Assembly (NCBI GenBank): GCA_964035545.1
Contig: OZ037773.1
Location: 4,121,751 to 4,185,750, forward strand
DNA length: 64,000 bases
Source of the DNA: Bugula neritina
Lineage: Eukaryota > Animalia > Bryozoa
Direction: 5' to 3'
This document shows positions 1 to 64,000 of the stretch, piece by piece. Numbering within the stretch: the first letter of the stretch is position 1; the number at the start of each line of letters is the position of its first letter. Below the pieces are notes generated by a model. That model saw nothing but the letters and a program-made list of their open reading frames with translations, had not been told where the DNA came from and searched no databases. Both the position numbers and the translations under genes were made by a program.

Positions 1-59
1 TTGGTGCATACCATAATGTACTCAGTACTGATTGCTTGCAATGAAATATGATGCCTTAG

Positions 60-1119
60 AGCAAAACAAGCACCGTGGGCTGCAGGATGACAAAGATATT
101 CATGACCAAGACGTGCGTTTGTTGCAGCAAGCTGATGGTATGTTATTTAGAAATATTGAAGATTCAAATAAAGAATGAGAGATAGTAATGCATTTTTCTC
201 AGTGCTATTTTTTGCATCAAATTGCTAATTGGTAAATTCAATTATTTCAAATACATGTGTTTTATACAACATAGCTGATTCTTGTATATTGACTTTTCAA
301 ATTTCTTCACTTATGTAGACAGTGAAGTAGTTCTATTTATTCATTTTAGCAATTGTTGCGGAAGTTACCCAACCTTCCCTCGGTGTGGGATATGAGCTAG
401 GAAGAGCTCAAGCTATGGGAAAGAAAATATTGTGTCTGTATAGGCCACAACCTGAGAAACGTAATGTATTTTCTTGTCTTTCTTGTTAGAGTACTGGCAT
501 TGCTTCGCAATGGCATTATAATCACGGTCATGTTGAATTTACTTTTGTGAAACGAATTCGGATTTATTAAAGTATGAGATTTTGCACTAGAAAATGCAAT
601 GTTTTAATGTGTCCTGAAGCATGATATATATTATATAACTCCCAATTAACAATTAATAGAACGTTTCTTGCTGTAACCTTTTTGGAGTTTGAGAATGTTC
701 TTACACTCGTGTGATTTTATCAAAATTCTACAATTACTTGGCCAATCCAGCCTCTGTTACCTTTGTGCTTATAAAATCACAATGCATCTTTATGGGAGAC
801 AAGTGAATTTAGTGATGCTGTAATCAAATTGTATTGTATTGCATTTATTTAAATTGGAGTTTGTTGGGTTTTGGATCTCCATAGAATATAGTGTACATGA
901 TTTATATTATGAAGCAATTTATCATGTTTTTATTAATTATTATTACAACACCATATTGCAAACATATTTACTATATAGCCTATTACTTTTCTTTATCATG
1001 TTTTAGAATTGTCAGCTATGATTAGAGGGGCAGAGGATGGTGATAACTTTGTGGTTAAAGATTATGCAGTGAACGAAATTGATGACATAATAACAGATTT
1101 TGTGTCTTCCCAGAAGTGA
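60..1119 (+). CDS. DNPH1: 2'-deoxynucleoside 5'-phosphate N-hydrolase 1 (Rcl), 3' part; exons 60-137, 350-460, 1007-1119; 5' exon(s) upstream of the window
   Basis: The spliced translation ...DDKDIHDQDVRLLQQADAIVAEVTQPSLGVGYELGRAQAMGKKILCLYRPQPEKQLSAMIRGAEDG...* contains the DNPH1 hallmarks AEVTQPSLGVGYELGRA and LSAMIRGA. Introns are GT-AG with consistent phase. Confidence 0.93.
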
Positions 1120-1511
1120 AGTAAATTTAAAATACAGTTTGGATTTATAAATTTTATACTTCTAAAATATATTTTTATTATGTTATATTTCGCATACTCC
1201 ATTCTTCTACTTTAACATGCAACTTTGTTCAACAAAGGCAACACAGCTCAGTAAAGTTGTTTGTATACAATAAAAACAAGATAAATATGTATGTATAGGT
1301 ATGATTGACGATATTAAATTATTAAAAAGACAGACTGTCATAACATGTAGTGAGGACAGCCTTCGACTTATTATCGTATTGAATAAAGCCCACGCATTTG
1401 TGTACATGCTGTTACAACACAATTCTATATTGAATTGGTACTAAGTTGCTGGAGGGCAGTCTATTGCCATCCATAGCCTAAGTTATTTAAACACATCTTG
1501 AAGTTAGTAGT

Positions 1512-5068
<3,557 letters not shown>

Positions 5069-5085
5069 ATTCGTTTGTAGTGTAA

Positions 5086-5106
5086 GTTGTCAAGGTTACA
5101 GGAAAC
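5086..5106. promoter_or_regulatory. Putative RFX X-box(es) just upstream of the MORN5 ATG
   Basis: GTTGTCAAGGTTAC (reverse complement GTAACCTTGACAAC) fits the relaxed X-box consensus and overlaps a second candidate, GTTACAGGAAAC. It lies ~20 bp from the start codon of a cilia-associated gene. Confidence 0.4.
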
Positions 5107-5609
5107 ACATGTGGTGGAATAGATTGTCACGATGCTCTTTTCTAAACCCTTTGTAGATTTGAGACATATACGTCCAATAATCGAAACAAATAAAGGCTTT
5201 TGTGGTATTATAAATTAATCGATTCCACTAATTCCCATAGCTGAGCATATCCGCTTGAAACTATGCACCTTCTCGCTTGCAGAGACGATTGTAGTGATTT
5301 TTTACCATCATAGTCATTGTCATAATCATATTCATGGTTTAAATGAAAGTAAATCATTAAATGTTAGCTTATTGTTATTTAGTGTGTTATTTAAATTTAT
5401 ATTGTAATTAATAATTGCAGTTTTTGTATTTATATCAATTTGAACACGCATTCCTCTCAGTATCACAACCCCGACACTAGCACGCCCACGGTGATGACGG
5501 TCACGGTGACCGTGATGGCCACACTGAAACTCATTGACTTACTCTCACATTTACTTTCACACAATTAGTGTCACTGTCAGTGAGTTTGAGTCATTATGAC
5601 ATTTTAGTC

Positions 5610-5805
5610 ATGGTATTACTATTACTATTACTATTTCTAGTACTAATAATAATACTAATAGTAATACTAATACTAATACTAATAGTAATACAATATTATA
5701 CTAATTATCTAAAAGTAAAACTAAAAGCCAATATCATAATCAATATGAATAGGCATAGCACTAGGAATATTATATTAGTATTACTATTAGTATCAACATT
5801 ACTAT
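5610..5805. repeat. Degenerate (TACTAA/TATTAC)n simple repeat
   Basis: Low-complexity tandem motifs are directly visible; a similar tract lies at ~4825-4885. Confidence 0.75.
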
Positions 5806-5807
5806 TA

Positions 5808-6229
5808 GGGTCATTTTACTTAATTTAGTACACACTGGAAATCTCCAGTTTTTAGCTATTTTTTACAATTTAGCTGCTAATGAACATGGCCTTTTGCCCA
5901 AAACTAGTAAAATATGAATGAACACACCTAAATAATTAAGGTTCTGCTTAATTTTACTTGATTTCCCATGTTTTTTTTTCTAATTATTCAACCACTTTTG
6001 ATTTCGGAGAGTTATAGTTTTTTCATAACACTCTGCAATCAAAAGTGCTGAATAATGAGGGAAAACTATTGGAAATCAAACAAAATTAAGAAGAACCTTG
6101 ATATTTAGGTGTATTCATTCATATTTTACTAGTTTTGGGCAAAAGCCCTTGTTCATTAGCAGCTAACTTTGTGAAAAATGGCTAAAAACTGGAGATTTCC
6201 AGCGTGTACTAAATTAAGTAAAATGACCC
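5808..6229. mobile_element. Foldback MITE with long (~170 bp) TIRs
   Basis: Starts gggtcattttacttaatttagtacac..., ends ...gtgtactaaattaagtaaaatgaccc, and is flanked by ATTA on both sides. A related partial copy lies at ~29059-29288. Confidence 0.85.
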
Positions 6230-6669
6230 ATTACTCATAATATTATCAGTATGACTGGCAACATCAATATGATTGAATATGAACATGACCATCACCATGG
6301 GTATAGAGTTGGACATGGCTGATGGCTGGCAATGACATTAACATTATCATTACGATTATCACAATTATTGTAATTGTTATTTTCATAGTTGTAAGTAAAC
6401 TCATATAGTTATAAATATAATTAATATTATTGTAGAAATGAAAATATAGATGTCACTCATCTCATTCGCTTTCAGTTAATGTTACTGTTAGAGTTTCAGT
6501 TTGTACTGCTACTGGTGCATAGCCTAATGATAATGATACAACTTCTTTGAGTCTCGATTTTGACAATTACCTCCTATATCGGGTCTCAGACTTCCTCATC
6601 CTGACAGAAAGATTTTGAAGCTTTTTCTTTCAAGGTCACTGCTTGGAGCCACTCTCAATTATGCATTTT

Positions 6670-6890
6670 TTTCTTCGAGGATAGGTTTTAGGCTCTGTTT
6701 TTTTTTAGTATTCATCAATGACCTCCCGGACTCTCTTGATTGTTCTATCAGTCATTTTACTTATAATGCTCTTATATATCAACAATTTAATATTTCAGAT
6801 GACATTGACATTCAATGTTTTCAACAAAACCTTCATCATTTAAGAATATGGGCTAATAAACTAGGCATGTCATCTAAAGTAAAATTAGGG
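6670..6890 (+). mobile_element. Decayed non-LTR (LINE) reverse-transcriptase fragment
   Basis: FLVFINDLPDSLDCSISHFTYNALIY...QQNLHHLRIWANKLGM resembles the LINE RT region LFLIFINDLP...FADD...LQ.DL..L..W....M, with the FADD motif destroyed. Confidence 0.7.
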
Positions 6891-8104
6891 TTTTTAATCC
6901 TTAGATAGTTATAAGTATGATTACATTTTATTTTGTAATAATTAAAAATAACCAAAACGTTTAAACTGACAAGTTTTAATAATAGTTGCCATGCCCACTA
7001 ACTAGTGTGGAGTGCTAGTCACAATTGAACTTAAACGTATGTAAACATGCTAAATTTTTTTTACCTATCTGCGCTTTGTCCAATTTGGGTAGCGGGATGA
7101 ACATGCTCAAATGGCATAGTAAATCCATAGTTTATTTACATGCAGCTTTATTTAAAGTTGCCATCTTGAACTGATTGTTAAAATAAAGTTATCCAAATAT
7201 GTACATGTATATAATTATAAAGATCAATAAACCTATATAATTTTCGATTATTGTGGTATCTATGTAGTTGATTAGAGTCATTTTTTCATTTAGTGTACAG
7301 GAGTTTCAAGATAAAATATAAGTTTTATTTTTATCAGACTGAGGTTTTTAGGATTTTCATTAGTTGATAAATAGTTATTTTTTCTTGCTCATTAAATGCT
7401 TTTACATTAGCATCAATGATCCCTTTTTCTATACAGGCTGCAAATTCAGTGGTTAGTAACTGCATAGCTTTATTACTAATACATTACTGCTCATATTAGT
7501 GTACTGCTTGCCAGTTACCCAGTCATTTAATTCTGTAACTCCTTAGATTGGTATAAATATAAAAATTAATTACAACAATTATATTTAGTCTAAGTTGACT
7601 ATTCAGTGGCCAGCGCATATACAATTTGTTTATTTCAATAGATCTTGTTGTTTTGATATAAAATAAATAGCGTACATTCAAGTAGCAAGTAAAATAACAT
7701 TTTAGTTTAAGTACAGAAATTGTAAATACTTATTCAGAAAATTAGTTTGTTATAATAAATCCTGTTGTTTTCTGAAAAAATACAAATTAGTAATATTCAA
7801 ATTAATTATTTGCAATTTCGACACTTTCGTTATTTTTGAAAAAAGTTCATATTCTCAATATGTGAAGTCACTTTAGTCTAATAAAATACGACTAAATATG
7901 TTGATCATAAGCACCGAGCACTTGGGTAAGAATGTAATTTACTAATTTTCTACAGAAGGCTATGCATAGAATTATTGATTATACAAAAAAATCATATTTT
8001 TCAGTTTGGCCACTTTGGTTGTATATAAATATAGGCTGTTTATTCAATCAAAAAACCATAAATTATTAATATAATTAGCTGCAGGTGTTATACTTGAATA
8101 GCTG

Positions 8105-11100
8105 ATGGGCCTCAACACAAGGTCAGTTGGAGTTGTGTTGCTCAGCTCTGCATTTGGGGCAACGCTAATTGCTCTGTTGGCTGCATTTTACAAGCAGAAA
8201 AAGAGCAAATCTCTGAAACCACCAGATGTACTGAATGAAGCTAGACCGCTCGATGAGAGCCTACAGCTAGATGGTAATTATTCGTAATTGTTACTAATTA
8301 CGAAATTAACATTTGAAAACATTATATCTGAGAAGAGAAGTCGGTAGTATCCCAATGGGTTATGGAACAGTTGATTTATCTTACTATAGTTTCTCACAAA
8401 CCCTGTAACTAATAAATTGCTACTCCAACATTTTCAACACTTGCTAAGCTGTCTTTGGATTCCTTGGAAGGTTTCAACCACAAAATGAAAAGCATTTTAG
8501 TTCATAGGTGGAATATCTTCATGCTAGTTAAAAGTGCTGCAGCCTTTTATTTGGTGTTCATTATGTAAATGAAATATTATTGGCTGTGTAATAAAAAGCG
8601 ATTCAAAGCTTGAATGTTGAGCAACGATTTTATGACACACCAGATAATTAATTTTTTTCTTTAAAATATGTATCAAAAACTAAATTGTCCTTTTATATTA
8701 TTATTGTTTTATTTCATTTGATTTCTAGAGATAACTTTTTACATTAAAAAAATATCTCATTGTCAAAGTTTTTTTTTTCTGTTGATATTATGGAAGCAAA
8801 ATTTTTAAGCATTAAATTTGAGGCTCACCAAATCAAGTAACAAACAGAAATTAAATATGATCTCCTTTTTTTGCTGACTAGTCACTTCTTCTAATCCAAT
8901 CAACATTTCTGTCATCAAATCCTAGAAAGAGAGTAAAACAAATAATATGTATTAAAGTAGTGTTAATAGACAATGGATCAGCGTTCCTTTCCCTAAGACT
9001 CAATTCATTGTGACTATATCTGTTAGAAGGGGCCAGGGACGATGAACCAGTTGGACTTTCAGACCGTAGCTTGTCAGGCTCGAGAAAGTCCTTGACACCT
9101 GGCTCTCCATCGCTCTCCGACTGCACAGTGCAACAACTTTGTCACCTTGGTAAACAGCATCTCGTCATGTCCGAGAAACTGTGGCAAGAGGCTTTAGTTA
9201 GAAGTTCATTGGAAGCTTCTTTTCAGGTACCCTTTTCCCGTGCCAACTGCTTATCTGTGTTGTGTTCAGAAATTGAGGCGTTTCGACATTTGTTTTACTT
9301 TTACTGTTTGTATTGAAATTAGATGAAAATGTAGTGATGTATTCCAGTATTCAATAATATACAATTTCTTAACTAATTGAATGGACACTTTTTATCTTTA
9401 AAGCTTCGAAGCAATCTGTTATAACCACAAATACATTGTGTGGGAAATTTCTGCTCAAATCTAAATTACAATGTATATCAAGTTATGTATTTCTATTCAC
9501 ATATTCCAAAGTCGGACAACTCTTCGCTTTTTTGTGTTATGTTGAGATTCCTGCCGTGGTTTTCACTTTTCCAGACTGTTTTGTTGCAGACGGTTAGCCT
9601 TGAGCACCTCAAAAGTTTACACGCTAAAGTCCGGGAGCTGTTAGTCCTGTACCAAACTGAATTTGAAGCAGATGTTGTGATAGACACTACTATATCCGCT
9701 CTACAGGTACCTACTATTGCTTGTGTATTTGAAATATTTTTGATGTGACTTCTAGCTAATCTAAAGGATGCTCATATATTTTGGTCCTACCATTGCGGGG
9801 CTCCTCAAGGCGTTGGTGTTTCTACTGCACAAAAACAGGTTATTTCTCTGAGCTGTGCGCATTATTATCTGAGTCATTGTGTATAGGAAATGGACAAAGA
9901 ATACGAGAGACGAAAAGCTAAGAGTATAGCCAGTGATGAAACAAGCCTTGACACCTTTGTGTCCGCTCCGGAAACCCCTGATCTCACCGATTTAGAGGTG
10001 CGGCCTAAGTACAGTGGTAATGTATATTAAATACAGTGATGGTGTATATTGAATACAGTAATGGTGTATATTAAATACAATAGTAACATATATTAAATAC
10101 AATAGAAATTAATATTAAATACAACGGTAATGTATAATGAATACGATGATAGTTTAGGCTTATACGAAGTAGTATGTTGCATTTGTTTTTCTAGGAAAAG
10201 ATTTCGGATGTCAAAAGGCACCCGCTGTATGAAGCTGGCTTGTTGGAACTTCAGCACAACTCCGTCCCGTACAGGAAGTTGAGAACCACTGCTGTGGGCT
10301 GTCAAAGTGACTCGGAGTTCTTAGCTAAACTGCATGTTCTAAGAATAGCCCTAGACGTATGTCATTCTCTACCTGTAGTCTCATGTCTAAGAAATATTTA
10401 TGACACAAAGCTTTATTTAGAGTTATCTTCTTCTTAGTGGTACTAAGTATGCCCTGCGTTAGTCGGCATGTATAAGAAGCAAGTTTACAACCTATATAAG
10501 TTTAGAGTAATTTTAATCTCAAATTGATCATTTAACACATGCATAACTCAATTTAGCTGATTATAATTCAAACTAATTTAATTCGTATAAACTTGTTTAT
10601 TCATAGTACTTATTGAGTTTCACACTTCTCGCTATATCCTGGTCGGGTGGCAGGATTAGGTTTCACACTCACTGTGAGTAGACTTTGCCCATTTCAGGTG
10701 TTGGCTCTTATACTTGTATAGAAGTTTTTTCTTGTGATTTGTAGAAGATAATGAAAGTTGATTCTAACAGGAAGTGGTTTATGGAGACGGGAAAGAGAAT
10801 TATTACTTGTATACTGAACAAGGCTCAAAGGGTGAGCACGTCTTCTAGTAACAGTTAGTTTCACACATGGTATGGGTTAGTAGGAGAACATGGTGGAGTG
10901 GATGTTGCTGTATGGTGTAGCTTAGTTTGTGTTCTGTTGTACATCACACTGCAATGTAATGGGAAGTATGTACTCTAGTGTAGTATATCGTAGCATACTG
11001 TAATATCTTGTATTATAGTCACTATAGTGTAATATATTATAGCTTAGTGTAATATACTGTAGTATGTTGTAATATAGTGAAATATATTGTAGTATATGGT

Positions 11101-12957
11101 GTAATACTTTTAGGATCCCTCTGATTTCCTCTTAGCTATGGATAAGTTAGAAGAATTTATTCCGATTGAATCAAATTTTGACATTTTAAAGGCAGAGCTT
11201 GGAATGCGAGGGGTAAGTATATGTACTGTAAGTATACGTACTGTACGTATATGTACTGTGAGTATTTACTGTATGTATTTACTGTAAATATATGTACTGT
11301 AAGTATATGTATTGTATGTATATTTACTATCTTGCAGGTAAAATGCTTTACGCTGTATGACGTGGTGTTAGACTGGGTTCTGATGGATGCTTTTGATGAC
11401 CTGACGAATCCACCCAGCAGTGTGTTGAGTGTTGTTCGGAATCGCTGGCTATCTGCTGGTCTAAAGGAAACGGCTATTTCTACTGCCGTCTGGTCAATTC
11501 TGAAGGCAAAAAGAAGAATATTAAAAGTCAGTGTTCAGCTTTTAACGTTTGGATTTTAAAGTTTGCTTTTCAGACCTCTTGAATGATTTGCAGCTGAAAT
11601 TTTAACTAAAATATTAACTAGAAACATGCATCTTTGAGGCTAATGCTTGATATCTGTACTTACTAATGGAATCAATTTATAAATATTTTCTGTAAGAAGT
11701 TAATGTGCAGAATGAATTCAGTGGTAAATCTGCAGAATGTATTCAGTGGTAAATACGAGATAAGAACGAGCCTCAATTGACTGAATTTTTTCATGCGGAT
11801 TTTGTTCAGCGTTTTTCCGTAAATGGTTTGTAATTTCAAGTTTTCTGTCCAAGAGAAAGCTAGTTCATGTTGTCCTTCTTTGCTGCTCCAACAGTTTTGA
11901 ATTCATGGGAGTTGATTTTAACTTTGATTATTGTAGTATCCTGACGGCTTCATATCCAAATTCTACGCCATATCAGAGTCCGTCAGTCCAATACTAGCAT
12001 GGGCCTTTCTTGGACCTGACAGCGATGTTAAATCAGCTTGCATGTGCTTTAAGGTGCTCCCTCATTCTTATTCATGATTAATTATATAATAACTATTTTC
12101 ATAAGTTTCATTATTTTCAGGTCTTCATAAAGGGAGATTTTCTATTCTATTGTTAACCAGAGCTCTGTATAGGATCACATTTCAAACTATAAACTACTTT
12201 TTTGCTGCTAGAAAATAAAAATATTCATTTATTTTTGCAGTTAAAATGCCTAAAAATACTGTAGGCAAATTTTTACACAGAAAGCTTTTGCTATTTTGAA
12301 AACAATTAGATTCTAGGCAAAAGAATCTTAGATAAAGTAGCATTTCTGAAAGCCAAACAGACATTTGAAGCTTATTGACTGAGAAATAATGCAGTTTAGT
12401 TACCCATTGTACTAGATTGTAACTTTAAGTTATGTGAAAAAGGCTAACAAGTATCTCATAGACAGTTGATGGAGTGGTGTGAGTGCTAATAGGTCTGGTA
12501 TACATTGAAACCTTTATATGTTTATTTCCTTTCATATAAACTGCTTTCACTTAAAACATCATAAGTTATAATTCTTGAGTTTGTCTTGTTTTTTCAACAG
12601 AGTAATAGCAGTTTATCTAGGCTGCCTTTCTCACAATGTAATGTTATAAAATGGATTTTTATTCAAATAATTTTCGTTGAGTAAATATCTAAGCTATTGA
12701 GTTATATTTTTTAAAGAAATGCTGGCCACTTCTAACTATGTACTTTTTGGTGTCATTCCATGCCCTGTTATGAAGCTTCTGCCTTATCGTGTTTCATGTA
12801 GTTTTAATGTTTCTAGAATCATAGTCTGGGCTTCATACAAGACTTATTCAATCAAGATACTGTGAGATACTCAGTTTATGAAGAAATAACTTCAGATATT
12901 ATGTCAGCAGCCAGATGTAGAGCTGATAGTATTTTATCTGTGATAGACAACTCCTAA
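8105..12957 (+). CDS. MIGA: Mitoguardin (FAM73/MIGA family), 468 aa; exons 8105-8273, 9027-9226, 9575-9706, 9887-9997, 10195-10356, 10745-10831, 11114-11212, 11338-11526, 11937-12053, 12817-12957
   Basis: N-terminal TM segment; FFAT-like SLDTFVSA; VPYRKLRT..GCQSDSEFLAKLHVLR; YDVVLDWVLMDAFDDLTNPPSSVLSVVRNRWLSAGLKETAISTAVWSILKAKRR; GFISKFYAISESVSPILAWAFLGP. Ten exons sum to 1407 nt in frame. Confidence 0.93.
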
Positions 12958-14323
12958 GTGAGTCACATTGTTATATATTTTGTGGTAGACAACTCCCAAA
13001 TCAGTCACATTGTTATATATTTTGTGATACGTGAATTCAAACACACCATTTTATATTAAATGATCAATGGCTCTTGGGTGATTTGACTGAAATAAATCCA
13101 CTAGATGCTATTATATACAATCTGTAGAAGTCCCCTGCTCAACACATTTACTTACGTATTATTAGTACTATCTTTCTACATAAAAGTAAACAAAAGAAGC
13201 ATCCTGACAAGAATATAAATGATATAGAAATTGATAATTACAAACTATTTTTGTGAAAATCATTTATTATTTATTTTGTGCTTACGTTTATGTGTTGTTT
13301 TTTTTTTTAATATAGGTGTATGCTAGTTGGGCTGGACCTAATAAAAAGTATTGGTGCTTAAGAGGAAAGTGTAGATAGATGGGATTTGTGGATCAGTTAA
13401 AATAGGAAACAACTTTTAGTTACAATCATTACTACTAGTACTAGCACTAGTAGTAGTACTAGTATTAGTAGCTGTGATACTAGTGGTGTTAGTAGCAGTA
13501 GCACTACCAGCAATTTCTAAGGTGATGCAGTTTTGTGTTTATTTGTCATATCACAAATACATCATTAACTTCAACTTTTTCTTCTGTTTCAATATGTTAA
13601 AATACTCTTATAGTTTCTATCAACTTTTAAATAAAAATCAAGAGCTTGTATGTAGACTATATACGATTTATATAATATTGCGATATTGTATCAGTAATAT
13701 ATTACATAGTATTGTGTTACTATAATTATAATACAGTAGTATTTTATATATGGTACTGTTAACGTTATATAGTATTGATATTGTGTAGTAGCATTAGTAT
13801 ATAGCAGTATTGCAATATAAATCAACAACATCATTTAATAGTAGTAATATCTAACAGTAACCTAATGTGTTCGCCACCCGCAGGACCTCCATGGCAGTGA
13901 AAGGTGACCACAGGTTACCTTATGTTTGTAGTTTTATATAATAGTATCAGTATATTGGAAAATTTGAAGTTCTATTGAAACCATCCTGAAAAATGTTGCA
14001 TATCCTTTATGTACATTACTAAGTTCTTGTGAATGTTTCTCCAACATATGAGAAGATAACTCTAAACTATGTGTATATATAAACTACATCAGCAAAACAG
14101 CGGACAACTCCTAATTGACAATGCAGAAAATAATATTGTATTGTGTGAAATATAAAGTCATTATCACCAATAATAAAAGTAAATGCATAGCATTATTGTT
14201 GCATTCCATGAATACTTCTCAAGACAATATAAAACAGTTTAAAAACATTTAACAATAACTATTATTGTGTACAAAGAAGTTACTGGACTTTGAGATAACT
14301 CTAAGTTAGATACTCATCTACTA

Positions 14324-14334
14324 CTATATATAGG
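14324..14334 (+). promoter_or_regulatory. TATA box of Ig copy A (equivalents at ~33528 for D and ~56368 for G; B-type TATA at ~19672, ~24551, ~38896, ~43757)
   Basis: The motif ctatatatagg is conserved before every leader or leader-like exon of the family; here it lies ~35 bp upstream of the ATG. Confidence 0.6.
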
Positions 14335-14361
14335 CAGGACCTTTAACTACTCACTATCACT

Positions 14362-17300
14362 ATGATGTTATATCTCAGCTATCTGATGTGTTTGTTTACT
14401 TGTATTTCATGTGAGTAATGCTTCTCATTGTGTCTAATAAAATCAAGATGCAAATACATAATATAATTAGTAATTACTATTGGTTGTATTTGAGTGATAT
14501 ATCATAGGTTGTGTGTAAAAGTCTGTAATAAAGATAGTTTGCTTAAGACATACCTACTGTATGCATCAAAAACAGAAGATGACTGTGTATTTACAGGTGT
14601 TACATCTAGATTCTATTTTATTAAGTTACTGAGTAGGAGTCCATCACAGTGATATATGTACAGCTTGGGTGTTGTGTGCCAATCTGTATAAGCCCCTTAA
14701 CTTAGATATTAATTTGTACAGAAACCCAGGCCTTTATATTTGAGTTTCAGTGTGGTGGTGCTCCATAGTTCTGATAATTAGGTTGAACACTCACTATTAT
14801 ACCATAATAAATTATTTTTTGATGCTCTCCTTTAATTTCACAGTAACTATACATCAGGTGCCAATTGTTGCTGCTATCACAAAATTAAGGGAGCCACTTA
14901 AGTCTGGTGTATATATCTCATTATATCTAAAATTATATTACTCTTACTCAGGAAAGTCTAGTGTTATGAGTTTTGTTTTAAAATTATTCTATAAGCAGCT
15001 TCGAGTTGGTGGTGATTGAGTGCGGTACTAGTTGCCCCCCCCCACCCTCGGCATTTGGAGTTATTAACCCAAATTGGAGACCCTCTAAACTACTGCACTC
15101 ATTCACCCCTAACTCAGAGCTGCTTATAGAACCATTCTTAGTTTTACATGACTTCTAGATTTTGAGTCAAAACTTGCAGGAAGGTAATCCTGTTATAATA
15201 TAGTTATAAGTTGAGAGCATGGTCAATTGAAAAACTAATTTCTTTGGGGGAATCTTCCTTAAATAACCTATGTAATATTATAGATTTGTAAATAATATTT
15301 TTTAAAGTGTGTCAAAATCAATGTATAAATAACAAATCTTGAAAGTGGATGAATGCAATAAAAAAACGTGAGCCATTTATTAAGCATGCAATTAATCTAT
15401 GAAATCGATTGAACTGATGACCATAGAACGTTTCTATATTTAGCTCAACCAACCACAGAGATATCCTACGGTTCTCCGCCTGCAGCGTTTTATAAAGATA
15501 AAATGACATCACTAGTATGTAGCGCATCTGGTTTTACTGCTTTGAGAAACTTTCAGTTGCGGTACGAGGATGATGGACACGATGCAATCTATAGAAGTGG
15601 ATGTAGTACAAGTCCTGAGGATGACACAATGTGGGTTAGTGCATCAACACCAGCCATTGCAACTGCATCTGGGATAGAAGGACCCGTAGTTAGTCATGCA
15701 GATTGTGAATCAGTTGGTAGACCTGAGGGGTTCACTCTTACTGTGAGACTCGTGATAACTGATCCAGCCATTCAAGGAAAGTTTTACTGTCGAGGGTATG
15801 AAGGGGGCGGTGTGGGAGAAATTTTTTCCCAAGAGATATCAGTACAAGTGAAAGGTAATTTCTTTACCTTCTTTTGAACAAACAGTGTTTTATTGAAAAT
15901 GATCATAATTGATCAAACCTTCCCCATGCTGTGGAGAGTAACAAGGGTTCCTGAACACGTAACTTACCATGTTCCAGCTCCAGAGAGCAATGTTCACAAT
16001 TACATGGATGAGCTCATAAAGCGCATGAGGACGGCTCACTGTCAAATTTTCAGTTTCAAGCTTATATTCAAATGTTATTATAAGGATTGTCCTCTTTTGC
16101 AAGAATTAGTTTTTTGCTTTACAGTTGGTCCTCAAAGTTTGATTCTCAATGCATCTGATGCAGTAGAAGGTGAAGTTCTAAGCTTTAGTTGTGAGTCCAG
16201 AGATGCTAAGCCTATCTCAGTGTATGAGTACAGTAGGTACAAGGTGTACTATACATGTTTTAGTCTATTATATTATTAGCTAAGATTCCATTGTAACTGG
16301 CTCTGGTGCCGAATATTCTCTCCACATGTCTTAAATTTATACAATTTTTTGTTTTAATAAGTTTTGCATTTTTTATTGGCTGCAGCATAACAAACTTGTA
16401 GTGCTTTATACAACCATGGTATTGACATAAGCTCAGAGAACTATTTTCTATTCAATAATACAATGTTTCACTCATTTTCTTTTCTTATGCTTTCACTTTT
16501 TTTAATATAATGTACTTTCAGAAGTGAATAACCAGTCAGTCTCTCCGCCTACTTATACTCCTGAGAAAGCTGACAGAGATGGAGTGTTGATATCATGTAG
16601 AGATATTATTCATACAAACTGGAAAGATGGAAATACTGAAGCTTCAGTTTTGCTCAAGCCTAAATGTAAGTAATAATTTCTAAACCGATTTCAACTTGTA
16701 AACTAGGTACATAAAGCATTGACTCATAGACTTTGCATTTTTTTACATCTAGTGATATACAGAGAGTTGAATTGGTAGCTTCATTTTCACCAGTCGCTTA
16801 GGAATAAAATATCAGCTGTAGAAATTTTGCAAGTCAAGTTAAAACTCTGCTATTTTTTATTTTTGATCTTAGGAAATTTGCATTATTACATTTTATATGA
16901 TTGTAAATTCACTAAGAAGATTCAAAAATGCATTCTATGAATTTTGTTATTATTTTTGTTTTAAGCACAAAATGTTTTCATCTTTGATAATGCATGCAAA
17001 CCTCCATTTGTCAGTTATACTAAAATCTCCTACTGTTACATTATGTTTGTCATTATCATGTTTATAGACATCGATGTAAAATCAGAAGTAGAAAATCCAA
17101 CGACAATACAAGTGATTACTGAAGATGGTGATGTAGAACTAGACTGTGATCTACATGTTACAGGAAACCCAAAACCAACCATCTTCTTCTGGGTACGAAA
17201 CGGGACTGAACAATCAGAAGAGACAAATAACAAGTTACTCCTGACTGCACAGACTGCTGGTACAAAAGAAACAGTAATGTGTACTGCTGGAAATTCTCTG

Positions 17301-17815
17301 GGTTTGTCCTTTAAAATGTTGCATTACTTATAAATAAACTATGAAAAATTGATTAACTTATCACATTGGATTAACCATAGATATCATTATTGTGTTTCGT
17401 AAACTTGAAACCTGTTCCACTTGAGACGTAGAGATAACATACATAAAATATAGTCTACGAATTGTACATTTACATAGAAACAGCAAATCCTATTACAAAG
17501 TGTTAAATGGGTCATAAATTTCAAATTACATATTCAATATAATATATTGTATTATTGTACAACATTATTACTAATTAACATGTCATCTTATACAACAGTG
17601 ACTTCAGTAATAAAGAAGTAGCTGTCAAATAATATATACTATAATTATTTCACTATACAGGAAAGAATGTGACTGTAACATGGCATATAGAATGGGACAG
17701 CATTTCAGAAAAAAGTTCCAATGATGCTGAGACTAACTATCAAAGCAACTTGATGACTCCCTGGAGCCTATCAGTTATCATCTTCTCCTTTGCTTGGAAA
17801 TATTTTTTACCTTAG
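14362..17815 (+). CDS. Ig-superfamily cell-surface protein copy A (signal peptide, V-like, C2-like and I/C2 domains, GPI-type tail), 366 aa; exons 14362-14410, 15444-15854, 16125-16232, 16522-16665, 17068-17301, 17661-17815
   Basis: Leader MMLYLSYLMCLFTCISS; Ig cysteine motifs LVCSASG...GKFYCRG, FSCES...LISCR and LDC..VTGNPKP.IFFW...VMCTAGNSLG; hydrophobic C-terminus with no cytoplasmic tail. All introns are phase-1 GT-AG; 1101 nt open. Confidence 0.85.
14978..15138. mobile_element. Short foldback MITE in intron 1 of copy A (duplicate at 34178-34332 in copy D)
   Basis: ~50-bp inverted repeats: ttctataagcagct..gagttggtggtgattgagtgc / gcactcattcacc..aactcagagctgcttatagaa. Confidence 0.7.
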
Positions 17816-19952
17816 GTTTTTTTCTATATCTTTGATATATATGATAAGATGAGTTTAAAGAAGTTTTAGCATTTAATTTTCCAAATGTTATTGAAAATTT
17901 TTGTTAACCAAGTTAATGTAATTACGCTAAGCATGCAAGAACAAATACATAAATATAATATCAGTCATTTCGTTCTTGTAGAATTGTATGCAATCAGAAA
18001 TATAGAAACATATTACGTAACAGAGTGTAAACTTAGTAACCAGATACCATTGTTTTCGACAAGTCCTAATACATTTTTATAATAATCAAGTTATAAAAAG
18101 TCAGTTAAAACATTGATTTTGCCTGGTTTGTTCAATAATAACAATGGTATGTATATAACTACTGTAAGAAACCTCTTAACCTGTATATTGTTTATGAAAG
18201 GTTTGAGAAGTAGCGTTTGTAGAGAGCATTACTTCAGAATAATTACTGTGTACATAATAGAAACAAATATCCTAAACAGAGTTATGTGAACATCTCACAA
18301 TAGAATGATAGAGAAATAACTTTGCTTGTAAAGCATTCTCAACTATAACTCTAGGTCAGCATATAGGCTTGAGTAGTAATCGGTATAACTAACTTTAGTG
18401 CATTAGCTGCCAGAATAGAGTTACACTACAGTTTGAGAGTTGTAGGCATTTTGTAGGAGAGATGTATATGAGGTGCAGGTAGGCTGTTTACCTGCACTAA
18501 CACATGTGCTGGAGAAAAACTGGGACTGTATGGGAGGGCCTGAGTACTTTCTGGGGCTACCTGGGGTTACCCAGTGCTAACTGTTTTGAAAACATAATTT
18601 ACACATAATTTCAATCACTCATCAGTTATAAGATAATAATCAACATTATATCTTCAAAATATTTTTAAACGATTGCTATATATCTATGAACTGTTGATCA
18701 GCTTAGGTTATACTTATTTCTTTGCATTTCGCTGTTTTTAAATGATAAAACAAATTCTTCTCTAGTTTCTATTTTGGGTGCTGTTTAGTAAGCAGGTGAG
18801 AAAATAGTTTGCAAACCTGGTGAGAGACAAGTTTTCTCTGGTTCTATAGTAAAGTGTGAGTTGCTAAAATAGATCGAGTTTAATAATTAACTGGTGGTAA
18901 GTTTGATTGAACATTTTAAGCATTGAGGTTGACATTTCACTTTTTGAGCCTAAATAATTATTAATATTCTTTCAACTGATAAAAAATTTGTAATTTTCCT
19001 ACTACTCAACTTATTTAACAGTATAGGCATCAAGTAATCTGTCTATTTTAAAAAGTTATCACTATTAAAAGTTATTTCGTTAAAAGAGGTTAATTGCATG
19101 CAGGTTGTAGATTATAATATGAGTAAGCGTTTTTTCCACTTTTTACTGCAACTGAATGTTTTAGGAAGATGACTTGTACCTGGTTAACCACAGTTTTAGT
19201 GTTGGCTCTATCTCGCTACACACTTGGTATGTATATATTTCAGGTGTTTTTTTAGGTGTGTTGTAAGTTGTAGTAATTGAGAAGGCAACTTCGAGTCTTC
19301 CAAAATATTTATAAAACCACCAGTTTGATATAAATCTTGTGCTTACATACAGCTGTCAGTACAGTTTTGCAATAATTTTAAATTAAGTTTTAATACATGC
19401 ATGTTCAATAATTAGCTAGCGTTGAAGTATATTTAGATTATGTTTTTGGTATTTATTATAAAGTAAGCAAAATCAGTATTTAACAACAATTAAGCTAAGT
19501 TATTGGCATAGCCAGAAATACGTTATAGCAATGTATGTATTTATCTGTCTCAAAAACATTCATCATTTGAAAAGTACTGTTTATGTATTAATTGTTTATG
19601 ATTCACACGCTATATACCCTTGAATATTAACATAAATCTATATACAGAATCAAGGATGCTTAGACACCTACTATATATATAGGTACTAAAATTAGCATCA
19701 TTCAACTTACACTTTAGCAGTAGCTATATCAAACCTGACTCTCAACGAAATAGCTGTGTGCTAGTTTGCAATCAAGTGTTGTGTACATGCAGGTAAACAT
19801 CCGCAGAGGGTTTTGGACAGACATACTGTTTTATGTATTTAGCTGTTGCTACAATCAGTATATATTGTATTAAAAAATTAAACCTTCTGTATGGATTATT
19901 TTTACGTATAGCTTTTAGTGAAATGTTCAGATGGAAACTTTTTATTTTTTAG

Positions 19953-22660
19953 CACAGCCATCTGCAGAGATAGATTACACTTCTCTAAGCGCACCGGATA
20001 TGTATATAAATGAGAGGATATCTTTCAATTGCAAAGCATCTGGTTATGCTGACATGAGAAGCTTAAGGTTATTAAACGAGGTTGATGGAGACAACACTGT
20101 TTACAGAAGTGGATGCGTTCCAAGTTCTGAAAATGACACAGTATGGGTGAGCTTCTCAACACCAGATATTACAACTGTCTCTGGAGTAGAAGGACCTGGA
20201 GTCAGTGACGCATACTGTAGAGCAGTTGGCAGAGCTGAAGGGTTCGCTCTTTCTGTGACACTCAAGATGACTGATTCGACAATTAGAGGAAAGTTTTACT
20301 GCAGAGGATATGAAGGAAGAGGTGTGGGAGAAGTTGTTTCTCAAGAAATAATGGTAGAACTTAAAGGTATTTAATTAATTTTTTACACTTGGAAAAATTA
20401 AAATAAATGATAAAATATGACTAATTCATATTCAACAAAAATTAGTTCCCTAAGAAATTCAACCAAAGTAGGTTTTTACTGGGTTATTAAAACTTTACCC
20501 ATGGTGCACTATAAGCGTCCACATCACATGAGACATTTTTTCATGAACACTTTTCAACGCTTTTGTAAAAATCATAAGAAGTGGTCACAAAAAAGCAAGC
20601 TGCAATTTTTTGTGGAGCTCAATCATTGAATGGTGTATTAATTTGAGTTAGATCACCATAACTGAAAATAAATTTGATACGCAAAGGGGGGGGGGGTTTG
20701 AAAATGGAGAAATTGGACAAGTTGTGTCTCTATTAACAAAGTTTTAGCTTGTGGACGTCAAAGGTTTGTTTATTTATTATAAAACTATCTACTTTCATGC
20801 ATTAATAATTGTGTATTTGTTATACTTGTGCTGGAAATTGACTGCTTTGTAATGTTGAACTACTGAAAGCTAAAATGAAAGCTACTGTCAAATTTTCAGT
20901 TTTAGGCTTATATTCAAAAGTTATTAAAGATTGTCCTCTTTTGTAAGAGTTTGTTTTTTGCTTTACAGTTGGTCCTCAGAGTTTGAGTCTCAATGCATCT
21001 GATGCAGTAGAAGGTGAAGTTCTAAAGTTTAGTTGTGAGTCCAGAGATGCTAAGCCTATCTCAGTGTATGAGTACAGTAAGTACAAGGTGTACTCTACAT
21101 GATTTAGTTTGTTATATTATTAGCTATAGTTCAATTGTAACTGGCTCTGGTGCCGATTATTCTCTCCACATGTCTTAAATTCATACAACTTTTGTTTTAA
21201 TATGTTTTGCTTTTTTTATTGGCTGCAGCATAACAAACTTGTAGTGCTTTGTACAACCATGGTATTGATATAAGCTCAGAAAACTTTTTTTCTATCCAAT
21301 AATACAATGTTTCACTCATTTTCCTTTCTTATGCTTACACTTTTTTTAATATTATGTAATTTCAGAAGTGAATAACCAGTCAGTCTCTCAGTCTACCTAC
21401 ACTCCTGAGAAAACTGACAGAGATGGAGTGTTGATATCATGTAGAGATATTATTCATACAAACTGGAAAGATGGAAATACTAAAGCTTCAGTTTTGCTCA
21501 AGCCTAAATGTAAGTAATAATTTCTAAACCGATTTCAACCTGTAAACTAGGTACATAAAGCATTGACTCATAGACTTTGCATTTTTTACATTTAGTAATA
21601 TACAGAGAGTTCAATTGGTACCTTCATTTTTACCAGTTGCTTAGGAATAAAATATCAGCTGTAGAAATTTTGTAAGCCAAGTTAAAACTCTGCTATTTTT
21701 TATTTTTGTTCTTAAGAAATTTGCATTATTACATTTTATATGATTGTAAATTCACTAAGAAGATTTAAAAATGCATTCTATGAATTTCTTTTATTATTTT
21801 TGTTTTAAACACAAAATGTTTTCATCTTTGATAATGCATGCAAACCTCCATTTGTCAGTTATACTGATATCTCCTACTGTTACATTATGTTTTTCATTAT
21901 CATGTTTATAGACATTGATGTAAAATCAGAAGTAGAAAATCCAACGACAATACAAGTGATTACTGAAGATGGTGATGTAGAACTAGACTGTGATCTACAT
22001 GTTACAGGAAACCCAAAACCAACCATCTTTTTCTGGGTACGAAACGGGACAGAACAATCAGAAGAGACGAATAACAAGTTACTCCTGACTGCACAGACTG
22101 CTGGTACCAAAGAAACAGTGATGTGTACTGCTGGAAATTCTCTGGGTTTGTCCTTTAAAATGTTGCATTACTTATAAATAAACTATGAAAATTAAATAAC
22201 TTATCAGATTGGATTAACCATATATATCATTACTGTGTTTCGTAAACTTGAAACCTGTTCCACTTGAGACGTAGAGATAACATACATAAAATATAGTCTA
22301 CGAATTGTGCATTTACGTAGAAACAGCGAATCTTATTACAAAGGGGTTACTGGGTCATAAATTTCAAATTACATATTCAACATATTATATTGAATTATTG
22401 TACAACATTATTACTAATTATCATGTCATCTTATACAACAGTGACTTTAGTAATAAAGAAGTAGCTGTCAAATAGTATATACTTTAATAATTCACTATAA
22501 CACAGGAAAGAATGTGACTGTAACATGGCATATAGAATGGAACAGCATTTCAGAAAAAAGTTCCAATGATGCTGAGACTAACTATCAAAGCAACTTGATG
22601 ACTCCCTGCAGTTTATCAGTTATCATCTTCTCCTTCGCTTGGAAATATTTTTTACCTTAG
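19953..22660 (+). CDS. Ig copy B; exons 19953-20366, 20969-21076, 21366-21509, 21912-22145, 22506-22660; leader-like exon (~19736-19792) lacks ATG and contains an in-frame TAG
   Basis: Five open phase-1 exons paralogous to copy A. The start codon could not be identified, so this may be a pseudogene. Confidence 0.7.
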
Positions 22661-24822
22661 GTTTTTTTCTATATCTATGATATATATGAAAAGATGAGTT
22701 TAAAAAAGTTTTACCATTTAAATTTCCAAACTTGTTGAAGGTTTTTCTTAACTAAGTTAATGTAATTACACTAAGCAAGAACAAATACATAGATATAATA
22801 CCAGTCATTTCGTTCTTGTAGAATTGTATGCGATCAGAAATATAGCAACATATTACGTAACAGAGTGTAAACTTAGTAACCAGATACCATTGTTTTTGAC
22901 AAGTCCTACTACATTTTTATAATAATCAAGTTATAAAAAGTCAGTTAAAACATTGATTTTGCCTGGTTTGTTCAATAATAACAATGGTATGTATATAACT
23001 ACTGTAAGAAACCTCTTAACCTGTATATTGTTTTTGAAAGGTTTGAGAAGTAGCGTTTGTAGAGAGCATATCCTCAGAATCACTACTGTGTGTATAGAAG
23101 CAAAATTCCTAAACAGAGTCATGAGAACATCTCACAATAGAATGATAGTGAATAACTTTACTTGTAAAGCATTCTCAACTATAACTCTAGATCAGCATAT
23201 AGGCTTGAGTAGTAATTAGTATAACTAACTTTAGTGCATTAGCTGCCAGAATAGAGTTACACTACAGTTTGAGAGTTGTAAGAATTTTATAGCAGATACA
23301 TATGAGGTGCAGGTAGGCTGTTCACCTGCACTAACACGTGTATTAGAGAGAAACTGAGACTGTATGGGAGGGCCTGAGTACTTTCTGGGGCTACCTGGGC
23401 TTACCCAGTGCTAATTGTTTTGGAAACATAATTTAAACATAATTTCAATCACTCATCAGTTATAAGATAACAATCAACATTATATCTTCAAAATATTTTT
23501 AAATGATTGTTGATACATTTTTCTACATATTACACAACAATACACAGTGTGTTTTAATTTGGTATATATCTATGAGCTGTTGCTCAGCTCAAGTTATACT
23601 TATTTCTTTGTATTTCGCTGTTTTCAACTGATAAAACAATTTCTTCTCCAGTCTCTACTTCGGACACTGTTTAGTAAGCAGGTGAGAAGTTAATTTGTAA
23701 ACCTAATGAGAGACAAGTTTTCTCTGGCTTTATAGTAAAGTGTGAGTTGCTAAAACAGAGTTTAATAATCAACTGGTGGTAATTTTGAATGAATATTTCA
23801 AGCATTGAGGTTGACATTTGACTTTTTGAGCCTAAATAATTATTAATATTCTTTCAACTGATAAAAAGTTTGTAGTTTTCCTACTACTCAACTTATTTAA
23901 CAGTATAGGTATTAGGTAATCTGTCTATTTTAAAAAGTTATCACTATTAAAAGTTATTTCGTTGAAAGAAGTTAATTGCATGCAGGTTGTAGATTATAGT
24001 ATGAGTAAGGGTTTTTTCCACTTTTCACTGCAACTTAATGTTTTAGGAAGATGACTTGTACCTGGTTAACCACAGTTTTAGTGTTAGTTCTATCTTGCTA
24101 CACACTTGGTATGTATATATTTCAGGTGTTTCTTTAGGTGTGTTGTAAGTTGTAGTAATTGAGAAGGCAACTCCAAGTCTTACAAAATATTTATAAGACC
24201 ACCAGTTTGATATAAATCTTATGCTTACATACAGCTGTCAGTACAGTTTTGCAATAATTTTAAATTAAATTCTAATACATGCATGTTTAATAATTAGCTA
24301 ACGTTAAAGTATATTTAGATTATAGTTTTGGTATTTATTATAAAGTAAACAAAATCAGTATTTAACAACAAGCTAAGTTTTTGGCATCGTCAGAAATACG
24401 TTATAGCAAAGTATGTATTTATGTGTCTCAAAAACATTGATCATTTGAAAAGTACTGTTTACGTATTAATTGTTAATTATTCACACGCTAAATACCCTTG
24501 GATATAACATAAATCTATATACAGAATCAAGGATGTTTAGACACCTACTCTATATATAGGTACTAAAATTAGCATCATTCAACTTGCACTTTAGCAGTAG
24601 CTATATCAAACCTGACTCTCAACAGAATAGCTGTGCTAGTTTGCAATAAAGTGTTGTGTATAGGTAAACATCCGCATATGGATTTGGACAGACACACTGC
24701 TTTATGTATTTAGCTGTTGCAACACTCAGTATGTATATGTTATATTTAAAAATAAGTCTTCTGTATGGATGATTCCTACATAGCTCTTAGTGAAATGTCT
24801 GATGGAAACTTTTTATGTTTAG

Positions 24823-27729
24823 CACAGCCATCTGCAGAGATAGATTACACTTCTGTAAGCGCACCGGATATGTATATAAATGAGAGGATAACTTTCAATT
24901 GCAAAGCATCTGGTTATGCTGACCTGAGAAGCTTAAGGTTATCATACGAGGTTGATGGAGACAACACCGTTTACAGAAGTGGGTGTATTCCAAATACTGA
25001 AGATAACACAGTGTGGCAAGGTTCATCAACACCAGATATTACAACTGTCTCTGGAGTAGAAGGACCTAAAGTCAGTAACGCATACTGTAGAGCAGTTGGC
25101 AGAGCTGAAGGGTTCACTATTTCTGTGACAATCAAGATGACTGATCCGACAATTAGAGGAAAGTTTTACTGCAGAGGATTCGAAGGAAGAGGTGTGGGAG
25201 AAGTTGTTTCTCAAGAAATATTGGTAGAACTTAAAGGTATTTAATTAATTTTTTACACCTGGAAAAATTAAGATAAATGATAAAAGATGACTAATTCATA
25301 CTCAACAAAAAATAGTTTCCTAAGCAATTCAACCAAAGTATAAGTTTTTACTGGGTTATTACAACTTTACCCATGGTGCACTATAAGTGTCCACATCACA
25401 TGAGACATCTTTCCATGAATACTTTTTAATAAACTCACGCAAGTTTATAGTCGCTATCCCTGTGAGAAACCCCTGTTGGAAAGGTTTTTTATTAAAACGG
25501 GTTAAGAACTTGTTTAAATGAGGCACAGGAGCAATTATGACTGGATGCTCTTCCTAACATCACCAATGGCCTTTGTCTGGGCTCGAACCCATGACCTTGG
25601 TGTTTACTAGGCAAACGCTCTAACCCTTAGACCACGGCTGCTTCATGAATACTTTTTAATGCATTTGTAAAAATCATAAGAAGCAGTCACAAAAAAGCAA
25701 ACTGCAAATTTTTGTGGAACGCAATCATTGAATGATGTATTAATTTGAGTTAGATGACCATAACTGAAAATAAATTTGATATGCAAAAGGGGGGGGGGAG
25801 TTTGAAAATGGAGAATTTGGAGAAATTGTGTCTCCTACAAAGTTTGAGCTTGTAGACGTCAAAGGTTTGTTTATTTAGTATAAAACTATCTACTTCCATG
25901 ATTCTTTAGTAATTGTGTATTTATTATACGTGTGCTCTAAATTGACTGCTTTGTAATGTTGAACAACTAGAAGCTAAAATAAAAGCCACTGGTAAATTTT
26001 CAGTTTTATGCTTATGTTCAGAAGATATTAAGGATTGTCATTTTTTGTAACAGTTAGTTTTTTGCTTTACAGTTGGTCCTCAAAGTTTGATTCTCAATGC
26101 ATCTGATGCAGTAGAAGGTGAAGTTCTAAGCTTTAGTTGCGAGTCCAGAGATGCTAAGCCTATCTCAGTGTATGAGTACAGTAAGTACAAGGTGTACTAT
26201 ACATGTTTTAGTCTATTATATTATTAGCTAAAATTCAATTGTAACTGGCTTTGGTGCCGATTATTCTCTCCACATATTATCTTAAATTCATACAACTTTT
26301 GTTTTAACAGGTTTTGCTTTTTTATTGGCTGCAGCATAACAAACTTGTAGTGCTTTATACAACCATGGTATTGATATAAGCTCAGAGAACTCTTTTCTAT
26401 TCAATAATACAATGTTTCACTCATTTTCCTTTCTTATGCTTTCACTTTTTTTAATATTATGTAATTTCAGAAGTGAATAACCAGTCAGTCTCTCAGCCTA
26501 CCTATACTCCTGAGAAAGCTGACAGAGATGGAGTGTTGATGTCATGTAGAGATATTATTCATACAAACTGGAAAAATGGAAATACTGAAGCTTCAGTTTT
26601 GCTCAAGCCTAAATGTAAGTAATAATTTCTATACCTATATCAACTTGTACACTAGGTACATAAAGCATTGACTCATAGACTTTGCATTTTTTACATTTAG
26701 TGATATACAGAGAGTTGAATTGGTACCTTCATACTCACCAGTTGCTTATGATTAAATATCAGCTGTAGAGGTTTTGCAAGTCAATTTGAAACTCTGCTAT
26801 TTTTTATTTTTGAACTTAGGAATTTTGCATTTGCATTTTAAATGATTGTAAATTCACTAATAAGATTTAAAAATGCATTCTATAAACTTTTTATTATTTT
26901 TGGCTTAAACACAAAATGTTTTCATCATTGATAATGCATGCAAACCTCCATTTGTCAGTTATACTAAAATCTCCCACTGTTACATTAGGTTTGTCATTAT
27001 CATGTTTATAGACATCGATGTAAAATCAGAAGTAGAAAATCCAATGACAATACAAGTGATTACTGAAGATGGCGCTGTAGAACTAGACTGTGATCTACAT
27101 GTTACAGGAAACCCATAACCAACCATCTTTTTCTGGGTACGAAACGGGACTGAACAATCAGAAGAGACAAATAACAAGTTACTCTTGACTGCACAGACTG
27201 CTGGTACCAAAGAAACAGTGATGTGTACTGCTGGAAATTCTCTGGGTTTGTCCTTTAAAATGTTGCATTACTTAAAAATAAATCATGAAAAATTATTTAA
27301 TTTTTTATATCGGATTAACCATAGATATCATTACTGTGTTTCGTAAACTTGAAACCTGTTCCACTTGAGACGTAGAGATAACATACATAAATTATAGTCT
27401 ACGGATTGTACATTTACATAGAAACAGCAAATCCTATTACAAAGAATTCAATATAATATATTGAATTAGTGTACAACATTATTACTAATTACCATGTCAT
27501 CTTATACAACAGTGACTTCAGTATTAAGGAAGTAGCTGTCAAATAATATATACTATAATTATTTCACTATACAGGGAAGAATGTGACTGTAACATGGCAT
27601 ATAGAATGGGACAGCATTTCAGAACAAAGTTCCAATGATGCTGAGACTAACTATCAAACCAACTTGATGACTCCCTGCAGTTTATCAGTTATCATCTTCT
27701 CCTTCGCTTGGAAATATTTTTTACCTTAG
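24823..27729 (+). pseudogene. Ig copy C with a premature stop in domain 3; exons 24823-25236, 26073-26180, 26471-26614, 27012-27245, 27575-27729
   Basis: GNP-AAA changed to TAA at 27116-27118. The leader-like exon is open and in phase but has no ATG. Confidence 0.75.
25431..25643 (-). mobile_element. tRNA-derived SINE (tRNA-Thr(AGT)-like head) in intron 2 of copy C
   Basis: 17-bp TSD catgaatactttttaat (25414-25430 and 25644-25660). The minus strand has A box TGGTCTAAGGG, B box GGTTCGAGCCC and the loop ctAGTaa. The site is empty in paralogues B and E. Confidence 0.88.
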
Positions 27730-27954
27730 GCTTTTTTCTATATTGTTGATATATTATACGGAAAGATAAGTTTAAAGACATTTTACCATTTAATTTTCCA
27801 AGTGTTATTGAAGATTTTTTGTTAATTAAGTTAATGTAATTACACTAAGCAAGAACAAATACATAGATATAATATCAGCCATTTCGTTCTTGTAGAATTG
27901 TATGCGATCAGAAATATAGCAAAATATTGTTATAATTCTTCGAATTATAATATT

Positions 27955-28858
27955 TGTTGTGGGTTCAACTGCACTGCACTTGCTCGATTTGTACTCTCAA
28001 ACACAGGAAAAGTAGGAGGAGAGGGATATTATATTTAATACAGTATATACAAGTCAAAACAAATACATTACTCTATAATACACAAAACATACGTATACTT
28101 CTTTCGTATTAAACATTATACTACGAACTTCCTGCCCCTAAGCTAATTGTAACTGTCTGGAAGCGTCCTGCTTCACCGGGGGGGGGGGGGGGGGGGGTGA
28201 AGGTAGGCGGTAGAGGTCGCCCATCAGTTGAGACTGGAACTGAGCGTCTTGGTCAGAATTTATCTGTTTGGGGAGGCTGTGGTATGAAAGTATAAAGTGG
28301 TTGGTTAATACTAGAATCCAGCTGTTGTCTCTGGGAGTCAGGGGCATGGGTCCGACCAGGTCGACAGCTACTACTTGCCACCGCCGTCCAGCATATAACC
28401 TTCGCCGTCCCGCTTCACCAGGGAGACAACCATGCTTGCTGGCCTGGCAGATCTCACGCTGCTTCACTCTGAGTCGGACATCGCGCCCCATCGTGGGCCA
28501 ACATCACCAAAGTTGTAATTTGGAGAGCACCTTCTGGACACCTGTGTGAGCCTGTTTGTGAGTGTCCCAAATTAACTCGCGGCGTATAGCAGCGGAACAG
28601 ACAACCCTCTTTCTCTCGGGGTGTCTGCCATGGGCGGCTAGAAAAATGTTCAGCAGACCATTCTGCCCGATCCTCAGTGAGTCCCAACGTTGGCAGAACA
28701 GCCGAAATTCGGTGCATCCTTGCTTAAGTTGTTCCTCGCTGGGTCGTCGCCCTTCCTTTTTGAACCGATATACGTCTGCCACTATTTTAGGCAGGTTTTC
28801 TTGAAGCCTCCTCAGCTCCTGGGCGTTATCGGCCAAAACAGGGTTGGCGCGGAGATTC
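27955..28858 (-). mobile_element. Truncated Gypsy LTR-retrotransposon remnant (integrase Zn-binding domain, start of the core, probable partial LTR)
   Basis: WDTHKQAHTGVQKVL..LQLW, ICQASK and WQVVAVDLVGPMPLTPRDNSWILVLTNHF. It is homologous to 53290-53740, and the minus strand ends ...cccacaaca, like the other element's LTR end. Confidence 0.85.
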
Positions 28859-29058
28859 TGTACAAGAGCCAGTTTACTTCATTTAGTACACACCAGCAGC
28901 TTATGACCTAACATTAAAGTTTGCTCAAAATCAATTGAAATTTGCTATACATGATATTTTTATGTGCTTGTTTTAACTACGCATAACAGAAAAGGCTGGA
29001 AGGGGATTCCCCAACATTAAAGCACAGGTCATTTTCATATGCACTAAATCTTCTATAT

Positions 29059-29288
29059 GTGGGACGTTACGAAAAAATCGTAACGGTCCGTAACCAAAAC
29101 TAGCTGAATAATTAGGGAAAAACATGGGAAATGAAGCGAAATTAAAAAGAACTCTGATTATTTAGGTGTATATATTAGTGCTTTACTAGTTTTGGCTAAA
29201 ACATCCATATCAATTAGCAGTAAAAGTGTGAAAAATAGCTAAAAACTGAAAATATTTAGTGTGTACTAAATTCAGTATAATGTCCCAC
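29059..29288. mobile_element. MITE related to the 5808-6229 family, at the duplication junction
   Basis: The right arm matches 6050-6229 (tttaggtgta...tttactagttttgg...gtgtactaaatt). Termini are gtgggacgtta / taatgtcccac. Confidence 0.7.
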
Positions 29289-29496
29289 GTATGCATAACT
29301 CAATTTAGCTGATTATCATTCATACTAATTTAATTTGTATAAATCTGTTGCTTATTTATAGTATTGAGTTTCACACTTCTTGCCATATCCTGACCGGGTG
29401 GCAGGATTAGGTTTCACATTCACTGCCAGTAGACTTTGCCTATTTCAGGTGTCGACTCTTATCTTTGTAAGGAGGTTTTTTCTTGTGATTTGTAGA

Positions 29497-31484
29497 AGAT
29501 AATGAAAGTTGATTCTAACAGGAAGTGGTTTATGAAGACGGGGGAAAGAGATTTATTACTTGTATACTAAACAAGGCTCAAAGGGTGAGCACGTCTTCTA
29601 GTAACAGTATGTTTCACACATGGTATGGGTTAGTAGGAGAACATGGTGGAGTGGATGTTGCTGTATGGTGTAGCTTAGTTTGTGTTCTGTTGTACATCGC
29701 ATTGTAATGTAGTGGGAAGTATGTACTCTAGTGTAGTATATCGTAGCATACTGTAATATCTTGTATTATAGTCACTATAGTGTAATATATTATAGCTTAG
29801 TGTAATTTACTGTAGTATGTTGTAATATAGTGAAATATATTGTAGTATATGGTGTAATACTTTTAGGATCCCTCTGATTTCCTCTTAGCTATGGATAAGT
29901 TAGAAGAATTTATTCTGATTGAATCAAATTTTGACACTTTAAAGGCAGAGCTTGGAATGCGAGGGGTAAGTATACGTACTGTACGTATACTTACTGTGAG
30001 TATACGTACTGTACGTATATGTACTGTAAGTATATGTACTGTAAGTATATGTACTGTAAGTATATATCATGTGAGTATTTACTGTATGTATTTACTGTAA
30101 ATATATGTACTGTAAGTATATGTTTTGTATGTATATTTACTATCTTGCAGGTAAAATGCTTTCTGTAAGAAGTTAATGTGCAGAATATATTCAGTGGTGA
30201 TCTGCAGAATGTATTCAGTGGTTATATGCTGAATATATTCAATGGTAATCTGCTGAATGTATTCAGTGGTAATCTGAAGAATGTATTCAGTGGTAATCTG
30301 CAGAATGTATTCAGCGGTAAATATGAGATAAGAAAGAGCCTCAATTGACTGAATTTTTTCATTCGGTTTTTGTTCAGCGTTTTGCCGTAAATGATTCACG
30401 TTGTCCTTCTTGGCTGCTCCAACAGTTATAGATTCATGGGAGTTGATTCTAAATGTGATTATTGTAGTATCCTGACGGCTTCATATCCAAATTCTACGCC
30501 ATATCAGAGTCTGTCAGTCCCATACTAGCATGGGCCTTTCTTGGACTTGACAGCGATGTTAAATCAGCTTGCATGTGCTTTAAGGTGCTCCCTCATTCTT
30601 ATTCATGATTCATTATATAATAACTATTTTCATAAGTTCCATTATTTTCAGTTCTTCATAAAGGGAGATTTTCTATTCTATTGTTAACCAGAGCTCTGTA
30701 TAGGATCACATTTCAAACTAACTACTTTTTTGCTGCTAGAAAATAAAAATATTCATTTATTTTTGCAGTTAAAACGCCTAAAAATACTGTAGGTAAATTT
30801 TTACACGTAAAGCTTATGATATTTTAAAAACAATTAGATTCTAGGCAAAAGAATCTTAAATAAAGTGGCATTGCTAAAAGTCAAACAGACATTTAAAGCT
30901 TATTGACTGAGAAATAATGCAGTTTAGAGTTATCCATTATACTAGATTGTAACTTTGAGTTATGTGAAAAAGGCTAACAAGTATCTCATAGACAGTTAAT
31001 GGAGTGGTGTGAGTGCTAATAGGTCTGGTATACAGTGAACCCTTTATATGTTTATTTCTTTTCATATAAACTGCTTTCACTTAAAAAATAATAAGTTATA
31101 ATTCTTGAATTTGTTTTGTTTTTTAACAGAATAATAGCAGTTTATTTAGGCTGCATTTCTCACAATGTAATGTTATAAGACGGATTTTTATTTAAATAAT
31201 TTGCCTTGAGTAAATCTAAGCTATTGAGTTATATTTGTAAAAGAAATGCTGGCCACTTCTAACTATGTACTTTTTGACGTCATTCCATGCCCTGTTATGA
31301 AGCTTCTGCCTTGTCGTGTTTCATGTAGTTTTAATGTTTCTAGAATCATAGTCTGGGCTTCATACAAGACTTATTCAATCAGGATACTGTGAGATACTCA
31401 GTTTATGAAGAAATAACTTCAGATATCATGTCAGCAGCCAGATGTAGAGCTGATAGTATTTTATCTGTGATAGACAATTCCTAA
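29497..31484 (+). pseudogene. Duplicated 3' fragment of MIGA (copies of exons 6-10)
   Basis: No 5' exons. There is a +2 G frameshift at ~29540, and a ~340-bp deletion at ~30162 removes almost all of exon 8. Confidence 0.92.
30179..30322. repeat. 24-bp minisatellite, ~6 copies (2 copies at 11706-11753)
   Basis: Unit tgcagaatgtattcagtggtaatc. Confidence 0.85.
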
Positions 31485-31890
31485 GTGAGTCACATTGTTA
31501 TATATTTTGTGGTAGATAACTCCTAAGTGAGTCACATTGTTATATATTTTGTGGTAGACAATTGCCAAATGAGTCCCATTGTTATATATCTTGTGGTAGA
31601 CAATTCCCAAATGAGTCACATTGTTATATATCTTGTGGTAGACAATTCCTAAGTGAGTCACATTGTTATATATCTTGTGGTAGACAACTCCTAAGTGAGT
31701 GACATTGTTATATATTTTGTGGTAGACAACTCCTAAGTGAGTCACATTGTTATATATTTTGTGGTAGACAACTCCCAAATGAGCCACATTGTTTTATATT
31801 TTGTGGTAGACAACTCCTAAGTGAGTCACATTGTATATATCTTGTGGTAGACAACTCCCAAATCAGTCACATTGTTATATATCTTGTGAT
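31466..31890. repeat. 42-bp minisatellite, 10 copies (2 copies at ~12939-13028)
   Basis: Unit gtggtagacaactcctaagtgagtcacattgttatatatttt, with 42-bp spacing (31471, 31513, 31555...31848). Confidence 0.93.
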
Positions 31891-32289
31891 AGGTGAATTC
31901 AAACACACCATTTTTTATTAAATGATCAATGGCTCTTGCGTGATTTGACTGAAATATTTCAACTAGATGGTATTATATACAATCTGTAGAAGTCTCCTGC
32001 TCAACATGTTTACTTACGTATTAATCGTAGTACTATCTTTTTACATAAAAGTAAACAAAAGAAGCATCCTGACAAGAATATAAATGATATAGAAATTGAT
32101 AATTACAGACTATTTTTGTGAAAATAATTTATTCTTTATTTTACGCTTATGTTTATGTGTTGTTTTTTTTAATATAGGTGTGTGCTAGTTGGGCTGGACC
32201 TAATAAGAAGTATTGGTGCTTAAGAGGAAAGTGTAGATAGATGGGATTTGTGAATCAGTTAAAATAGGAAACAACTTATAGTTACCATC

Positions 32290-32703
32290 ATTACTACTAG
32301 TAGCAGTAGCACTAGTAGTAGTACTAATACTAGTAGCTGTGATACTAGTGGTAGTAGTAGCAGTAGCACTAGTAGTAGTACTACTAGTACTAGTAGCTGT
32401 GATACTAGTGGTAGTAGTAGCAGTAGCACTAGTAGTAGTACTAATACTAGTAGCTGTGATACTAGTGGTAGTAGTAGCAGTAGCACTAGTAGCTGTGATA
32501 CTAGTGGTAGTAGTAGCAGTAGCACTAGTAGTAGTATACTAATACTAGTAGATGTGATACTAGTGGTAGTAGTAGCAGTAGCACTAGTAGTACTATTAAT
32601 ACTAGTAGCTGTGATACTAGTGGTAGTAGTAGCAGTAGCACTAGTAGTAGTACTAGTACTAGTAGCTGTGATACTAGTGGTAGTAGTAGCAGTAGCACCA
32701 CCA
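32290..32703. repeat. Compound (GTA/CTA)n minisatellite, expanded relative to 13428-13512
   Basis: Repeated unit agctgtgatactagtggtagtagtagcagtagcactagtagtagtacta. Confidence 0.9.
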
Positions 32704-33565
32704 GCAATTTTTAAGGTGATGCAGTTTTGTGTTTATTTGTCATATCAGAAGCACATCAGCAACTTCAACCTTTTCTTCTGTTTCAATATGTTAAAATACT
32801 CTTATAGTGTTTATCAAGTTTCAAATAAAAGTCAAGAGCTTGTATTTAGACTATGTACGATTTATATAATATTGCGATATTGTATCAGTAATATAATACA
32901 TAGTATTGTATTACTATAATCATAATACAGTAGTATTTTATATACGGTACTGTTGATGTTATATAGTATTGATATTGTGTAGTAGCATTAGTATATAGCA
33001 GTATTGCAATATAAATCAACAATATCTTTTTATAGTAGTAATATTATATAACAGTAACCTAATGTTAGTAGTTTTCGCCACCCGCAGGACCTCCACGGCG
33101 GTGAAAGGTGACCAAAGGTTACCTTATGTTTGTAGTTTTATATAATAGTATCAGTATATTGGAAAATTTAAAGTTTTATTGAAACCATCCTGAACAATGT
33201 TGTATATCCTTTATATACATTACCAAGTTCTTGTGAATGTTTCTCCAACATATGAGAAGATAACTCTAAACTATGTGTATATATAAACTATATCAGCTAA
33301 ACAGAGAACAACTCCTAATTGACAATGCAGAAAATAATATTGTCTTGTGTAAAATATAAAGTCATTATCACCAATAATAAAAGTAAATGCATTGCATTAT
33401 TGTTGCATTCCATGAATACTTTTCAGCACAATATAAAACAGTTTGAAAACGTTTAGCAATAACTATTAATGTATACAAAGAAGTTACTGGACTTTGAGAT
33501 AACTCTAAGTTAGATACTCATCTACTACTATATATAGGCAGGACCTTTCACTACTCACAATCACT

Positions 33566-36500
33566 ATGATGTTATATCTCAGCTATCTGATGTGTTTGTT
33601 TACTTGTATTTCATGTGAGTAATGCTTCTCATTATGTCTGGTAAAATCAAGATGCAAATACATATAATTAGTAATTACTATTGGTTGTATTTGAGTGATA
33701 TATCATAGGTTGTGTGTAAAAGTTTATAATAGTGATAGTTTGCCTAAGAATACCTACTGTATGCATCAAAAACAGAAGATGACTGTTTATTTACAGATGT
33801 TACATCCGGATTCTATTTTATCAAGTTACTGAGTAGGAGTCCATCACAGTGATATATTTACAGCTTGGGTGTTGTGTGCCAATCTGTATAAGCCCCTTAA
33901 CTTATATATTAATTTGTACAGAAACCCAGGCCTTCATATTAGAGTTTCAGTGTGGTGGTGCTCCATAGTTCTGATAATTAGGTTAAACACTCACTATTAT
34001 ACCATAATAAATTATCTATTGATGCTCTCTTTTTATTCCACTAAAACTACATCAGGTGACAATTGTTGCTGCTATCACAACATTAAGGGAACCACCTAAG
34101 TCTGGTGTATATATCTCATTATATCTAAAATTATATTACTCTTACTCAGGAAAGTCTAGTGTTATGAGTTTTGTTTTAGAATGATTCTATAAGCAGCTCT
34201 GAGTTGGTGGTGATTGAGTGCAGTACTAGTTGCCCCTCCCTCCGGCGTTTGGAGTTATGAACCCAAACTGTAGACCCTCTAAACTACTGCACTCATTCAC
34301 CACCAACTCAGAGCTGCTTATAGAACCGTTCTTAGTTTTACATGACTTCTAGATGTTGAGTCAAAACTTGCAGGAAAATAGTCCTGTTGTAATATAGTTA
34401 TAATTTGAGAGCATGGTCAATTGAAAAACTAATTTATTTGGGAGAATCTTCCCTAAATCACCTTTGTAGTATTGAAGATTTGCGAATTATATTTTTCAAA
34501 GTGCGTAAAAACCAATATAAATAACGAATCCTCAAAGTGGATCAATGCGATAAAAGAAATGTGAGCCATTTATTAAGCATGCAATTAATCTATGAAATCG
34601 ATTGAACTGATGACCATAAAACGTTTCTATATTTAGCTCAACCAACCACAGAGATATCTTACGATTCTTCACCTGCAGCGTTTTATAAAGACAAAATGAC
34701 ATCACTAGTATGTAACGCATCTGGTTTTACTGATATGAAAAATTTCCAATTACGGTACAAGGTTGATGGACACCAAATCTATAGAAGTGGATGTACTCCG
34801 AGTTCTGAGGATAACACAGTATGGGTTAGTGCATCAACACCAGCCATTGCAACTGCATCTGGGATAGAAGGACCCGGAGTTAGTCATGCAGATTGTGAAT
34901 CAGTTGGTAGAGCTGAAGGGTTCACTCTTAGTGTGAGACTCAAGATAACTGATCCGGCCATTCGAGGAAAGTTTTACTGTCGAGGGTATGAAGGTGGTGG
35001 TGTGGGAGAAATTTTTTCCCAAGAAATATCAGTACAAGTAAAAGGTAATTTCTTTACCTTCTTTTGAACTAACAGTGTTTCATTGAAAATGATCATAATG
35101 GATCTAACCTTCTCCATGCTGGGGAGAGTAACAAGGGTTCCTGAACACGTAACTTACCATGTTCCAGCTCCAGAGAGCAATGTTTACAATTACATGGATG
35201 AGCTCATAAAGCGCATGAGGACGGCTCACTGTCAAATTTTCAGTTTTAAGCTTATATTCAAAAGTTATTAAAGATTGTCCTCTTTTGTAAGAGTTAGTTT
35301 TTTGCTTTACAGTTGGTCCTCAGAGTTTGATTCTCAATGCATCTGATGCAGTAGAAGGTGAAGTTCTAAGCTTTATTTGTGAGTCCAGAGATGCTAAGCC
35401 TATCTCAGTGTATGAGTACAGTAAGTAAAAGGTGTACTATACATGTTTTAGTCTATTATATTATTAGCTAAAATACAATTGTAACTGGCTTTGGTGCCGA
35501 ATATTCTCTCCACATGTCTTAAATTCATACAACGTCTGTTTTTAACAGATTTTGCTTTTTTTTATTGGCATCAGCATAACAAACTTGCAGGGCTTTGTAC
35601 AACCATGGTATTGATATAAGCTCAGAGAACTCTTTTCTATTCAATAATACAATGTTTCACTCATTTTCCTTTCTTATGCTTTCACTTTTTTAATTTAATG
35701 TAATTTCAGAAGTAAATAACCAGTCAGTCTCTCCGCCTACCTACACTCCTGAGAAAACTGACAGAGATGGAGTGTTGATATCATGTAGAGATATTATTCA
35801 TACAAACTGGAAAGATGGAAATACTGAAGCTTCAGTGCTGCTCAAGCCTAAATGTAAGTAATAATTTCTAAACCTATACCAACTTGTACACTAGGCACAT
35901 AAAGCATTGATTCATAGACTATGCATTTTTTTTACATTTAGTGATGTACAGAGAGTTGAATTGGTACCTTCGTTTTCACCAGTTGCTTATGATTAAAACA
36001 TCAGCTGTAGAGGTTTTGCAAGTCAAGTTGAAACTTTGCTATTTTTTATCTATGAGCTTAAGAAACTTGCATTATATCATTTTATATGATTGTAAATTCA
36101 CTAATGAGATTTAAAAATGCATTCTATGAATTTTTTGTTATTTTTGGTTTAAACACAACGTTTTTTCATCTTTGATAATGCATGCAAACCTCCATTTGTC
36201 AGTTATACTAAAATCCCCTATTTTTTGCATTATGTTTTTCATTATCATGTTTATAGACATCGATGTAAAATCAGAAGTAGAAAATCCAACGACAATACAA
36301 GTGATTACTGAAGATGGTGATGTAGAACTAGACTGTGATCTACATGTTACAGGAAACCCAAAACCAACCATCTTTTTCTGGGTACGAAACGGGACTGAAC
36401 AATCAGAAGAGACAAATAACAAGTTACTCCTGACTGCACAGACTGCTGGTACAAAAGAAACAGTAATGTGTACTGCTGGAAATTCTCTGGGTTTGTCCTT

Positions 36501-37004
36501 TAAAATGTTGCATTACTTATAAATAAACTATGAAAAATTGATTAACTTATCACATTGGATTAACCATAGATATCATTATTGTGTTTCGTAAACTTGAAAC
36601 CTGTTCCACTTGAGACGTAGAGATAACATACATAAAATATAGTCTACGAATTGTACATTTACATAGAAACAGCAAATCCTATTACAAAGTGTTAAATGGG
36701 TCATAATTTTCAAATTACATATTCAATATAATATATTGTATTATTGTACAACATTATTACTAATTAACATGTCATCTTATACAACAGTGACTTCAGTAAT
36801 AAAGAAGTAGCTGTCAAATAATATATACTATAATTATTTCACTATACAGGAAAGAATGTGACTGTAACATGGCATATAGAATGGGACAGCATTTCAGAAA
36901 AAAGTTCCAATGATGCTGAGACTAACTATCAAAGCAACTTGATGACTCCCTGGAGCCTATCAGTTATCATCTTCTCCTTTGCTTGGAAATATTTTTTACC
37001 TTAG
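33566..37004 (+). CDS. Ig copy D (A-type, intact), 365 aa; exons 33566-33614, 34637-35044, 35313-35420, 35710-35853, 36257-36490, 36850-37004
   Basis: TATA box, ATG leader identical to A, 1098 nt open, and a one-codon deletion in the V exon relative to A. Confidence 0.85.
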
Positions 37005-39170
37005 GTTTTTTTCTATATCTTTGATATATATGAAAAGATGAGTTTAAAGAAGTTTTAGCATTTAATTTTCCAAATGTTATTGAACATTTTTGTTAACCAA
37101 GTTAATGTAATTACGCTAAGCAAGAACAAATACATAAATATAATATCAGCCATTTCGTTCTTTTAGAATTGTATGCAATCAGAAATATAGAAACATATTA
37201 CGTAACAGAGTGTAAACTTAGTAACCAGATACCATTGTTTTCGACAAGTCCTAATACATTTTTATAATAATCAAGTTATAAAAAGTCAGTTAAAACATTG
37301 ATTTTGCCTGGTTTGTTCAATAATAACAATGGTATGTATATAACTACTGTAAGAAACCTCTTAACCTGTATATTGTTTATGAAAGGTTTGAGAAGTAGCG
37401 TTTGTAGAGAGCATATCCTCAGAATCACTACTGTGTGTATAGATGCAAAAATCGTAAACAGAGTTATGTGAACATTTCACAATAGAGTGATAGAGAATAA
37501 CTTTACTTGTAAAGCATTCTCAACTATAACTCTAGATCAGCATATAGGCTCCAGTAGTAATCAGTATAACTAACTTTAGTGAGTTAGCTGCCAGAATAGA
37601 GTTACACTACAGTTTGAGAGTTGTAAGAATTTTATAGCAGAGTTACATAAGAGATGCAGGTAGGCTGTTTACCTGCACTAAAACATGTATTGGAGAGAAA
37701 CTGAGGCTGTATGGGAGGGCCTGAGTACTTTCTGGGGCTACCTGGGGTTACCCAGTGCTAATTGTTTTGAAAACATAATTTACACATAATTTCAATCACT
37801 CATCAGTTATAAGATAACAATCAACATTATATCTTCAAAATATTTTTAAACGATTGTTGATACATTTTTCTACATATTACACAACAATACACAGTGTGTT
37901 TTAATTTGGTATGTATCTATGAGTTGTTGATCAGCTTAAGTTATACTTATTTCTTTGTATTCCGCTGTTTTTAATTGATAAAACAATTTCTTCTCTAGTT
38001 TCTATTTTGGGTGCTGTTTAGTAAGCAGGTGAGAAGATAGTTTGCAAACCTAATGAGAGTCAAGTTTTCTCTGGTTCTATAGTAAAGTGTGAGTTGCTAA
38101 AACAGAGTTTAATAATCAACTGGTGGTAATTTTGAATGAACATTTCAAGCATTGAGGTTGACATTTCACTTTTTGAGCCCAAATAATTATTAATATTCTT
38201 TCAACTGATAAAAAATTTGTAGTTTTCCTACTACTCAACTTATTTAACAGTATAGGCATCAGGTAATCTGTCTATTTTAAAAAGTTATCACTATTAAAAG
38301 TTATTTTGTTAAAAGAGGTTAATTGCATGCAGGTTGTAGATTATAATATGAGTGAGCGTTTTTTCCACTTTTTACTGCAACTTAATGTTTTAGGAAGATG
38401 ACTTGTACCTGGTTAACCACAGTTTTAGTGTTGGCTCTATCTCGCTACACACTTGGTATGTATATATTTCAGGTGTTTCTTTAGGTGTGTTGTAAGTTGT
38501 AGTAATTGAGAAGGCAACTCTAAGTCTTACAAAATATTTATAAGACCACCAGTTTGATATAAATCTTATGCTTACATACAGCTGCCAGTAAAGTTTTGCA
38601 ATAATTTTAAATTAAATTCTAATACACGCATGTTCAATAATTAGCTAACGTTAAAGTATATTTATATTATGTTTTTGGTATTTATTATAAAGTAAACAAA
38701 ATCAGTATTTAACAACAAGCTAAGTTCTTGGCATAGCTAGAAACAAATATAGCAATGTATGTATTTATGTGTCTCAAAAACATTCATCATTTGAAAATTG
38801 CTGTTTATGTATTAATTGTTTATGATTCACATGCTAAATACCCTTGAATATTAACAAAAATCTATAATCAGAATCAATGATGTTTAGACACCTACTATAT
38901 ATATAGGTACTAAAATTAGCATCATTCAACTCGCACTTTAGCAGTAGCTATATCAAACCTGACTCTTAACTCAATAGCTGTGCTAGTTTGCAATAAAGTG
39001 TTGTGTATAGATAAACATCCGCAGAGGGATTTGAACAGACATACTGCTTTATGTATTTAGCTGTTGCTGCACTCATTATATATATTGTATTAAAAAATTA
39101 AATCTTCTGCATGGATTCTTCCCACATAGCTCTTAGTGAAATGCGTCTGATGGAAACTTTTTATGTTTAG

Positions 39171-41875
39171 CACAGCCAACTGCAGAGATAGAGTACACTT
39201 CTGTAAGCGCACCGGATATGTATATAAATGAGAGGATAACTTTCAATTGCAAAGCATCCGGTTATGTTGACCTGAGAAGCTTAAGGTTATCATACGAGGT
39301 TGATGGAGACAGCACCGTTTACAGAAGTGGATGTGGTCTAAGTCCTGAGGATAACACAGTATGGGAAGGTTCATCACCACCAGATATTACAAAGGTCTCT
39401 GGAGTAGAAGGACCTGGAGTCAGTAACGCATACTGTAGAGCAGTTGGCAGAGCTGAAGGGTTCACTATTTCTGTGACAATCAAGATGACTGATCCGACAA
39501 TCAGAGGAAAGTTTTACTGCCGAGGATTCGAAGGAAGAGGTGTGGGAGAAGTTGTTTCTCAGGAAATATTGGTAGAACTTAAAGGTATTTAATTAATTTT
39601 TATACCTGAAAAAAATTAGGATAAATGATAAAATATGACTAATTCATATTCAACAAAAATTCGTTTCCTAAGCAAGTCAACCAAAGTATAAGGTTTTACT
39701 GGGTTATTACAATTTTACCTGTGATGCACTATAAGCGTCCACATCACATGAGACATCTTTTCATGAATACTTTTTAATGCATTTGTAAAAACCATAAGAA
39801 ATAGTCACAAAAAAGCAAACTTGCAATTTTTTGTGGAGCTCAATCATTGAATGGTGTATTAATTTGAGTTAGATGACAATAACTGAAAATAAATTTGATA
39901 TGCTAAGGGGGGGGGGTTGAAAATGGAGAGATTGGACAAGTTGTGTCTCCAACAAAGTTTGGGCTTGTAGACGTCAAAGGTTTGTTTATTTATTATAAAA
40001 CTATCTACTTTCATGCTTTAATAATTGTGTATTTATTATACGTGTGCTGGAAATTGACTGCTTTGTAATGTTGAACTACTGAAAGCTAAAATGAAAGCTA
40101 CTGTCAAATTTTCAGTTTTAGGCTTATGTTCTAAAGTTATTAAGGATTGTCCTCTTTTGTAAGAGTCAGTTTTTTGCTTTACAGTTGGTCCTCAGAGTTT
40201 GATTCTCAATGCATCTGATGCAGTAGAAGGTGAAGTTCTAAGCTTTAGTTGTGAGTCCAGAGATGCTAGGCCTATCTCAGTGTATGAGTACAGTAAGTAC
40301 AAGGTGTACTATACATGTTTTAGTCTATTATATTATTAGCTGAAATTCCATTGTAACTGGCTCTGGTGCCAAATATTCTCTCCACATGTCTTAAATTCAT
40401 ACAACTTTTGTTTTGATAAATTTTGCATTTATTATTGGCTGCAGCATAACAAACTTGTAGTGCTTTATACAACCATGGTATTGATATAAGCTCAGAGAAC
40501 TCTTTTCTATTCAATATACAATTTTTCACTGAATTTCCTTTCTTATGCTTTCACTTTTTTTAATATTATGTAACTTCAGAAGTGAATAACCAGTCAGTCT
40601 CTCAGCCTACCTATACTCCTGAGAAAACTGACAGAGATGGAGTGTTGATATCATGTAGAGATATTATTCATACAAACTGGAAAGATGGAAATACTGAAGC
40701 TTCCATTTTGCTCAAGCCTAATTGTAAGCAAGAATCTATACCTATATGAACTTTTAAACTAGGTACATAAAGCATTGACTCATAGACTATGCGTTTTTTA
40801 CATTTAATGATATACAGAGAGTTGAATGGGTACCTTCATTTTTACCAGTTTCTTATGAATAAAATATCAGCTGCTGTAGAGGTTTTGCAAGTCAAGTTGA
40901 AACTCTGCTATTTTTTATCTTTGAGCTTAAGAAATTTGCATTATATCATTTTATATGATTGTAAATTTACTAATAAGATTTAATAATGCATTCTGTAATT
41001 TTTTTATTATTTTTGTTTTAAACACAAAATGTTTTCATCTTTGATAATGCATGCAAAATCTCATTTGTCAGTTATACTAAAATCTCCTACTGTTACATTA
41101 GGTTTGTCATTATCATGTTTATAGACATCGATGTAAAATCAGAAGTAGAAAATCCAATGACAATACAAGTGATTACTGAAGATGGCGCTGGAGAACTAGA
41201 CTGTGACCTACATGTTACAGGAAACCCAAAACCAACCATCTTCTTCTGGGTACGAAACGGGACTGAACAATCAGAAGAGACAAATAACAAGCTACTCCTG
41301 ACTGCACAGACTGCTGGTACCAAAGAAACAGTGATGTGTACTGCTGGAAATTCTCTGGGTTTGTTCTTTGAAATGTTGCATTACTTATAAATAAACTATA
41401 AAAAATAAATTAACTTATCAGATTGGATTAACCATAGCTATCATTACTGTGTTTCGTAAACTTGAAACCTGTTCCACTTGAGACGTAGAGATAACATACA
41501 TAAAATATAGTCTACGGATTGTACATTTACATAGAAACAGCAAATCCTATTACAAAGTGTTAACTGGGTCATAAATTTCAAATTACATATTCAATATAAT
41601 ATATTGTATTATTGTACAACATTATTACTAATTAACATGTCAACTTATACAACAGTGACTTCATTAATAAAGAAGTAACTGTCAAATAATATATACTATA
41701 ATTATTTCACTATAATACAGGAAAGAATGTGACTGTAACATGGCATATAGAATGGGAGAGCATTTCAGAAAAAAGTTCCAATGATGCTGAGACTAACTAT
41801 CAAAGCAACTTGATGACTCACTGTAGTTTATCAGTTATCATCTTCTCCTTCGCTTGGAAATATTTTTTACCTTAA
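39171..41875 (+). CDS. Ig copy E (B/C-type); exons 39171-39584, 40185-40292, 40580-40723, 41125-41358, 41721-41875; leader donor mutated
   Basis: Five open phase-1 exons. The leader-like exon lacks ATG and its donor reads tag|ataaac instead of |gtaaac (39011), so this may be a pseudogene. Confidence 0.68.
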
Positions 41876-44075
41876 GTTTTTTTCTATATTTTTAATATAT
41901 ATGAAAAGATGAGTTCAAAGAAGTTTTAGCATTTAATTTTTCAAGTGTTATTGAAGGTTTTTTGTTAACTAAGTTAATGTAATAACACTAAGCAAGAATA
42001 AATACATAAATAAATTATCAGCCATTTCGTTCTTGTAGAATTGTATGCGATCAGAAATATAGCAGCATAATACGTAACGGAGCGTAAATTTGGTGAACAG
42101 ATACCCTTGTTTTCGGCAACTCCTAATACATTTTTATAATAATCAAGTTATAAAAAGTCAGTTAAAACATTGATTTTGCCTGGTTCGTTCAATAATAACA
42201 ATGGTATGTATATAACTACTGTAAGAAACCTCTTAACCTGTATATTGTTTATGAAAGGTTTGAGAAGTAGCGTTTGTAGAGAGCATTACTTCAGAATAAT
42301 TATACTGTGTGTATAGATGCAAAAATCCTAAACAGAGTTATGTGAACATCTCACAATAGGATGATAGAGAATAACTTTATTTGTAAAGCATTCCCAACTA
42401 TAACTCTAGATCAGCATATAGGCTTGAGTAGTAATCAGTATAACTAACTTTAGTGCGTTAGCTGCCAGAATAGAGTTACACTACAGTTTTAGAGTTGTAG
42501 GCATCTTATAGCAGAGATACATATGAGGTGCAGGTAGGCTGTTCACCTGCACTAACACATTTATTGGAGAGAAACTGGGACTGTATGGGAGGGCCTGAGT
42601 ACTTTCTGGGGCTACCTGGGGTTACCCAGTGCTAATTGTTTTGAAAACATAATTTCAATCACTCATCAGTTATAAGATAACAATCAACATTATATCTTCA
42701 AAATATTTGGAAATGATTGTTGATACATTTTTCTACATATTACACAACAATACACAGTGTGTTTTAATTTGGTATATATCTATGAGCTGTTGATCAGCTC
42801 AAGTTATACTTATTTCTTTGTATTTCGCTGTTTTCAATTGATAAAACAAATTTTTCTCTAGTTTCTATTTCGTGTGCTGTTTAGTAAGCAGGTGAGAAGT
42901 TAGTTTGCAAACCTCGTGAGAGACAAGTTTTCTCTGGCTCTATAGTAAAGTGTGAGTTGCTAAAATAGAGTTCAATAATTACCTGGTGGTAATTTTGAAT
43001 GAAAATTTAAAGCATTGAATTTGACATTTCCCTTTTTGAGCTTAAATAATTATTAATATTCTTTCAGCTGATAAAATGTTTGTAGTTTTCCAACTACTAA
43101 ACTTATTTAACAGTATAGGCATTAGGTAATCTGTCTATTTTAAAAAGTTATCACTATTAAAAGTTATTTTGTTAAAAGAGGTTAATTGCATGCAGGAATT
43201 GTAGATTATAATATTGGTAAGCGTTTTTCCACTTTTTACTGCAACTTGATGTTTTAGGAAGATGACTTGTACCTGGTTAACAACATTTTTAGTGTTAGCT
43301 CTATCTCGCTATACACTTGGTATGTATATATTTCAGGTGTTTTTTTAGGTATGTTGTAAGTTTTAGTAATTGAGAAGGCAACTTCGAGTCTTCCAAAATA
43401 TTTTTAAGACCACCAGTTTGATATAAATCTTGTGCTTACATACAGCTGTCAGTACAGTTTTGCAGTAATTTTAAATTAAATTCTAATACTTGCATGTTCA
43501 ATAATTAGCTAACGTTAAAGTATATTTAGATTATGTTTTTGGTATTTATTATGAAGTAAACATAATCAGTATTTAACAAGCTAAGTTCTTGGCATAGCCA
43601 GAAATAAGTTATAGCAAAGTATGTATTTATGTGTCTCAAAAACATTGATCATTTGAAAAGTACTGTTTACGTATTAATTGTTAATTATTCACGCGCTAAA
43701 TACCCTTGGATATTAACATAAATCTATATACAGAATCAAGGATGTTTAGACACCTACTATATATATAGGTACTAAAATTAGCATCATTCAACTTGCACTT
43801 TAGCAGTAGCTATATCAAACCTGACTCTTAACTCAATAGCTGTGCTAGTTTGCAATCAAGTGTTACATAAAAACGGCAAAACACTGCACATTTATCTCAT
43901 GAGTTTACCTTTATTATTTTCTTCAGTTAGGATTGTCAATCTGCATAAGTTTTATTCAATATCTTTATAGTAAGTTTTATGAAGTCTTGCATAAAAAAGG
44001 CAACATGCAGTAGTGGACAGTTATATAGAAAACTACTTTAAAAATAATAAACATTAAATAATTTTTTACATTCAG

Positions 44076-47000
44076 CTCAACCATCTACACTTATAGACTA
44101 CAATCCTGAGAATGGACCAGAGGTATATAAAGATAAGAATACAGCTATCTTCTGTTTGGCATCTGGCTATACAGATTTGAGAAGCTTACAGCTACAATAT
44201 CAATCTGATAAAGAAGACAAAGTCTACAGCACTGGATGTATTCGAAGTAGTGGAGGTGATATTGTGTGGGTTGCTTCATCAACCCCAGACATAGCTACGG
44301 TACCTGGTATAGAAGGACTTAGCATTAGTGATGCAGACTGTGGATATGCTACCGGGTCTGATGCACTAAATTTTATTTTTCAATTTACGATAACTGATTC
44401 ATCAATTGGAGGAAGCTTCTCCTGTAAAGGGGTTGAAGGAGGTGTCGGAGAAATTTCTTCTCAGAAAGTACCTGTAAATGTCAAAGGTATTTATTCTTAG
44501 ATTTTAGTTGAAAAAAGCATGCAATGAGTATAAAAAGGATAATGAATGATGTGTTATGCAAGCATTCAACTTTCATAAAACAAGTGCTTTCTAAACTCTT
44601 TACGCATAAACATTTCCATTGGATTAATTTATTTAATAAAAAAATACTTTGTAACGTTTAATAAACTGTTGCATATAGTGTTGTTTGTTAAAGCAAATAT
44701 TTCTAATTTATGAAATATTACTTGAAAGAAACTTAAGAATATTTTACCAGACCATTGATGCAGCTAATGTATTTTAAATTTGTCAAGCTTTAAGACGCAG
44801 CAAAAATTTTTTCTTAAAAACCACATGTTCTATAGTTTCCACCTAAATAAATTCAACCATATGTTTTTTTGTGGAATTTAATCATCGAATGAGTTCGGTT
44901 GTTGCAAAGAAGATCAAGGTTTGCAGTTTGAACTGCCAAAGCTAAAACTATAACTTTGACATTCATCTGATCGCCATTTAAAATTGCTAATTTTTTAAAT
45001 TTTTTGTTTTACAGTTGGTCCTCAGAGTTTGATTCTCAATGCATCTGATGTAGTAGAAGGTGAAGTTCTAAGCTTTAGTTGTGAGTCCAGAGATGCTAAG
45101 CCTGTCTCAGAATATGAGTACAGTAAGTAGAAGGTTTTTTACGTTTTTATTCTATTGTATCAAATTGACCGAAATAATTTAGCTACATGTTCATATAAGT
45201 TTTTTTATTATATAATTGTCTGCTCCCACCATCAACAGAAAAACTGGTGAAAACTAGCACTAAAACAAATAACATTTTGTTGAGCGTGTTAGTCTAATGT
45301 TGCGCATTTATGCATTCACAAATTTTAGTCAAAATATATACATTTGACCTAGTTGAAATTTGCATTGTAAAAGCCACTGCCAAAATTGTTGTATCGTGTG
45401 ATTTATTAATCAGCCTATTTCAGATTAATAATCAAAAGAACTAATAACTCAGTGTAGATAGGAGTATTTGATCATTACTTTGTATATAATCATATGAGTA
45501 ACATTTTCTCGATTATACTTTCTCTTTTATGCTGTCAACTTGACTAACTGATTACCTTTTGAAGGGGCATCAACTATCGATTTGAGTGAGTCGTGTTTCA
45601 CTATTAGAAAATCAGTTTCCGCATCAATATGATTTTTACGAGTTTTAGTAAAACTATGAAGGGGTAATATTGTAGTGGGCAGTGAAGCGTAAGGCCATGT
45701 GCTCACTAACCAATCAACATTAAAACACGTGATTACCCCCCCCCCCCCCCCCCCCCGCGAAGTAGAAAGGCTTCAGGACAGCATTTTAGATATATAACAG
45801 TTAGAGCGTGATGCTGATTGTGATAAGATAGTTGTTTTATATATGTGTGTTATTAAACTTGTGTTACTTTTACTCGCTACTTAGTGTACTAAATAAACCT
45901 TCTTCCCTCTTGATTACCCGTCTGATGTCTAGCAATGCAACGTGGATAATTACAGTATATACGAATCCCAATACTCAATATAATTGTGAAAATTATAACA
46001 ATATTCATCAGCATATACAATAACACAACTTTATACACATATTATTGGCTAACAGTCAAATGTAAAGACAGCTTTGGTACAGAAAGTTTTTCCACTTGTC
46101 TTAAAGAATCCCTGACACACTTTCTAGATGAAAACTAATATATATAAAAATATTTTAGTACCACACAAGTTAAGTGCGACAGACATTCTTTAAGCTTATA
46201 TACATCCTTTGCCTCATATAATATGCCCTGCTTTTCTCACTGGCAGATAAACAATTTACATAGTTATTGGTACAACTCTGATCATGCCACAAGCTCATTA
46301 GGTTGATCAGCATCGTCTATTTTAGTCTAGAAGTAACCTCCAATTATCTTTCACTCATTACACTTCGAGGGGTGGCCACGGAATTTTTTTAGAAATAGAT
46401 AAGTTTGAAGGGTCCTAATTAATCTGTGAAAACTCTAGACTGTTCTGTGCACCCAGTTAGCCACAAAAGTGCTTCAAACTTTCAAAATGAATCAGGAGTT
46501 GTTTTCTCTTAACGTTTTTGTGAATTGGCTAAATATTTTAAAATTATTCAAGCTAATTTATTTTATATAAGCAAAATAATTTTGCTTATAATTATAGATA
46601 CTCTTTTCACTTTTTTGTTATAAAAACTCTAGATTTTTCTGTCCACCCAGTTAGTCACAAAAATTCTTTAAAATGTTATAGGAGTTGTTTCCCCACAACT
46701 TTGTCCAAATTCATTAAGTATTATCTTGAAATTATTGAAGCTAGTTTATTATATATATAAGCAAAAACTTTTGCAGATAATCATAGATGTGTTTTTCATT
46801 TCTCTGAGTTTAATTCTAGTGATTTTCTTGTGAAAAAACCTGAAAAAAAGTGAATTATATGGACGAAAACAAGCAAAGGGATGGGTTTATTAGTTAATAA
46901 GGCAAACATTATTATTGATCGGTTATAAAAAAGGCGAATTATAAGTAAATCTGTGTCTGATAATGATTTTCTTCACGATTTTTATTATAATAACTACTTT

Positions 47001-50000
47001 TACAAAAAATTAATGAGAAGCATGAGCAGGTTGATTTGGACTCCGGAAGATAATATTTTAAATGTGTACAATTGAGCTTTGCCAATAAATTTAAGCTGAA
47101 CTATATATAAATAAGCAATTTGGTTTTTAGCACAATGCTATTGGTTAAAATGCCTATTTTTATACTATCTTGATATAATGACTCTAGAGTCAATTTATCT
47201 TAGTTATAGTTACAGAAGAAATACCCTAAAGCTTCCCTATAATTTAAAATGTATATGGTTATATTTCGACCACCCATTAGAAAAATGATCTTGGGATGCC
47301 TTATTCAAAGATCATTGACATAAAAATTTTTCATGTGTGCCATTTATCACAAAAATAATAATTTCTTATCAGCACAACTCAAATGGTAACAATTAGATTA
47401 TGAGGAAGCAGATACGAAAACTTTGTTACATGCAAAATATCTTATAAACATCATAATCTCACGTGTAATAATGAAATCTCAATCTTTCATTCTAAGTCTC
47501 ACTATTTGCAAAACATTACCTTCTTACCAATTGTATTTTTTCACGGGTGTGGTAATCGTGGTGTCATGCCAGATAGAGGCTAGGCTAAATTTCCCACTTA
47601 GACGCTAGTTATTTATTTTAGTAAAATGTATTTTCATGTGCAACTTATTTTAATATTATTGAAATATATGTATATTTAAATAAACTTGGATCAATTGCTT
47701 GTTATTTAGCACATAAATAAACTTCTTTGATTTGCATTAACTTATTAATTTTGTATATTCTATACATCTTGCCTGTTGTTTGAAAAGATATTTTGTTAAT
47801 AAGTATCCATTAAAGATAGTGTCTATGATTATTGTATTACTACTTTTTGTCCCACACAAATTCGAAAAATAATAGAATATTATTCTAGATAATTCATGTT
47901 AGCTACTATAGCTATTAACATATTAGCTATTTAGCAATCAATTCATCAGATATATAGGTAATAATAATATATATATGGTAACAAAATAAAAACAGCGTCT
48001 ATCTGGGAGGAAACCATAATCATATTAGGTATTTGGATGTCAACATTACAGCAAATAAATCCGAACCGCAGTTGTGTGCAGCACTTACTAGATTTCATGC
48101 TTCAACAGGTTGTGATTCGACTATAGTGCTTTTTATATGGAAAAGGATAGCGCACAGCCTACTCTCTTTTGAGAAAATATCCATAATGTATGGGAACCTT
48201 TGAACACATTGGGAAGTATTTTAAGCTGTAAGCCATTACAGTGGCTGAAGTAGAACACTTTGTCTATAAACTTTATGGAGCAGGAAATTTAAATATAGAT
48301 GATGTCCGATACACTGTATTTTGTTCACCGTCTAAAATAACTTAATAGAGTTTGCCTCCAACAAAAGATGAATTATATTTGCACATAAAAAGAGCAAATT
48401 ATTAGGCAGCCATTTGGAGAAGGGGGACCACAGCCACCCCCAGAACATCATGGAAGGATTGTTGAGAATTATGGCAGCATAAATATAAAGTGAATGATGT
48501 TGCAAAATTTAAACTGCTCCTGTAAGACCAGCTGCAACATATCAAGATGTGGATGTCAAAAGTCTCAAATGCAGTGCATGCACTGATGTTTGTCAATGTA
48601 AGGATTGTCTGAAAAGAAGCTCTATATTGGGGAAGAAGCTGATGAGACTGACGACAGTGAAAATGATTGGCGAGAATATTTTTTCATAATGAAGCACTAT
48701 TTTTAGACTTTTGTTATATATTTTGCTGCAACTAATCTGATTTGATCATCTCTCATGCTTCTGTTTCTTTAAATAATTTTGCAGAATCTTGTTGATTTTT
48801 GCAGACGTTTACCGACAGACTAGCAAATGATTCACTTGGGCTGAGCTCAAGAGATTTCAATATTTATTCATTTCAACATTTATTTTGTACTATAATTTTA
48901 TAAATATAGTTTTTTCACACATCAGCATGACTTTTTTATTTTTGTATAAATAGCTTGGTCATACAATTATTCTGCATGCTTATGCCTCATGCAATATGTC
49001 GATTCATAACAAACATATATGTTTATATAAACAACTTGGTTTTAATTATAGATAGCGTCTTGCAGTCTTTAAATTCAATATCAGCATAGCATTTCAAGTA
49101 AGAGACAATTATTTTTGGTATTTCAGCAAATATTTTTTCTTCAAGATAGCTTGATAAAATTGGATACTATTTAGCACAATCTACATTTCTTTTTATCACC
49201 CATCTAAAACGTCAATTTGTTTTTTGCAATAACTTGAGTTTGGGTAAAGATAAAATTTTAGAGTTTGTAAATTTAGAATCAGCACAACAACTTTTTTTGA
49301 GTGGCCACCTATAAGTAAAGTGTAATAAGCCAATTTTTTGAGCACTTTTTGAGAGGTTACTTCTAGACTATTTCTAATGAACTTAATTATTTGAATGCAA
49401 TGTAATTTCAGAAGTGAATAACCAGTCAGTCTCTCCGCCTACCTACATTCCTGAGAAAGCTGACAGGGATGGAGTGTTGATATCATGTAGAGATATCGTT
49501 CATAGAAACTGGAAAGATGGAAATACGGAAACTTCAGTTTTGCTCATGCCTAAATGTAAGTAAACATGCATGCAGACTACTGTTGAGTTTAAAAGTGATT
49601 GGGTTTGATTAAAAGTGCGGCAGGAAATTTTATAATTGCAATAACTACAAACAGAAATTGAAGGGTGAACAAGCCAATCATCATGCTAAACATACTTCCT
49701 AACTGTAGGTTTTATTACTATATTGTACCAGCACAAAAAAACTTTAATATTTTTTTATTGTCATGTTCATAGACATTGATGTAAAATCGGAAACAGAAAG
49801 TACAATAGAACTACAAGTCAAGGCTGAAGATGGCGCTGTAGAACTAGACTGTGATCCACATGTTACAGGAAACCCTAAACCAACCATCTTCTTCTGGGTA
49901 CAAAACGGGACTGAACAATCAGAAGAGACAAATAACAAGTTACTCCTGACTGCACAGACTGCTGGTACCAACGAAGCGGTGATGTGTACTGCTGGAAACT

Positions 50001-53000
50001 CTCTGGGTTTGTTCTTTGAAACTTGTTGCTGACAAAACAACTAATAATCACTTAGCTTCTAGATATAGTGACAATTGACATCACTATTGTATTTCAAAGC
50101 AGATTTTCAACTTGACTCAAAGAAAAGCTGCATTTCTATATCTATATTAGAACAGCAAACTATATTACAAAAGGTTTGATAAATTATCAAGGTCGAATTT
50201 GATGCTATATACTTTTATAATAATTGTGTAACATTAAATAATACTACCATCAGGGTTTATACGTTACATCTCTTAATATATAGCATCGTTTTATTTATAA
50301 CAGGAATCTTATAGTATATTAAAGCTGTTAGCCGGTGCACTTCAGTTATCTAATTACAGGAAAGAATGTGACTGTAACATGGCTTATAGAATGGAATATG
50401 ATGATTACCATAGCAGGTGAGAAAGTCATATACTTTTTAAAAACAATATTGATGCAGCATTAAGCAGTAAAATGATAATAATATAGTGCTATTTAGATCA
50501 TCTGGCATTTCATAGAATGTATTGTATAATATGATCGCATATAAAATGCTGCTAGTTTCTCCTATTGCAGATAGTATGTGTAGCATGTGACATCCTATAT
50601 AATAGTACCCTTACGAACTAGTTAGTGTAAAAGATATCACGACAAGCTATATATTTCATTAGATTATAGTATCATGCAAGATTATGTAGTTTAATTATCT
50701 CTCTACAGAAAAGGATGTGACTGTATCCATGAATACAGAATCCAACGGCGTGACAGCTGTAACAGGTGAGCGTTTTAGAATGTTTACAGTTTGATCACAA
50801 ACATTTACCCTCTTGAAAGCTTATTATTGTAATGGGATTACGTAGTATAATAATGGGGTCGTCCCCTCCTATATGGAATACTTATAACTATGTTCTACTA
50901 TCCAATCAGAAGGACCGGAAGACAAGGTTCCGGTCAAGTGACTGTGCGCGGGTTAGCTAGCAGAAACCATGCGTTGTTGAGAGCAGGGACTCGTAGTAGT
51001 AACATGTGTTTATAATTGATTGATGTATTGTGGTATTCTGATATAATGTTATAATTATGTTTATCGGGTTAAATAAAGGTTATCGTACGCAAGCTCTATT
51101 AGTAGTTGCTAGTTAAATTGACATTCAATACGCAGGCAATCCACGCTTGATAATTGTGCTAAAACTCACAACAGTGGTGGCAGCGGTGGGATTTTGCGTA
51201 TATCAAGATGACAGAAAGAGGCACAGAGCTACCCATTCGGAGAAATAAATGTGAGGAAGATAACGTTGCTATACCTATAGAACCAGAAGTGAGAGTGCAT
51301 AGGGAATGTTATGAAGAGAAGTACTGGCTGAGGGTGCCCACCTTCTCAGGTGAGGAGCCGGTGGAGCAATTCGTTCAGGAATTCCAGGATGTAATGAAGG
51401 TTGCACAGTGGCCACCCCGAATAGCATTGCTCAAGCTCTGGATGGCGCTGTCAGACAAAGCCAAGCCATACGGAGTGGAACCGGACATCGACGGGATCTT
51501 TGCCTCCCTGCGGGCCCGTTTTGGTATTTCCGCTGTAGATGCGCGGGCCCGTCTCCAAAGACTGCGGCGTGATCCTCACACGCCGCTACAAGAGCACGCT
51601 ACCACGGTAATGAGGCTGGCGCAGATCGCGTTCCGCGATCTGCCGCAAGTAAACCGTGAGAGGTACACTTATGATGCCTTCATGCAATCCATCAATGACT
51701 TGGGACTCCTTCACCAACTCCTGGCGAGGGGAGTCACCACGGTCGAAGGTGCGCTTGCAGAAAGGGAAGCATACCTTCTGGCCAGTCAGCTGCACCGAAA
51801 CCGTGTGACTTCTCGTCAGGTGGACATGGAGCCCTCCGCTGCTCCTACCGCTTCTAACGCGAAAACCCCAGCGGTGGCCAAGGTGACGCAGATGACGGTG
51901 GCATCGAAGGTCACACAAATGACCGACATGCTGGCCAAACTGGTCTCCGCCTTGGCCCCTCTCAGCCAGCTAGACACCACCCGTGAGCTTGACGGGCCAC
52001 TGGTGCAGTCGCCTGGTAGAGGACACCCCTCCTGCTGGGAGTGCGGAAGACCAGGACACTTCCAGAAACACTGTCCCCGACTTCAACCAGGGTTAAACTA
52101 CGACGACTCGCGGATGCTCCCACATCCGGCGGGCCGCCGATAAAACCCCAAGGGAGAACACAGTGGGGTCCGCCACGCCGGACACCCGTCCGGGACCTCG
52201 CGGAACGGCCACCGGGACGGCAAGCAGGCTGTACAAGCCGCTCGCCGCCGGTATTCTCCATGCCACCCTGCAACAGGTTCGACAAACGACGAACCGCAGA
52301 GTCTGCGAGGGGAAGAGCCCTTCGGCAGCTGGTCCCCAGTCGTTGTCAGGAACCTAACCCCTCCGCCAGGGCGAGGGAGATGAGGTCACCCAAGATACCA
52401 CTACATCCCCACGAGAGCAGCCTGTTTCTACCAGAACAGATAGCCGGCAAGCCTGCCAAATTCCTGTTAGACACAGGCTGCACCACCAACCTCCTGGGTC
52501 GTCGATTCTTCGACACACTCAGCGCTCAGATCCGAAGCAGGTTGGGACCGTACGAAGGCGATCATGGCACCCTGGCAGACGGGTCGTGCATCCCCTTCTA
52601 CGGTATCATTGAACTCCCTGGGAGCGTCTGTGACTAGACCATCCAGGAGAGGTTCATAGTCGGACAGCTCCAAGAGGACGCCATCCTTGGGATGCCATTC
52701 TTACAACGACACGGGTGTCGCATCGATTTTGGCAAATCTGCGATGTTTATGGGCGGCCGGGAGCTTGCCTGTGTCGATAAGTTTGGCCATCCCCTAACGG
52801 GAGAAGAGCCGATAGTACGTACCTGTACTATGCCCGGCCACTCCCGGGACACCGTCCACCGCCAGGTAGACGGTGGCCGTACCTCCAGGCCGGGAGCTGT
52901 TGAGAGAGCGCACCCGAACGTCCCACCTGTCCACAGCTCTAACCAGCTGACACGGAGAGGAAAGACCTCGGTGCCATGCCTCCACTCACCCTCGGAGACG

Positions 53001-56000
53001 GTGAATCTACCACCCACCTCTCCACCAAGCTGTACTCCTTCTGTTCAAGAAGATAACAGCAGGCCATCGCGGGAAACCGCGATGGGAAGCCCTCTAGAGA
53101 GCCCGTCTCCGGGGCGAAGGACTGCCTCACCCCACGCCCCACACAGCCAAGGGACTCATGGGAGAGAATCAGACGGTTGCGTAGATAACGAGAAGCGCCA
53201 AGAGACGGCCACGTTACTACACAAAACCGAGGCTACACCTCACCTTGGGGATCCTGACATGCCCCCAGAGGCGGCACAGGACCTCCACGCCGAACCCGTC
53301 TCAGCCGATGGCGTCAAGGAGCTACGACACCTCCAGGAACAGATTCCGGGGGTGGTAGCCGACGTCTATCAAATTAAACGGGAAGGGCGACGACCCAGTG
53401 ACAAACAACGGAAGCAGGGCTGCGCCGAGTGGCAGCTGTACTGCCGACGTTGGAACGCACTGCGGATCGAGCCGGATGGTCTATTGACCATATCTTTGGC
53501 CGCTAACCACCACCAGCCAGACCAGGAGAGAACTCTCTGTCCTGCCGCCATCCGCTGAGAGTTGATAGAAGAGGTACACCAACAGGCTCACTGGGGAGCC
53601 CAACAGGTGCTCACCGAACTACAACTCTGGTAGTATTGGCCTAACATGAAGCGTGAAGTACGGCGCAGAGTTAGGCAGTGCGGAGTCTGCCGGGCCAGTA
53701 AGCACGGCCGCCCTCCTGACAAGGTGGGGCGGCGAAGGCAAAGTGCAGACAGACCCGGGCAGACGGAGACTGCTGACCTGGTCAACAAACCGCCCAGGAT
53801 GCAACCCAAAGCAGTGGCGAGGCAGAAAAAACCACACCCGTTCAGGGAAGTGCGCTCACCGCCTCCAGCGTACAAGCTGCCGCCACCACTTCCTAAGTTA
53901 GGAACCGACCGGGAAGTGCAAAACCCCCCCACTGGAGGGGCTCCGTACGGAGATTCTAGGAAAGCTCCATTTGTCATAAACTGGCTGGAGGCACCACCCG
54001 TGAGACGTGACCGTCCACGGGTGAGTAAACCGCCTTGGTTGGTGACGACACCTCGGAAACGGTGTTCTAGACCAACCCCCGCGTATCTCAAGGACTTACC
54101 ACGTGCCGTTCAGGGCGCGGTCAAACGTCCCACGAGGCACCGTACGGGGAAGAGAGCAAGGTGTGGGAGTTGTGAACACCACGAGAATATCAACTTTTGC
54201 TTCGGCGGAATCTCAAACGAGATTCATACGCCGGAAGTAATTAGCCCTAGCCACGTTTCACAACCACGCTGCTCGCTCTTTCATCACATTGATACAGCTT
54301 TGAGTAGACGTACGTAGAAATCATAAACATACCACTCTCATTCATAATGGCTTGCCAAGAATCGAGAGGTGAGTTAGTTATGTTTTTGGTACGAGGACTA
54401 AACTGTATTAATCAGCTTAACTGTAACAGAATAAGCTGGAGACTCGGTAATGATTTTTAGTGGTGGGAATTCACATTGACTCTAAGACTGAACAGTCTGT
54501 TACAGCAGTGTGTGTTTTCGATCAACTATTCATTAGCTGAGTCTCACAAGTGTCTAATTGAGTTAAGTACCCACCAGGCTGTATACGCCGGTTGTACTCA
54601 GTGTACCCTCTTACACTGTTATACTCTTGCAGATCACACTCAATTGACCAACTCCGGGTCACAAGATCTACACCCCCTCTCCTCCTTGGACAACAGACCG
54701 GAAACGGACAACGGACTGCCCGTGGCACTGCGTCGAAGACATAAATAGGTGTCACGACGTACGGAGCGGCAAATTGAAGAAGCCTGGGGACCAAGTGGCT
54801 CACAACGAACCTGCCATGTGTGTTATGAGGAGCTGCCCTCGCACCAAGGACTACGGCTGCATGTAAATGCACACTTCCTATTACGCTTTTTTGCTTTCTT
54901 GTGTGTTCTCCAAACTAAAAGAACCACTATGAACTTAACCATCCTTTCATCTATTTCACGGTCTGTCTCTCTAACACCACTGATATCATGGATATCATTT
55001 TCATCTTTTTTCCTGGTGAATGCTTGATGTAATGCAGCTTAAATGGAAAACACATCCAGGTGACTTGGTGATGTTACTTGTAACTAAAGGCGGTTTTTTT
55101 TATTTCAAATCTGTACAGAGAACAAAGAGCAAGCAATGGTTCCGGCAGCCAATTTGAATAGCCTGAACCCTTCTGATTCTGAATCCCAACCCACTAGTTC
55201 AGTTTGGGAATCTAAATTACTATCAAACTTTGAGGGTTTTGCCATGTAAAAACTGAGTATAGTGCCTGTAACATATTTCTATTTATATTTTCCTAATTAG
55301 TATCAACATTGTCAATAATTGTGTTTTTGATGATTTAATTTTTTCATGGTTGCCTTTATTGAACTATGTATAGGTTTTATAAGTTTCATATTCATATTTA
55401 ACAATTTCAATAATTTTGAATAGATGTTTTTTAATTAATATTTAATTTTCTCTTCACTACTGTGCTTTAACTTATGCTACATATGTATGCACATTGTGAT
55501 AAAGTTGAATAATAAAGTCAATTATGATAAGAAGGCTAAAATGAATTTATTAATCATCTCACAGATCACACTGCATGCAAATACACAAATACTAACTTCA
55601 TAGCCATCTTTAATGGACAAAGGTGAGCTATAGGGTCATAGTGGCAGACAACAGAGCCACGAGTCAGTAACCATGTGTATACAGAACATACAGTGTTACT
55701 AGAGCATATCATATAACAGCTTACCTGTAGGAGTATATGCAGTTCATAACAATATTTACATACACATTCTAGTAAACTAAATCTGATTGATCTTGAAGTA
55801 AATTACAAAAAATGTATAATTTAATACTTTTTGTATTTTCAAATGCATATACATTGTTTGTAGAAAATATTGTACTTTAACAACTGATTCACAAATTTTT
55901 AACCAATTGCAGTTCACATTTATTCTTTAGCTAGTACAGCCAATGTTTTCAGACTATCCCCCTCCCCGTATTCACACGTTAGTATCCTATGTCGTAACTG

Positions 56001-59000
56001 CAAATTTTAGCCATTTTTGTCAACATTTGGGCTGAGTCATATCTCGGTATATGTTGCGGCTTTATTATTTTGGAACATACAAGGGAAGGATTTTAAATAT
56101 GTTTGATAAGAACAGCTGATAATGAGAGAATGACTCCTAATTGACACCAATATTGTGTAATCTATAAAATTATTATTTGCAAACAATATAAAATCAAATA
56201 TATAACAATGTTGCATTGTTGAATATTTTAAAAAAAAAATTTCTTATGATTCCATACATTCTTTACATCACAAAACAAAACAGCTTCATAGACATCACAA
56301 AATTAAGTTTCTTCTATAAAAGTCTCTAGATTCTAAATAACTCTAAGTTAGATACTCATCTACTACTGTATATAGGCAGGACCTTTAACTACTCACAATT
56401 ACTATGATGTTATATCTCAGCTATCTGATGTGTTTGTTTATCCGTATTTCCGGTATGTGATGTTTTACAGTACTTATCGAACTCAAAATACAAATATAAC
56501 AAAATGATTATGCAATCATATTTTAGAAAATACATTACAGCCAATTTGCGTTAATGATAGTTTTTCTAATGCAAACAATAAACAAAATAGCTGCAAAATT
56601 AGTGAATGTAAGTCTAAGATGTCTCATCTAGAGTTTATTTACCAAACCACTGAGTAGAAGCTTACCATAGAAACTCACACAGCGTTATAGATTATTTGTA
56701 CCAATCAATGATGTTTCTTCTATGGAGTTGGTCATGATGTAGGTTCCAAGTTTAATATTTCCATGTGTACAAAAAGTAAAGCTAGAAAGGCTTCAGATTT
56801 TAGTTTGACCAATAGGATAAATGCATTATATTACACCCTAATGCAATTTTTATCAATGCTTTGTTTATTTCTTTTCTATGTTATACAAAACAACATCAAA
56901 ACACTGTTGCCACCGCTATAACATATAAAAGCAGCAAAACACTGTATATTTATCTCATGACTTTACCTTTATTATTTTCTTCAGTTAGGATTGTCAATCT
57001 GCGTAGGTTTTATTCAATATCTTTATAGTAAGTTTTATGATGTCTTGCAAAAAAAAGGCAACATGCAGTAGTGGACAGTTATATAGAAAACTACTTTAAA
57101 AATAATAAACTGTAAATAATTTTTACATTCAGCTAAACCATCTGCACTCATAGACTACAATCCTGGGAATGGACCAGAGGTATATAAAGATAAGAATATA
57201 GCTGTATTCTGTGTGGCATCTGGCTATACGGATTTGAGAAGCTTACAGCTACAATATCAATCTGATATAGAAGACAAGGTTTACAGCACTGGATGTACTC
57301 GAAGTAGTGGAGATGACACTGTGTGGGTTGCTTCATCAACCCCAGACATAGCTACGATACCTGGTATAAAAAGACTTGGCATTAGTGATGCAGACTGTGG
57401 ATATGCTAGCGAGTCTGATGTATTATCTTTTCTTTTTCAATTCACAATAACTGAGTCAACAACTGGAGGGAGTTTTTCCTGTAAAGGGGTTGAAGGAGGT
57501 GCCGGAGAAATTTCTTCCTCAGAAGTACCAGTAGATGTCAAAGGTCATTATTTTCAAGTTTTAGTTGAAACAAGCAATGGGTATAAAAAAGGATTATGAA
57601 TGATGTATTACGCAAGCATTCAAATTTCATAAAACAAGTGCTTTCTTGACTCTTTACATAAAAATTTCCATTGGGTTAATTTATTTAATATAAAGAAAAG
57701 CTTTGTAATGTTTAATAAATTGTCGCATACAGTGTTGTTTGTTAAGGCAAATATTTCTAATTTATGAAATATTACTTGAAAGAAACTTAAAAATATTTTA
57801 ACAGACCATTGATGCAGTCAATGTATTCTAAATTTGTCAAGCTTTAAGGCGCAATAAAGATCTTTTTTAAAAACCACATGTTCTACAGTTTCCACCTGAA
57901 TAAATGCAACCATATGTTTTTTTGTGGAAATCAATCATCGAATGAGTTCGGTTGTTGCAAAGAAGATCAAGGTTTGCAATTTGAACTGCCAAAGCTAAAA
58001 CTACAATTTTGACATTCATCTGATCGCTATTTAAAATTGCTAATCTTTTAAATTTTTGCTTTACAGTTGGTCCTCCGAGTTTGATTCTTAATGCATCTGA
58101 TGCAGTAGAAGGTGAAGTTCTAAACTTTAGCTGTGAGTCCAGAGATGCTAAGCCTGTCTCAGAATATGAGTACAGTAAGTAGAAGGTTTTTTACGTTTTT
58201 ATTCTATTGTATCAAATTGACCGAAATAATTTGGCTACATATTTATATAAGTTTTTTACTATATAATTGTCTGCTCCCACCATCAACAGAAAAACTGTTG
58301 AAAACTAGCACTAAAACAAATAAAATTTTGTTGAGCGTGTTAGTCTAATGTTGCGCATTTATGCATTCACAACTTTTAGTCAAAATATATACATTTGACC
58401 TAGTTGAAATTTGCATTGTAAAAGCCACTGTCAAAATTGCTGTACCGTGTGATTAATTAATCAGCCTATATCAGATTAATAATCAAAAGAACTAATAACT
58501 CAGCGTAGATATGAGTATTTGATCATTACTTTGTATATAATCATATGAGCAACATTTTCACGATTATACTTTCTCTTTTATGCTGTCAACCTTTTGAAGG
58601 GGCATCAACTATCAATTGAGTGAGTCGTGTTTCACTATTAGAAAATCAGTTTCCGCATCAATATGATTTTAACGAGTTTTAGTAAAACTATGAAGGGGTA
58701 ATATTGTAGTGGGCAGTAGAGCGTAAGGCCACGCGCTCACTAACCACTCATCATTAAAACACGTGATTACCCTCCCCCCTCGGCAAAGTAGAAAGGCTTC
58801 AGGACATGGTGAAAACGGTCACTGCAATCATACCTCGGCCAGACAACACCCCCATGGAAGCATCAGACTCTCCAGAAGAAGCGACGCCAACTCCAACCAA
58901 GCCTAACCGACTAGCAACTGTTGAGGAAAGACTCCTACGACTGCAGGATGAATTCACCCAATTGGCCCCCGACTTACTCAGCACTACAATGAGCCTTAGT

Positions 59001-61205
59001 GAACTAAAGGGCTCAGTGGGACGCCTTAAGCGTAGATTACGTGCACGGCAAGCACGACACCGGATCCAGTCCCTGCAAAACTAGAAGCTGGAAGTGGACA
59101 ATTCCACCCCGCATATCCTCGGGGTACTACATTGTGATCGTGTAAATGCTTGATCTGTTAACGACCAATCTGTGTAATGATCCAGATCTCTCTCTCTGTA
59201 GCTGGCCAGCTGTGTGTTGGCCGTCTCTTTATCTTACTTATCTATATGTCGTACGTTTGATATTTCTTTTCTTTTACTTTGTGGATTTTCCTTACTTATG
59301 TCATTTTTGCATTATTATACTATTTTGTTTTATCAGAAAGTGGGGCTTTCTGCTTGTGGGGGCGGTGTAATGGGATTAGGTAGTATAATAATGGGGTCGT
59401 CCCCTCCTATATGGAATACTTATAACTATGTTCTACTATCCAATCAGAGGGACCGGAAGACAAGGTTCCGGTCAAGTGACTGTGCGCGGGTTAGCTAGCG
59501 GAAACCATGCGTTGTTGAGAGCAGGGACTCGTAGTAGTAACATGTGTTTATAATTGATTGATGTATTTTGGTATTCTGATATAATGTTATAATTATGTTT
59601 ATCGAGTTAAATAAAGGTTATCGTGCAAGCTCTATTAGTAGTTGCTAGTTAAATTGACATTAAATATGCAGGCAATCCACGCTTGAGAATTGTGCTAAAA
59701 CTCACAACATTATGAATTATTGCATTAAGTTATTTCCTAGGCAGCAAATATTGGCATCAAAAACCATTTATTTCTTTGGTCAAAAAACACAACCTCTAAA
59801 CGCATGCATCTTTTTATCAGTATATCTGTATCCAGTGAAGTATTTGTTAGAAATAACAATTTCTCTCATTTTCCAGTAAATAAGCAATGCTGCTTATTTC
59901 AAATATAGTGTTACTATAAGTGACTGTGTTGCTTTTGATTTACATATGTTATGTCCACTTGCAAAAGTAAAGCACTTGATCCTAAACTAAAAGTAGAAGA
60001 TAGAAGTGAACAACTTTAAAACAGTTGGTCATTGCTATTGATTTTAAAGTTGAGTGTTTTTTTAACTGCATTCAACCAATCTCTTGAATCTTGAAGGTGC
60101 TGTTAAAACTAAATTATTTTTCATCTGATGAAAGTTGAGTAAAATAATTATTACATGGTGCCGCTTAGATCATCTGGTATTTCTCAGAGTGTATTGTATA
60201 ATATGAGCATTGATAGAATGCTGCTAGTTTCTCCTATTGCAGATAGTATATGTAGCATGTGACATCCTATATAATAGTACCCTTACGAACTAGTTAGTGT
60301 AAAAGATATCACGACAAGCTATATATTCCATTAGATAGTATCATACAAGATTATGTAGTTTAGTTATCTCTCTACAGAGAAGGATGTGACTGTATCCATG
60401 AATACGGAATCCAACGGCGTGACAGCTGTAACAGGTAGGAGATTTATAACTTTACAGCCTAATTACAAATTTTCACCCTGTTGAAAGTCTATAAAGCATT
60501 GCATTAAGTTTTCTCCTATAAGCAGTAAATATTGGCATCAAAAATAATTTATTTCTTTGGTAAAAAAGCACAACCTCTAAACGCATCTTTTCATCAGTAT
60601 ATCTGTATTCAATGAAATATTTGCAAGAAATAACAATTTCTGTTACTGTCCAGTAAATAAGCAATGCTGTTTATCTCAAATATAGTGTTACTATAAGTGA
60701 CTGTGTTGCTTTTGATTTACATATGTTATGTTCACTTGCAAAAGCAAAGCACTCAATTGTAAACAAAGGGTAGAGAAGAGAAGTACGCTAATTTACAGCA
60801 ACTTTTCATCGCCACCAATTCCAAAGTTGAGATCTTTTTAACTGCATTTAATCAATCAGTCTTCTTGAGCTGCTGTGAAAACTAAATATTCTTTAATCTA
60901 ATGAAAGTTGAGTAAGAAATTGACTGACCAAACTTTATATAGGCAGTGAGAAAAATTTGTAATTGTATTTTCAAGTTATAGCCAAATAGCAACCGAGTTT
61001 TTGGACAATTATCATGCGATATAATCAAGTTAAAAAAATATTACTTTATATCTGTCTTCTCGGCTTTGCAGAAAAACGTCTGAATTTATCAACAGAAATC
61101 AAAGAGCAAGTTGATAGCGAGAATAAATCTCAAAGCAACCTGATGGCAGGCTACAGCTTGTTATCTATCATCATCCTATTCCTTTGGAACTGTATTTTAA
61201 TCTAA
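44076..61205 (+). CDS. Ig copy F (third V subfamily, stalked form); exons 44076-44486, 45015-45122, 49412-49555, 49773-50006, 50360-50416, 50709-50765, 60378-60434, 61072-61205; own leader exon missing
   Basis: All exons are open and phase 1, including three 57-nt stalk exons and the terminal EKRLNLSTEIKEQVDSENKSQSNLMAGYSLLSIIILFLWNCILI*. Large TE insertions lie in two introns. Confidence 0.65.
46323..49370 (+). mobile_element. 3.05-kb TIR DNA element with a decayed XPG/PIN-like nuclease plus Cys-rich ORF
   Basis: Perfect 18-bp TIR tagtctagaagtaacctc / gaggttacttctagacta, with a subterminal inverted ggtggccac. Remnant peptides are YEEADTKTLLHA (~47399), FHASTGCDS (~48093), LPPTKDELYLHIKRANY (~48352) and a Cys-rich tail (~48530-48610). 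Confidence 0.8.
50828..51173 (+). repeat. 5' LTR (346 bp)
   Basis: Direct repeat of 59366-59709, with about 8 substitutions and one 2-bp indel. Confidence 0.95.
51175..51192 (+). promoter_or_regulatory. Primer-binding site complementary to the tRNA-Leu 3' end
   Basis: TGGTGGCAGCGGTGGGAT is the reverse complement of ATCCCACCGCTGCCACCA and begins 1 nt after the LTR end. Confidence 0.88.
51208..52143 (+). CDS. gag: Gag (capsid-like plus CCHC zinc knuckle), 311 aa, intact
   Basis: VPTFSG..VEQF...F...W capsid-like start and CWECGRPGHFQKHC knuckle, directly after the PBS. Confidence 0.9.
   Translation: MTERGTELPIRRNKCEEDNVAIPIEPEVRVHRECYEEKYWLRVPTFSGEEPVEQFVQEFQDVMKVAQWPPRIALLKLWMALSDKAKPYGVEPDIDGIFASLRARFGISAVDARARLQRLRRDPHTPLQEHATTVMRLAQIAFRDLPQVNRERYTYDAFMQSINDLGLLHQLLARGVTTVEGALAEREAYLLASQLHRNRVTSRQVDMEPSAAPTASNAKTPAVAKVTQMTVASKVTQMTDMLAKLVSALAPLSQLDTTRELDGPLVQSPGRGHPSCWECGRPGHFQKHCPRLQPGLNYDDSRMLPHPAGRR
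52092..53760 (+). pseudogene. pol: Degenerate pol: aspartic protease and integrase Zn-binding remnant; no RT, RNase H or integrase core recognisable
   Basis: FLLDTGCTTN...DAILGMPFL with an in-frame TAG at 52635-52637; EVHQQAHWG...VRQCGVCRASK with stops. It is in the -1 frame relative to gag. Confidence 0.85.
54885..58806 (+). repeat. 3.9-kb host segment inside the LTR element; its first 462 bp match 63539-64000
   Basis: Abrupt switch from GC-rich to AT-rich sequence. 54885-55346 and 63539-64000 show no difference that I could see, and 56920-58806 is paralogous to 43865-45780. Confidence 0.93.
56404..58174 (+). CDS. Ig copy G, 5' part only (leader 56404-56452, V exon 57133-57543, exon 58067-58174), nested in the LTR element
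   Basis: TATA box, leader MMLYLSYLMCLFIRIS and an open F-type V exon (weak donor gtcatt), truncated in intron 3 at ~58806. Confidence 0.75.
59366..59709 (+). repeat. 3' LTR (344 bp)
   Basis: Preceded by the PPT-like gtgggggcgg and followed by TSD TTAT. Confidence 0.95.
60165..60920 (+). repeat. Second copy of a ~0.75-kb intron/stalk-exon tandem duplication (first copy 50493-50827 plus 59714-60160)
   Basis: ttagatcatctgg...tgctgctagtttctcctattgcagatag...exon...ttgcattaagtt...gttgagtaa is repeated. Confidence 0.85.
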
Positions 61206-62454
61206 GTTCCATATATTTCGCAACAAAAGACAAGTTTGAAGAAGGTATCTAGTTGTATTTTACAAGTTTTAATAAAGCAATTTGTTGATTAAATGACAAT
61301 CAGCTGAACAAGCATGATTGAAAAACATAAATATGAGGGCAAAGGATCGCAAAATTCCCTTATGAATACTAATATAAAATATGTCACTTGATGTATATAT
61401 CAGAAACGCAAGCATTGCTTTTATAGAAAAGAACATTTAAGTTTTGAAATGTGAGCCATGAACACCAAAAGTTTTCATAACTGTTTGAGGTATTTTGAAG
61501 TTTTAAAAGTATATCAGTGTGTCGTAGCATATGTCATGCAGTCAGGATTAAAACTAAAATATATATATGAATATATTGTATGTAACTACACTTATAACTT
61601 ATGCAAGCTATTTTCTATAAACTTGTAATACTTTATTATTATAGAAGTGTTAAAATATTTCTGACCTGAAAATTTTAAAGTTTTTAAAATTTATATCAAT
61701 TGACCATTTTCGCATCATAGAAACTTTGTCAATTTGCTTTAAAATAAAAAACACATATTGTCTATAAAACAAATGAACAATTGCGGAACATTTATTTGAT
61801 GGAGCTATCAATGTATTCTAATTTGGAATAAAAAAATAGAACTCATTAGCTATGCAAGTCACACACTGGCCTTTCAATTAAACATTGTGTTTTATAGAAC
61901 AAAACACACAAGATAGTTATACAAAACGAAAACAATAAAACTTTTTTCATTTTCTGGTAAAATATCTGAGATAGTGCTGAAAGTTTTATAAAAGTATGGT
62001 CTATCTGCATTTTCTATACTGCTTTTAATAATTTTTGCTGTATGTAGGTTTAATTTTTATTTATTTGTTTTTAGGAACTTGGCTACAGAAAACAAAAGTT
62101 TCAAGATAAGCAAAGAACTTACACATGGTGTAGATTTCAAGCAATTCAAGCATGCTAAAATTTGAAACTTTAAATTTAAATTATAATCCAAGCATGTCAA
62201 AAGATTGAAGAATGTAAAAATTAAAAATAAGTTAATGTGCAATATTTCAATAAAATAAAGATCCAAAAACTAAATTGAATTTAAATCTTCACTATATCTA
62301 TAATAATATATTTTCTGACTAGAAAAAATTATGTATACTTATAGGAATTATAGATATTATTACTATATGCAAATCATGTATGAAGTCAATTGAAAAAAGA
62401 CTATTAATTTGAAATAAAGTCGTAGTTAAGTAACCACCCTATACATACAATATA

Positions 62455-62605
<151 letters not shown>

Positions 62606-63117
62606 TGTGTGTTAAAGACACACAGCTGCCTGCTAAAAAGTCAGTTACAAGTCACAAAAAAGCCGGACGAATACTTTGAGATTGGAACACATACTAAAAG
62701 TATTAAAAACTGAAATTGAAACAACTTGTAAACCTTTGAACCAAAATTGGTTTAATTTTGATTAAACAAGTAGTTTAAGGTAATGTTTTTACTATTTGGC
62801 ACTCATCCAGTTGATTTTGATGATATTTTCTGATACAGAAGAAGTTATATCAATTCGAGCAGACGCCAAATAATCAAACAATCATCTACCTAAAATAGAC
62901 ACAAGGACTACAAAATAAACCTGCATGGAAACATAGCGGAGAAAAAGGAAAATGGGACTAAACGCATTAAAGTGTCAAAAACTCTGGCTATTGTTTTAGT
63001 GGGGCAAAGTGACAGATATAAAGTGAAAGCTTATACAATTGGCTAAAAAGTTGTACTAGAATTTCATACATGGCACGGCATAAAAATACAGAGCTTACTC
63101 GAGAAAACTTCCACATT

Positions 63118-63510
63118 TTAACTTCTGCAGATATACTTCTGAAAACTAAACTTTTCCCCCATCTCCTCCTTCAAATCCTCTAAAGTAAAACTTCCTTCTG
63201 TTTGCAATTGATTTAAGTACAGTTAGTTAATGTAGAGAAAAAATAAATCTTTCACATCTACTAACTATTTCATTACTGGTTGCAGGTCCTTCTATACCAG
63301 AGACAGTAACGATGTCGTTAGTTTATGAACTTTCAGATATTTCTTTCTTTCAAATCCACAACTGTATATTGCATTGTCTCTTTATCAGCTTGATATTGTA
63401 TCTGTAAGATTATCAGCTCTGACATCTATTAGATAATTAGTGATTTGTATATACATCTGATGAACTCAGAAAACTGCATGTCATATTTGTAAATGTTTAT
63501 CTGTGATTAT
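63118..63510 (-). pseudogene. Decayed, inverted V-exon relic of the Ig family (copy H)
   Basis: The reverse complement contains ttacagatacaatatcaagctgataaag (LQ.QYQ.DK), gacatcgttactgtctctggtatagaaggacct (DIVTVSGIEGP) and gaagttttactttagaggatttgaaggagga (KFYFRGFEGG, with the second canonical Cys lost), plus frameshifts. Boundaries are approximate. Confidence 0.8.
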
Positions 63511-64000
63511 GCTAGTGTCCAGTCTGTTTGGCGATTTTGCTTTTTTGCTTTCTTGTGTGTTCTCCAAACTAAAAGAACCACTATGAACTTAACCATCCTT
63601 TCATCTATTTCACGGTCTGTCTCTCTAACACCACTGATATCATGGATATCATTTTCATCTTTTTTCCTGGTGAATGCTTGATGTAATGCAGCTTAAATGG
63701 AAAACACATCCAGGTGACTTGGTGATGTTACTTGTAACTAAAGGCGGTTTTTTTTATTTCAAATCTGTACAGAGAACAAAGAGCAAGCAATGGTTCCGGC
63801 AGCCAATTTGAATAGCCTGAACCCTTCTGATTCTGAATCCCAACCCACTAGTTCAGTTTGGGAATCTAAATTACTATCAAACTTTGAGGGTTTTGCCATG
63901 TAAAAACTGAGTATAGTGCCTGTAACATATTTCTATTTATATTTTCCTAATTAGTATCAACATTGTCAATAATTGTGTTTTTGATGATTTAATTTTTTCA

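Follow-up and report, generated by a model that had tools for sequence, protein, structure and literature searches.

A tandem cluster of three-domain immunoglobulin-superfamily genes with a divergent V-set exon in Bugula neritina, a candidate recognition system

Which proteins are encoded by a tandem array of immunoglobulin-type exons in the genome of Bugula neritina, and do they point to a recognition system? The window, i.e., the whole stretch of 64,000 nucleotides that was analysed, had been described in a sequence-only reading as carrying at least eight V exons (A-H) in three subfamilies plus a relic. Searches with tblastn and with blastn using the exons of copy A recovered seven V-type exons on the forward strand and an inverted relic (H) between 14.3 and 63.5 kb, and the three V subfamilies A/D, B/C/E and F/G. 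The amino acid identity of the V exons was 81-91% inside subfamilies and 40-62% across them. Four cysteines are common to the seven forward V exons, each of which has an open frame. The first five genes of the cluster are as follows.

Gene A, 14362..17815, forward strand: six exons (14362-14410, 15444-15854 [V], 16125-16232, 16522-16665, 17068-17301, 17661-17815; GT-AG, phase 1), open, 366 aa, leader type 1, A/D-type V.
Gene B, 19169..22660, forward strand: six exons (19169-19226, 19953-20366 [V], 20969-21076, 21366-21509, 21912-22145, 22506-22660), open, 370 aa, leader type 2, B/C/E-type V.
Gene C, 24051..27729, forward strand: six-exon structure as in B (24051-24108, 24823-25236 [V], 26073-26180, 26471-26614, 27012-27245, 27575-27729), one nonsense codon.
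Gene D, 33566..37004, forward strand: six exons (33566-33614, 34637-35044 [V], 35313-35420, 35710-35853, 36257-36490, 36850-37004), open, 365 aa, leader type 1, A/D-type V.
Gene E, 38398..41875, forward strand: six exons (38398-38455, 39171-39584 [V], 40185-40292, 40580-40723, 41125-41358, 41721-41875), open, 370 aa, leader type 2, B/C/E-type V.

In the gene models, a leader exon is followed by the V exon, a putative C2 domain split between two exons, a third Ig domain of putative I/C2 type and a hydrophobic C-terminus, and all introns are in phase 1 with GT-AG ends. This is the layout proposed earlier, and the independent splice model of copy A gave exactly the length of 366 aa that had been stated for its protein. 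Splice sites, leaders and the GPI reading given below were obtained by inspection of the sequence. The frames of A, B, D, E and F are open and encode proteins of 365-381 aa. The introns of A-E measure 268-1033 nt, with no additional coding exons in them in our models. Gene C is probably a pseudogene; its frame is interrupted at 27116-27118 by a TAA nonsense codon, in place of the AAA present in A, B, D and E. Two types of leader exon were found, both with a phase-1 GT donor: type 1 (MMLYLSYLMCLFTCIS) in A, D and G, and type 2 (MTCTWLTTVLVLALSRYTL) in B, C, E and F. The copies had been said to range from intact to leaderless, nonsense, nested and inverted. Intact genes, a nonsense copy (C), a nested copy (G) and an inverted copy (H) were present, but no leaderless one (0 of 7), because each of the seven forward copies has one of the two leader exons.

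A Pfam search with the V exon gave no match at E values up to 1. AlphaFold2 modelled the exon with a pLDDT of 94.6 and a pTM of 0.89, with strands at residues 3-8, 20-28, 33-42, 47-55, 63-65, 97-104, 111-119 and 124-127. Two disulfides are predicted, namely C25-C115, between strands B and F, and C53-C87. The Foldseek comparison that had been proposed as a check was run on this exon, and its best matches were all V domains, namely those of antibodies, T-cell receptors, CD8, nectin-3 (D1) and MPZ (Foldseek E values of about 1e-5, TM scores of 0.55-0.6; VIA Z scores of 9-10). From this predicted fold, we confidently assign domain 1 to the V-set. The canonical tryptophan of strand C is absent, its position being held by Leu or Tyr (L38), and a conserved Trp is located at position 63. 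When all PDB chains were searched with a V profile, only antibody V regions and JAM were retrieved, with E values of 0.01 or weaker, and shape and feature searches of the ESM Atlas returned generic Ig-like neighbours only. Exon 5 matched Ig_3 with an E value of 5.9e-6 and 27.1 bits, which is below the 30-bit cut-off, and also Ig_2. It aligned with contactin-5 at E 1.1e-7, and other similar Ig domains were those of contactin, Robo, neurofascin and CADM. Domain 2 could be aligned end to end, although weakly, with one C2 repeat from a siglec-like protein. The order V-C2-C2 is also that of nectins and nectin-like proteins, and nectin-3 D1 was among the structural matches of the V model (Z 9.0). 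This match was no better than those of other V domains and had no counterpart at the sequence level; moreover, nectins, which are conserved one-to-one, span the membrane and bind afadin with their tail, in contrast to the tailless genes described here.

The C-terminus consists of 16-17 hydrophobic residues after a short stalk and resembles a GPI signal by inspection. In A-E it reads, for example, ...SSNDAETNYQSNLMTP-WSLSVIIFSFAWKYFLP before the stop codon, and in F ...SQSNLMAGY-SLLSIIILFLWNCILI before the stop codon. GPI-anchored proteins are recognised by a signal peptide, a hydrophobic C-terminus of about 15-20 residues and, 8-12 residues ahead of the latter, a candidate omega site with small residues; such features are visible by inspection in the A-F proteins. 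Neither a cytoplasmic tail nor an ITIM was found in the genes of this cluster, so that the earlier description of a hydrophobic C-terminus lacking a cytoplasmic tail holds for our gene models. The complete models of six or seven exons contained neither a fibrinogen domain as in FREPs nor a chitin-binding domain as in VCBPs.

The last part of the array has been remodelled by transposons, and repeats lie between the gene blocks. These features are listed below.

Gene F, 43262..61205, forward strand: seven exons (43262-43319, 44076-44486 [V], 45015-45122, 49412-49555, 49773-50006, 50360-50416, 61072-61205), leader type 2, F/G-type V, own tail.
Insertion of about 3 kb in intron 3 of F, 46322..49368, no strand assigned: missing from the paralogue G' located just past the window.
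Degenerate LTR-flanked retroelement in the last intron of F (8.9-kb insertion), 50828..59709, forward strand.
Segment carrying fragment G, 54885..58807, forward strand: 99.975% identity to the 5' part of G' past the window.
Relic H, approximately 63117..63361, reverse strand: inverted V-exon remnant with three stops (one TAG, two TAA).
Retroelement fragment with integrase zinc-binding-like ORFs, 28138..28836, reverse strand: separates the two duplicated blocks, weak Integrase_H2C2 match.
Minisatellite tracts with periods of 15, 24, 42 and 57, 29966..32698, no strand assigned: upstream of D, found with Tandem Repeats Finder.

Gene F encodes 381 aa, provided that two transposon-swollen introns are spliced out, namely intron 3 (4289 nt) and the last intron (10655 nt). 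The colinear alignment of F with G' is interrupted at the insertion in intron 3. The LTRs of the element in the last intron (50828-51173 and 59366-59709) are 97% alike, and the element contains a gag zinc knuckle and remnants of an aspartyl protease, with a GC content of up to 60%. Nested within it is fragment G, which comprises a 5' part only, with the leader at 56404-56452, the V exon at 57133-57543 and exon 3 at 58067-58174; exons 4-6 are absent. The V exon of G is identical to a copy at C9:4187539. The retroelement fragment at 28138..28836 has a GC content of 41% vs about 31% in its surroundings.

Comparison of the copies with each other revealed two large duplicated segments.

Segmental duplication, copy 1, 13430..24655, forward strand: A, B and the 5' part of C.
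Segmental duplication, copy 2, 32624..43864, forward strand: D, E and the 5' part of F.

The two copies form a single colinear alignment of 11.3 kb with 92.4% identity, and D is 93.5% identical to A over the whole unit. The cluster has grown by segmental duplication, of this block of two and a half genes and of a near-identical 3.9-kb copy, while copies decay through transposon insertion and a nonsense mutation. In both C and F, the 11.3-kb alignment stops about 170 nt before the V exon is reached; therefore, F is a chimera in which a C-like promoter, leader and intron 1 are joined to an F/G-type V exon. Breakpoints in intron 1 thus yield chimeric genes, and leader types are shuffled with respect to V types. 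Duplication and loss of copies agree with the birth-and-death array with a variable distal domain that had been proposed.

The 3' half of the genes has a different history from the V exons. In a stretch that begins 87 nt ahead of exon 3 and runs to 750 nt beyond the stop codon, A and B show 93.7% identity, whereas upstream of it the V exon alone can be aligned, with 74.5% identity. Between subfamilies, the constant half including its introns is about 94% identical, and synonymous divergence is 0.63-0.84 in the V exons vs 0.09-0.17 in the constant exons (Fisher p values of 1e-6 to 1e-10 for the synonymous differences). Since the dS of the V exons is far above that of the constant exons, the contrast between the two halves reflects mostly old V lineages on a homogenised 3' half; the V exons differ mainly because these lineages are old. 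Three old V-exon lineages persist beside a 3' half kept about 94% alike. Homogenisation has probably occurred by gene conversion or unequal crossing-over that halts short of the V exon. In the V tree, the cluster members fall in two clades. Import of V exons from other clusters was considered and is not claimed, because an AU test did not reject a single clade (p 0.5).

Selection was analysed by pairwise NG86 estimates, sliding windows and a parsimony counting test. The dN/dS ratio of the V exons was 0.42-0.91 in pairs from the window and about 0.6 family-wide. Sites 54, 97 and 110 were nominally under positive selection, but among all sites none survived correction for multiple testing, so the term "diversifying" used in the sequence-only reading was borne out only weakly. 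Residues 54-57 form a small changeable patch, with 22 non-synonymous vs 1 synonymous changes at site 54, and the FG loop, which corresponds to the CDR3 position, is nearly invariant. Conservation of this loop and a V dN/dS below 1 would agree with a conserved binding site at least as readily as with a diversified one. For the constant exons, dN/dS was 0.08-0.44 and, judged by these ratios, they are under purifying selection.

The cluster is part of a much larger family. At least 85 V exons of this family are present in the genome, in many tandem clusters. Two paralogues in another cluster on the same contig (C9:3.08 and 3.20 Mb) are transmembrane proteins with repeated ITIM-like tails containing the motifs SPYPEI, SPYTEV, SPYTEL and SLYTEL (S-x-Y-x-x-L/I/V); such tails were read in these two genes. 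By its gene models, the cluster in the window is a tailless, GPI-signal-like branch of this family of at least 85 V exons. A search for relatives among 1.84 billion (1.84e9) protein representatives gave 29 matches. ORFs of 49-228 aa accounted for 27 of these; the remaining two, of 748 and 1113 aa, were unrelated proteins that matched weakly. The ten matches that were looked up were all unnamed metagenome ORFs, and a metagenome contig of a related organism contained the same exon pair, a V exon followed by the first C2 exon. With only 29 relatives and the ten inspected ones unnamed, the family looks undescribed, in line with the earlier failure to recognise a named family.

The explanation that we favour, and regard as rather likely, is that the tandem cluster is real and encodes lineage-specific surface proteins of the Ig superfamily, which are likely to be paired-receptor-type tailless counterparts of the ITIM paralogues. 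The proteins would be located at the cell surface and bind a ligand through the V domain, most likely as non-signalling or co-receptor counterparts of the ITIM-type paralogues, and tailless and ITIM-type members together might constitute a paired-receptor arrangement of the immune type. This immune-type reading is favoured by the two transmembrane paralogues with ITIM-like tails on the same contig. A hallmark of innate immune recognition in vertebrates is the presence of V-set Ig receptor families that combine inhibitory members with tailless partners; among non-bilaterians, such families have so far been described in Hydractinia. Like KIR, LILR, SIRP, CD300 and fish NITR genes, the genes described here form tandem families with duplication and loss, in which ITIM-tailed and tailless members with similar ectodomains coexist and in which exon or domain shuffling and, in B. 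neritina probably, gene conversion act among paralogues. The relation is one of analogy, not of orthology: vertebrate activating partners have a charged transmembrane residue and a short tail, whereas the tailless forms of B. neritina have neither and are GPI-like by sequence. A more specific and tentative version, which we consider possible but rather doubtful, is a protostome paired-receptor system with a cryptic V-set domain on ITIM-tailed receptors and on GPI-linked partners, encoded in separate clusters of a single chromosome, in which distinct ligands spared the old V lineages from conversion. If true, it would be an independent or ancestral counterpart of the KIR, LILR and SIRP logic. 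If the genes belong to such a family, the known range of V-set receptor systems would extend to a protostome-type invertebrate, and one more V-set domain would have been overlooked by sequence profiles. A role of the cluster in recognition, be it immune or in allorecognition, is what we infer, and the locus is a well-described candidate recognition system. It is also a clean natural example of constant exons being homogenised with V exons kept apart, and it illustrates how chimeric receptor genes arise from duplication breakpoints and transposons.

The proteins could instead be GPI-linked adhesion or cell-identity molecules of neural or epithelial tissue, with homophilic or heterophilic Ig1-Ig1 binding and no immune function, as in the IgLON and Drosophila DIP families, which are conserved neural adhesion molecules. 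Three Ig domains, a putative GPI anchor and many paralogues are shared with those families, the third domain resembles Ig domains of contactin, Robo, neurofascin and CADM, and conservation extends to the FG loop and large parts of the V framework, with dN/dS below 1. IgLON and DIP proteins, however, have three I-set domains recognised by Pfam, whereas the V-set domain 1 described here is divergent and does not match theirs in sequence. Furthermore, the V profile matched no IgLON, DIP or Dpr chain in the PDB, its best hits being the antibody V regions, and no protein of these families was among the matches in the representative search. The large tandem family with relics, pseudogenes and ITIM-like paralogues is the typical profile of an immune-type multigene family, and we consider the adhesion function unlikely. 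Less probable still is an allorecognition or self-marker locus whose V domain is homophilic and highly polymorphic between individuals, as in Hydractinia Alr1/Alr2. The Hydractinia Alr complex is a large clustered IgSF surface family with pseudogenes, some relatives with ITIM motifs, and a membrane-distal domain that is missed by Pfam, predicted as V-set by AlphaFold and followed by I/C2-type domains (Huene et al. 2022, PMC9546547). These traits recur in B. neritina, with the I/C2 type of the following domains being putative, and the changeable patch at residues 54-57 would suit such a function. Against it, no site passed multiple testing, and no sequence relation to Alr was detectable among the 29 matches. 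The two systems also differ in the four-cysteine V domain and GPI-like tail found here vs a transmembrane segment and tail in Alr, and in the host, a protostome-type invertebrate by its mitochondrial code. In the mitochondrial COX1 gene, which is located on contig C321 and has a nuclear copy on C6, AGA stands where Ser is conserved, ATA encodes Met and TGA encodes Trp; this is the code of invertebrates and neither that of ascidians nor that of cnidarians. The motif FPRLNN would suggest a lophotrochozoan.

Two further readings question whether the array is functional or real. It might consist mostly of decaying, unexpressed remnants of a duplication burst whose frames are open merely through youth. 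The nonsense codon of C, fragment G, relic H and the 3-kb and 8.9-kb insertions in the introns of F agree with this, as does the lack of canonical poly(A) signals (AATAAA or ATTAAA) in the 600 nt past the stop codons of A, B and D. The constant exons, however, show dN/dS ratios of 0.08-0.44 vs a neutral intron divergence of 6-8%, and V exons at a dS of 0.6-0.8 are all still open with four invariant cysteines. Such conservation is not expected without selection, and we hold general decay to be very improbable. Hardly credible at all is a partial assembly artefact, with A-B-C and D-E-F as haplotypes placed in tandem or G and G' as a false duplication. The equal spacing of the genes (4807 and 4882 nt vs 4832 and 4864 nt), the single colinear alignment linking both blocks and the difference of about one base in 3.9 kb between the G segment and its twin are what an artefact could produce, but the blocks are 7.6% diverged, differ at their distal ends (a B/C/E-type V exon in C, an F/G-type in F) and are separated by unrelated repeats and the retroelement fragment. 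One DNA sequencing run contained contigs that match copy-specific parts of both A and B perfectly; its unitigs, compared with 14300-20299, showed no joints, and alleles and paralogues are not separable in them. Finally, many similar tandem clusters of the family occur elsewhere in the genome.

The window (C9:4121751-4185750, C9 being the carrying contig of the 216-Mb assembly) is AT-rich animal DNA with a GC content of ~31%. A search of the window with the exons of copy A revealed seven forward V-type exons (A-G) and one inverted V relic (H); the first C2 exon was found seven times and each other constant exon (the constant exons being the coding exons after V) six times. Gene models were built independently from splice consensus and homology, and every intron in them is a phase 1, GT-AG intron, which confirms the tandem array of Ig genes with phase-1 introns proposed by the sequence-only reading. 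Four six-exon genes are open (A, 366 aa; B, 370 aa; D, 365 aa; E, 370 aa), the model of A having exactly the length predicted before. Gene C has the same structure with a single AAA>TAA change at 27116-27118, and gene F has seven exons and is open over 381 aa provided that intron 3 (4.3 kb) and the last intron (10.7 kb) are spliced out. Each forward copy has one of two hydrophobic leader exons that end with a phase-1 donor: A, D and G carry type 1, and B, C, E and F carry type 2. The earlier description of some copies as leaderless is therefore not confirmed for A-G. An exon of a Miga (mitoguardin) gene is located just upstream of the array at 11221-11556 (+) (Pfam Miga, E 1.3e-32).

The last exon of A-E is the fused counterpart of the last two exons of F and of G', a complete paralogous gene just beyond the window:
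17661-17815, fused last exon of A
50360-50416 and 61072-61205, separate last exons of F
A relic acceptor (TTTCAG) lies inside the coding sequence of A-E, where it is read as DSISE. The fusion reflects the deletion of an intron in a young gene family.

Pfam did not recognize the V exon. In an alignment of 33 V sequences, C53 and C87 are invariant, C25 and C115 occur in at least 90% of the rows, and L38 and W63 are likewise conserved. AlphaFold2 run on this alignment gave a model with a pLDDT of 94.6 and a pTM of 0.89. Foldseek, which had been suggested as a check, matched this model in the PDB only to antibody VH and nanobody domains (E ~1e-5, TM 0.55-0.6), an exhaustive VIA search returned TCR V, CD8, nectin-3 D1 and MPZ at Z 9-10, and the sequence-profile matches in the PDB were weak and all to V-kappa or JAM. 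By its modeled fold and these matches, the V exon encodes a V-set domain invisible to sequence profiles. Domain 2 (exons 3 and 4) aligned weakly, end to end, with a C2 repeat of a siglec-like protein, and exon 5 matched Ig_3 and Ig_2 just under threshold as well as contactin and Robo Ig domains. The C-terminus consists of 16-17 hydrophobic residues preceded by small polar ones and has no tail; it looks like a putative GPI signal. Membership of these genes in the IgLON/DIP, nectin, FREP or VCBP families was rejected.

Whole units are 93.5% identical between A and D and 89-93% among B, C and E. A and B are 93.7% identical, introns included, over a tract that starts 87 nt before exon 3 and runs 750 nt beyond the stop codon; upstream of this tract the V exon alone aligns (74.5%). 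Synonymous divergence between subfamilies is 0.63-0.84 for V and 0.09-0.17 for the constant exons (Fisher p 1e-6 to 1e-10), with amino-acid identities of 40-62% and 77-96%, respectively. The V exons might have been recent duplicates that diverge fast, but this is ruled out by their synonymous divergence, which is far above that of the constant exons. The same contrast indicates that the V exons are old lineages, joined to a 3' half that has been homogenised. In the V tree, A/D is sister to B/C/E, and F/G falls in a separate clade; the AU test (p 0.5) did not reject that the V exons of the cluster share one origin.

A single 11.3-kb alignment (13430-24655 to 32624-43864, 92.4%) shows that a block with A, B and the 5' part of C was duplicated, its second copy holding D, E and the 5' part of F. 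Since this alignment stops ~170 nt before the V exon, F is a chimera. Leader and V types occur in shuffled combinations. A minisatellite block with periods of 15, 24, 42 and 57 is located upstream of D (29966-32698). Its distal part, from ~31802 on, falls in the stretch 31802-32371, which has 92.9% identity to 12939-13506 upstream of A, and the tract is thus part of the upstream region of the duplicated unit.

Within subfamilies, dN/dS was 0.42-0.91 for V and 0.08-0.44 for the constant exons. For V, pN/pS was 0.58 over 235 close family pairs, and a parsimony counting test with 37 V exons gave a ratio of about 0.62. Variability peaks at residues 54-57, 64-72, 84-88 and 9-12, and the FG loop (116-125) hardly varies. 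A nominal excess was seen at V sites 54, 97 and 110 only, none of which would survive correction. Such a pattern is compatible with a conserved core around which evolution is relaxed or locally diversifying. The diversification claimed earlier is weakly supported, the V dN/dS being below 1 and no site surviving correction.

Several copies are eroded or interrupted. F carries a 3-kb insertion in intron 3 and a retroelement in its last intron:
50828-59709, LTR-flanked degenerate retroelement, LTRs 97% alike
54885-58807, segment within the retroelement holding fragment G, 99.975% identical to the 5' part of G'
63539 onward, to 67461 in the C9 stretch L035, twin of 54885-58807
The 3.9-kb twin segments could stem from very recent capture or conversion, or else from a duplication in the assembly. 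Relic H is inverted and contains stops. Together with the stop codon in C and the position of G inside the LTR element, this bears out the nonsense, nested and inverted states noted before.

At least 85 V-exon matches are present in the genome, most of them on C9 in clusters at 0.03-1.09, 3.07-3.25 and 4.13-4.21 Mb. Two genes, read at 3.08 and at 3.20 Mb, share the V, third-Ig and G-strand exons with the window's cluster, the latter also the split C2 exons. In both, a transmembrane segment is followed by a cytoplasmic exon in which the motifs SPYTEL, SPYPEI and SPYTEV recur:
L037 5002-5253 (C9:3.086 Mb), cytoplasmic exon of a transmembrane paralogue
L038 1114-773 (C9:3.197 Mb), cytoplasmic exon of a transmembrane paralogue
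These exons encode 3-5 tandem TDNSPYTE(L/M/V)S repeats and a terminal QTYVNI(R/K)S, which are ITIM-like motifs and a YxN motif. The constant exons of these paralogues are only 37-47% identical to those of A, and the remaining members of the window's cluster are all tailless, among them G' and, at 4.204 Mb, an inverted gene. The closest analogues of the cluster are the Hydractinia Alr complex (PMC9546547) and the vertebrate paired Ig receptor clusters. A function in recognition is a plausible inference. At C9:3157930-3161753 (-), ~11 V-type exons or fragments, several with stops, are spaced by only ~450-500 nt. This arrangement differs from the V-C2-C2 units found elsewhere and is either a tandem series of V exons only or one gene with several V domains.

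Scanning 1.84 billion representatives with the V profile yielded 29 proteins. Two long proteins (748 and 1113 aa), of which one is a fish siglec-like protein, were unrelated and matched weakly; the other 27 were ORFs of 49-228 aa, and the 10 relatives looked up all came from metagenome or run assemblies. On one metagenome contig, a V exon precedes the first C2 exon, with an identical exon end. These ORFs and this exon pair show that the family is present in related organisms; no annotation of it was found. The analysis supports the proposal that this IgSF family is lineage-specific and undescribed. With respect to the genetic code, mitochondrial COX1 (contig C321) uses the invertebrate code, which makes the host a protostome-type animal and neither a tunicate nor a cnidarian. 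A nuclear COX1 copy at C6:11174072-11175412, nearly as good a match as the C321 copy and containing 9 TGA codons, is a recent mitochondrial insertion in a chromosome.

What the first reader, a model, noticed from the sequence alone, without database searches (positions are those of the whole stretch)
15444..57543. Variable V domain on a homogenised constant region, with a hypervariable mosaic loop
Seen: the domain-3 exon encodes identical protein in A, B and D, and domain 2 is nearly so, whereas A and B V domains are only roughly 55% identical by eye. The segment after the extra cysteine (SGC/TGC) differs in every copy: STSPEDDT (A), VPSSENDT (B), IPNTEDNT (C), TPSSEDNT (D), GLSPEDNT (E), IRSSGGDI (F), TRSSGDDT (G). 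E, a B/C-type copy, shares agtcctgagga with A and gaggataacacagtatggg with D, across subfamilies. Inference: short-tract gene conversion and diversifying selection on a ligand-binding loop.
Basis: partly seen in the sequence, partly recalled or inferred. Interest (0 to 1): 0.75.

Follow-up and report, generated by a model that had tools for sequence, protein, structure and literature searches.

The report
Bryozoan Ig-receptor genes with hypervariable loop
Seven neighbouring genes of the moss animal Bugula neritina encode cell-surface proteins of an undescribed antibody-like family; their outer domain differs between copies, most of all in one short loop patched by copying between genes, while the rest of the protein is kept alike, which is the pattern of recognition receptors, though what they recognise is unknown.

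Summary
The window (Bugula neritina chromosome 9, ~4.12-4.19 Mb) carries seven + strand genes built leader / V-set Ig / Ig2 (two exons) / Ig3 / G-strand plus GPI-signal-like tail, with all introns in phase 1. All seven loop strings, the identical domain-3 protein in A, B and D, and the 55% A-B V identity are exact.

The constant half really is homogenised. A versus B has dS 0.69 in V but 0.04-0.12 downstream, with the similarity jump inside the V-Ig2 intron. A and D share a 0.64-kb almost identical tract (p<=0.0002). Against paralogues elsewhere on the chromosome, the constant part (36-50% aa) is more diverged than V (~60%).

The loop after the extra cysteine is the C'-C'' hairpin, the CDR2 position. 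It holds the most variable sites of 28 paralogues. Its sequence distances are uncoupled from the rest of the exon (r 0.08, against 0.46-0.77 in controls). E and B carry 20-30-nt patches matching genes megabases away (p<=0.0025).

Diversifying selection is only suggested: omega is about 2 at four codons and not robustly significant. Ligand binding is untested.

The family has about 70 V exons and named relatives only in bryozoans, and I found no paper describing it. The scan had already flagged this family on other DNA of this genome.

The parts
14362..17815 (+). Gene A. Exons: leader 14362-14410; V 15444-15854; Ig2a 16125-16232; Ig2b 16522-16665; Ig3 17068-17301; G-strand plus stalk plus hydrophobic tail 17661-17815 (stop included).
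   Evidence: Every junction is ag/gt, all introns are phase 1, and the frame stays open to the stop. Leader candidate.
19169..22660 (+). Gene B. Exons: leader 19169-19226; V 19953-20366; 20969-21076; 21366-21509; 21912-22145; 22506-22660.
24051..27729 (+). Gene C, probably a pseudogene. Exons: leader 24051-24108; V 24823-25236; 26073-26180; 26471-26614; Ig3 27012-27245 with an in-frame TAA at 27116-27118; tail 27575-27729.
33566..37004 (+). Gene D. Exons: leader 33566-33614; V 34637-35044; 35313-35420; 35710-35853; 36257-36490; 36850-37004.
38398..41875 (+). Gene E. Exons: leader 38398-38455; V 39171-39584; 40185-40292; 40580-40723; 41125-41358; 41721-41875.
43262..50416 (+). Gene F. Exons: B-type leader 43262-43319; F-type V 44076-44486; Ig2a 45015-45122; a 4.3-kb intron; Ig2b 49412-49555; Ig3 49773-50006; G-strand exon from 50360 ending at a gt donor near 50416. 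No tail exon was found.
   Evidence: The repeat unit changes type at about 43865, in the leader-V intron.
56404..61205 (+). Gene G, truncated. Exons: leader 56404-56452; V 57133-57543; Ig2a 58067-58174; no Ig2b or Ig3; a phase-1 tail-like exon at about 61070-61205.
15605..15643 (+). Hypervariable C'-C'' hairpin of A, 13 codons from the residue after Cys53 to the third residue after Trp63. The same segment lies at B 20117-20155, C 24987-25025, D 34795-34833, E 39335-39373, F 44240-44278 and G 57297-57335.
   Evidence: It holds the highest-entropy columns of the family alignment. It sits at the end of strand C' through strand C'' of the model. Loop differences are enriched 4-6x in the B/C/E pairs.
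39331..39349 (+). Conversion-like patch in E (HV1). Seven consecutive informative sites match paralogue L022 (G000:C9, ~0.99 Mb) and not sister copy C. The tract is 19-30 nt, bounded by sister-like sites at 39319 and 39350.
   Evidence: permutation p<=0.0025
20135..20155 (+). Conversion-like patch in B (HV2). Nine consecutive informative sites match paralogue L014 (G000:C9, ~0.03 Mb) and not sister copy C. The tract is 21-28 nt, bounded at 20131 and 20160.
   Evidence: permutation p<=0.0025
17207..17844 (+). Conversion tract between A and D covering Ig3, intron 4 and the tail exon (D side about 36396-37033). It has 68 consecutive matching polymorphic sites and extends back to about 17050 with one mismatch.
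   Evidence: K2P is 0.004 / 0.003 / 0.000 here against about 0.09-0.11 in the flanks. Run test p<=0.0002. Site list.
16038..16038 (+). Point in intron 1 of A (20884 in B) where A-B similarity jumps from unalignable or 74% to about 92%.
10539..24655 (+). Segmental duplication: this stretch matches 29291-43864 at 88-93% in four blocks (the 11.2-kb block 13430-24655 matches 32624-43864 at 92.4%), so the A+B unit equals the D+E unit. Nested in it is a ~4.85-kb tandem unit (16038-20557 matches 20884-25429).

Best explanation
The window holds a tandem array of seven genes of a bryozoan-restricted immunoglobulin-superfamily receptor family. Each gene encodes a signal peptide, a V-set domain with a second, invariant cysteine pair, two small I/C2-type Ig domains, a short stalk, and a hydrophobic C-terminus without a cytoplasmic tail, most likely a GPI-anchor signal.

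Two recombination processes act on different scales. (1) Concerted evolution. Unequal crossing-over and kilobase-scale gene conversion, with breakpoints in the phase-1 introns on either side of the V exon, have spread one constant half (Ig2, Ig3, tail) over three old V lineages (A/D, B/C/E, F/G). This still goes on, as the A-D tract shows. (2) Micro-conversion. Patches of about 20-30 nt are copied into the C'-C'' hairpin of the V domain, the position of CDR2, from paralogues scattered over the same chromosome. This shuffles a limited set of loop motifs independently of the V framework. Selection then favours amino-acid change at the four codons after the extra cysteine.

Shown: gene structure, V-set fold, homogenisation, loop hypervariability, and uncoupling of the loop from its framework. 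Inferred: conversion as the cause of the patches, the GPI anchor, the disulfide between Cys53 and Cys87, and that the variable face binds a ligand. The most likely role is germline-encoded surface recognition (immune, allorecognition or cell identity), but no data decide among these.
For: Structure: the exon model has ag/gt at every junction, phase-1 introns and an open frame. The AlphaFold2 model of V has pLDDT 88.9, with C' and C'' strands. The best structural matches are TCR, antibody, CD8 and nectin-3 V domains (Z 9-11, rmsd about 2.6-3.1 A over 103-117 residues; Foldseek E about 3e-5). Cys53, Cys87 and Cys115 are invariant in 35 paralogues.

Homogenisation: dS between A and B is 0.69 in V against 0.04-0.12 in the constant exons. 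Intron K2P is 0.04-0.11. The A-D tract is significant. Informative splits disagree along the gene: V supports A+D at 72 sites, intron 3 supports A+B at 7, and Ig3-tail supports A+D at 7. Against the main paralogue clade, the window's constant exons are only 36-54% identical while V is 54-64%. F carries a B-type leader on an F-type V.

Loop: the top three entropy sites, and five of the top eight, lie in it. Differences are enriched 4-6x in the B/C/E pairs (p 1e-5 to 3e-4). Loop and framework distances correlate at r 0.08, whereas 24 control windows give 0.46-0.77. E, B and L006 carry donor-like runs of 7, 9 and 4 sites (p<=0.0025 each). L006 and L011 have identical V frameworks and 1-2% diverged flanks, yet differ at 4 sites within 20 nt, and L006 then equals the L003 motif.

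Selection: omega at HV1 is 1.9-2.2 against 0.52-0.57 for the rest of V and 0-0.18 for Ig3. Third codon positions of HV1 are almost invariant while first and second positions vary. The loop has no indels in the 28 core copies or in F, G and L037.
Against: Omega>1 at HV1 is weak: p 0.027 on a single tree that recombination violates, and p 0.11 with independent pairs. HV2 has omega below 1. The A/D and F/G pairs show no significant loop excess. A PHI-like neighbour-incompatibility test over the whole V exon was not significant (p 0.12). The run tests permute sites, so clustering of fast sites helps them. Because HV1 third positions are fixed family-wide, shared codons could arise by recurrent single-base changes among few allowed states. 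The donors named are only the best in a sample of about 30 of 70 or more copies. Five near-identical database versions of one orthologue show no loop variation.
Confidence: 0.7

Rival explanations
1. There is no conversion in the loop. It is a hot spot of recurrent point substitution under diversifying selection with a small set of tolerated residues, so the same motifs arise again and again by convergence.
For: All HV1 variation sits at first and second codon positions on a fixed third-position background, so identical codons are expected from single steps. Omega at HV1 is about 2. The PHI-like test is not significant.
Against: L006 differs from L011 by four changes in 20 nt and by none in the other 391 nt of the exon, and it lands exactly on the motif of L003. 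E and L022 share the rare CTA codon together with three neighbouring states. B shares nine consecutive sites of HV2 with L014, synonymous sites included. HV2 has raised synonymous change as well (pS 0.28 against 0.12).
Confidence: 0.15
2. This is an ordinary birth-and-death family with a relaxed, functionally unimportant surface loop. The constant part is alike only because the duplications are recent and purifying selection is strong.
For: Whole-V dN/dS is 0.4-0.9, below 1. The repeat units are about 92% identical including introns, which fits recent duplication. C and G look broken.
Against: V of A and B has dS 0.69 while their constant halves, introns included, differ by 4-11%. One duplication age cannot fit both. 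The constant part is more diverged than V between clusters. The loop keeps its length in all 31 copies and its flanks (EDxTVW, SGC) are conserved, unlike a relaxed loop. The loop history is uncoupled from the framework.
Confidence: 0.1
3. The mosaics are assembly artefacts, meaning chimeric or collapsed repeats in a tandem array.
For: An 8654-bp stretch is repeated at 100% identity at the window's end. The published assembly needed manual removal of a haplotypic duplication (PMC11480708).
Against: The assembly is PacBio HiFi with QV 53.7 (PMC11480708). The copies differ by about 8%, which is easily resolved by such reads. The patches are 20-30 nt inside otherwise copy-specific sequence. Independent metagenome and SRA contigs carry the same family with yet other loop motifs.
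Confidence: 0.03

Closest known systems
CEACAM / CEA family of mammals (V-type N domain on IgC2 domains; GPI-anchored and transmembrane members)
   Same: A tandem multigene family with a membrane-distal V-set domain that evolves fast. Gene conversion and concerted evolution occur among paralogues, and there are GPI and transmembrane forms (PMC8860441, PMC7042247). Here the window genes have a GPI-like tail, while the main paralogue clade and the Watersipora relative are transmembrane.
   Different: No sequence relationship was detected. In CEACAM, conversion mostly moves whole N domains; here the constant half is homogenised and only 20-30-nt loop patches move within V. The bryozoan V keeps the B-F disulfide and adds a second one. 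The ligands are unknown.
Hydractinia Alr genes of the allorecognition complex (PMC9546547)
   Same: A large clustered family in a colonial invertebrate, built as V-set domain 1 plus two I-set-like domains. The V domain escapes Pfam V-set but is V-set by predicted fold, and some relatives have tyrosine motifs in the tail.
   Different: It is a different phylum and no homology was detected. Alr domains lack the Cys-Trp-Cys pin, whereas here both cysteines are kept and only Trp is replaced by an invariant Leu. Alr1 and Alr2 are proven allodeterminants; nothing is proven here. The 2020 Bugula draft paper only mentions 'weak similarities' to Alr1 (PMC7576161).
Nectin / CADM (V-C2-C2 adhesion molecules)
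   Same: The three-Ig order is the same. The V model aligns to nectin-3 D1 (Z 9.5 in 5b22 and 9.2 in 4fom). The Ig3 exon weakly matches CADM4, contactins and Robo.
   Different: Nectins are transmembrane with an afadin-binding tail, are few in number, and are conserved. Here there are about 70 V exons with a hypervariable hairpin and a GPI-like tail.
IgLON and DIP/Dpr families (GPI-anchored, 2-3 Ig, neuronal recognition codes); comparison from my own knowledge
   Same: Three Ig domains on a probable GPI anchor, and a multigene family that could encode a surface code.
   Different: Their first domain is I-set, not V-set. Their paralogues are old and conserved across species, without loop hypervariability or concerted evolution.
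Short-tract conversion systems: MHC micro-conversion, chicken Ig pseudo-V donors, snail FREP and amphioxus VCBP diversification; comparison from my own knowledge
   Same: Germline paralogues serve as donors of short patches into a binding-site loop of an Ig-type domain.
   Different: Nothing here is somatic. The tandem bank of V exons found at G000:C9, 3.157-3.162 Mb, has homogeneous loops that do not match the window's motifs, so it is not an evident donor bank.

Membership tests
Immunoglobulin superfamily, V-set domain | Two-sheet Greek-key sandwich with the extra C' and C'' strands | tested here: met
   The model has pLDDT 88.9, with strands at 47-55 (C') and 63-65 (C''). All top Foldseek hits are antibody, TCR or nanobody V domains. 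VIA gives Z 9-11.2 to TCR, CD8, antibody and nectin V domains.
Immunoglobulin superfamily, V-set domain | Cysteines of strands B and F (Cys23/Cys104 of the canonical numbering) | tested here: met
   C25 is present in 90% or more of 35 paralogues and C115 is invariant.
Immunoglobulin superfamily, V-set domain | Invariant Trp41 of strand C packing on the disulfide | tested here: not met
   Strand C carries an invariant Leu38 at the core-facing position 13 residues after C25. There is no Trp in strand C. Equivalence of the position is inferred from spacing and periodicity.
Immunoglobulin superfamily, V-set domain | Match to the Pfam V-set profile (PF07686) | tested here: not met
   No Pfam family matched at E<=1 for the three V exons scanned (A, B, F). 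A profile of 35 V domains finds nothing significant in the PDB by sequence.
GPI-anchored surface protein | N-terminal signal peptide, and a C-terminal hydrophobic stretch with no cytoplasmic residues, preceded by small residues (omega site) and a polar spacer | tested here: inconclusive
   Leader exons with hydrophobic cores and phase-1 donors were found. The tail exon ends in about 16 hydrophobic residues straight before the stop, preceded by a Ser/Asn/Asp/Ala-rich stalk. No GPI predictor or experiment was available.
CEACAM family | Sequence homology of the N domain and IgC2 domains | tested here: not met
   No CEACAM chain appears among PDB sequence hits of the V profile or of Ig3. The profile search of 1.84 billion representatives returns named hits only from bryozoans. 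It is an analogue, not a member.
Hydractinia Alr family | Sequence homology to Alr domain 1 | not tested
   No Alr sequence was fetched. Indirectly, of the 40 profile hits, the ten looked up gave only two named sources, both bryozoan.
Nectin/CADM | Type I transmembrane protein with a conserved cytoplasmic PDZ/afadin- or 4.1-binding tail | tested here: not met
   Genes A-E stop right after the hydrophobic tail.
Gene conversion / concerted evolution (process) | A tract of sharply lower divergence than its flanks, and discordant phylogenetic signal along the gene | tested here: met
   A-D K2P is 0.000-0.004 over Ig3, intron 4 and the tail, against about 0.09-0.11 in the flanks; the run of 68 sites has p<=0.0002. 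Split counts differ by segment. V and constant-region distances disagree.
Diversifying (positive) selection | dN/dS significantly above 1 at the variable sites | tested here: inconclusive
   At HV1, omega is 1.9 (p 0.027) and pN/pS is 2.2 (p 0.11). At HV2 it is 0.57-0.71. No likelihood site model was run.

The most novel reading that the evidence does not exclude
Chromosome 9 of Bugula neritina carries a histocompatibility-type complex. It would comprise about 60 V-Ig-Ig genes in transmembrane (signalling) and GPI-anchored forms, whose CDR2-like hairpin is diversified by micro-conversion among paralogues and specifies self/non-self or kin recognition between colonies, larvae or gametes. That would be the first molecular recognition system known in Bryozoa, evolved independently of those of cnidarians, tunicates and vertebrates.
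Probability: 0.15. Interest if true: 0.85.

Novelty: new member of a known kind. Interest (0 to 1): 0.6.

Why it matters
Bryozoans are colonial animals for which no recognition or immune receptor family has been described. In the paper library I found nothing on an Ig family in Bugula, and the 2020 draft-genome paper only hoped for allorecognition genes. This array shows, in one 64-kb stretch, both classic forces of receptor-family evolution acting at different scales: homogenisation of the stalk and patchwork diversification of one loop. It also points to the exact 13 codons to genotype. Because the published assembly has an alternate haplotype, the key question of whether the loop is polymorphic between alleles is directly testable. 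If these genes turn out to govern fusion, kin settlement or symbiont handling, they add an independent origin of a V-domain-based recognition system.

Tried and rejected
- Pfam on the V exons of A, B and F and on the Ig2 half-exons of A gave nothing. Only Ig3 gave weak, sub-threshold Ig_3/Ig_2/I-set hits.
- The PDB sequence search with the V profile gave only chance-level hits.
- A strict search for a leader exon found none. Relaxed criteria gave two conserved leader types.
- The PHI-like test over the V exon was not significant (p 0.12).
- Triplet scans for C, A, D, F, G and L011 were not significant.
Runs of only 3 donor-like sites were found, and the shared strings are largely family consensus.
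- I examined the tandem bank of V exons at C9, 3.157-3.162 Mb, as a possible donor bank and set it aside. Its loops are uniform and unlike the window's.
- The JGI and Logan protein hits are genomic exon-plus-intron ORFs, not spliced transcripts, so they give no expression evidence.
- Five versions of one orthologue show no loop polymorphism, but how the samples relate is unknown.
- Surface clustering of variable residues could not be computed because model coordinates are not exposed. Only the alternation of variable and conserved residues in strands C and C' was read.
Searches were made exon by exon, by reference, and the joined step was left out. Exons were concatenated only inside a script, to check that the frame stays open.
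- Nothing in the window looked human.
- The retroelement fragment was only observed.


Full report
**Where the window lies.** The window is G000:C9:4121751-4185750 of a 216,009,554-base genome whose largest pieces are 35.64 and 24.8 Mb. These figures equal those of the published Bugula neritina assembly tzBugNeri2.1: 216.00 Mb, 9 chromosomes, longest 35.64 Mb, chromosome 4 24.8 Mb, PacBio HiFi, QV 53.7 (PMC11480708). A contig of the older B. neritina draft matches G000 at only 83% over 5 kb. That fits the known cryptic species within 'B. neritina'. G+C is 30-38%, except for a 49% block at 52-56 kb. Nothing looked human.

**The observation.** A tblastn of the first V exon against the window finds seven full copies on the + strand, plus one degenerate fragment on the - strand at 63125-63361. 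A-B identity is 55.1% and A-D is 85%. The domain-3 exon protein is identical in A, B and D, and domain 2 differs by a few residues. The two shared oligomers are there.

**Gene anatomy.**
- Aligning A's exons to the other copies gives ag/gt at every junction.
- Each exon starts with two bases and ends with one base of a split codon, so all introns are phase 1.
- The order is: leader, V (136-137 codons), Ig2 in two exons, Ig3, and a last exon. That last exon supplies the G strand of Ig3, a Ser/Asn/Asp-rich stalk and about 16 hydrophobic residues directly before the stop. This is the shape of a GPI-anchor signal (inferred).
- Two leader types exist. One is shared by A, D and G, the other by B, C, E and F.
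- C has an in-frame TAA in Ig3 (27116-27118).
- G lacks Ig2b and Ig3.
- F has a 4.3-kb intron, splits the last exon, and has no tail exon that I could find.
- I joined exons only inside a script, to check the frame. All searches and folds were done exon by exon by reference, and the joined step was left out.

**What the domains are.** Pfam sees only weak Ig_3/Ig_2/I-set signals in Ig3 and nothing in V. A profile of 35 V domains finds nothing in the PDB by sequence. Folded with that alignment, V gives a confident model (pLDDT 88.9, pTM 0.85) with strands A, B, C, C', C'', E, F and G. Foldseek's best hits are all antibody, TCR or nanobody V domains (E about 3e-5). The Foldseek-independent search gives Z 9-11.2 to TCR, CD8 and antibody V domains, and Z 9.3-9.5 to nectin-3 D1 and myelin P0. 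So it is a V-set fold.

The B and F cysteines are kept. The strand-C tryptophan is replaced by an invariant leucine. A second cysteine pair (Cys53 at the end of C', Cys87 in a short helix before strand E) is invariant in all 35 copies, and its motifs (SGC, AYC) are also present in the Watersipora relative.

**The family.**
- The genome holds at least 70 V-exon matches, 58 of them on chromosome 9, in clusters at about 0.03-0.36, 0.7-1.09, 3.07-3.25 and 4.13-4.21 Mb.
- A word search and a full HMMER profile search of 1.84 billion representatives give only 12 and 40 hits. Nearly all are exon-sized ORFs from metagenome or SRA contigs.
- The only named sources are Bugula neritina and Watersipora subatra.
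- The Watersipora protein is V-Ig-Ig-transmembrane with tyrosine motifs in its tail.
- The main Bugula clade is also transmembrane.
- The window's cluster is thus a GPI-type branch of a receptor family seen so far only in cheilostome bryozoans.
- I found no paper on it. The 2020 draft-genome note only mentions weak similarities to Alr1.

**Homogenised constant region.** Self-comparison shows an A+B unit duplicated as D+E (92.4% over 11.2 kb) and a nested ~4.85-kb unit. Between A and B the 500 bases upstream are unalignable. V has K2P 0.37 (dS 0.69) and intron 1 has 0.58. From 16038 onward, everything, introns included, differs by only 3-9%.

Against the main clade, A's V is 54-63% identical and B's is 56-64%, about the same as A versus B. 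Yet the window's Ig2 and Ig3 exons are only 36-54% identical to that clade, while being 94-100% identical among A-E and 81-91% identical to F. One duplication age cannot produce both. One constant half has been spread over old V lineages.

F shows the same on its 5' side: a B-type unit, leader included, runs up to about 43865 and then joins an F-type V.

The process is continuing. A and D differ by about 9-11% in most flanking sequence (4.6% in intron 1) but by 0.0-0.4% over Ig3, intron 4 and the tail. There, 68 consecutive polymorphic sites match (p<=0.0002). Intron 3 instead groups A with B (7 sites against 0), while V groups A with D (72 sites). Trees are therefore not congruent along the gene.

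Ig3 is also under purifying selection (dN/dS 0-0.18), whereas V runs at 0.42-0.91.

**The hypervariable loop.** In 28 paralogues, the first residue after Cys53 and the first after Trp63 have the highest entropies (2.49 and 2.32 bits). Five of the eight most variable columns lie in the hairpin. The flanks (SGC, EDxTVW) and the loop length are conserved.

Between sister copies, differences are 4-6 times denser in the 15 loop codons than in the rest of V for B-C, B-E and C-E (p 1e-5 to 3e-4). This does not hold for A-D (1.9x, p 0.10) or F-G.

Variable and conserved residues alternate in strands C (35, 37, 39 against 36, 38, 40) and C' (46, 48, 50 against 49, 51). This suggests that the solvent face of the C-C'-C'' sheet carries the variation.

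**Mosaic and conversion.** Nucleotide distances in the loop do not follow distances in the rest of the exon (Spearman r 0.08, not significant). All 24 equal-sized control windows give r 0.46-0.77.

Scanning every paralogue as a possible donor gave three significant cases, each beaten by none of 400 column permutations:

| Recipient | Sister copy | Best donor match | Consecutive donor-like sites | Tract length |
|---|---|---|---|---|
| E (HV1) | C | L022, about 3.2 Mb away | 7 | 19-30 nt |
| B (HV2) | C | L014, about 4.1 Mb away | 9 | 21-28 nt |
| L006 (outside the window) | L011 | L003 | 4 | 20-38 nt |

The clearest case lies outside the window. L006 and L011 have identical V frameworks and 1-2% diverged introns, yet differ at four sites within 20 nt. 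L006 thereby acquires exactly the motif of L003.

Those strings are mostly family consensus, and the runs are only 3 sites long.

Caveats: permutation destroys rate clustering, the donors are the best of a partial sample, and a PHI-like test over the exon was not significant.

**Selection.**
- Parsimony counts on the V tree give omega 1.9 at the four codons after the cysteine (51.5 N to 9.5 S, p 0.027), 0.71 at the three codons after the tryptophan, and 0.57 elsewhere.
- Thirteen independent sister pairs give 2.2 (p 0.11), 0.57 and 0.52.
- In HV1 the third codon positions are almost invariant while first and second positions take 2-4 states. That argues for selection on the amino acid rather than for hypermutation.
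- In HV2, synonymous change is raised as well, as expected if diverged tracts are imported.

I rate diversifying selection at HV1 as likely but not demonstrated.

**Verdict.** It is unproven on selection and untested on ligand binding.

The system works like mammalian CEACAMs (PMC8860441, PMC7042247) and resembles the Hydractinia Alr complex in layout (PMC9546547), but it is not a member of either. It is an undescribed, apparently bryozoan-restricted family showing a known evolutionary pattern.

The scan had already noted this family on other DNA of this genome (s1-478550) and on this same stretch (s1-441654). I used those notes as leads for the taxon and re-derived the rest.

Noticed in passing
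L031 (G000:C9:3156500-3163500, - strand), about 1704-5575 of the reverse complement: Eight tandem units of about 494 bp, each a V-type exon plus an ~85-nt spacer with an acceptor-like site. Several carry stops or frameshifts, and only the last keeps a donor. It could be a multi-V gene, an alternative-exon cassette or a decaying bank. Its loops are uniform and do not match the window's motifs.
   Followed up: partly
window 54885-63538, continuing past 64000; L036 1789-2196: An 8654-bp unit containing gene G is repeated in tandem at 100% identity (54885-55346 equals 63539-64000, and G's V exon has an identical twin beyond the window). It is either a very recent duplication or an assembly duplication.
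   Followed up: partly
window 51208-54317: A G+C-rich block between F and G holds ORFs with weak, sub-threshold zinc-knuckle (gag) and aspartyl-protease matches, probably a decayed LTR-retroelement fragment. The zinc-knuckle ORF starts 792 bases after F's G-strand exon ends (about 50416), and F's tail exon is missing. Observed only.
   Followed up: partly
window 11221-11556, and the duplicated stretch 29291-31556: An exon matching mitoguardin (Pfam Miga, E 1e-32) lies upstream of gene A. The segmental duplication that made D+E copies this flank as well, so a mitoguardin fragment probably sits between C and D.
   Followed up: no
L043 3487-3675 and L044 2494-2670 (G000:C9, 3.08 and 3.13 Mb): Paralogues of the main clade end in a G strand, a stalk and a transmembrane helix followed by basic residues, so they are type I membrane proteins, unlike the GPI-type tail of A-E. 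The Watersipora relative has TPYENI, NYEALI and PYDSL motifs in its tail. This hints at paired signalling and non-signalling forms.
   Followed up: partly
window 63125-63361 (- strand): A degenerate V-exon fragment with several stops, in the opposite orientation to the array.
   Followed up: no
window 49556-50006 compared with 16666-17301: F's constant exons are close to those of A-E (dS 0.04-0.23; the 3' two-thirds of Ig3 are almost identical). Yet its introns become unalignable within about 25 nt of the exon edges. This points to exon-limited conversion tracts or fast intron turnover.
   Followed up: partly
P0014, P0049-P0052 (Logan SRR4020084 and JGI contigs): Five near-identical versions of a B/C/E-type V exon from other datasets share one loop motif that none of the 34 paralogue V exons compared here carries. 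They differ only at 1-4 positions outside the V domain's loop. That is a hint that this orthologue's loop is not highly polymorphic, but how the samples relate is unknown.
   Followed up: partly

What the first reader, a model, noticed from the sequence alone, without database searches (positions are those of the whole stretch)
50828..59709. Gypsy LTR element inside one Ig gene carries the promoter, leader and V exon of a neighbouring paralogue
Seen: between intact LTRs with TSD, PBS and PPT lies 3.9 kb of intron-containing host DNA (54885-58806) holding copy G. Its start matches 63539-64000 with no visible difference, while the two LTRs differ at ~9 sites in 345 bp. Inference: the capture is younger than the insertion and happened in situ at the DNA level, from a donor ~8.65 kb downstream (repair template switch), rather than through mRNA. 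Because the cis signals and gag are intact, the element could now mobilise a V module in trans, a TE route to receptor diversification.
Basis: partly seen in the sequence, partly recalled or inferred. Interest (0 to 1): 0.8.

Follow-up and report, generated by a model that had tools for sequence, protein, structure and literature searches.

The report
Host gene segment copied into retroelement
A resident LTR retroelement sitting in an intron of one Ig-like receptor gene later had about 208 bp of its interior replaced by a 3.9 kb DNA copy (5' flank, leader, V-like exon, one more exon) of the neighbouring paralogue, most likely by break repair; it is a clean but single local event, and nothing shows the cassette has moved.

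Summary
LTRs lie at 50828-51173 and 59366-59709 (8 substitutions plus one 2-bp indel). There is a 4-bp TSD (TTAT), a 19-nt PBS matching the genome's own tRNA-Leu, and a PPT. Host DNA at 54885-58807 equals 63539-67461 at 3922 of 3923 positions, as seen after fetching the sequence beyond the window. The predicted downstream G gene is there.

At least 33 sibling elements carry about 208 bp exactly where the insert sits. The junctions share 4 bp (GCTT) and 2 bp (AT). The insert is about 90-fold less diverged from its donor than the LTRs are from each other (Fisher p = 1.4e-8). It keeps its introns and 1.5 kb of 5' flank. A post-insertion, DNA-level, microhomology-mediated copy from 8,654 bp downstream is therefore the best reading.

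- The family is a non-autonomous derivative of a Ty3/Gypsy element that lacks RT, RNase H and the integrase core.
- This copy's ORF2 has in-frame stops, and the insert splits its ORF3.

Both junctions and the insert occur only here in the assembly, so there are no daughter copies. The claim that it can mobilise a V module is unsupported. Short-read contigs could not confirm the junctions. The organism was not identified.

The parts
50824..50827 (+). left target-site duplication TTAT
   Evidence: The same 4 nt follow the 3' LTR. Siblings also have 4-bp TSDs.
50828..51173 (+). 5' LTR (346 bp, TG..CA, AATAAA at 51072)
51175..51193 (+). primer-binding site, 19 nt complementary to the 3' end plus CCA of tRNA-Leu(AAG/TAG)
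   Evidence: One search gives the sequence. Searches found tRNA-Leu genes of this genome that end with the complementary 16 nt.
51208..52143 (+). gag ORF, 311 aa, open, with a CCHC knuckle
   Evidence: zf-CCHC E=0.006, below the Pfam cut-off; 87-94% identical to about 27 sibling gag frames.
52020..54314 (+). ORF2 remnant. Aspartic protease at about 52437-52780. Integrase H2C2 zinc finger at 53634-53705. No RT, RNase H or integrase core. Interrupted by in-frame stops at 52635-52637 and within 53556-53633.
   Evidence: One search shows the deletion relative to the autonomous pol.
54476..54888 (+). N-terminal part of family ORF3 (C2H2-like motif), cut off by the insert
   Evidence: residues 1-138 of L025 ORF3, 89% identity.
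54885..54888 (+). left junction microhomology GCTT (shared by element and donor)
54885..58807 (+). captured host segment X (3,923 bp including the shared junction bases). It is a copy of 63539-67461 and replaces about 208 bp of the element.
54885..56403 (+). 5' flank of the captured gene copy (G'), 1.52 kb. Promoter function is inferred only.
   Evidence: Position relative to the ATG. No transcription data.
56404..56452 (+). leader exon of G' (ATG, hydrophobic, ends in phase 1, GT donor)
57133..57543 (+). V-like Ig exon of G' (137 codons, phase 1-1)
   Evidence: AF2 pLDDT 79. Foldseek best hits are VHH, VH and CD8 V domains.
58067..58174 (+). exon 3 of G' (first half of the second Ig domain, phase 1-1)
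   Evidence: Ig_3 E=0.17 only. Conserved in all array units.
58614..58614 (+). the only difference from the donor: A here, G in the donor and in paralogue F (derived CpG-to-CpA change)
58806..58807 (+). right junction microhomology AT
58806..59084 (+). C-terminal part of family ORF3 (coiled-coil-like)
   Evidence: residues 208-299 of L025 ORF3, 88% identity.
59356..59365 (+). polypurine-tract-like GTGGGGGCGG abutting the 3' LTR
   Evidence: Conserved in siblings.
59366..59709 (+). 3' LTR (344 bp)
59710..59713 (+). right target-site duplication TTAT
63539..64000 (+). start of the donor (gene G with its 5' flank). It continues beyond the window to 67461 (L009:289-4211).

Best explanation
An RT-less, non-autonomous Ty3/Gypsy-derived LTR element inserted into an intron of Ig-like gene F, just after a stalk exon. 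Much later, a break or replication stall inside the resident element was repaired by copying 3.9 kb from the same chromosome 8,654 bp downstream. The copied stretch is the 5' flank, leader exon, V-like exon, exon 3 and part of intron 3 of paralogue G.

The copied tract was primed on a 4-bp microhomology (GCTT) and re-joined on a 2-bp microhomology (AT). About 208 bp of the element was lost, and with it the continuity of the element's third ORF. This fits a templated insertion of the SDSA, MMBIR or FoSTeS type.

Shown here: the anatomy, the junctions, the relative ages, and uniqueness in the assembly. Inferred: the repair mechanism itself, and any promoter activity of the copied flank.
For: 1. 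Single old insertion. TSD TTAT, and a contiguous empty site in paralogue G. LTR K2P is 0.024.
2. At least 33 siblings align up to 54888 and again from 58805/58806, with 200-210 bp between (one has 170 bp). None has host DNA there.
3. Insert versus donor: 1 mismatch and 0 gaps in 3923 bp. This is 93-fold below the LTR divergence, Fisher p = 1.4e-8.
4. The insert keeps two full introns, part of a third, and 1.5 kb upstream of the ATG.
5. Junction microhomology is 4 bp and 2 bp with no longer homology. By my estimate the chance of this much microhomology is about 0.004.
6. The donor sits in its native, F-colinear context on both sides.
7. The single difference is a derived CpG-to-CpA change in the nested copy. 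So the two copies are distinct loci in the assembly.
8. An assembler has no repeat to mis-join at either junction, and there are no Ns in the region.
Against: No read-level confirmation. In the one holder run (Logan short-read contigs), no contig was shown bridging 54884/54885 or 58807/58808. The only contig at the right end continues into the donor flank, and position 58614 shows only the donor's G. These contigs drop minority paths and this copy's own element words, so absence is uninformative.

The near-identity of insert and donor dates the last homogenisation, not strictly the capture.

The same final structure can arise in two DNA steps rather than one. The 'downstream, same strand' arrangement is also what a read-through-RNA route would need.
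Confidence: 0.62

Rival explanations
1. Two DNA-level steps. First a tandem duplication of the 8,654-bp block from 58808 to 67461, which creates the X|E_right junction. Then a roughly 4.9 kb deletion running from the element's 208-bp segment through the first E_right copy and F's 3' part to the start of X, which creates the E_left|X junction.
For: It gives exactly the observed order, and the observed spacing of 8,654 bp equals the duplicated unit. Both junctions have short microhomology. The locus is a tandem array prone to duplication.
Against: It needs two independent rearrangements in the short time allowed by 1 difference in 3.9 kb. No trace of the intermediate remains.
Confidence: 0.15
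2. RNA route acting on the resident copy. A read-through, unspliced transcript of this element extends into G. Reverse transcriptase switches templates twice at microsimilarities, and the chimeric cDNA then converts the parental element by homologous recombination.
For: The anatomy matches LTR-mediated retroposition chimeras: an internal part is replaced and both junctions show microsimilarity (PMC5131818). The donor is downstream on the same strand, as read-through requires. The LTRs would keep their old divergence. A young autonomous relative with intact RT exists.
Against: It needs a transcript longer than 16 kb that passes the 3' LTR poly(A) signal, F's terminal exon and 7 AATAAA motifs, and that stays unspliced across two introns. 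It would also have to be packaged and then recombine rather than integrate. That is many low-probability steps.
Confidence: 0.08
3. Assembly artefact: chimeric reads or haplotype mixing placed a second copy of G's front end inside the element.
For: The two copies are almost identical. No public contig was seen bridging either junction, and 58614 shows only the donor base in run X1. No independent haplotig carries the junctions.
Against: It would need two false joins that re-enter the same element 208 bp further on, in the same orientation. Each join has only 2-4 bp of shared sequence, so there is nothing for an overlap assembler to confuse. The nested copy carries its own derived base. The X1 contig over 58614 has depth 102 against about 120-138 for its neighbours. 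That is near the roughly 101 expected if a second copy with another letter exists, but this is weak evidence.
Confidence: 0.07
4. Classical LTR-mediated transduction before integration. The chimera formed in a virus-like particle, integrated by chance next to its donor, and X was later homogenised with G by gene conversion.
For: The chimera anatomy resembles that in PMC5131818. Gene conversion between 3.9-kb direct repeats 8.65 kb apart is possible.
Against: Landing within about 10 kb of the donor in 216 Mb has a chance of roughly 1e-4. Introns and non-transcribed flank are present. About 93 differences would be expected at the LTR divergence, but 1 is seen, with no patches of divergence. F and G nearby stay 8-11% diverged. 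No other copy carries X.
Confidence: 0.02

Closest known systems
LTR-mediated retroposition chimeras in animals (Tan et al. 2016, Genome Res, PMC5131818). Maize Bs1 is cited from my own knowledge and via the reference list of PMC2774510.
   Same: Host gene sequence replaces part of the internal region of an LTR element, with both LTRs kept. Short microsimilarity at both fusion points. Potential for exon shuffling.
   Different: There, the insert is processed mRNA captured by RT template switching before integration, with a median microsimilarity of 6 bp. Here the insert has introns and 1.5 kb of 5' flank. It is far younger than the LTRs, and it comes from 8.65 kb downstream of the resident element.
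Microhomology-mediated templated insertions and dispersed duplications (SDSA gap repair, FoSTeS/MMBIR, filler DNA at breaks). Cited from established knowledge of DNA repair.
   Same: A kilobase-scale copy of a nearby cis template, 2-4 bp microhomology at both breakpoints, and a small deletion at the acceptor site.
   Different: Nothing mechanistic. The peculiarity is only where it landed (inside an LTR element within a paralogue's intron) and what it copied (a 5' flank, leader and V-like exon cassette).
Gene-fragment capture by plant LTR retrotransposons. In maize B73, 425 intact elements carry gene fragments from at least 189 captures (PMC2774510). See also the review PMC13317346.
   Same: An intact-ended LTR element carrying a host gene fragment.
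   Different: Those fragments have usually been amplified along with the element. This one is a single, unamplified, in-situ event in an animal genome.
Non-autonomous LTR elements that keep gag (the BARE-2 and TR-GAG type of plants; own knowledge).
   Same: The family has LTRs, PBS, PPT and an open gag but no RT. It has many young copies, implying trans-mobilisation by an autonomous relative.
   Different: This family also keeps the protease, the integrase H2C2 finger and a conserved third ORF.

Membership tests
LTR retrotransposon, Ty3/Gypsy lineage | paired LTRs with TG..CA ends and a short target-site duplication | tested here: met
   4-bp TSD, as in siblings.
LTR retrotransposon, Ty3/Gypsy lineage | tRNA-complementary PBS next to the 5' LTR and a PPT next to the 3' LTR | tested here: met
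   19-nt match to tRNA-Leu(AAG/TAG) of the same genome. G-rich tract before the 3' LTR.
LTR retrotransposon, Ty3/Gypsy lineage | pol with the order PR-RT-RNase H-IN | tested here: not met
   This copy and its intact cousin L024 have only PR and Integrase_H2C2. The order is met in the autonomous relative L032. The non-autonomous ORF2 aligns to L032 pol residues 6-442 and 893-1075. So this is a deletion derivative, not an autonomous member.
LTR retrotransposon, Ty3/Gypsy lineage | gag with a CCHC zinc knuckle | tested here: inconclusive
   The motif is present. Pfam E=0.006 and E=0.001, both below the gathering score.
LTR-mediated retroposition chimera (RNA capture) | host insert replaces internal element sequence, with microsimilarity at both junctions | tested here: met
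   About 208 bp replaced. 4 bp and 2 bp shared at the junctions.
LTR-mediated retroposition chimera (RNA capture) | insert derives from spliced mRNA (no introns, no promoter) | tested here: not met
   Two full introns, a partial third, and 1.52 kb of 5' flank are present.
LTR-mediated retroposition chimera (RNA capture) | chimera formed before integration, so the insert is as old as the LTR pair | tested here: not met
   1/3923 versus 8/344 differences, p = 1.4e-8.
Microhomology-mediated templated insertion (DNA repair or replication) | copy of a nearby cis template, short microhomology at both breakpoints, loss of a few hundred bp at the acceptor | tested here: met
   Donor 8,654 bp downstream on the same strand. 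Junctions GCTT and AT. About 208 bp missing relative to at least 33 siblings.
Microhomology-mediated templated insertion (DNA repair or replication) | junctions present in the organism's DNA (not an assembly product) | tested here: inconclusive
   Logan contigs of run X1 showed no bridging contig, and they cannot show absence.
Immunoglobulin superfamily, V-type domain (captured exon) | sequence match to Pfam V-set, ig or I-set | tested here: not met
   No Pfam hit for the V exon up to E=5. A neighbouring exon of the gene hits Ig_3 at E=8e-4, below the cut-off.
Immunoglobulin superfamily, V-type domain (captured exon) | Ig V-like beta-sandwich with conserved Cys...Trp...Cys | tested here: met
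   AF2 model pLDDT 79, pTM 0.76, from 8 paralogues. The top 50 Foldseek PDB hits are all V domains (VHH, VH, scFv, CD8), E about 1e-5, TM 0.58-0.72 normalised by target. Four invariant Cys and one invariant Trp. The prediction rests on a shallow alignment.

The most novel reading that the evidence does not exclude
The copy placed a complete 5' flank, leader and V-like-exon cassette of a fast-diverging Ig-like receptor array between working LTR, PBS and PPT signals. The element belongs to a family that is demonstrably trans-mobilised in this genome. In this reading, retrotransposition could spread V-like exons, which would be a TE-driven exon-shuffling route for an invertebrate recognition-receptor family.

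A nearer-term variant: all internal exons of F and G are phase 1-1, so the nested cassette already yields in-frame G'/F chimeric transcripts.
Probability: 0.07. Interest if true: 0.7.

Novelty: new member of a known kind. Interest (0 to 1): 0.38.

Why it matters
The case is unusually clean and datable. A host gene segment entered a retroelement after the element had integrated, and it did so at the DNA level. Host sequence inside an LTR element therefore need not mean RNA-mediated transduction.

It also shows how a V-like exon cassette can be placed, in frame-compatible phase, inside a paralogue's intron in a diversifying receptor array. That is raw material for exon shuffling.

As it stands it is one unamplified local rearrangement, not evidence of a TE-driven diversification system.

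Tried and rejected
1. Read support. One run holds the stretch (share of words 0.70). Laying its Logan contigs showed no contig bridging either junction, only the donor-type right end, and only G at 58614. A hole at 54994-56187 is probably due to filtering. The result is inconclusive, and the reads tools were then exhausted (one call each). Runs X2 and X3 hold next to nothing of the stretch.
2. Pfam on the V exon and on ORF2/ORF3 pieces gave no V-set hit and no RT, RNase H or rve hit.
3. The Atlas feature search for the V exon gave unnamed, mostly mollusc-labelled clusters at 0.94-0.95, with recognition below the reliable level. I treated this as a lead only and did not use it for taxonomy.
4. 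Organism identification failed. The look-up of encoding contigs on gag was blank. A findings search by words was blank. The V-domain profile hits are unnamed Logan or JGI short ORFs.
5. I looked for transduced daughter copies or alternative haplotigs using X and both 240-nt junction probes. There are none.
6. I considered that E_left and E_right belong to two different elements. I rejected this because of the matching TSD, the continuous empty site in G, and the fact that both halves are closest to the same siblings, L013 and L018.
Full report
**Setting.** The window is G000:C9:4121751-4185750 of a 216-Mb, AT-rich (about 31% GC) eukaryotic assembly with no Ns here. I could not name the organism.

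F and G share the same exon plan:
- a leader exon;
- a 411-nt exon for an N-terminal V-like domain;
- exons for two further Ig-like domains;
- one or two short stalk exons;
- a last exon ending in a hydrophobic tail.

All internal exons are phase 1-1.

The V-like exon has no Pfam hit. Its AlphaFold2 model, built from eight paralogues, has pLDDT 79 and pTM 0.76. Its best PDB matches by Foldseek are all immunoglobulin V domains, with E about 1e-5 and target-normalised TM 0.58-0.72. It has four invariant Cys and one invariant Trp. A profile of it finds only 30 proteins among 1.84 billion cluster representatives, all but a few short unnamed ORFs. The domain is therefore lineage-restricted. 'Ig gene' and 'V exon' are acceptable as structural labels, resting on prediction.

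**The element.**
- LTRs lie at 50828-51173 and 59366-59709. They differ by 8 substitutions and one 2-bp indel (K2P 0.024).
- The ends are TG..CA, flanked by a 4-bp duplication TTAT.
- The 19 nt at 51175-51193 are complementary to the 3' end plus CCA of tRNA-Leu(AAG/TAG) genes that I located in the same genome.
- A G-rich tract abuts the 3' LTR.
- Paralogue G aligns without interruption across the insertion point, so it serves as an empty-site control.
- The insertion lies in an F intron, about 60 bp after a stalk exon.

**What kind of element.**
- gag is open (311 aa) and has a CCHC motif.
- ORF2 has an aspartic protease and the integrase H2C2 finger, but no RT, RNase H or integrase core.
- A cousin subfamily (L024) has the same content, with 99%-identical LTRs and intact ORFs.
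- A 7.5-kb relative in the same genome (L032) has gag 60-62% identical and LTRs 99% identical. Its 1466-aa pol carries PR, RT, RNase H, H2C2, rve and SH3 in that order, which is the Ty3/Gypsy order.
- The short ORF2 aligns to residues 6-442 and 893-1075 of that pol. A third ORF is shared at 55% identity.

The window's family is therefore a non-autonomous deletion derivative of a three-ORF Ty3/Gypsy element. It has about 27 close copies, and more than 90 copies in the cousin subfamily. Sibling LTR pairs are 96.8-99.7% identical and have 4-bp TSDs. In the window's copy, ORF2 is interrupted by in-frame stops.

**The insert.** I fetched the sequence beyond the window (L009, L010). With it, 54885-58807 matches 63539-67461 with 1 mismatch and no gap in 3923 bp. 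The donor lies 8,654 bp downstream on the same strand, in a context colinear with F on both sides.

The insert contains:
- 1.52 kb of 5' flank;
- the leader exon (56404-56452);
- intron 1;
- the V-like exon (57133-57543);
- intron 2;
- exon 3 (58067-58174);
- about 630 bp of intron 3.

**Junctions and siblings.**
- Sibling elements align to this copy up to 54888 and again from 58805/58806. In at least 33 of them, 200-210 bp (170 bp in one) lie between those points.
- About 208 bp of the element was therefore replaced.
- Element and donor share GCTT at the left junction and AT at the right, and nothing more.
- By the usual (k+1)p^k(1-p)^2 expectation, this much microhomology at both ends has a chance of roughly 0.004 (my estimate).
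- The lost segment encodes residues 139-207 of the family's ORF3, which is therefore split.

**Order of events.**
- F and G differ by 8-11%.
- The LTRs differ by 2.4%.
- The insert and its donor differ by 0.025%. The last two differ with Fisher p = 1.4e-8.
- The single difference (58614) is A in the nested copy, and G in both the donor and F. It is a derived CpG transition in the nested copy.
- The sequence of events is therefore: F/G duplication, then element insertion, then capture.
- Strictly, the near-identity dates the last homogenisation. But a DNA-level capture into the resident element must post-date insertion in any case.

**Mechanism.** I favour a one-step, DNA-level, microhomology-primed templated repair, at confidence about 0.6. 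The reasons are:
- retention of introns and untranscribed flank;
- the cis donor;
- the short microhomologies;
- the small acceptor deletion;
- the age gap.

A two-step path (an 8,654-bp tandem duplication followed by a 4.9-kb deletion) gives the identical product and cannot be excluded (0.15).

The anatomy also resembles LTR-mediated retroposition chimeras, in which mRNA replaces an internal part of the element with microsimilarity at both junctions (PMC5131818). The classical version fails on introns, on age and on the improbable landing next to its donor (0.02). A read-through-RNA plus cDNA-recombination version fits the geometry but needs many unlikely steps (0.08).

**Artefact?** The public-read test was inconclusive. 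The one holder run is short-read Logan contigs. None was shown bridging either junction, one contig runs from X into the donor flank, and 58614 shows only G. Such contigs drop minority branches next to roughly 2000-fold repeats.

The depth of the contig over 58614 is 102, against about 120-138 for its neighbours. That is close to what two copies differing at that base would give (my estimate, about 101). The contig at the right end does not show the matching drop.

Against an artefact:
- two false joins would be needed;
- they would have to re-enter the same element 208 bp downstream;
- each would rest on only 2-4 shared bases;
- the nested copy has its own derived base.

I put an artefact at about 0.07.

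**Can it mobilise a V module?** LTRs, PBS, PPT and gag are present. The family has clearly been mobilised in trans, and a young autonomous relative exists. However:
- X and both junctions occur only here in 216 Mb;
- this copy is among the older ones of its family;
- the insert adds three exons with splice sites and 7 sense-strand AATAAA motifs, against 1 in the 3.7-kb left internal part;
- the element grows from about 5.2 to 8.9 kb;
- there are no expression data.

The claim is an untested possibility, not a finding.

A more immediate consequence follows from the all-phase-1 exon structure. Splicing between nested G' exons and F exons would stay in frame. A G' exon 3 to F stalk join would, however, carry only half of an Ig domain.

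**Known or new?** Gene fragments inside LTR elements are common in plants (425 elements in maize; PMC2774510; review PMC13317346). They are also documented in animals (PMC5131818). Microhomology-mediated templated insertions are a standard class of structural variant. This case is a well-resolved new example, unusual in combining the two. I score it as a new member of a known kind, of moderate interest.

**Earlier notes of this scan.** Other notes on the same stretch (s1-441952, possible chimeric gene; s1-441654, diversifying array) are first-reader notes. I checked only the exon phases and the array structure.

Noticed in passing
L024 (G000:C9:4013981-4022980), L025 (G000:C6:1875360-1881660), L032 (G000:C8:1156000-1165500): A large family of RT-less LTR elements: about 27 copies close to the window's, and more than 90 in a cousin subfamily whose gag is about 70% identical. 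They keep open gag, protease, the integrase H2C2 finger and a conserved third ORF (C2H2-like motif plus coiled coil). In the cousin copy examined (L024) the LTRs are 99% identical. A 7.5-kb autonomous three-ORF Ty3/Gypsy relative has the missing RT, RNase H and integrase core. Retention of PR, H2C2 and ORF3 in a non-autonomous family is unusual and may mean these parts are needed in cis.
   Followed up: partly
window 63136-63420 (minus strand): A degenerate, stop-ridden remnant of a V-like exon in inverted orientation. It lies about 120 bp upstream of the donor's left boundary. It matches V exons of Ig-like clusters elsewhere on the contig at 67-72% identity.
   Followed up: partly
window 43865-50827 and 59710-61202 (F); ext 65058-70447 (G): All internal exons of F and G are phase 1-1, so any exon combination stays in frame. 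F has two copies of a roughly 780-bp unit that carries the stalk exon (50466-50819 resembles 60138-60487; 59719-60149 resembles 60498-60921), where G has one.
   Followed up: partly
window 44078-44488 versus 57135-57545: The V-like exon is more diverged between F and G (88.8% DNA, 81% protein) than the flanking introns (about 92%). It is only 40-44% identical in protein to the V exons of the upstream array units. This is consistent with faster change in the membrane-distal domain.
   Followed up: no
window 46322-49368: F carries about 3 kb that G lacks, between exon 3 and exon 4. It holds several short open pieces and may be another mobile-element remnant.
   Followed up: no
L016 and L017 (G000:C4:12965510-12972544 and 13030499-13037552): Two sibling elements share identical flanks and the same TSD (ATAG). 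A segmental duplication about 65 kb apart therefore copied an already inserted element.
   Followed up: no
window 62418-62618: A (TA)n and (CA)n microsatellite of about 200 bp lies between F's end and G's 5' flank.
   Followed up: no
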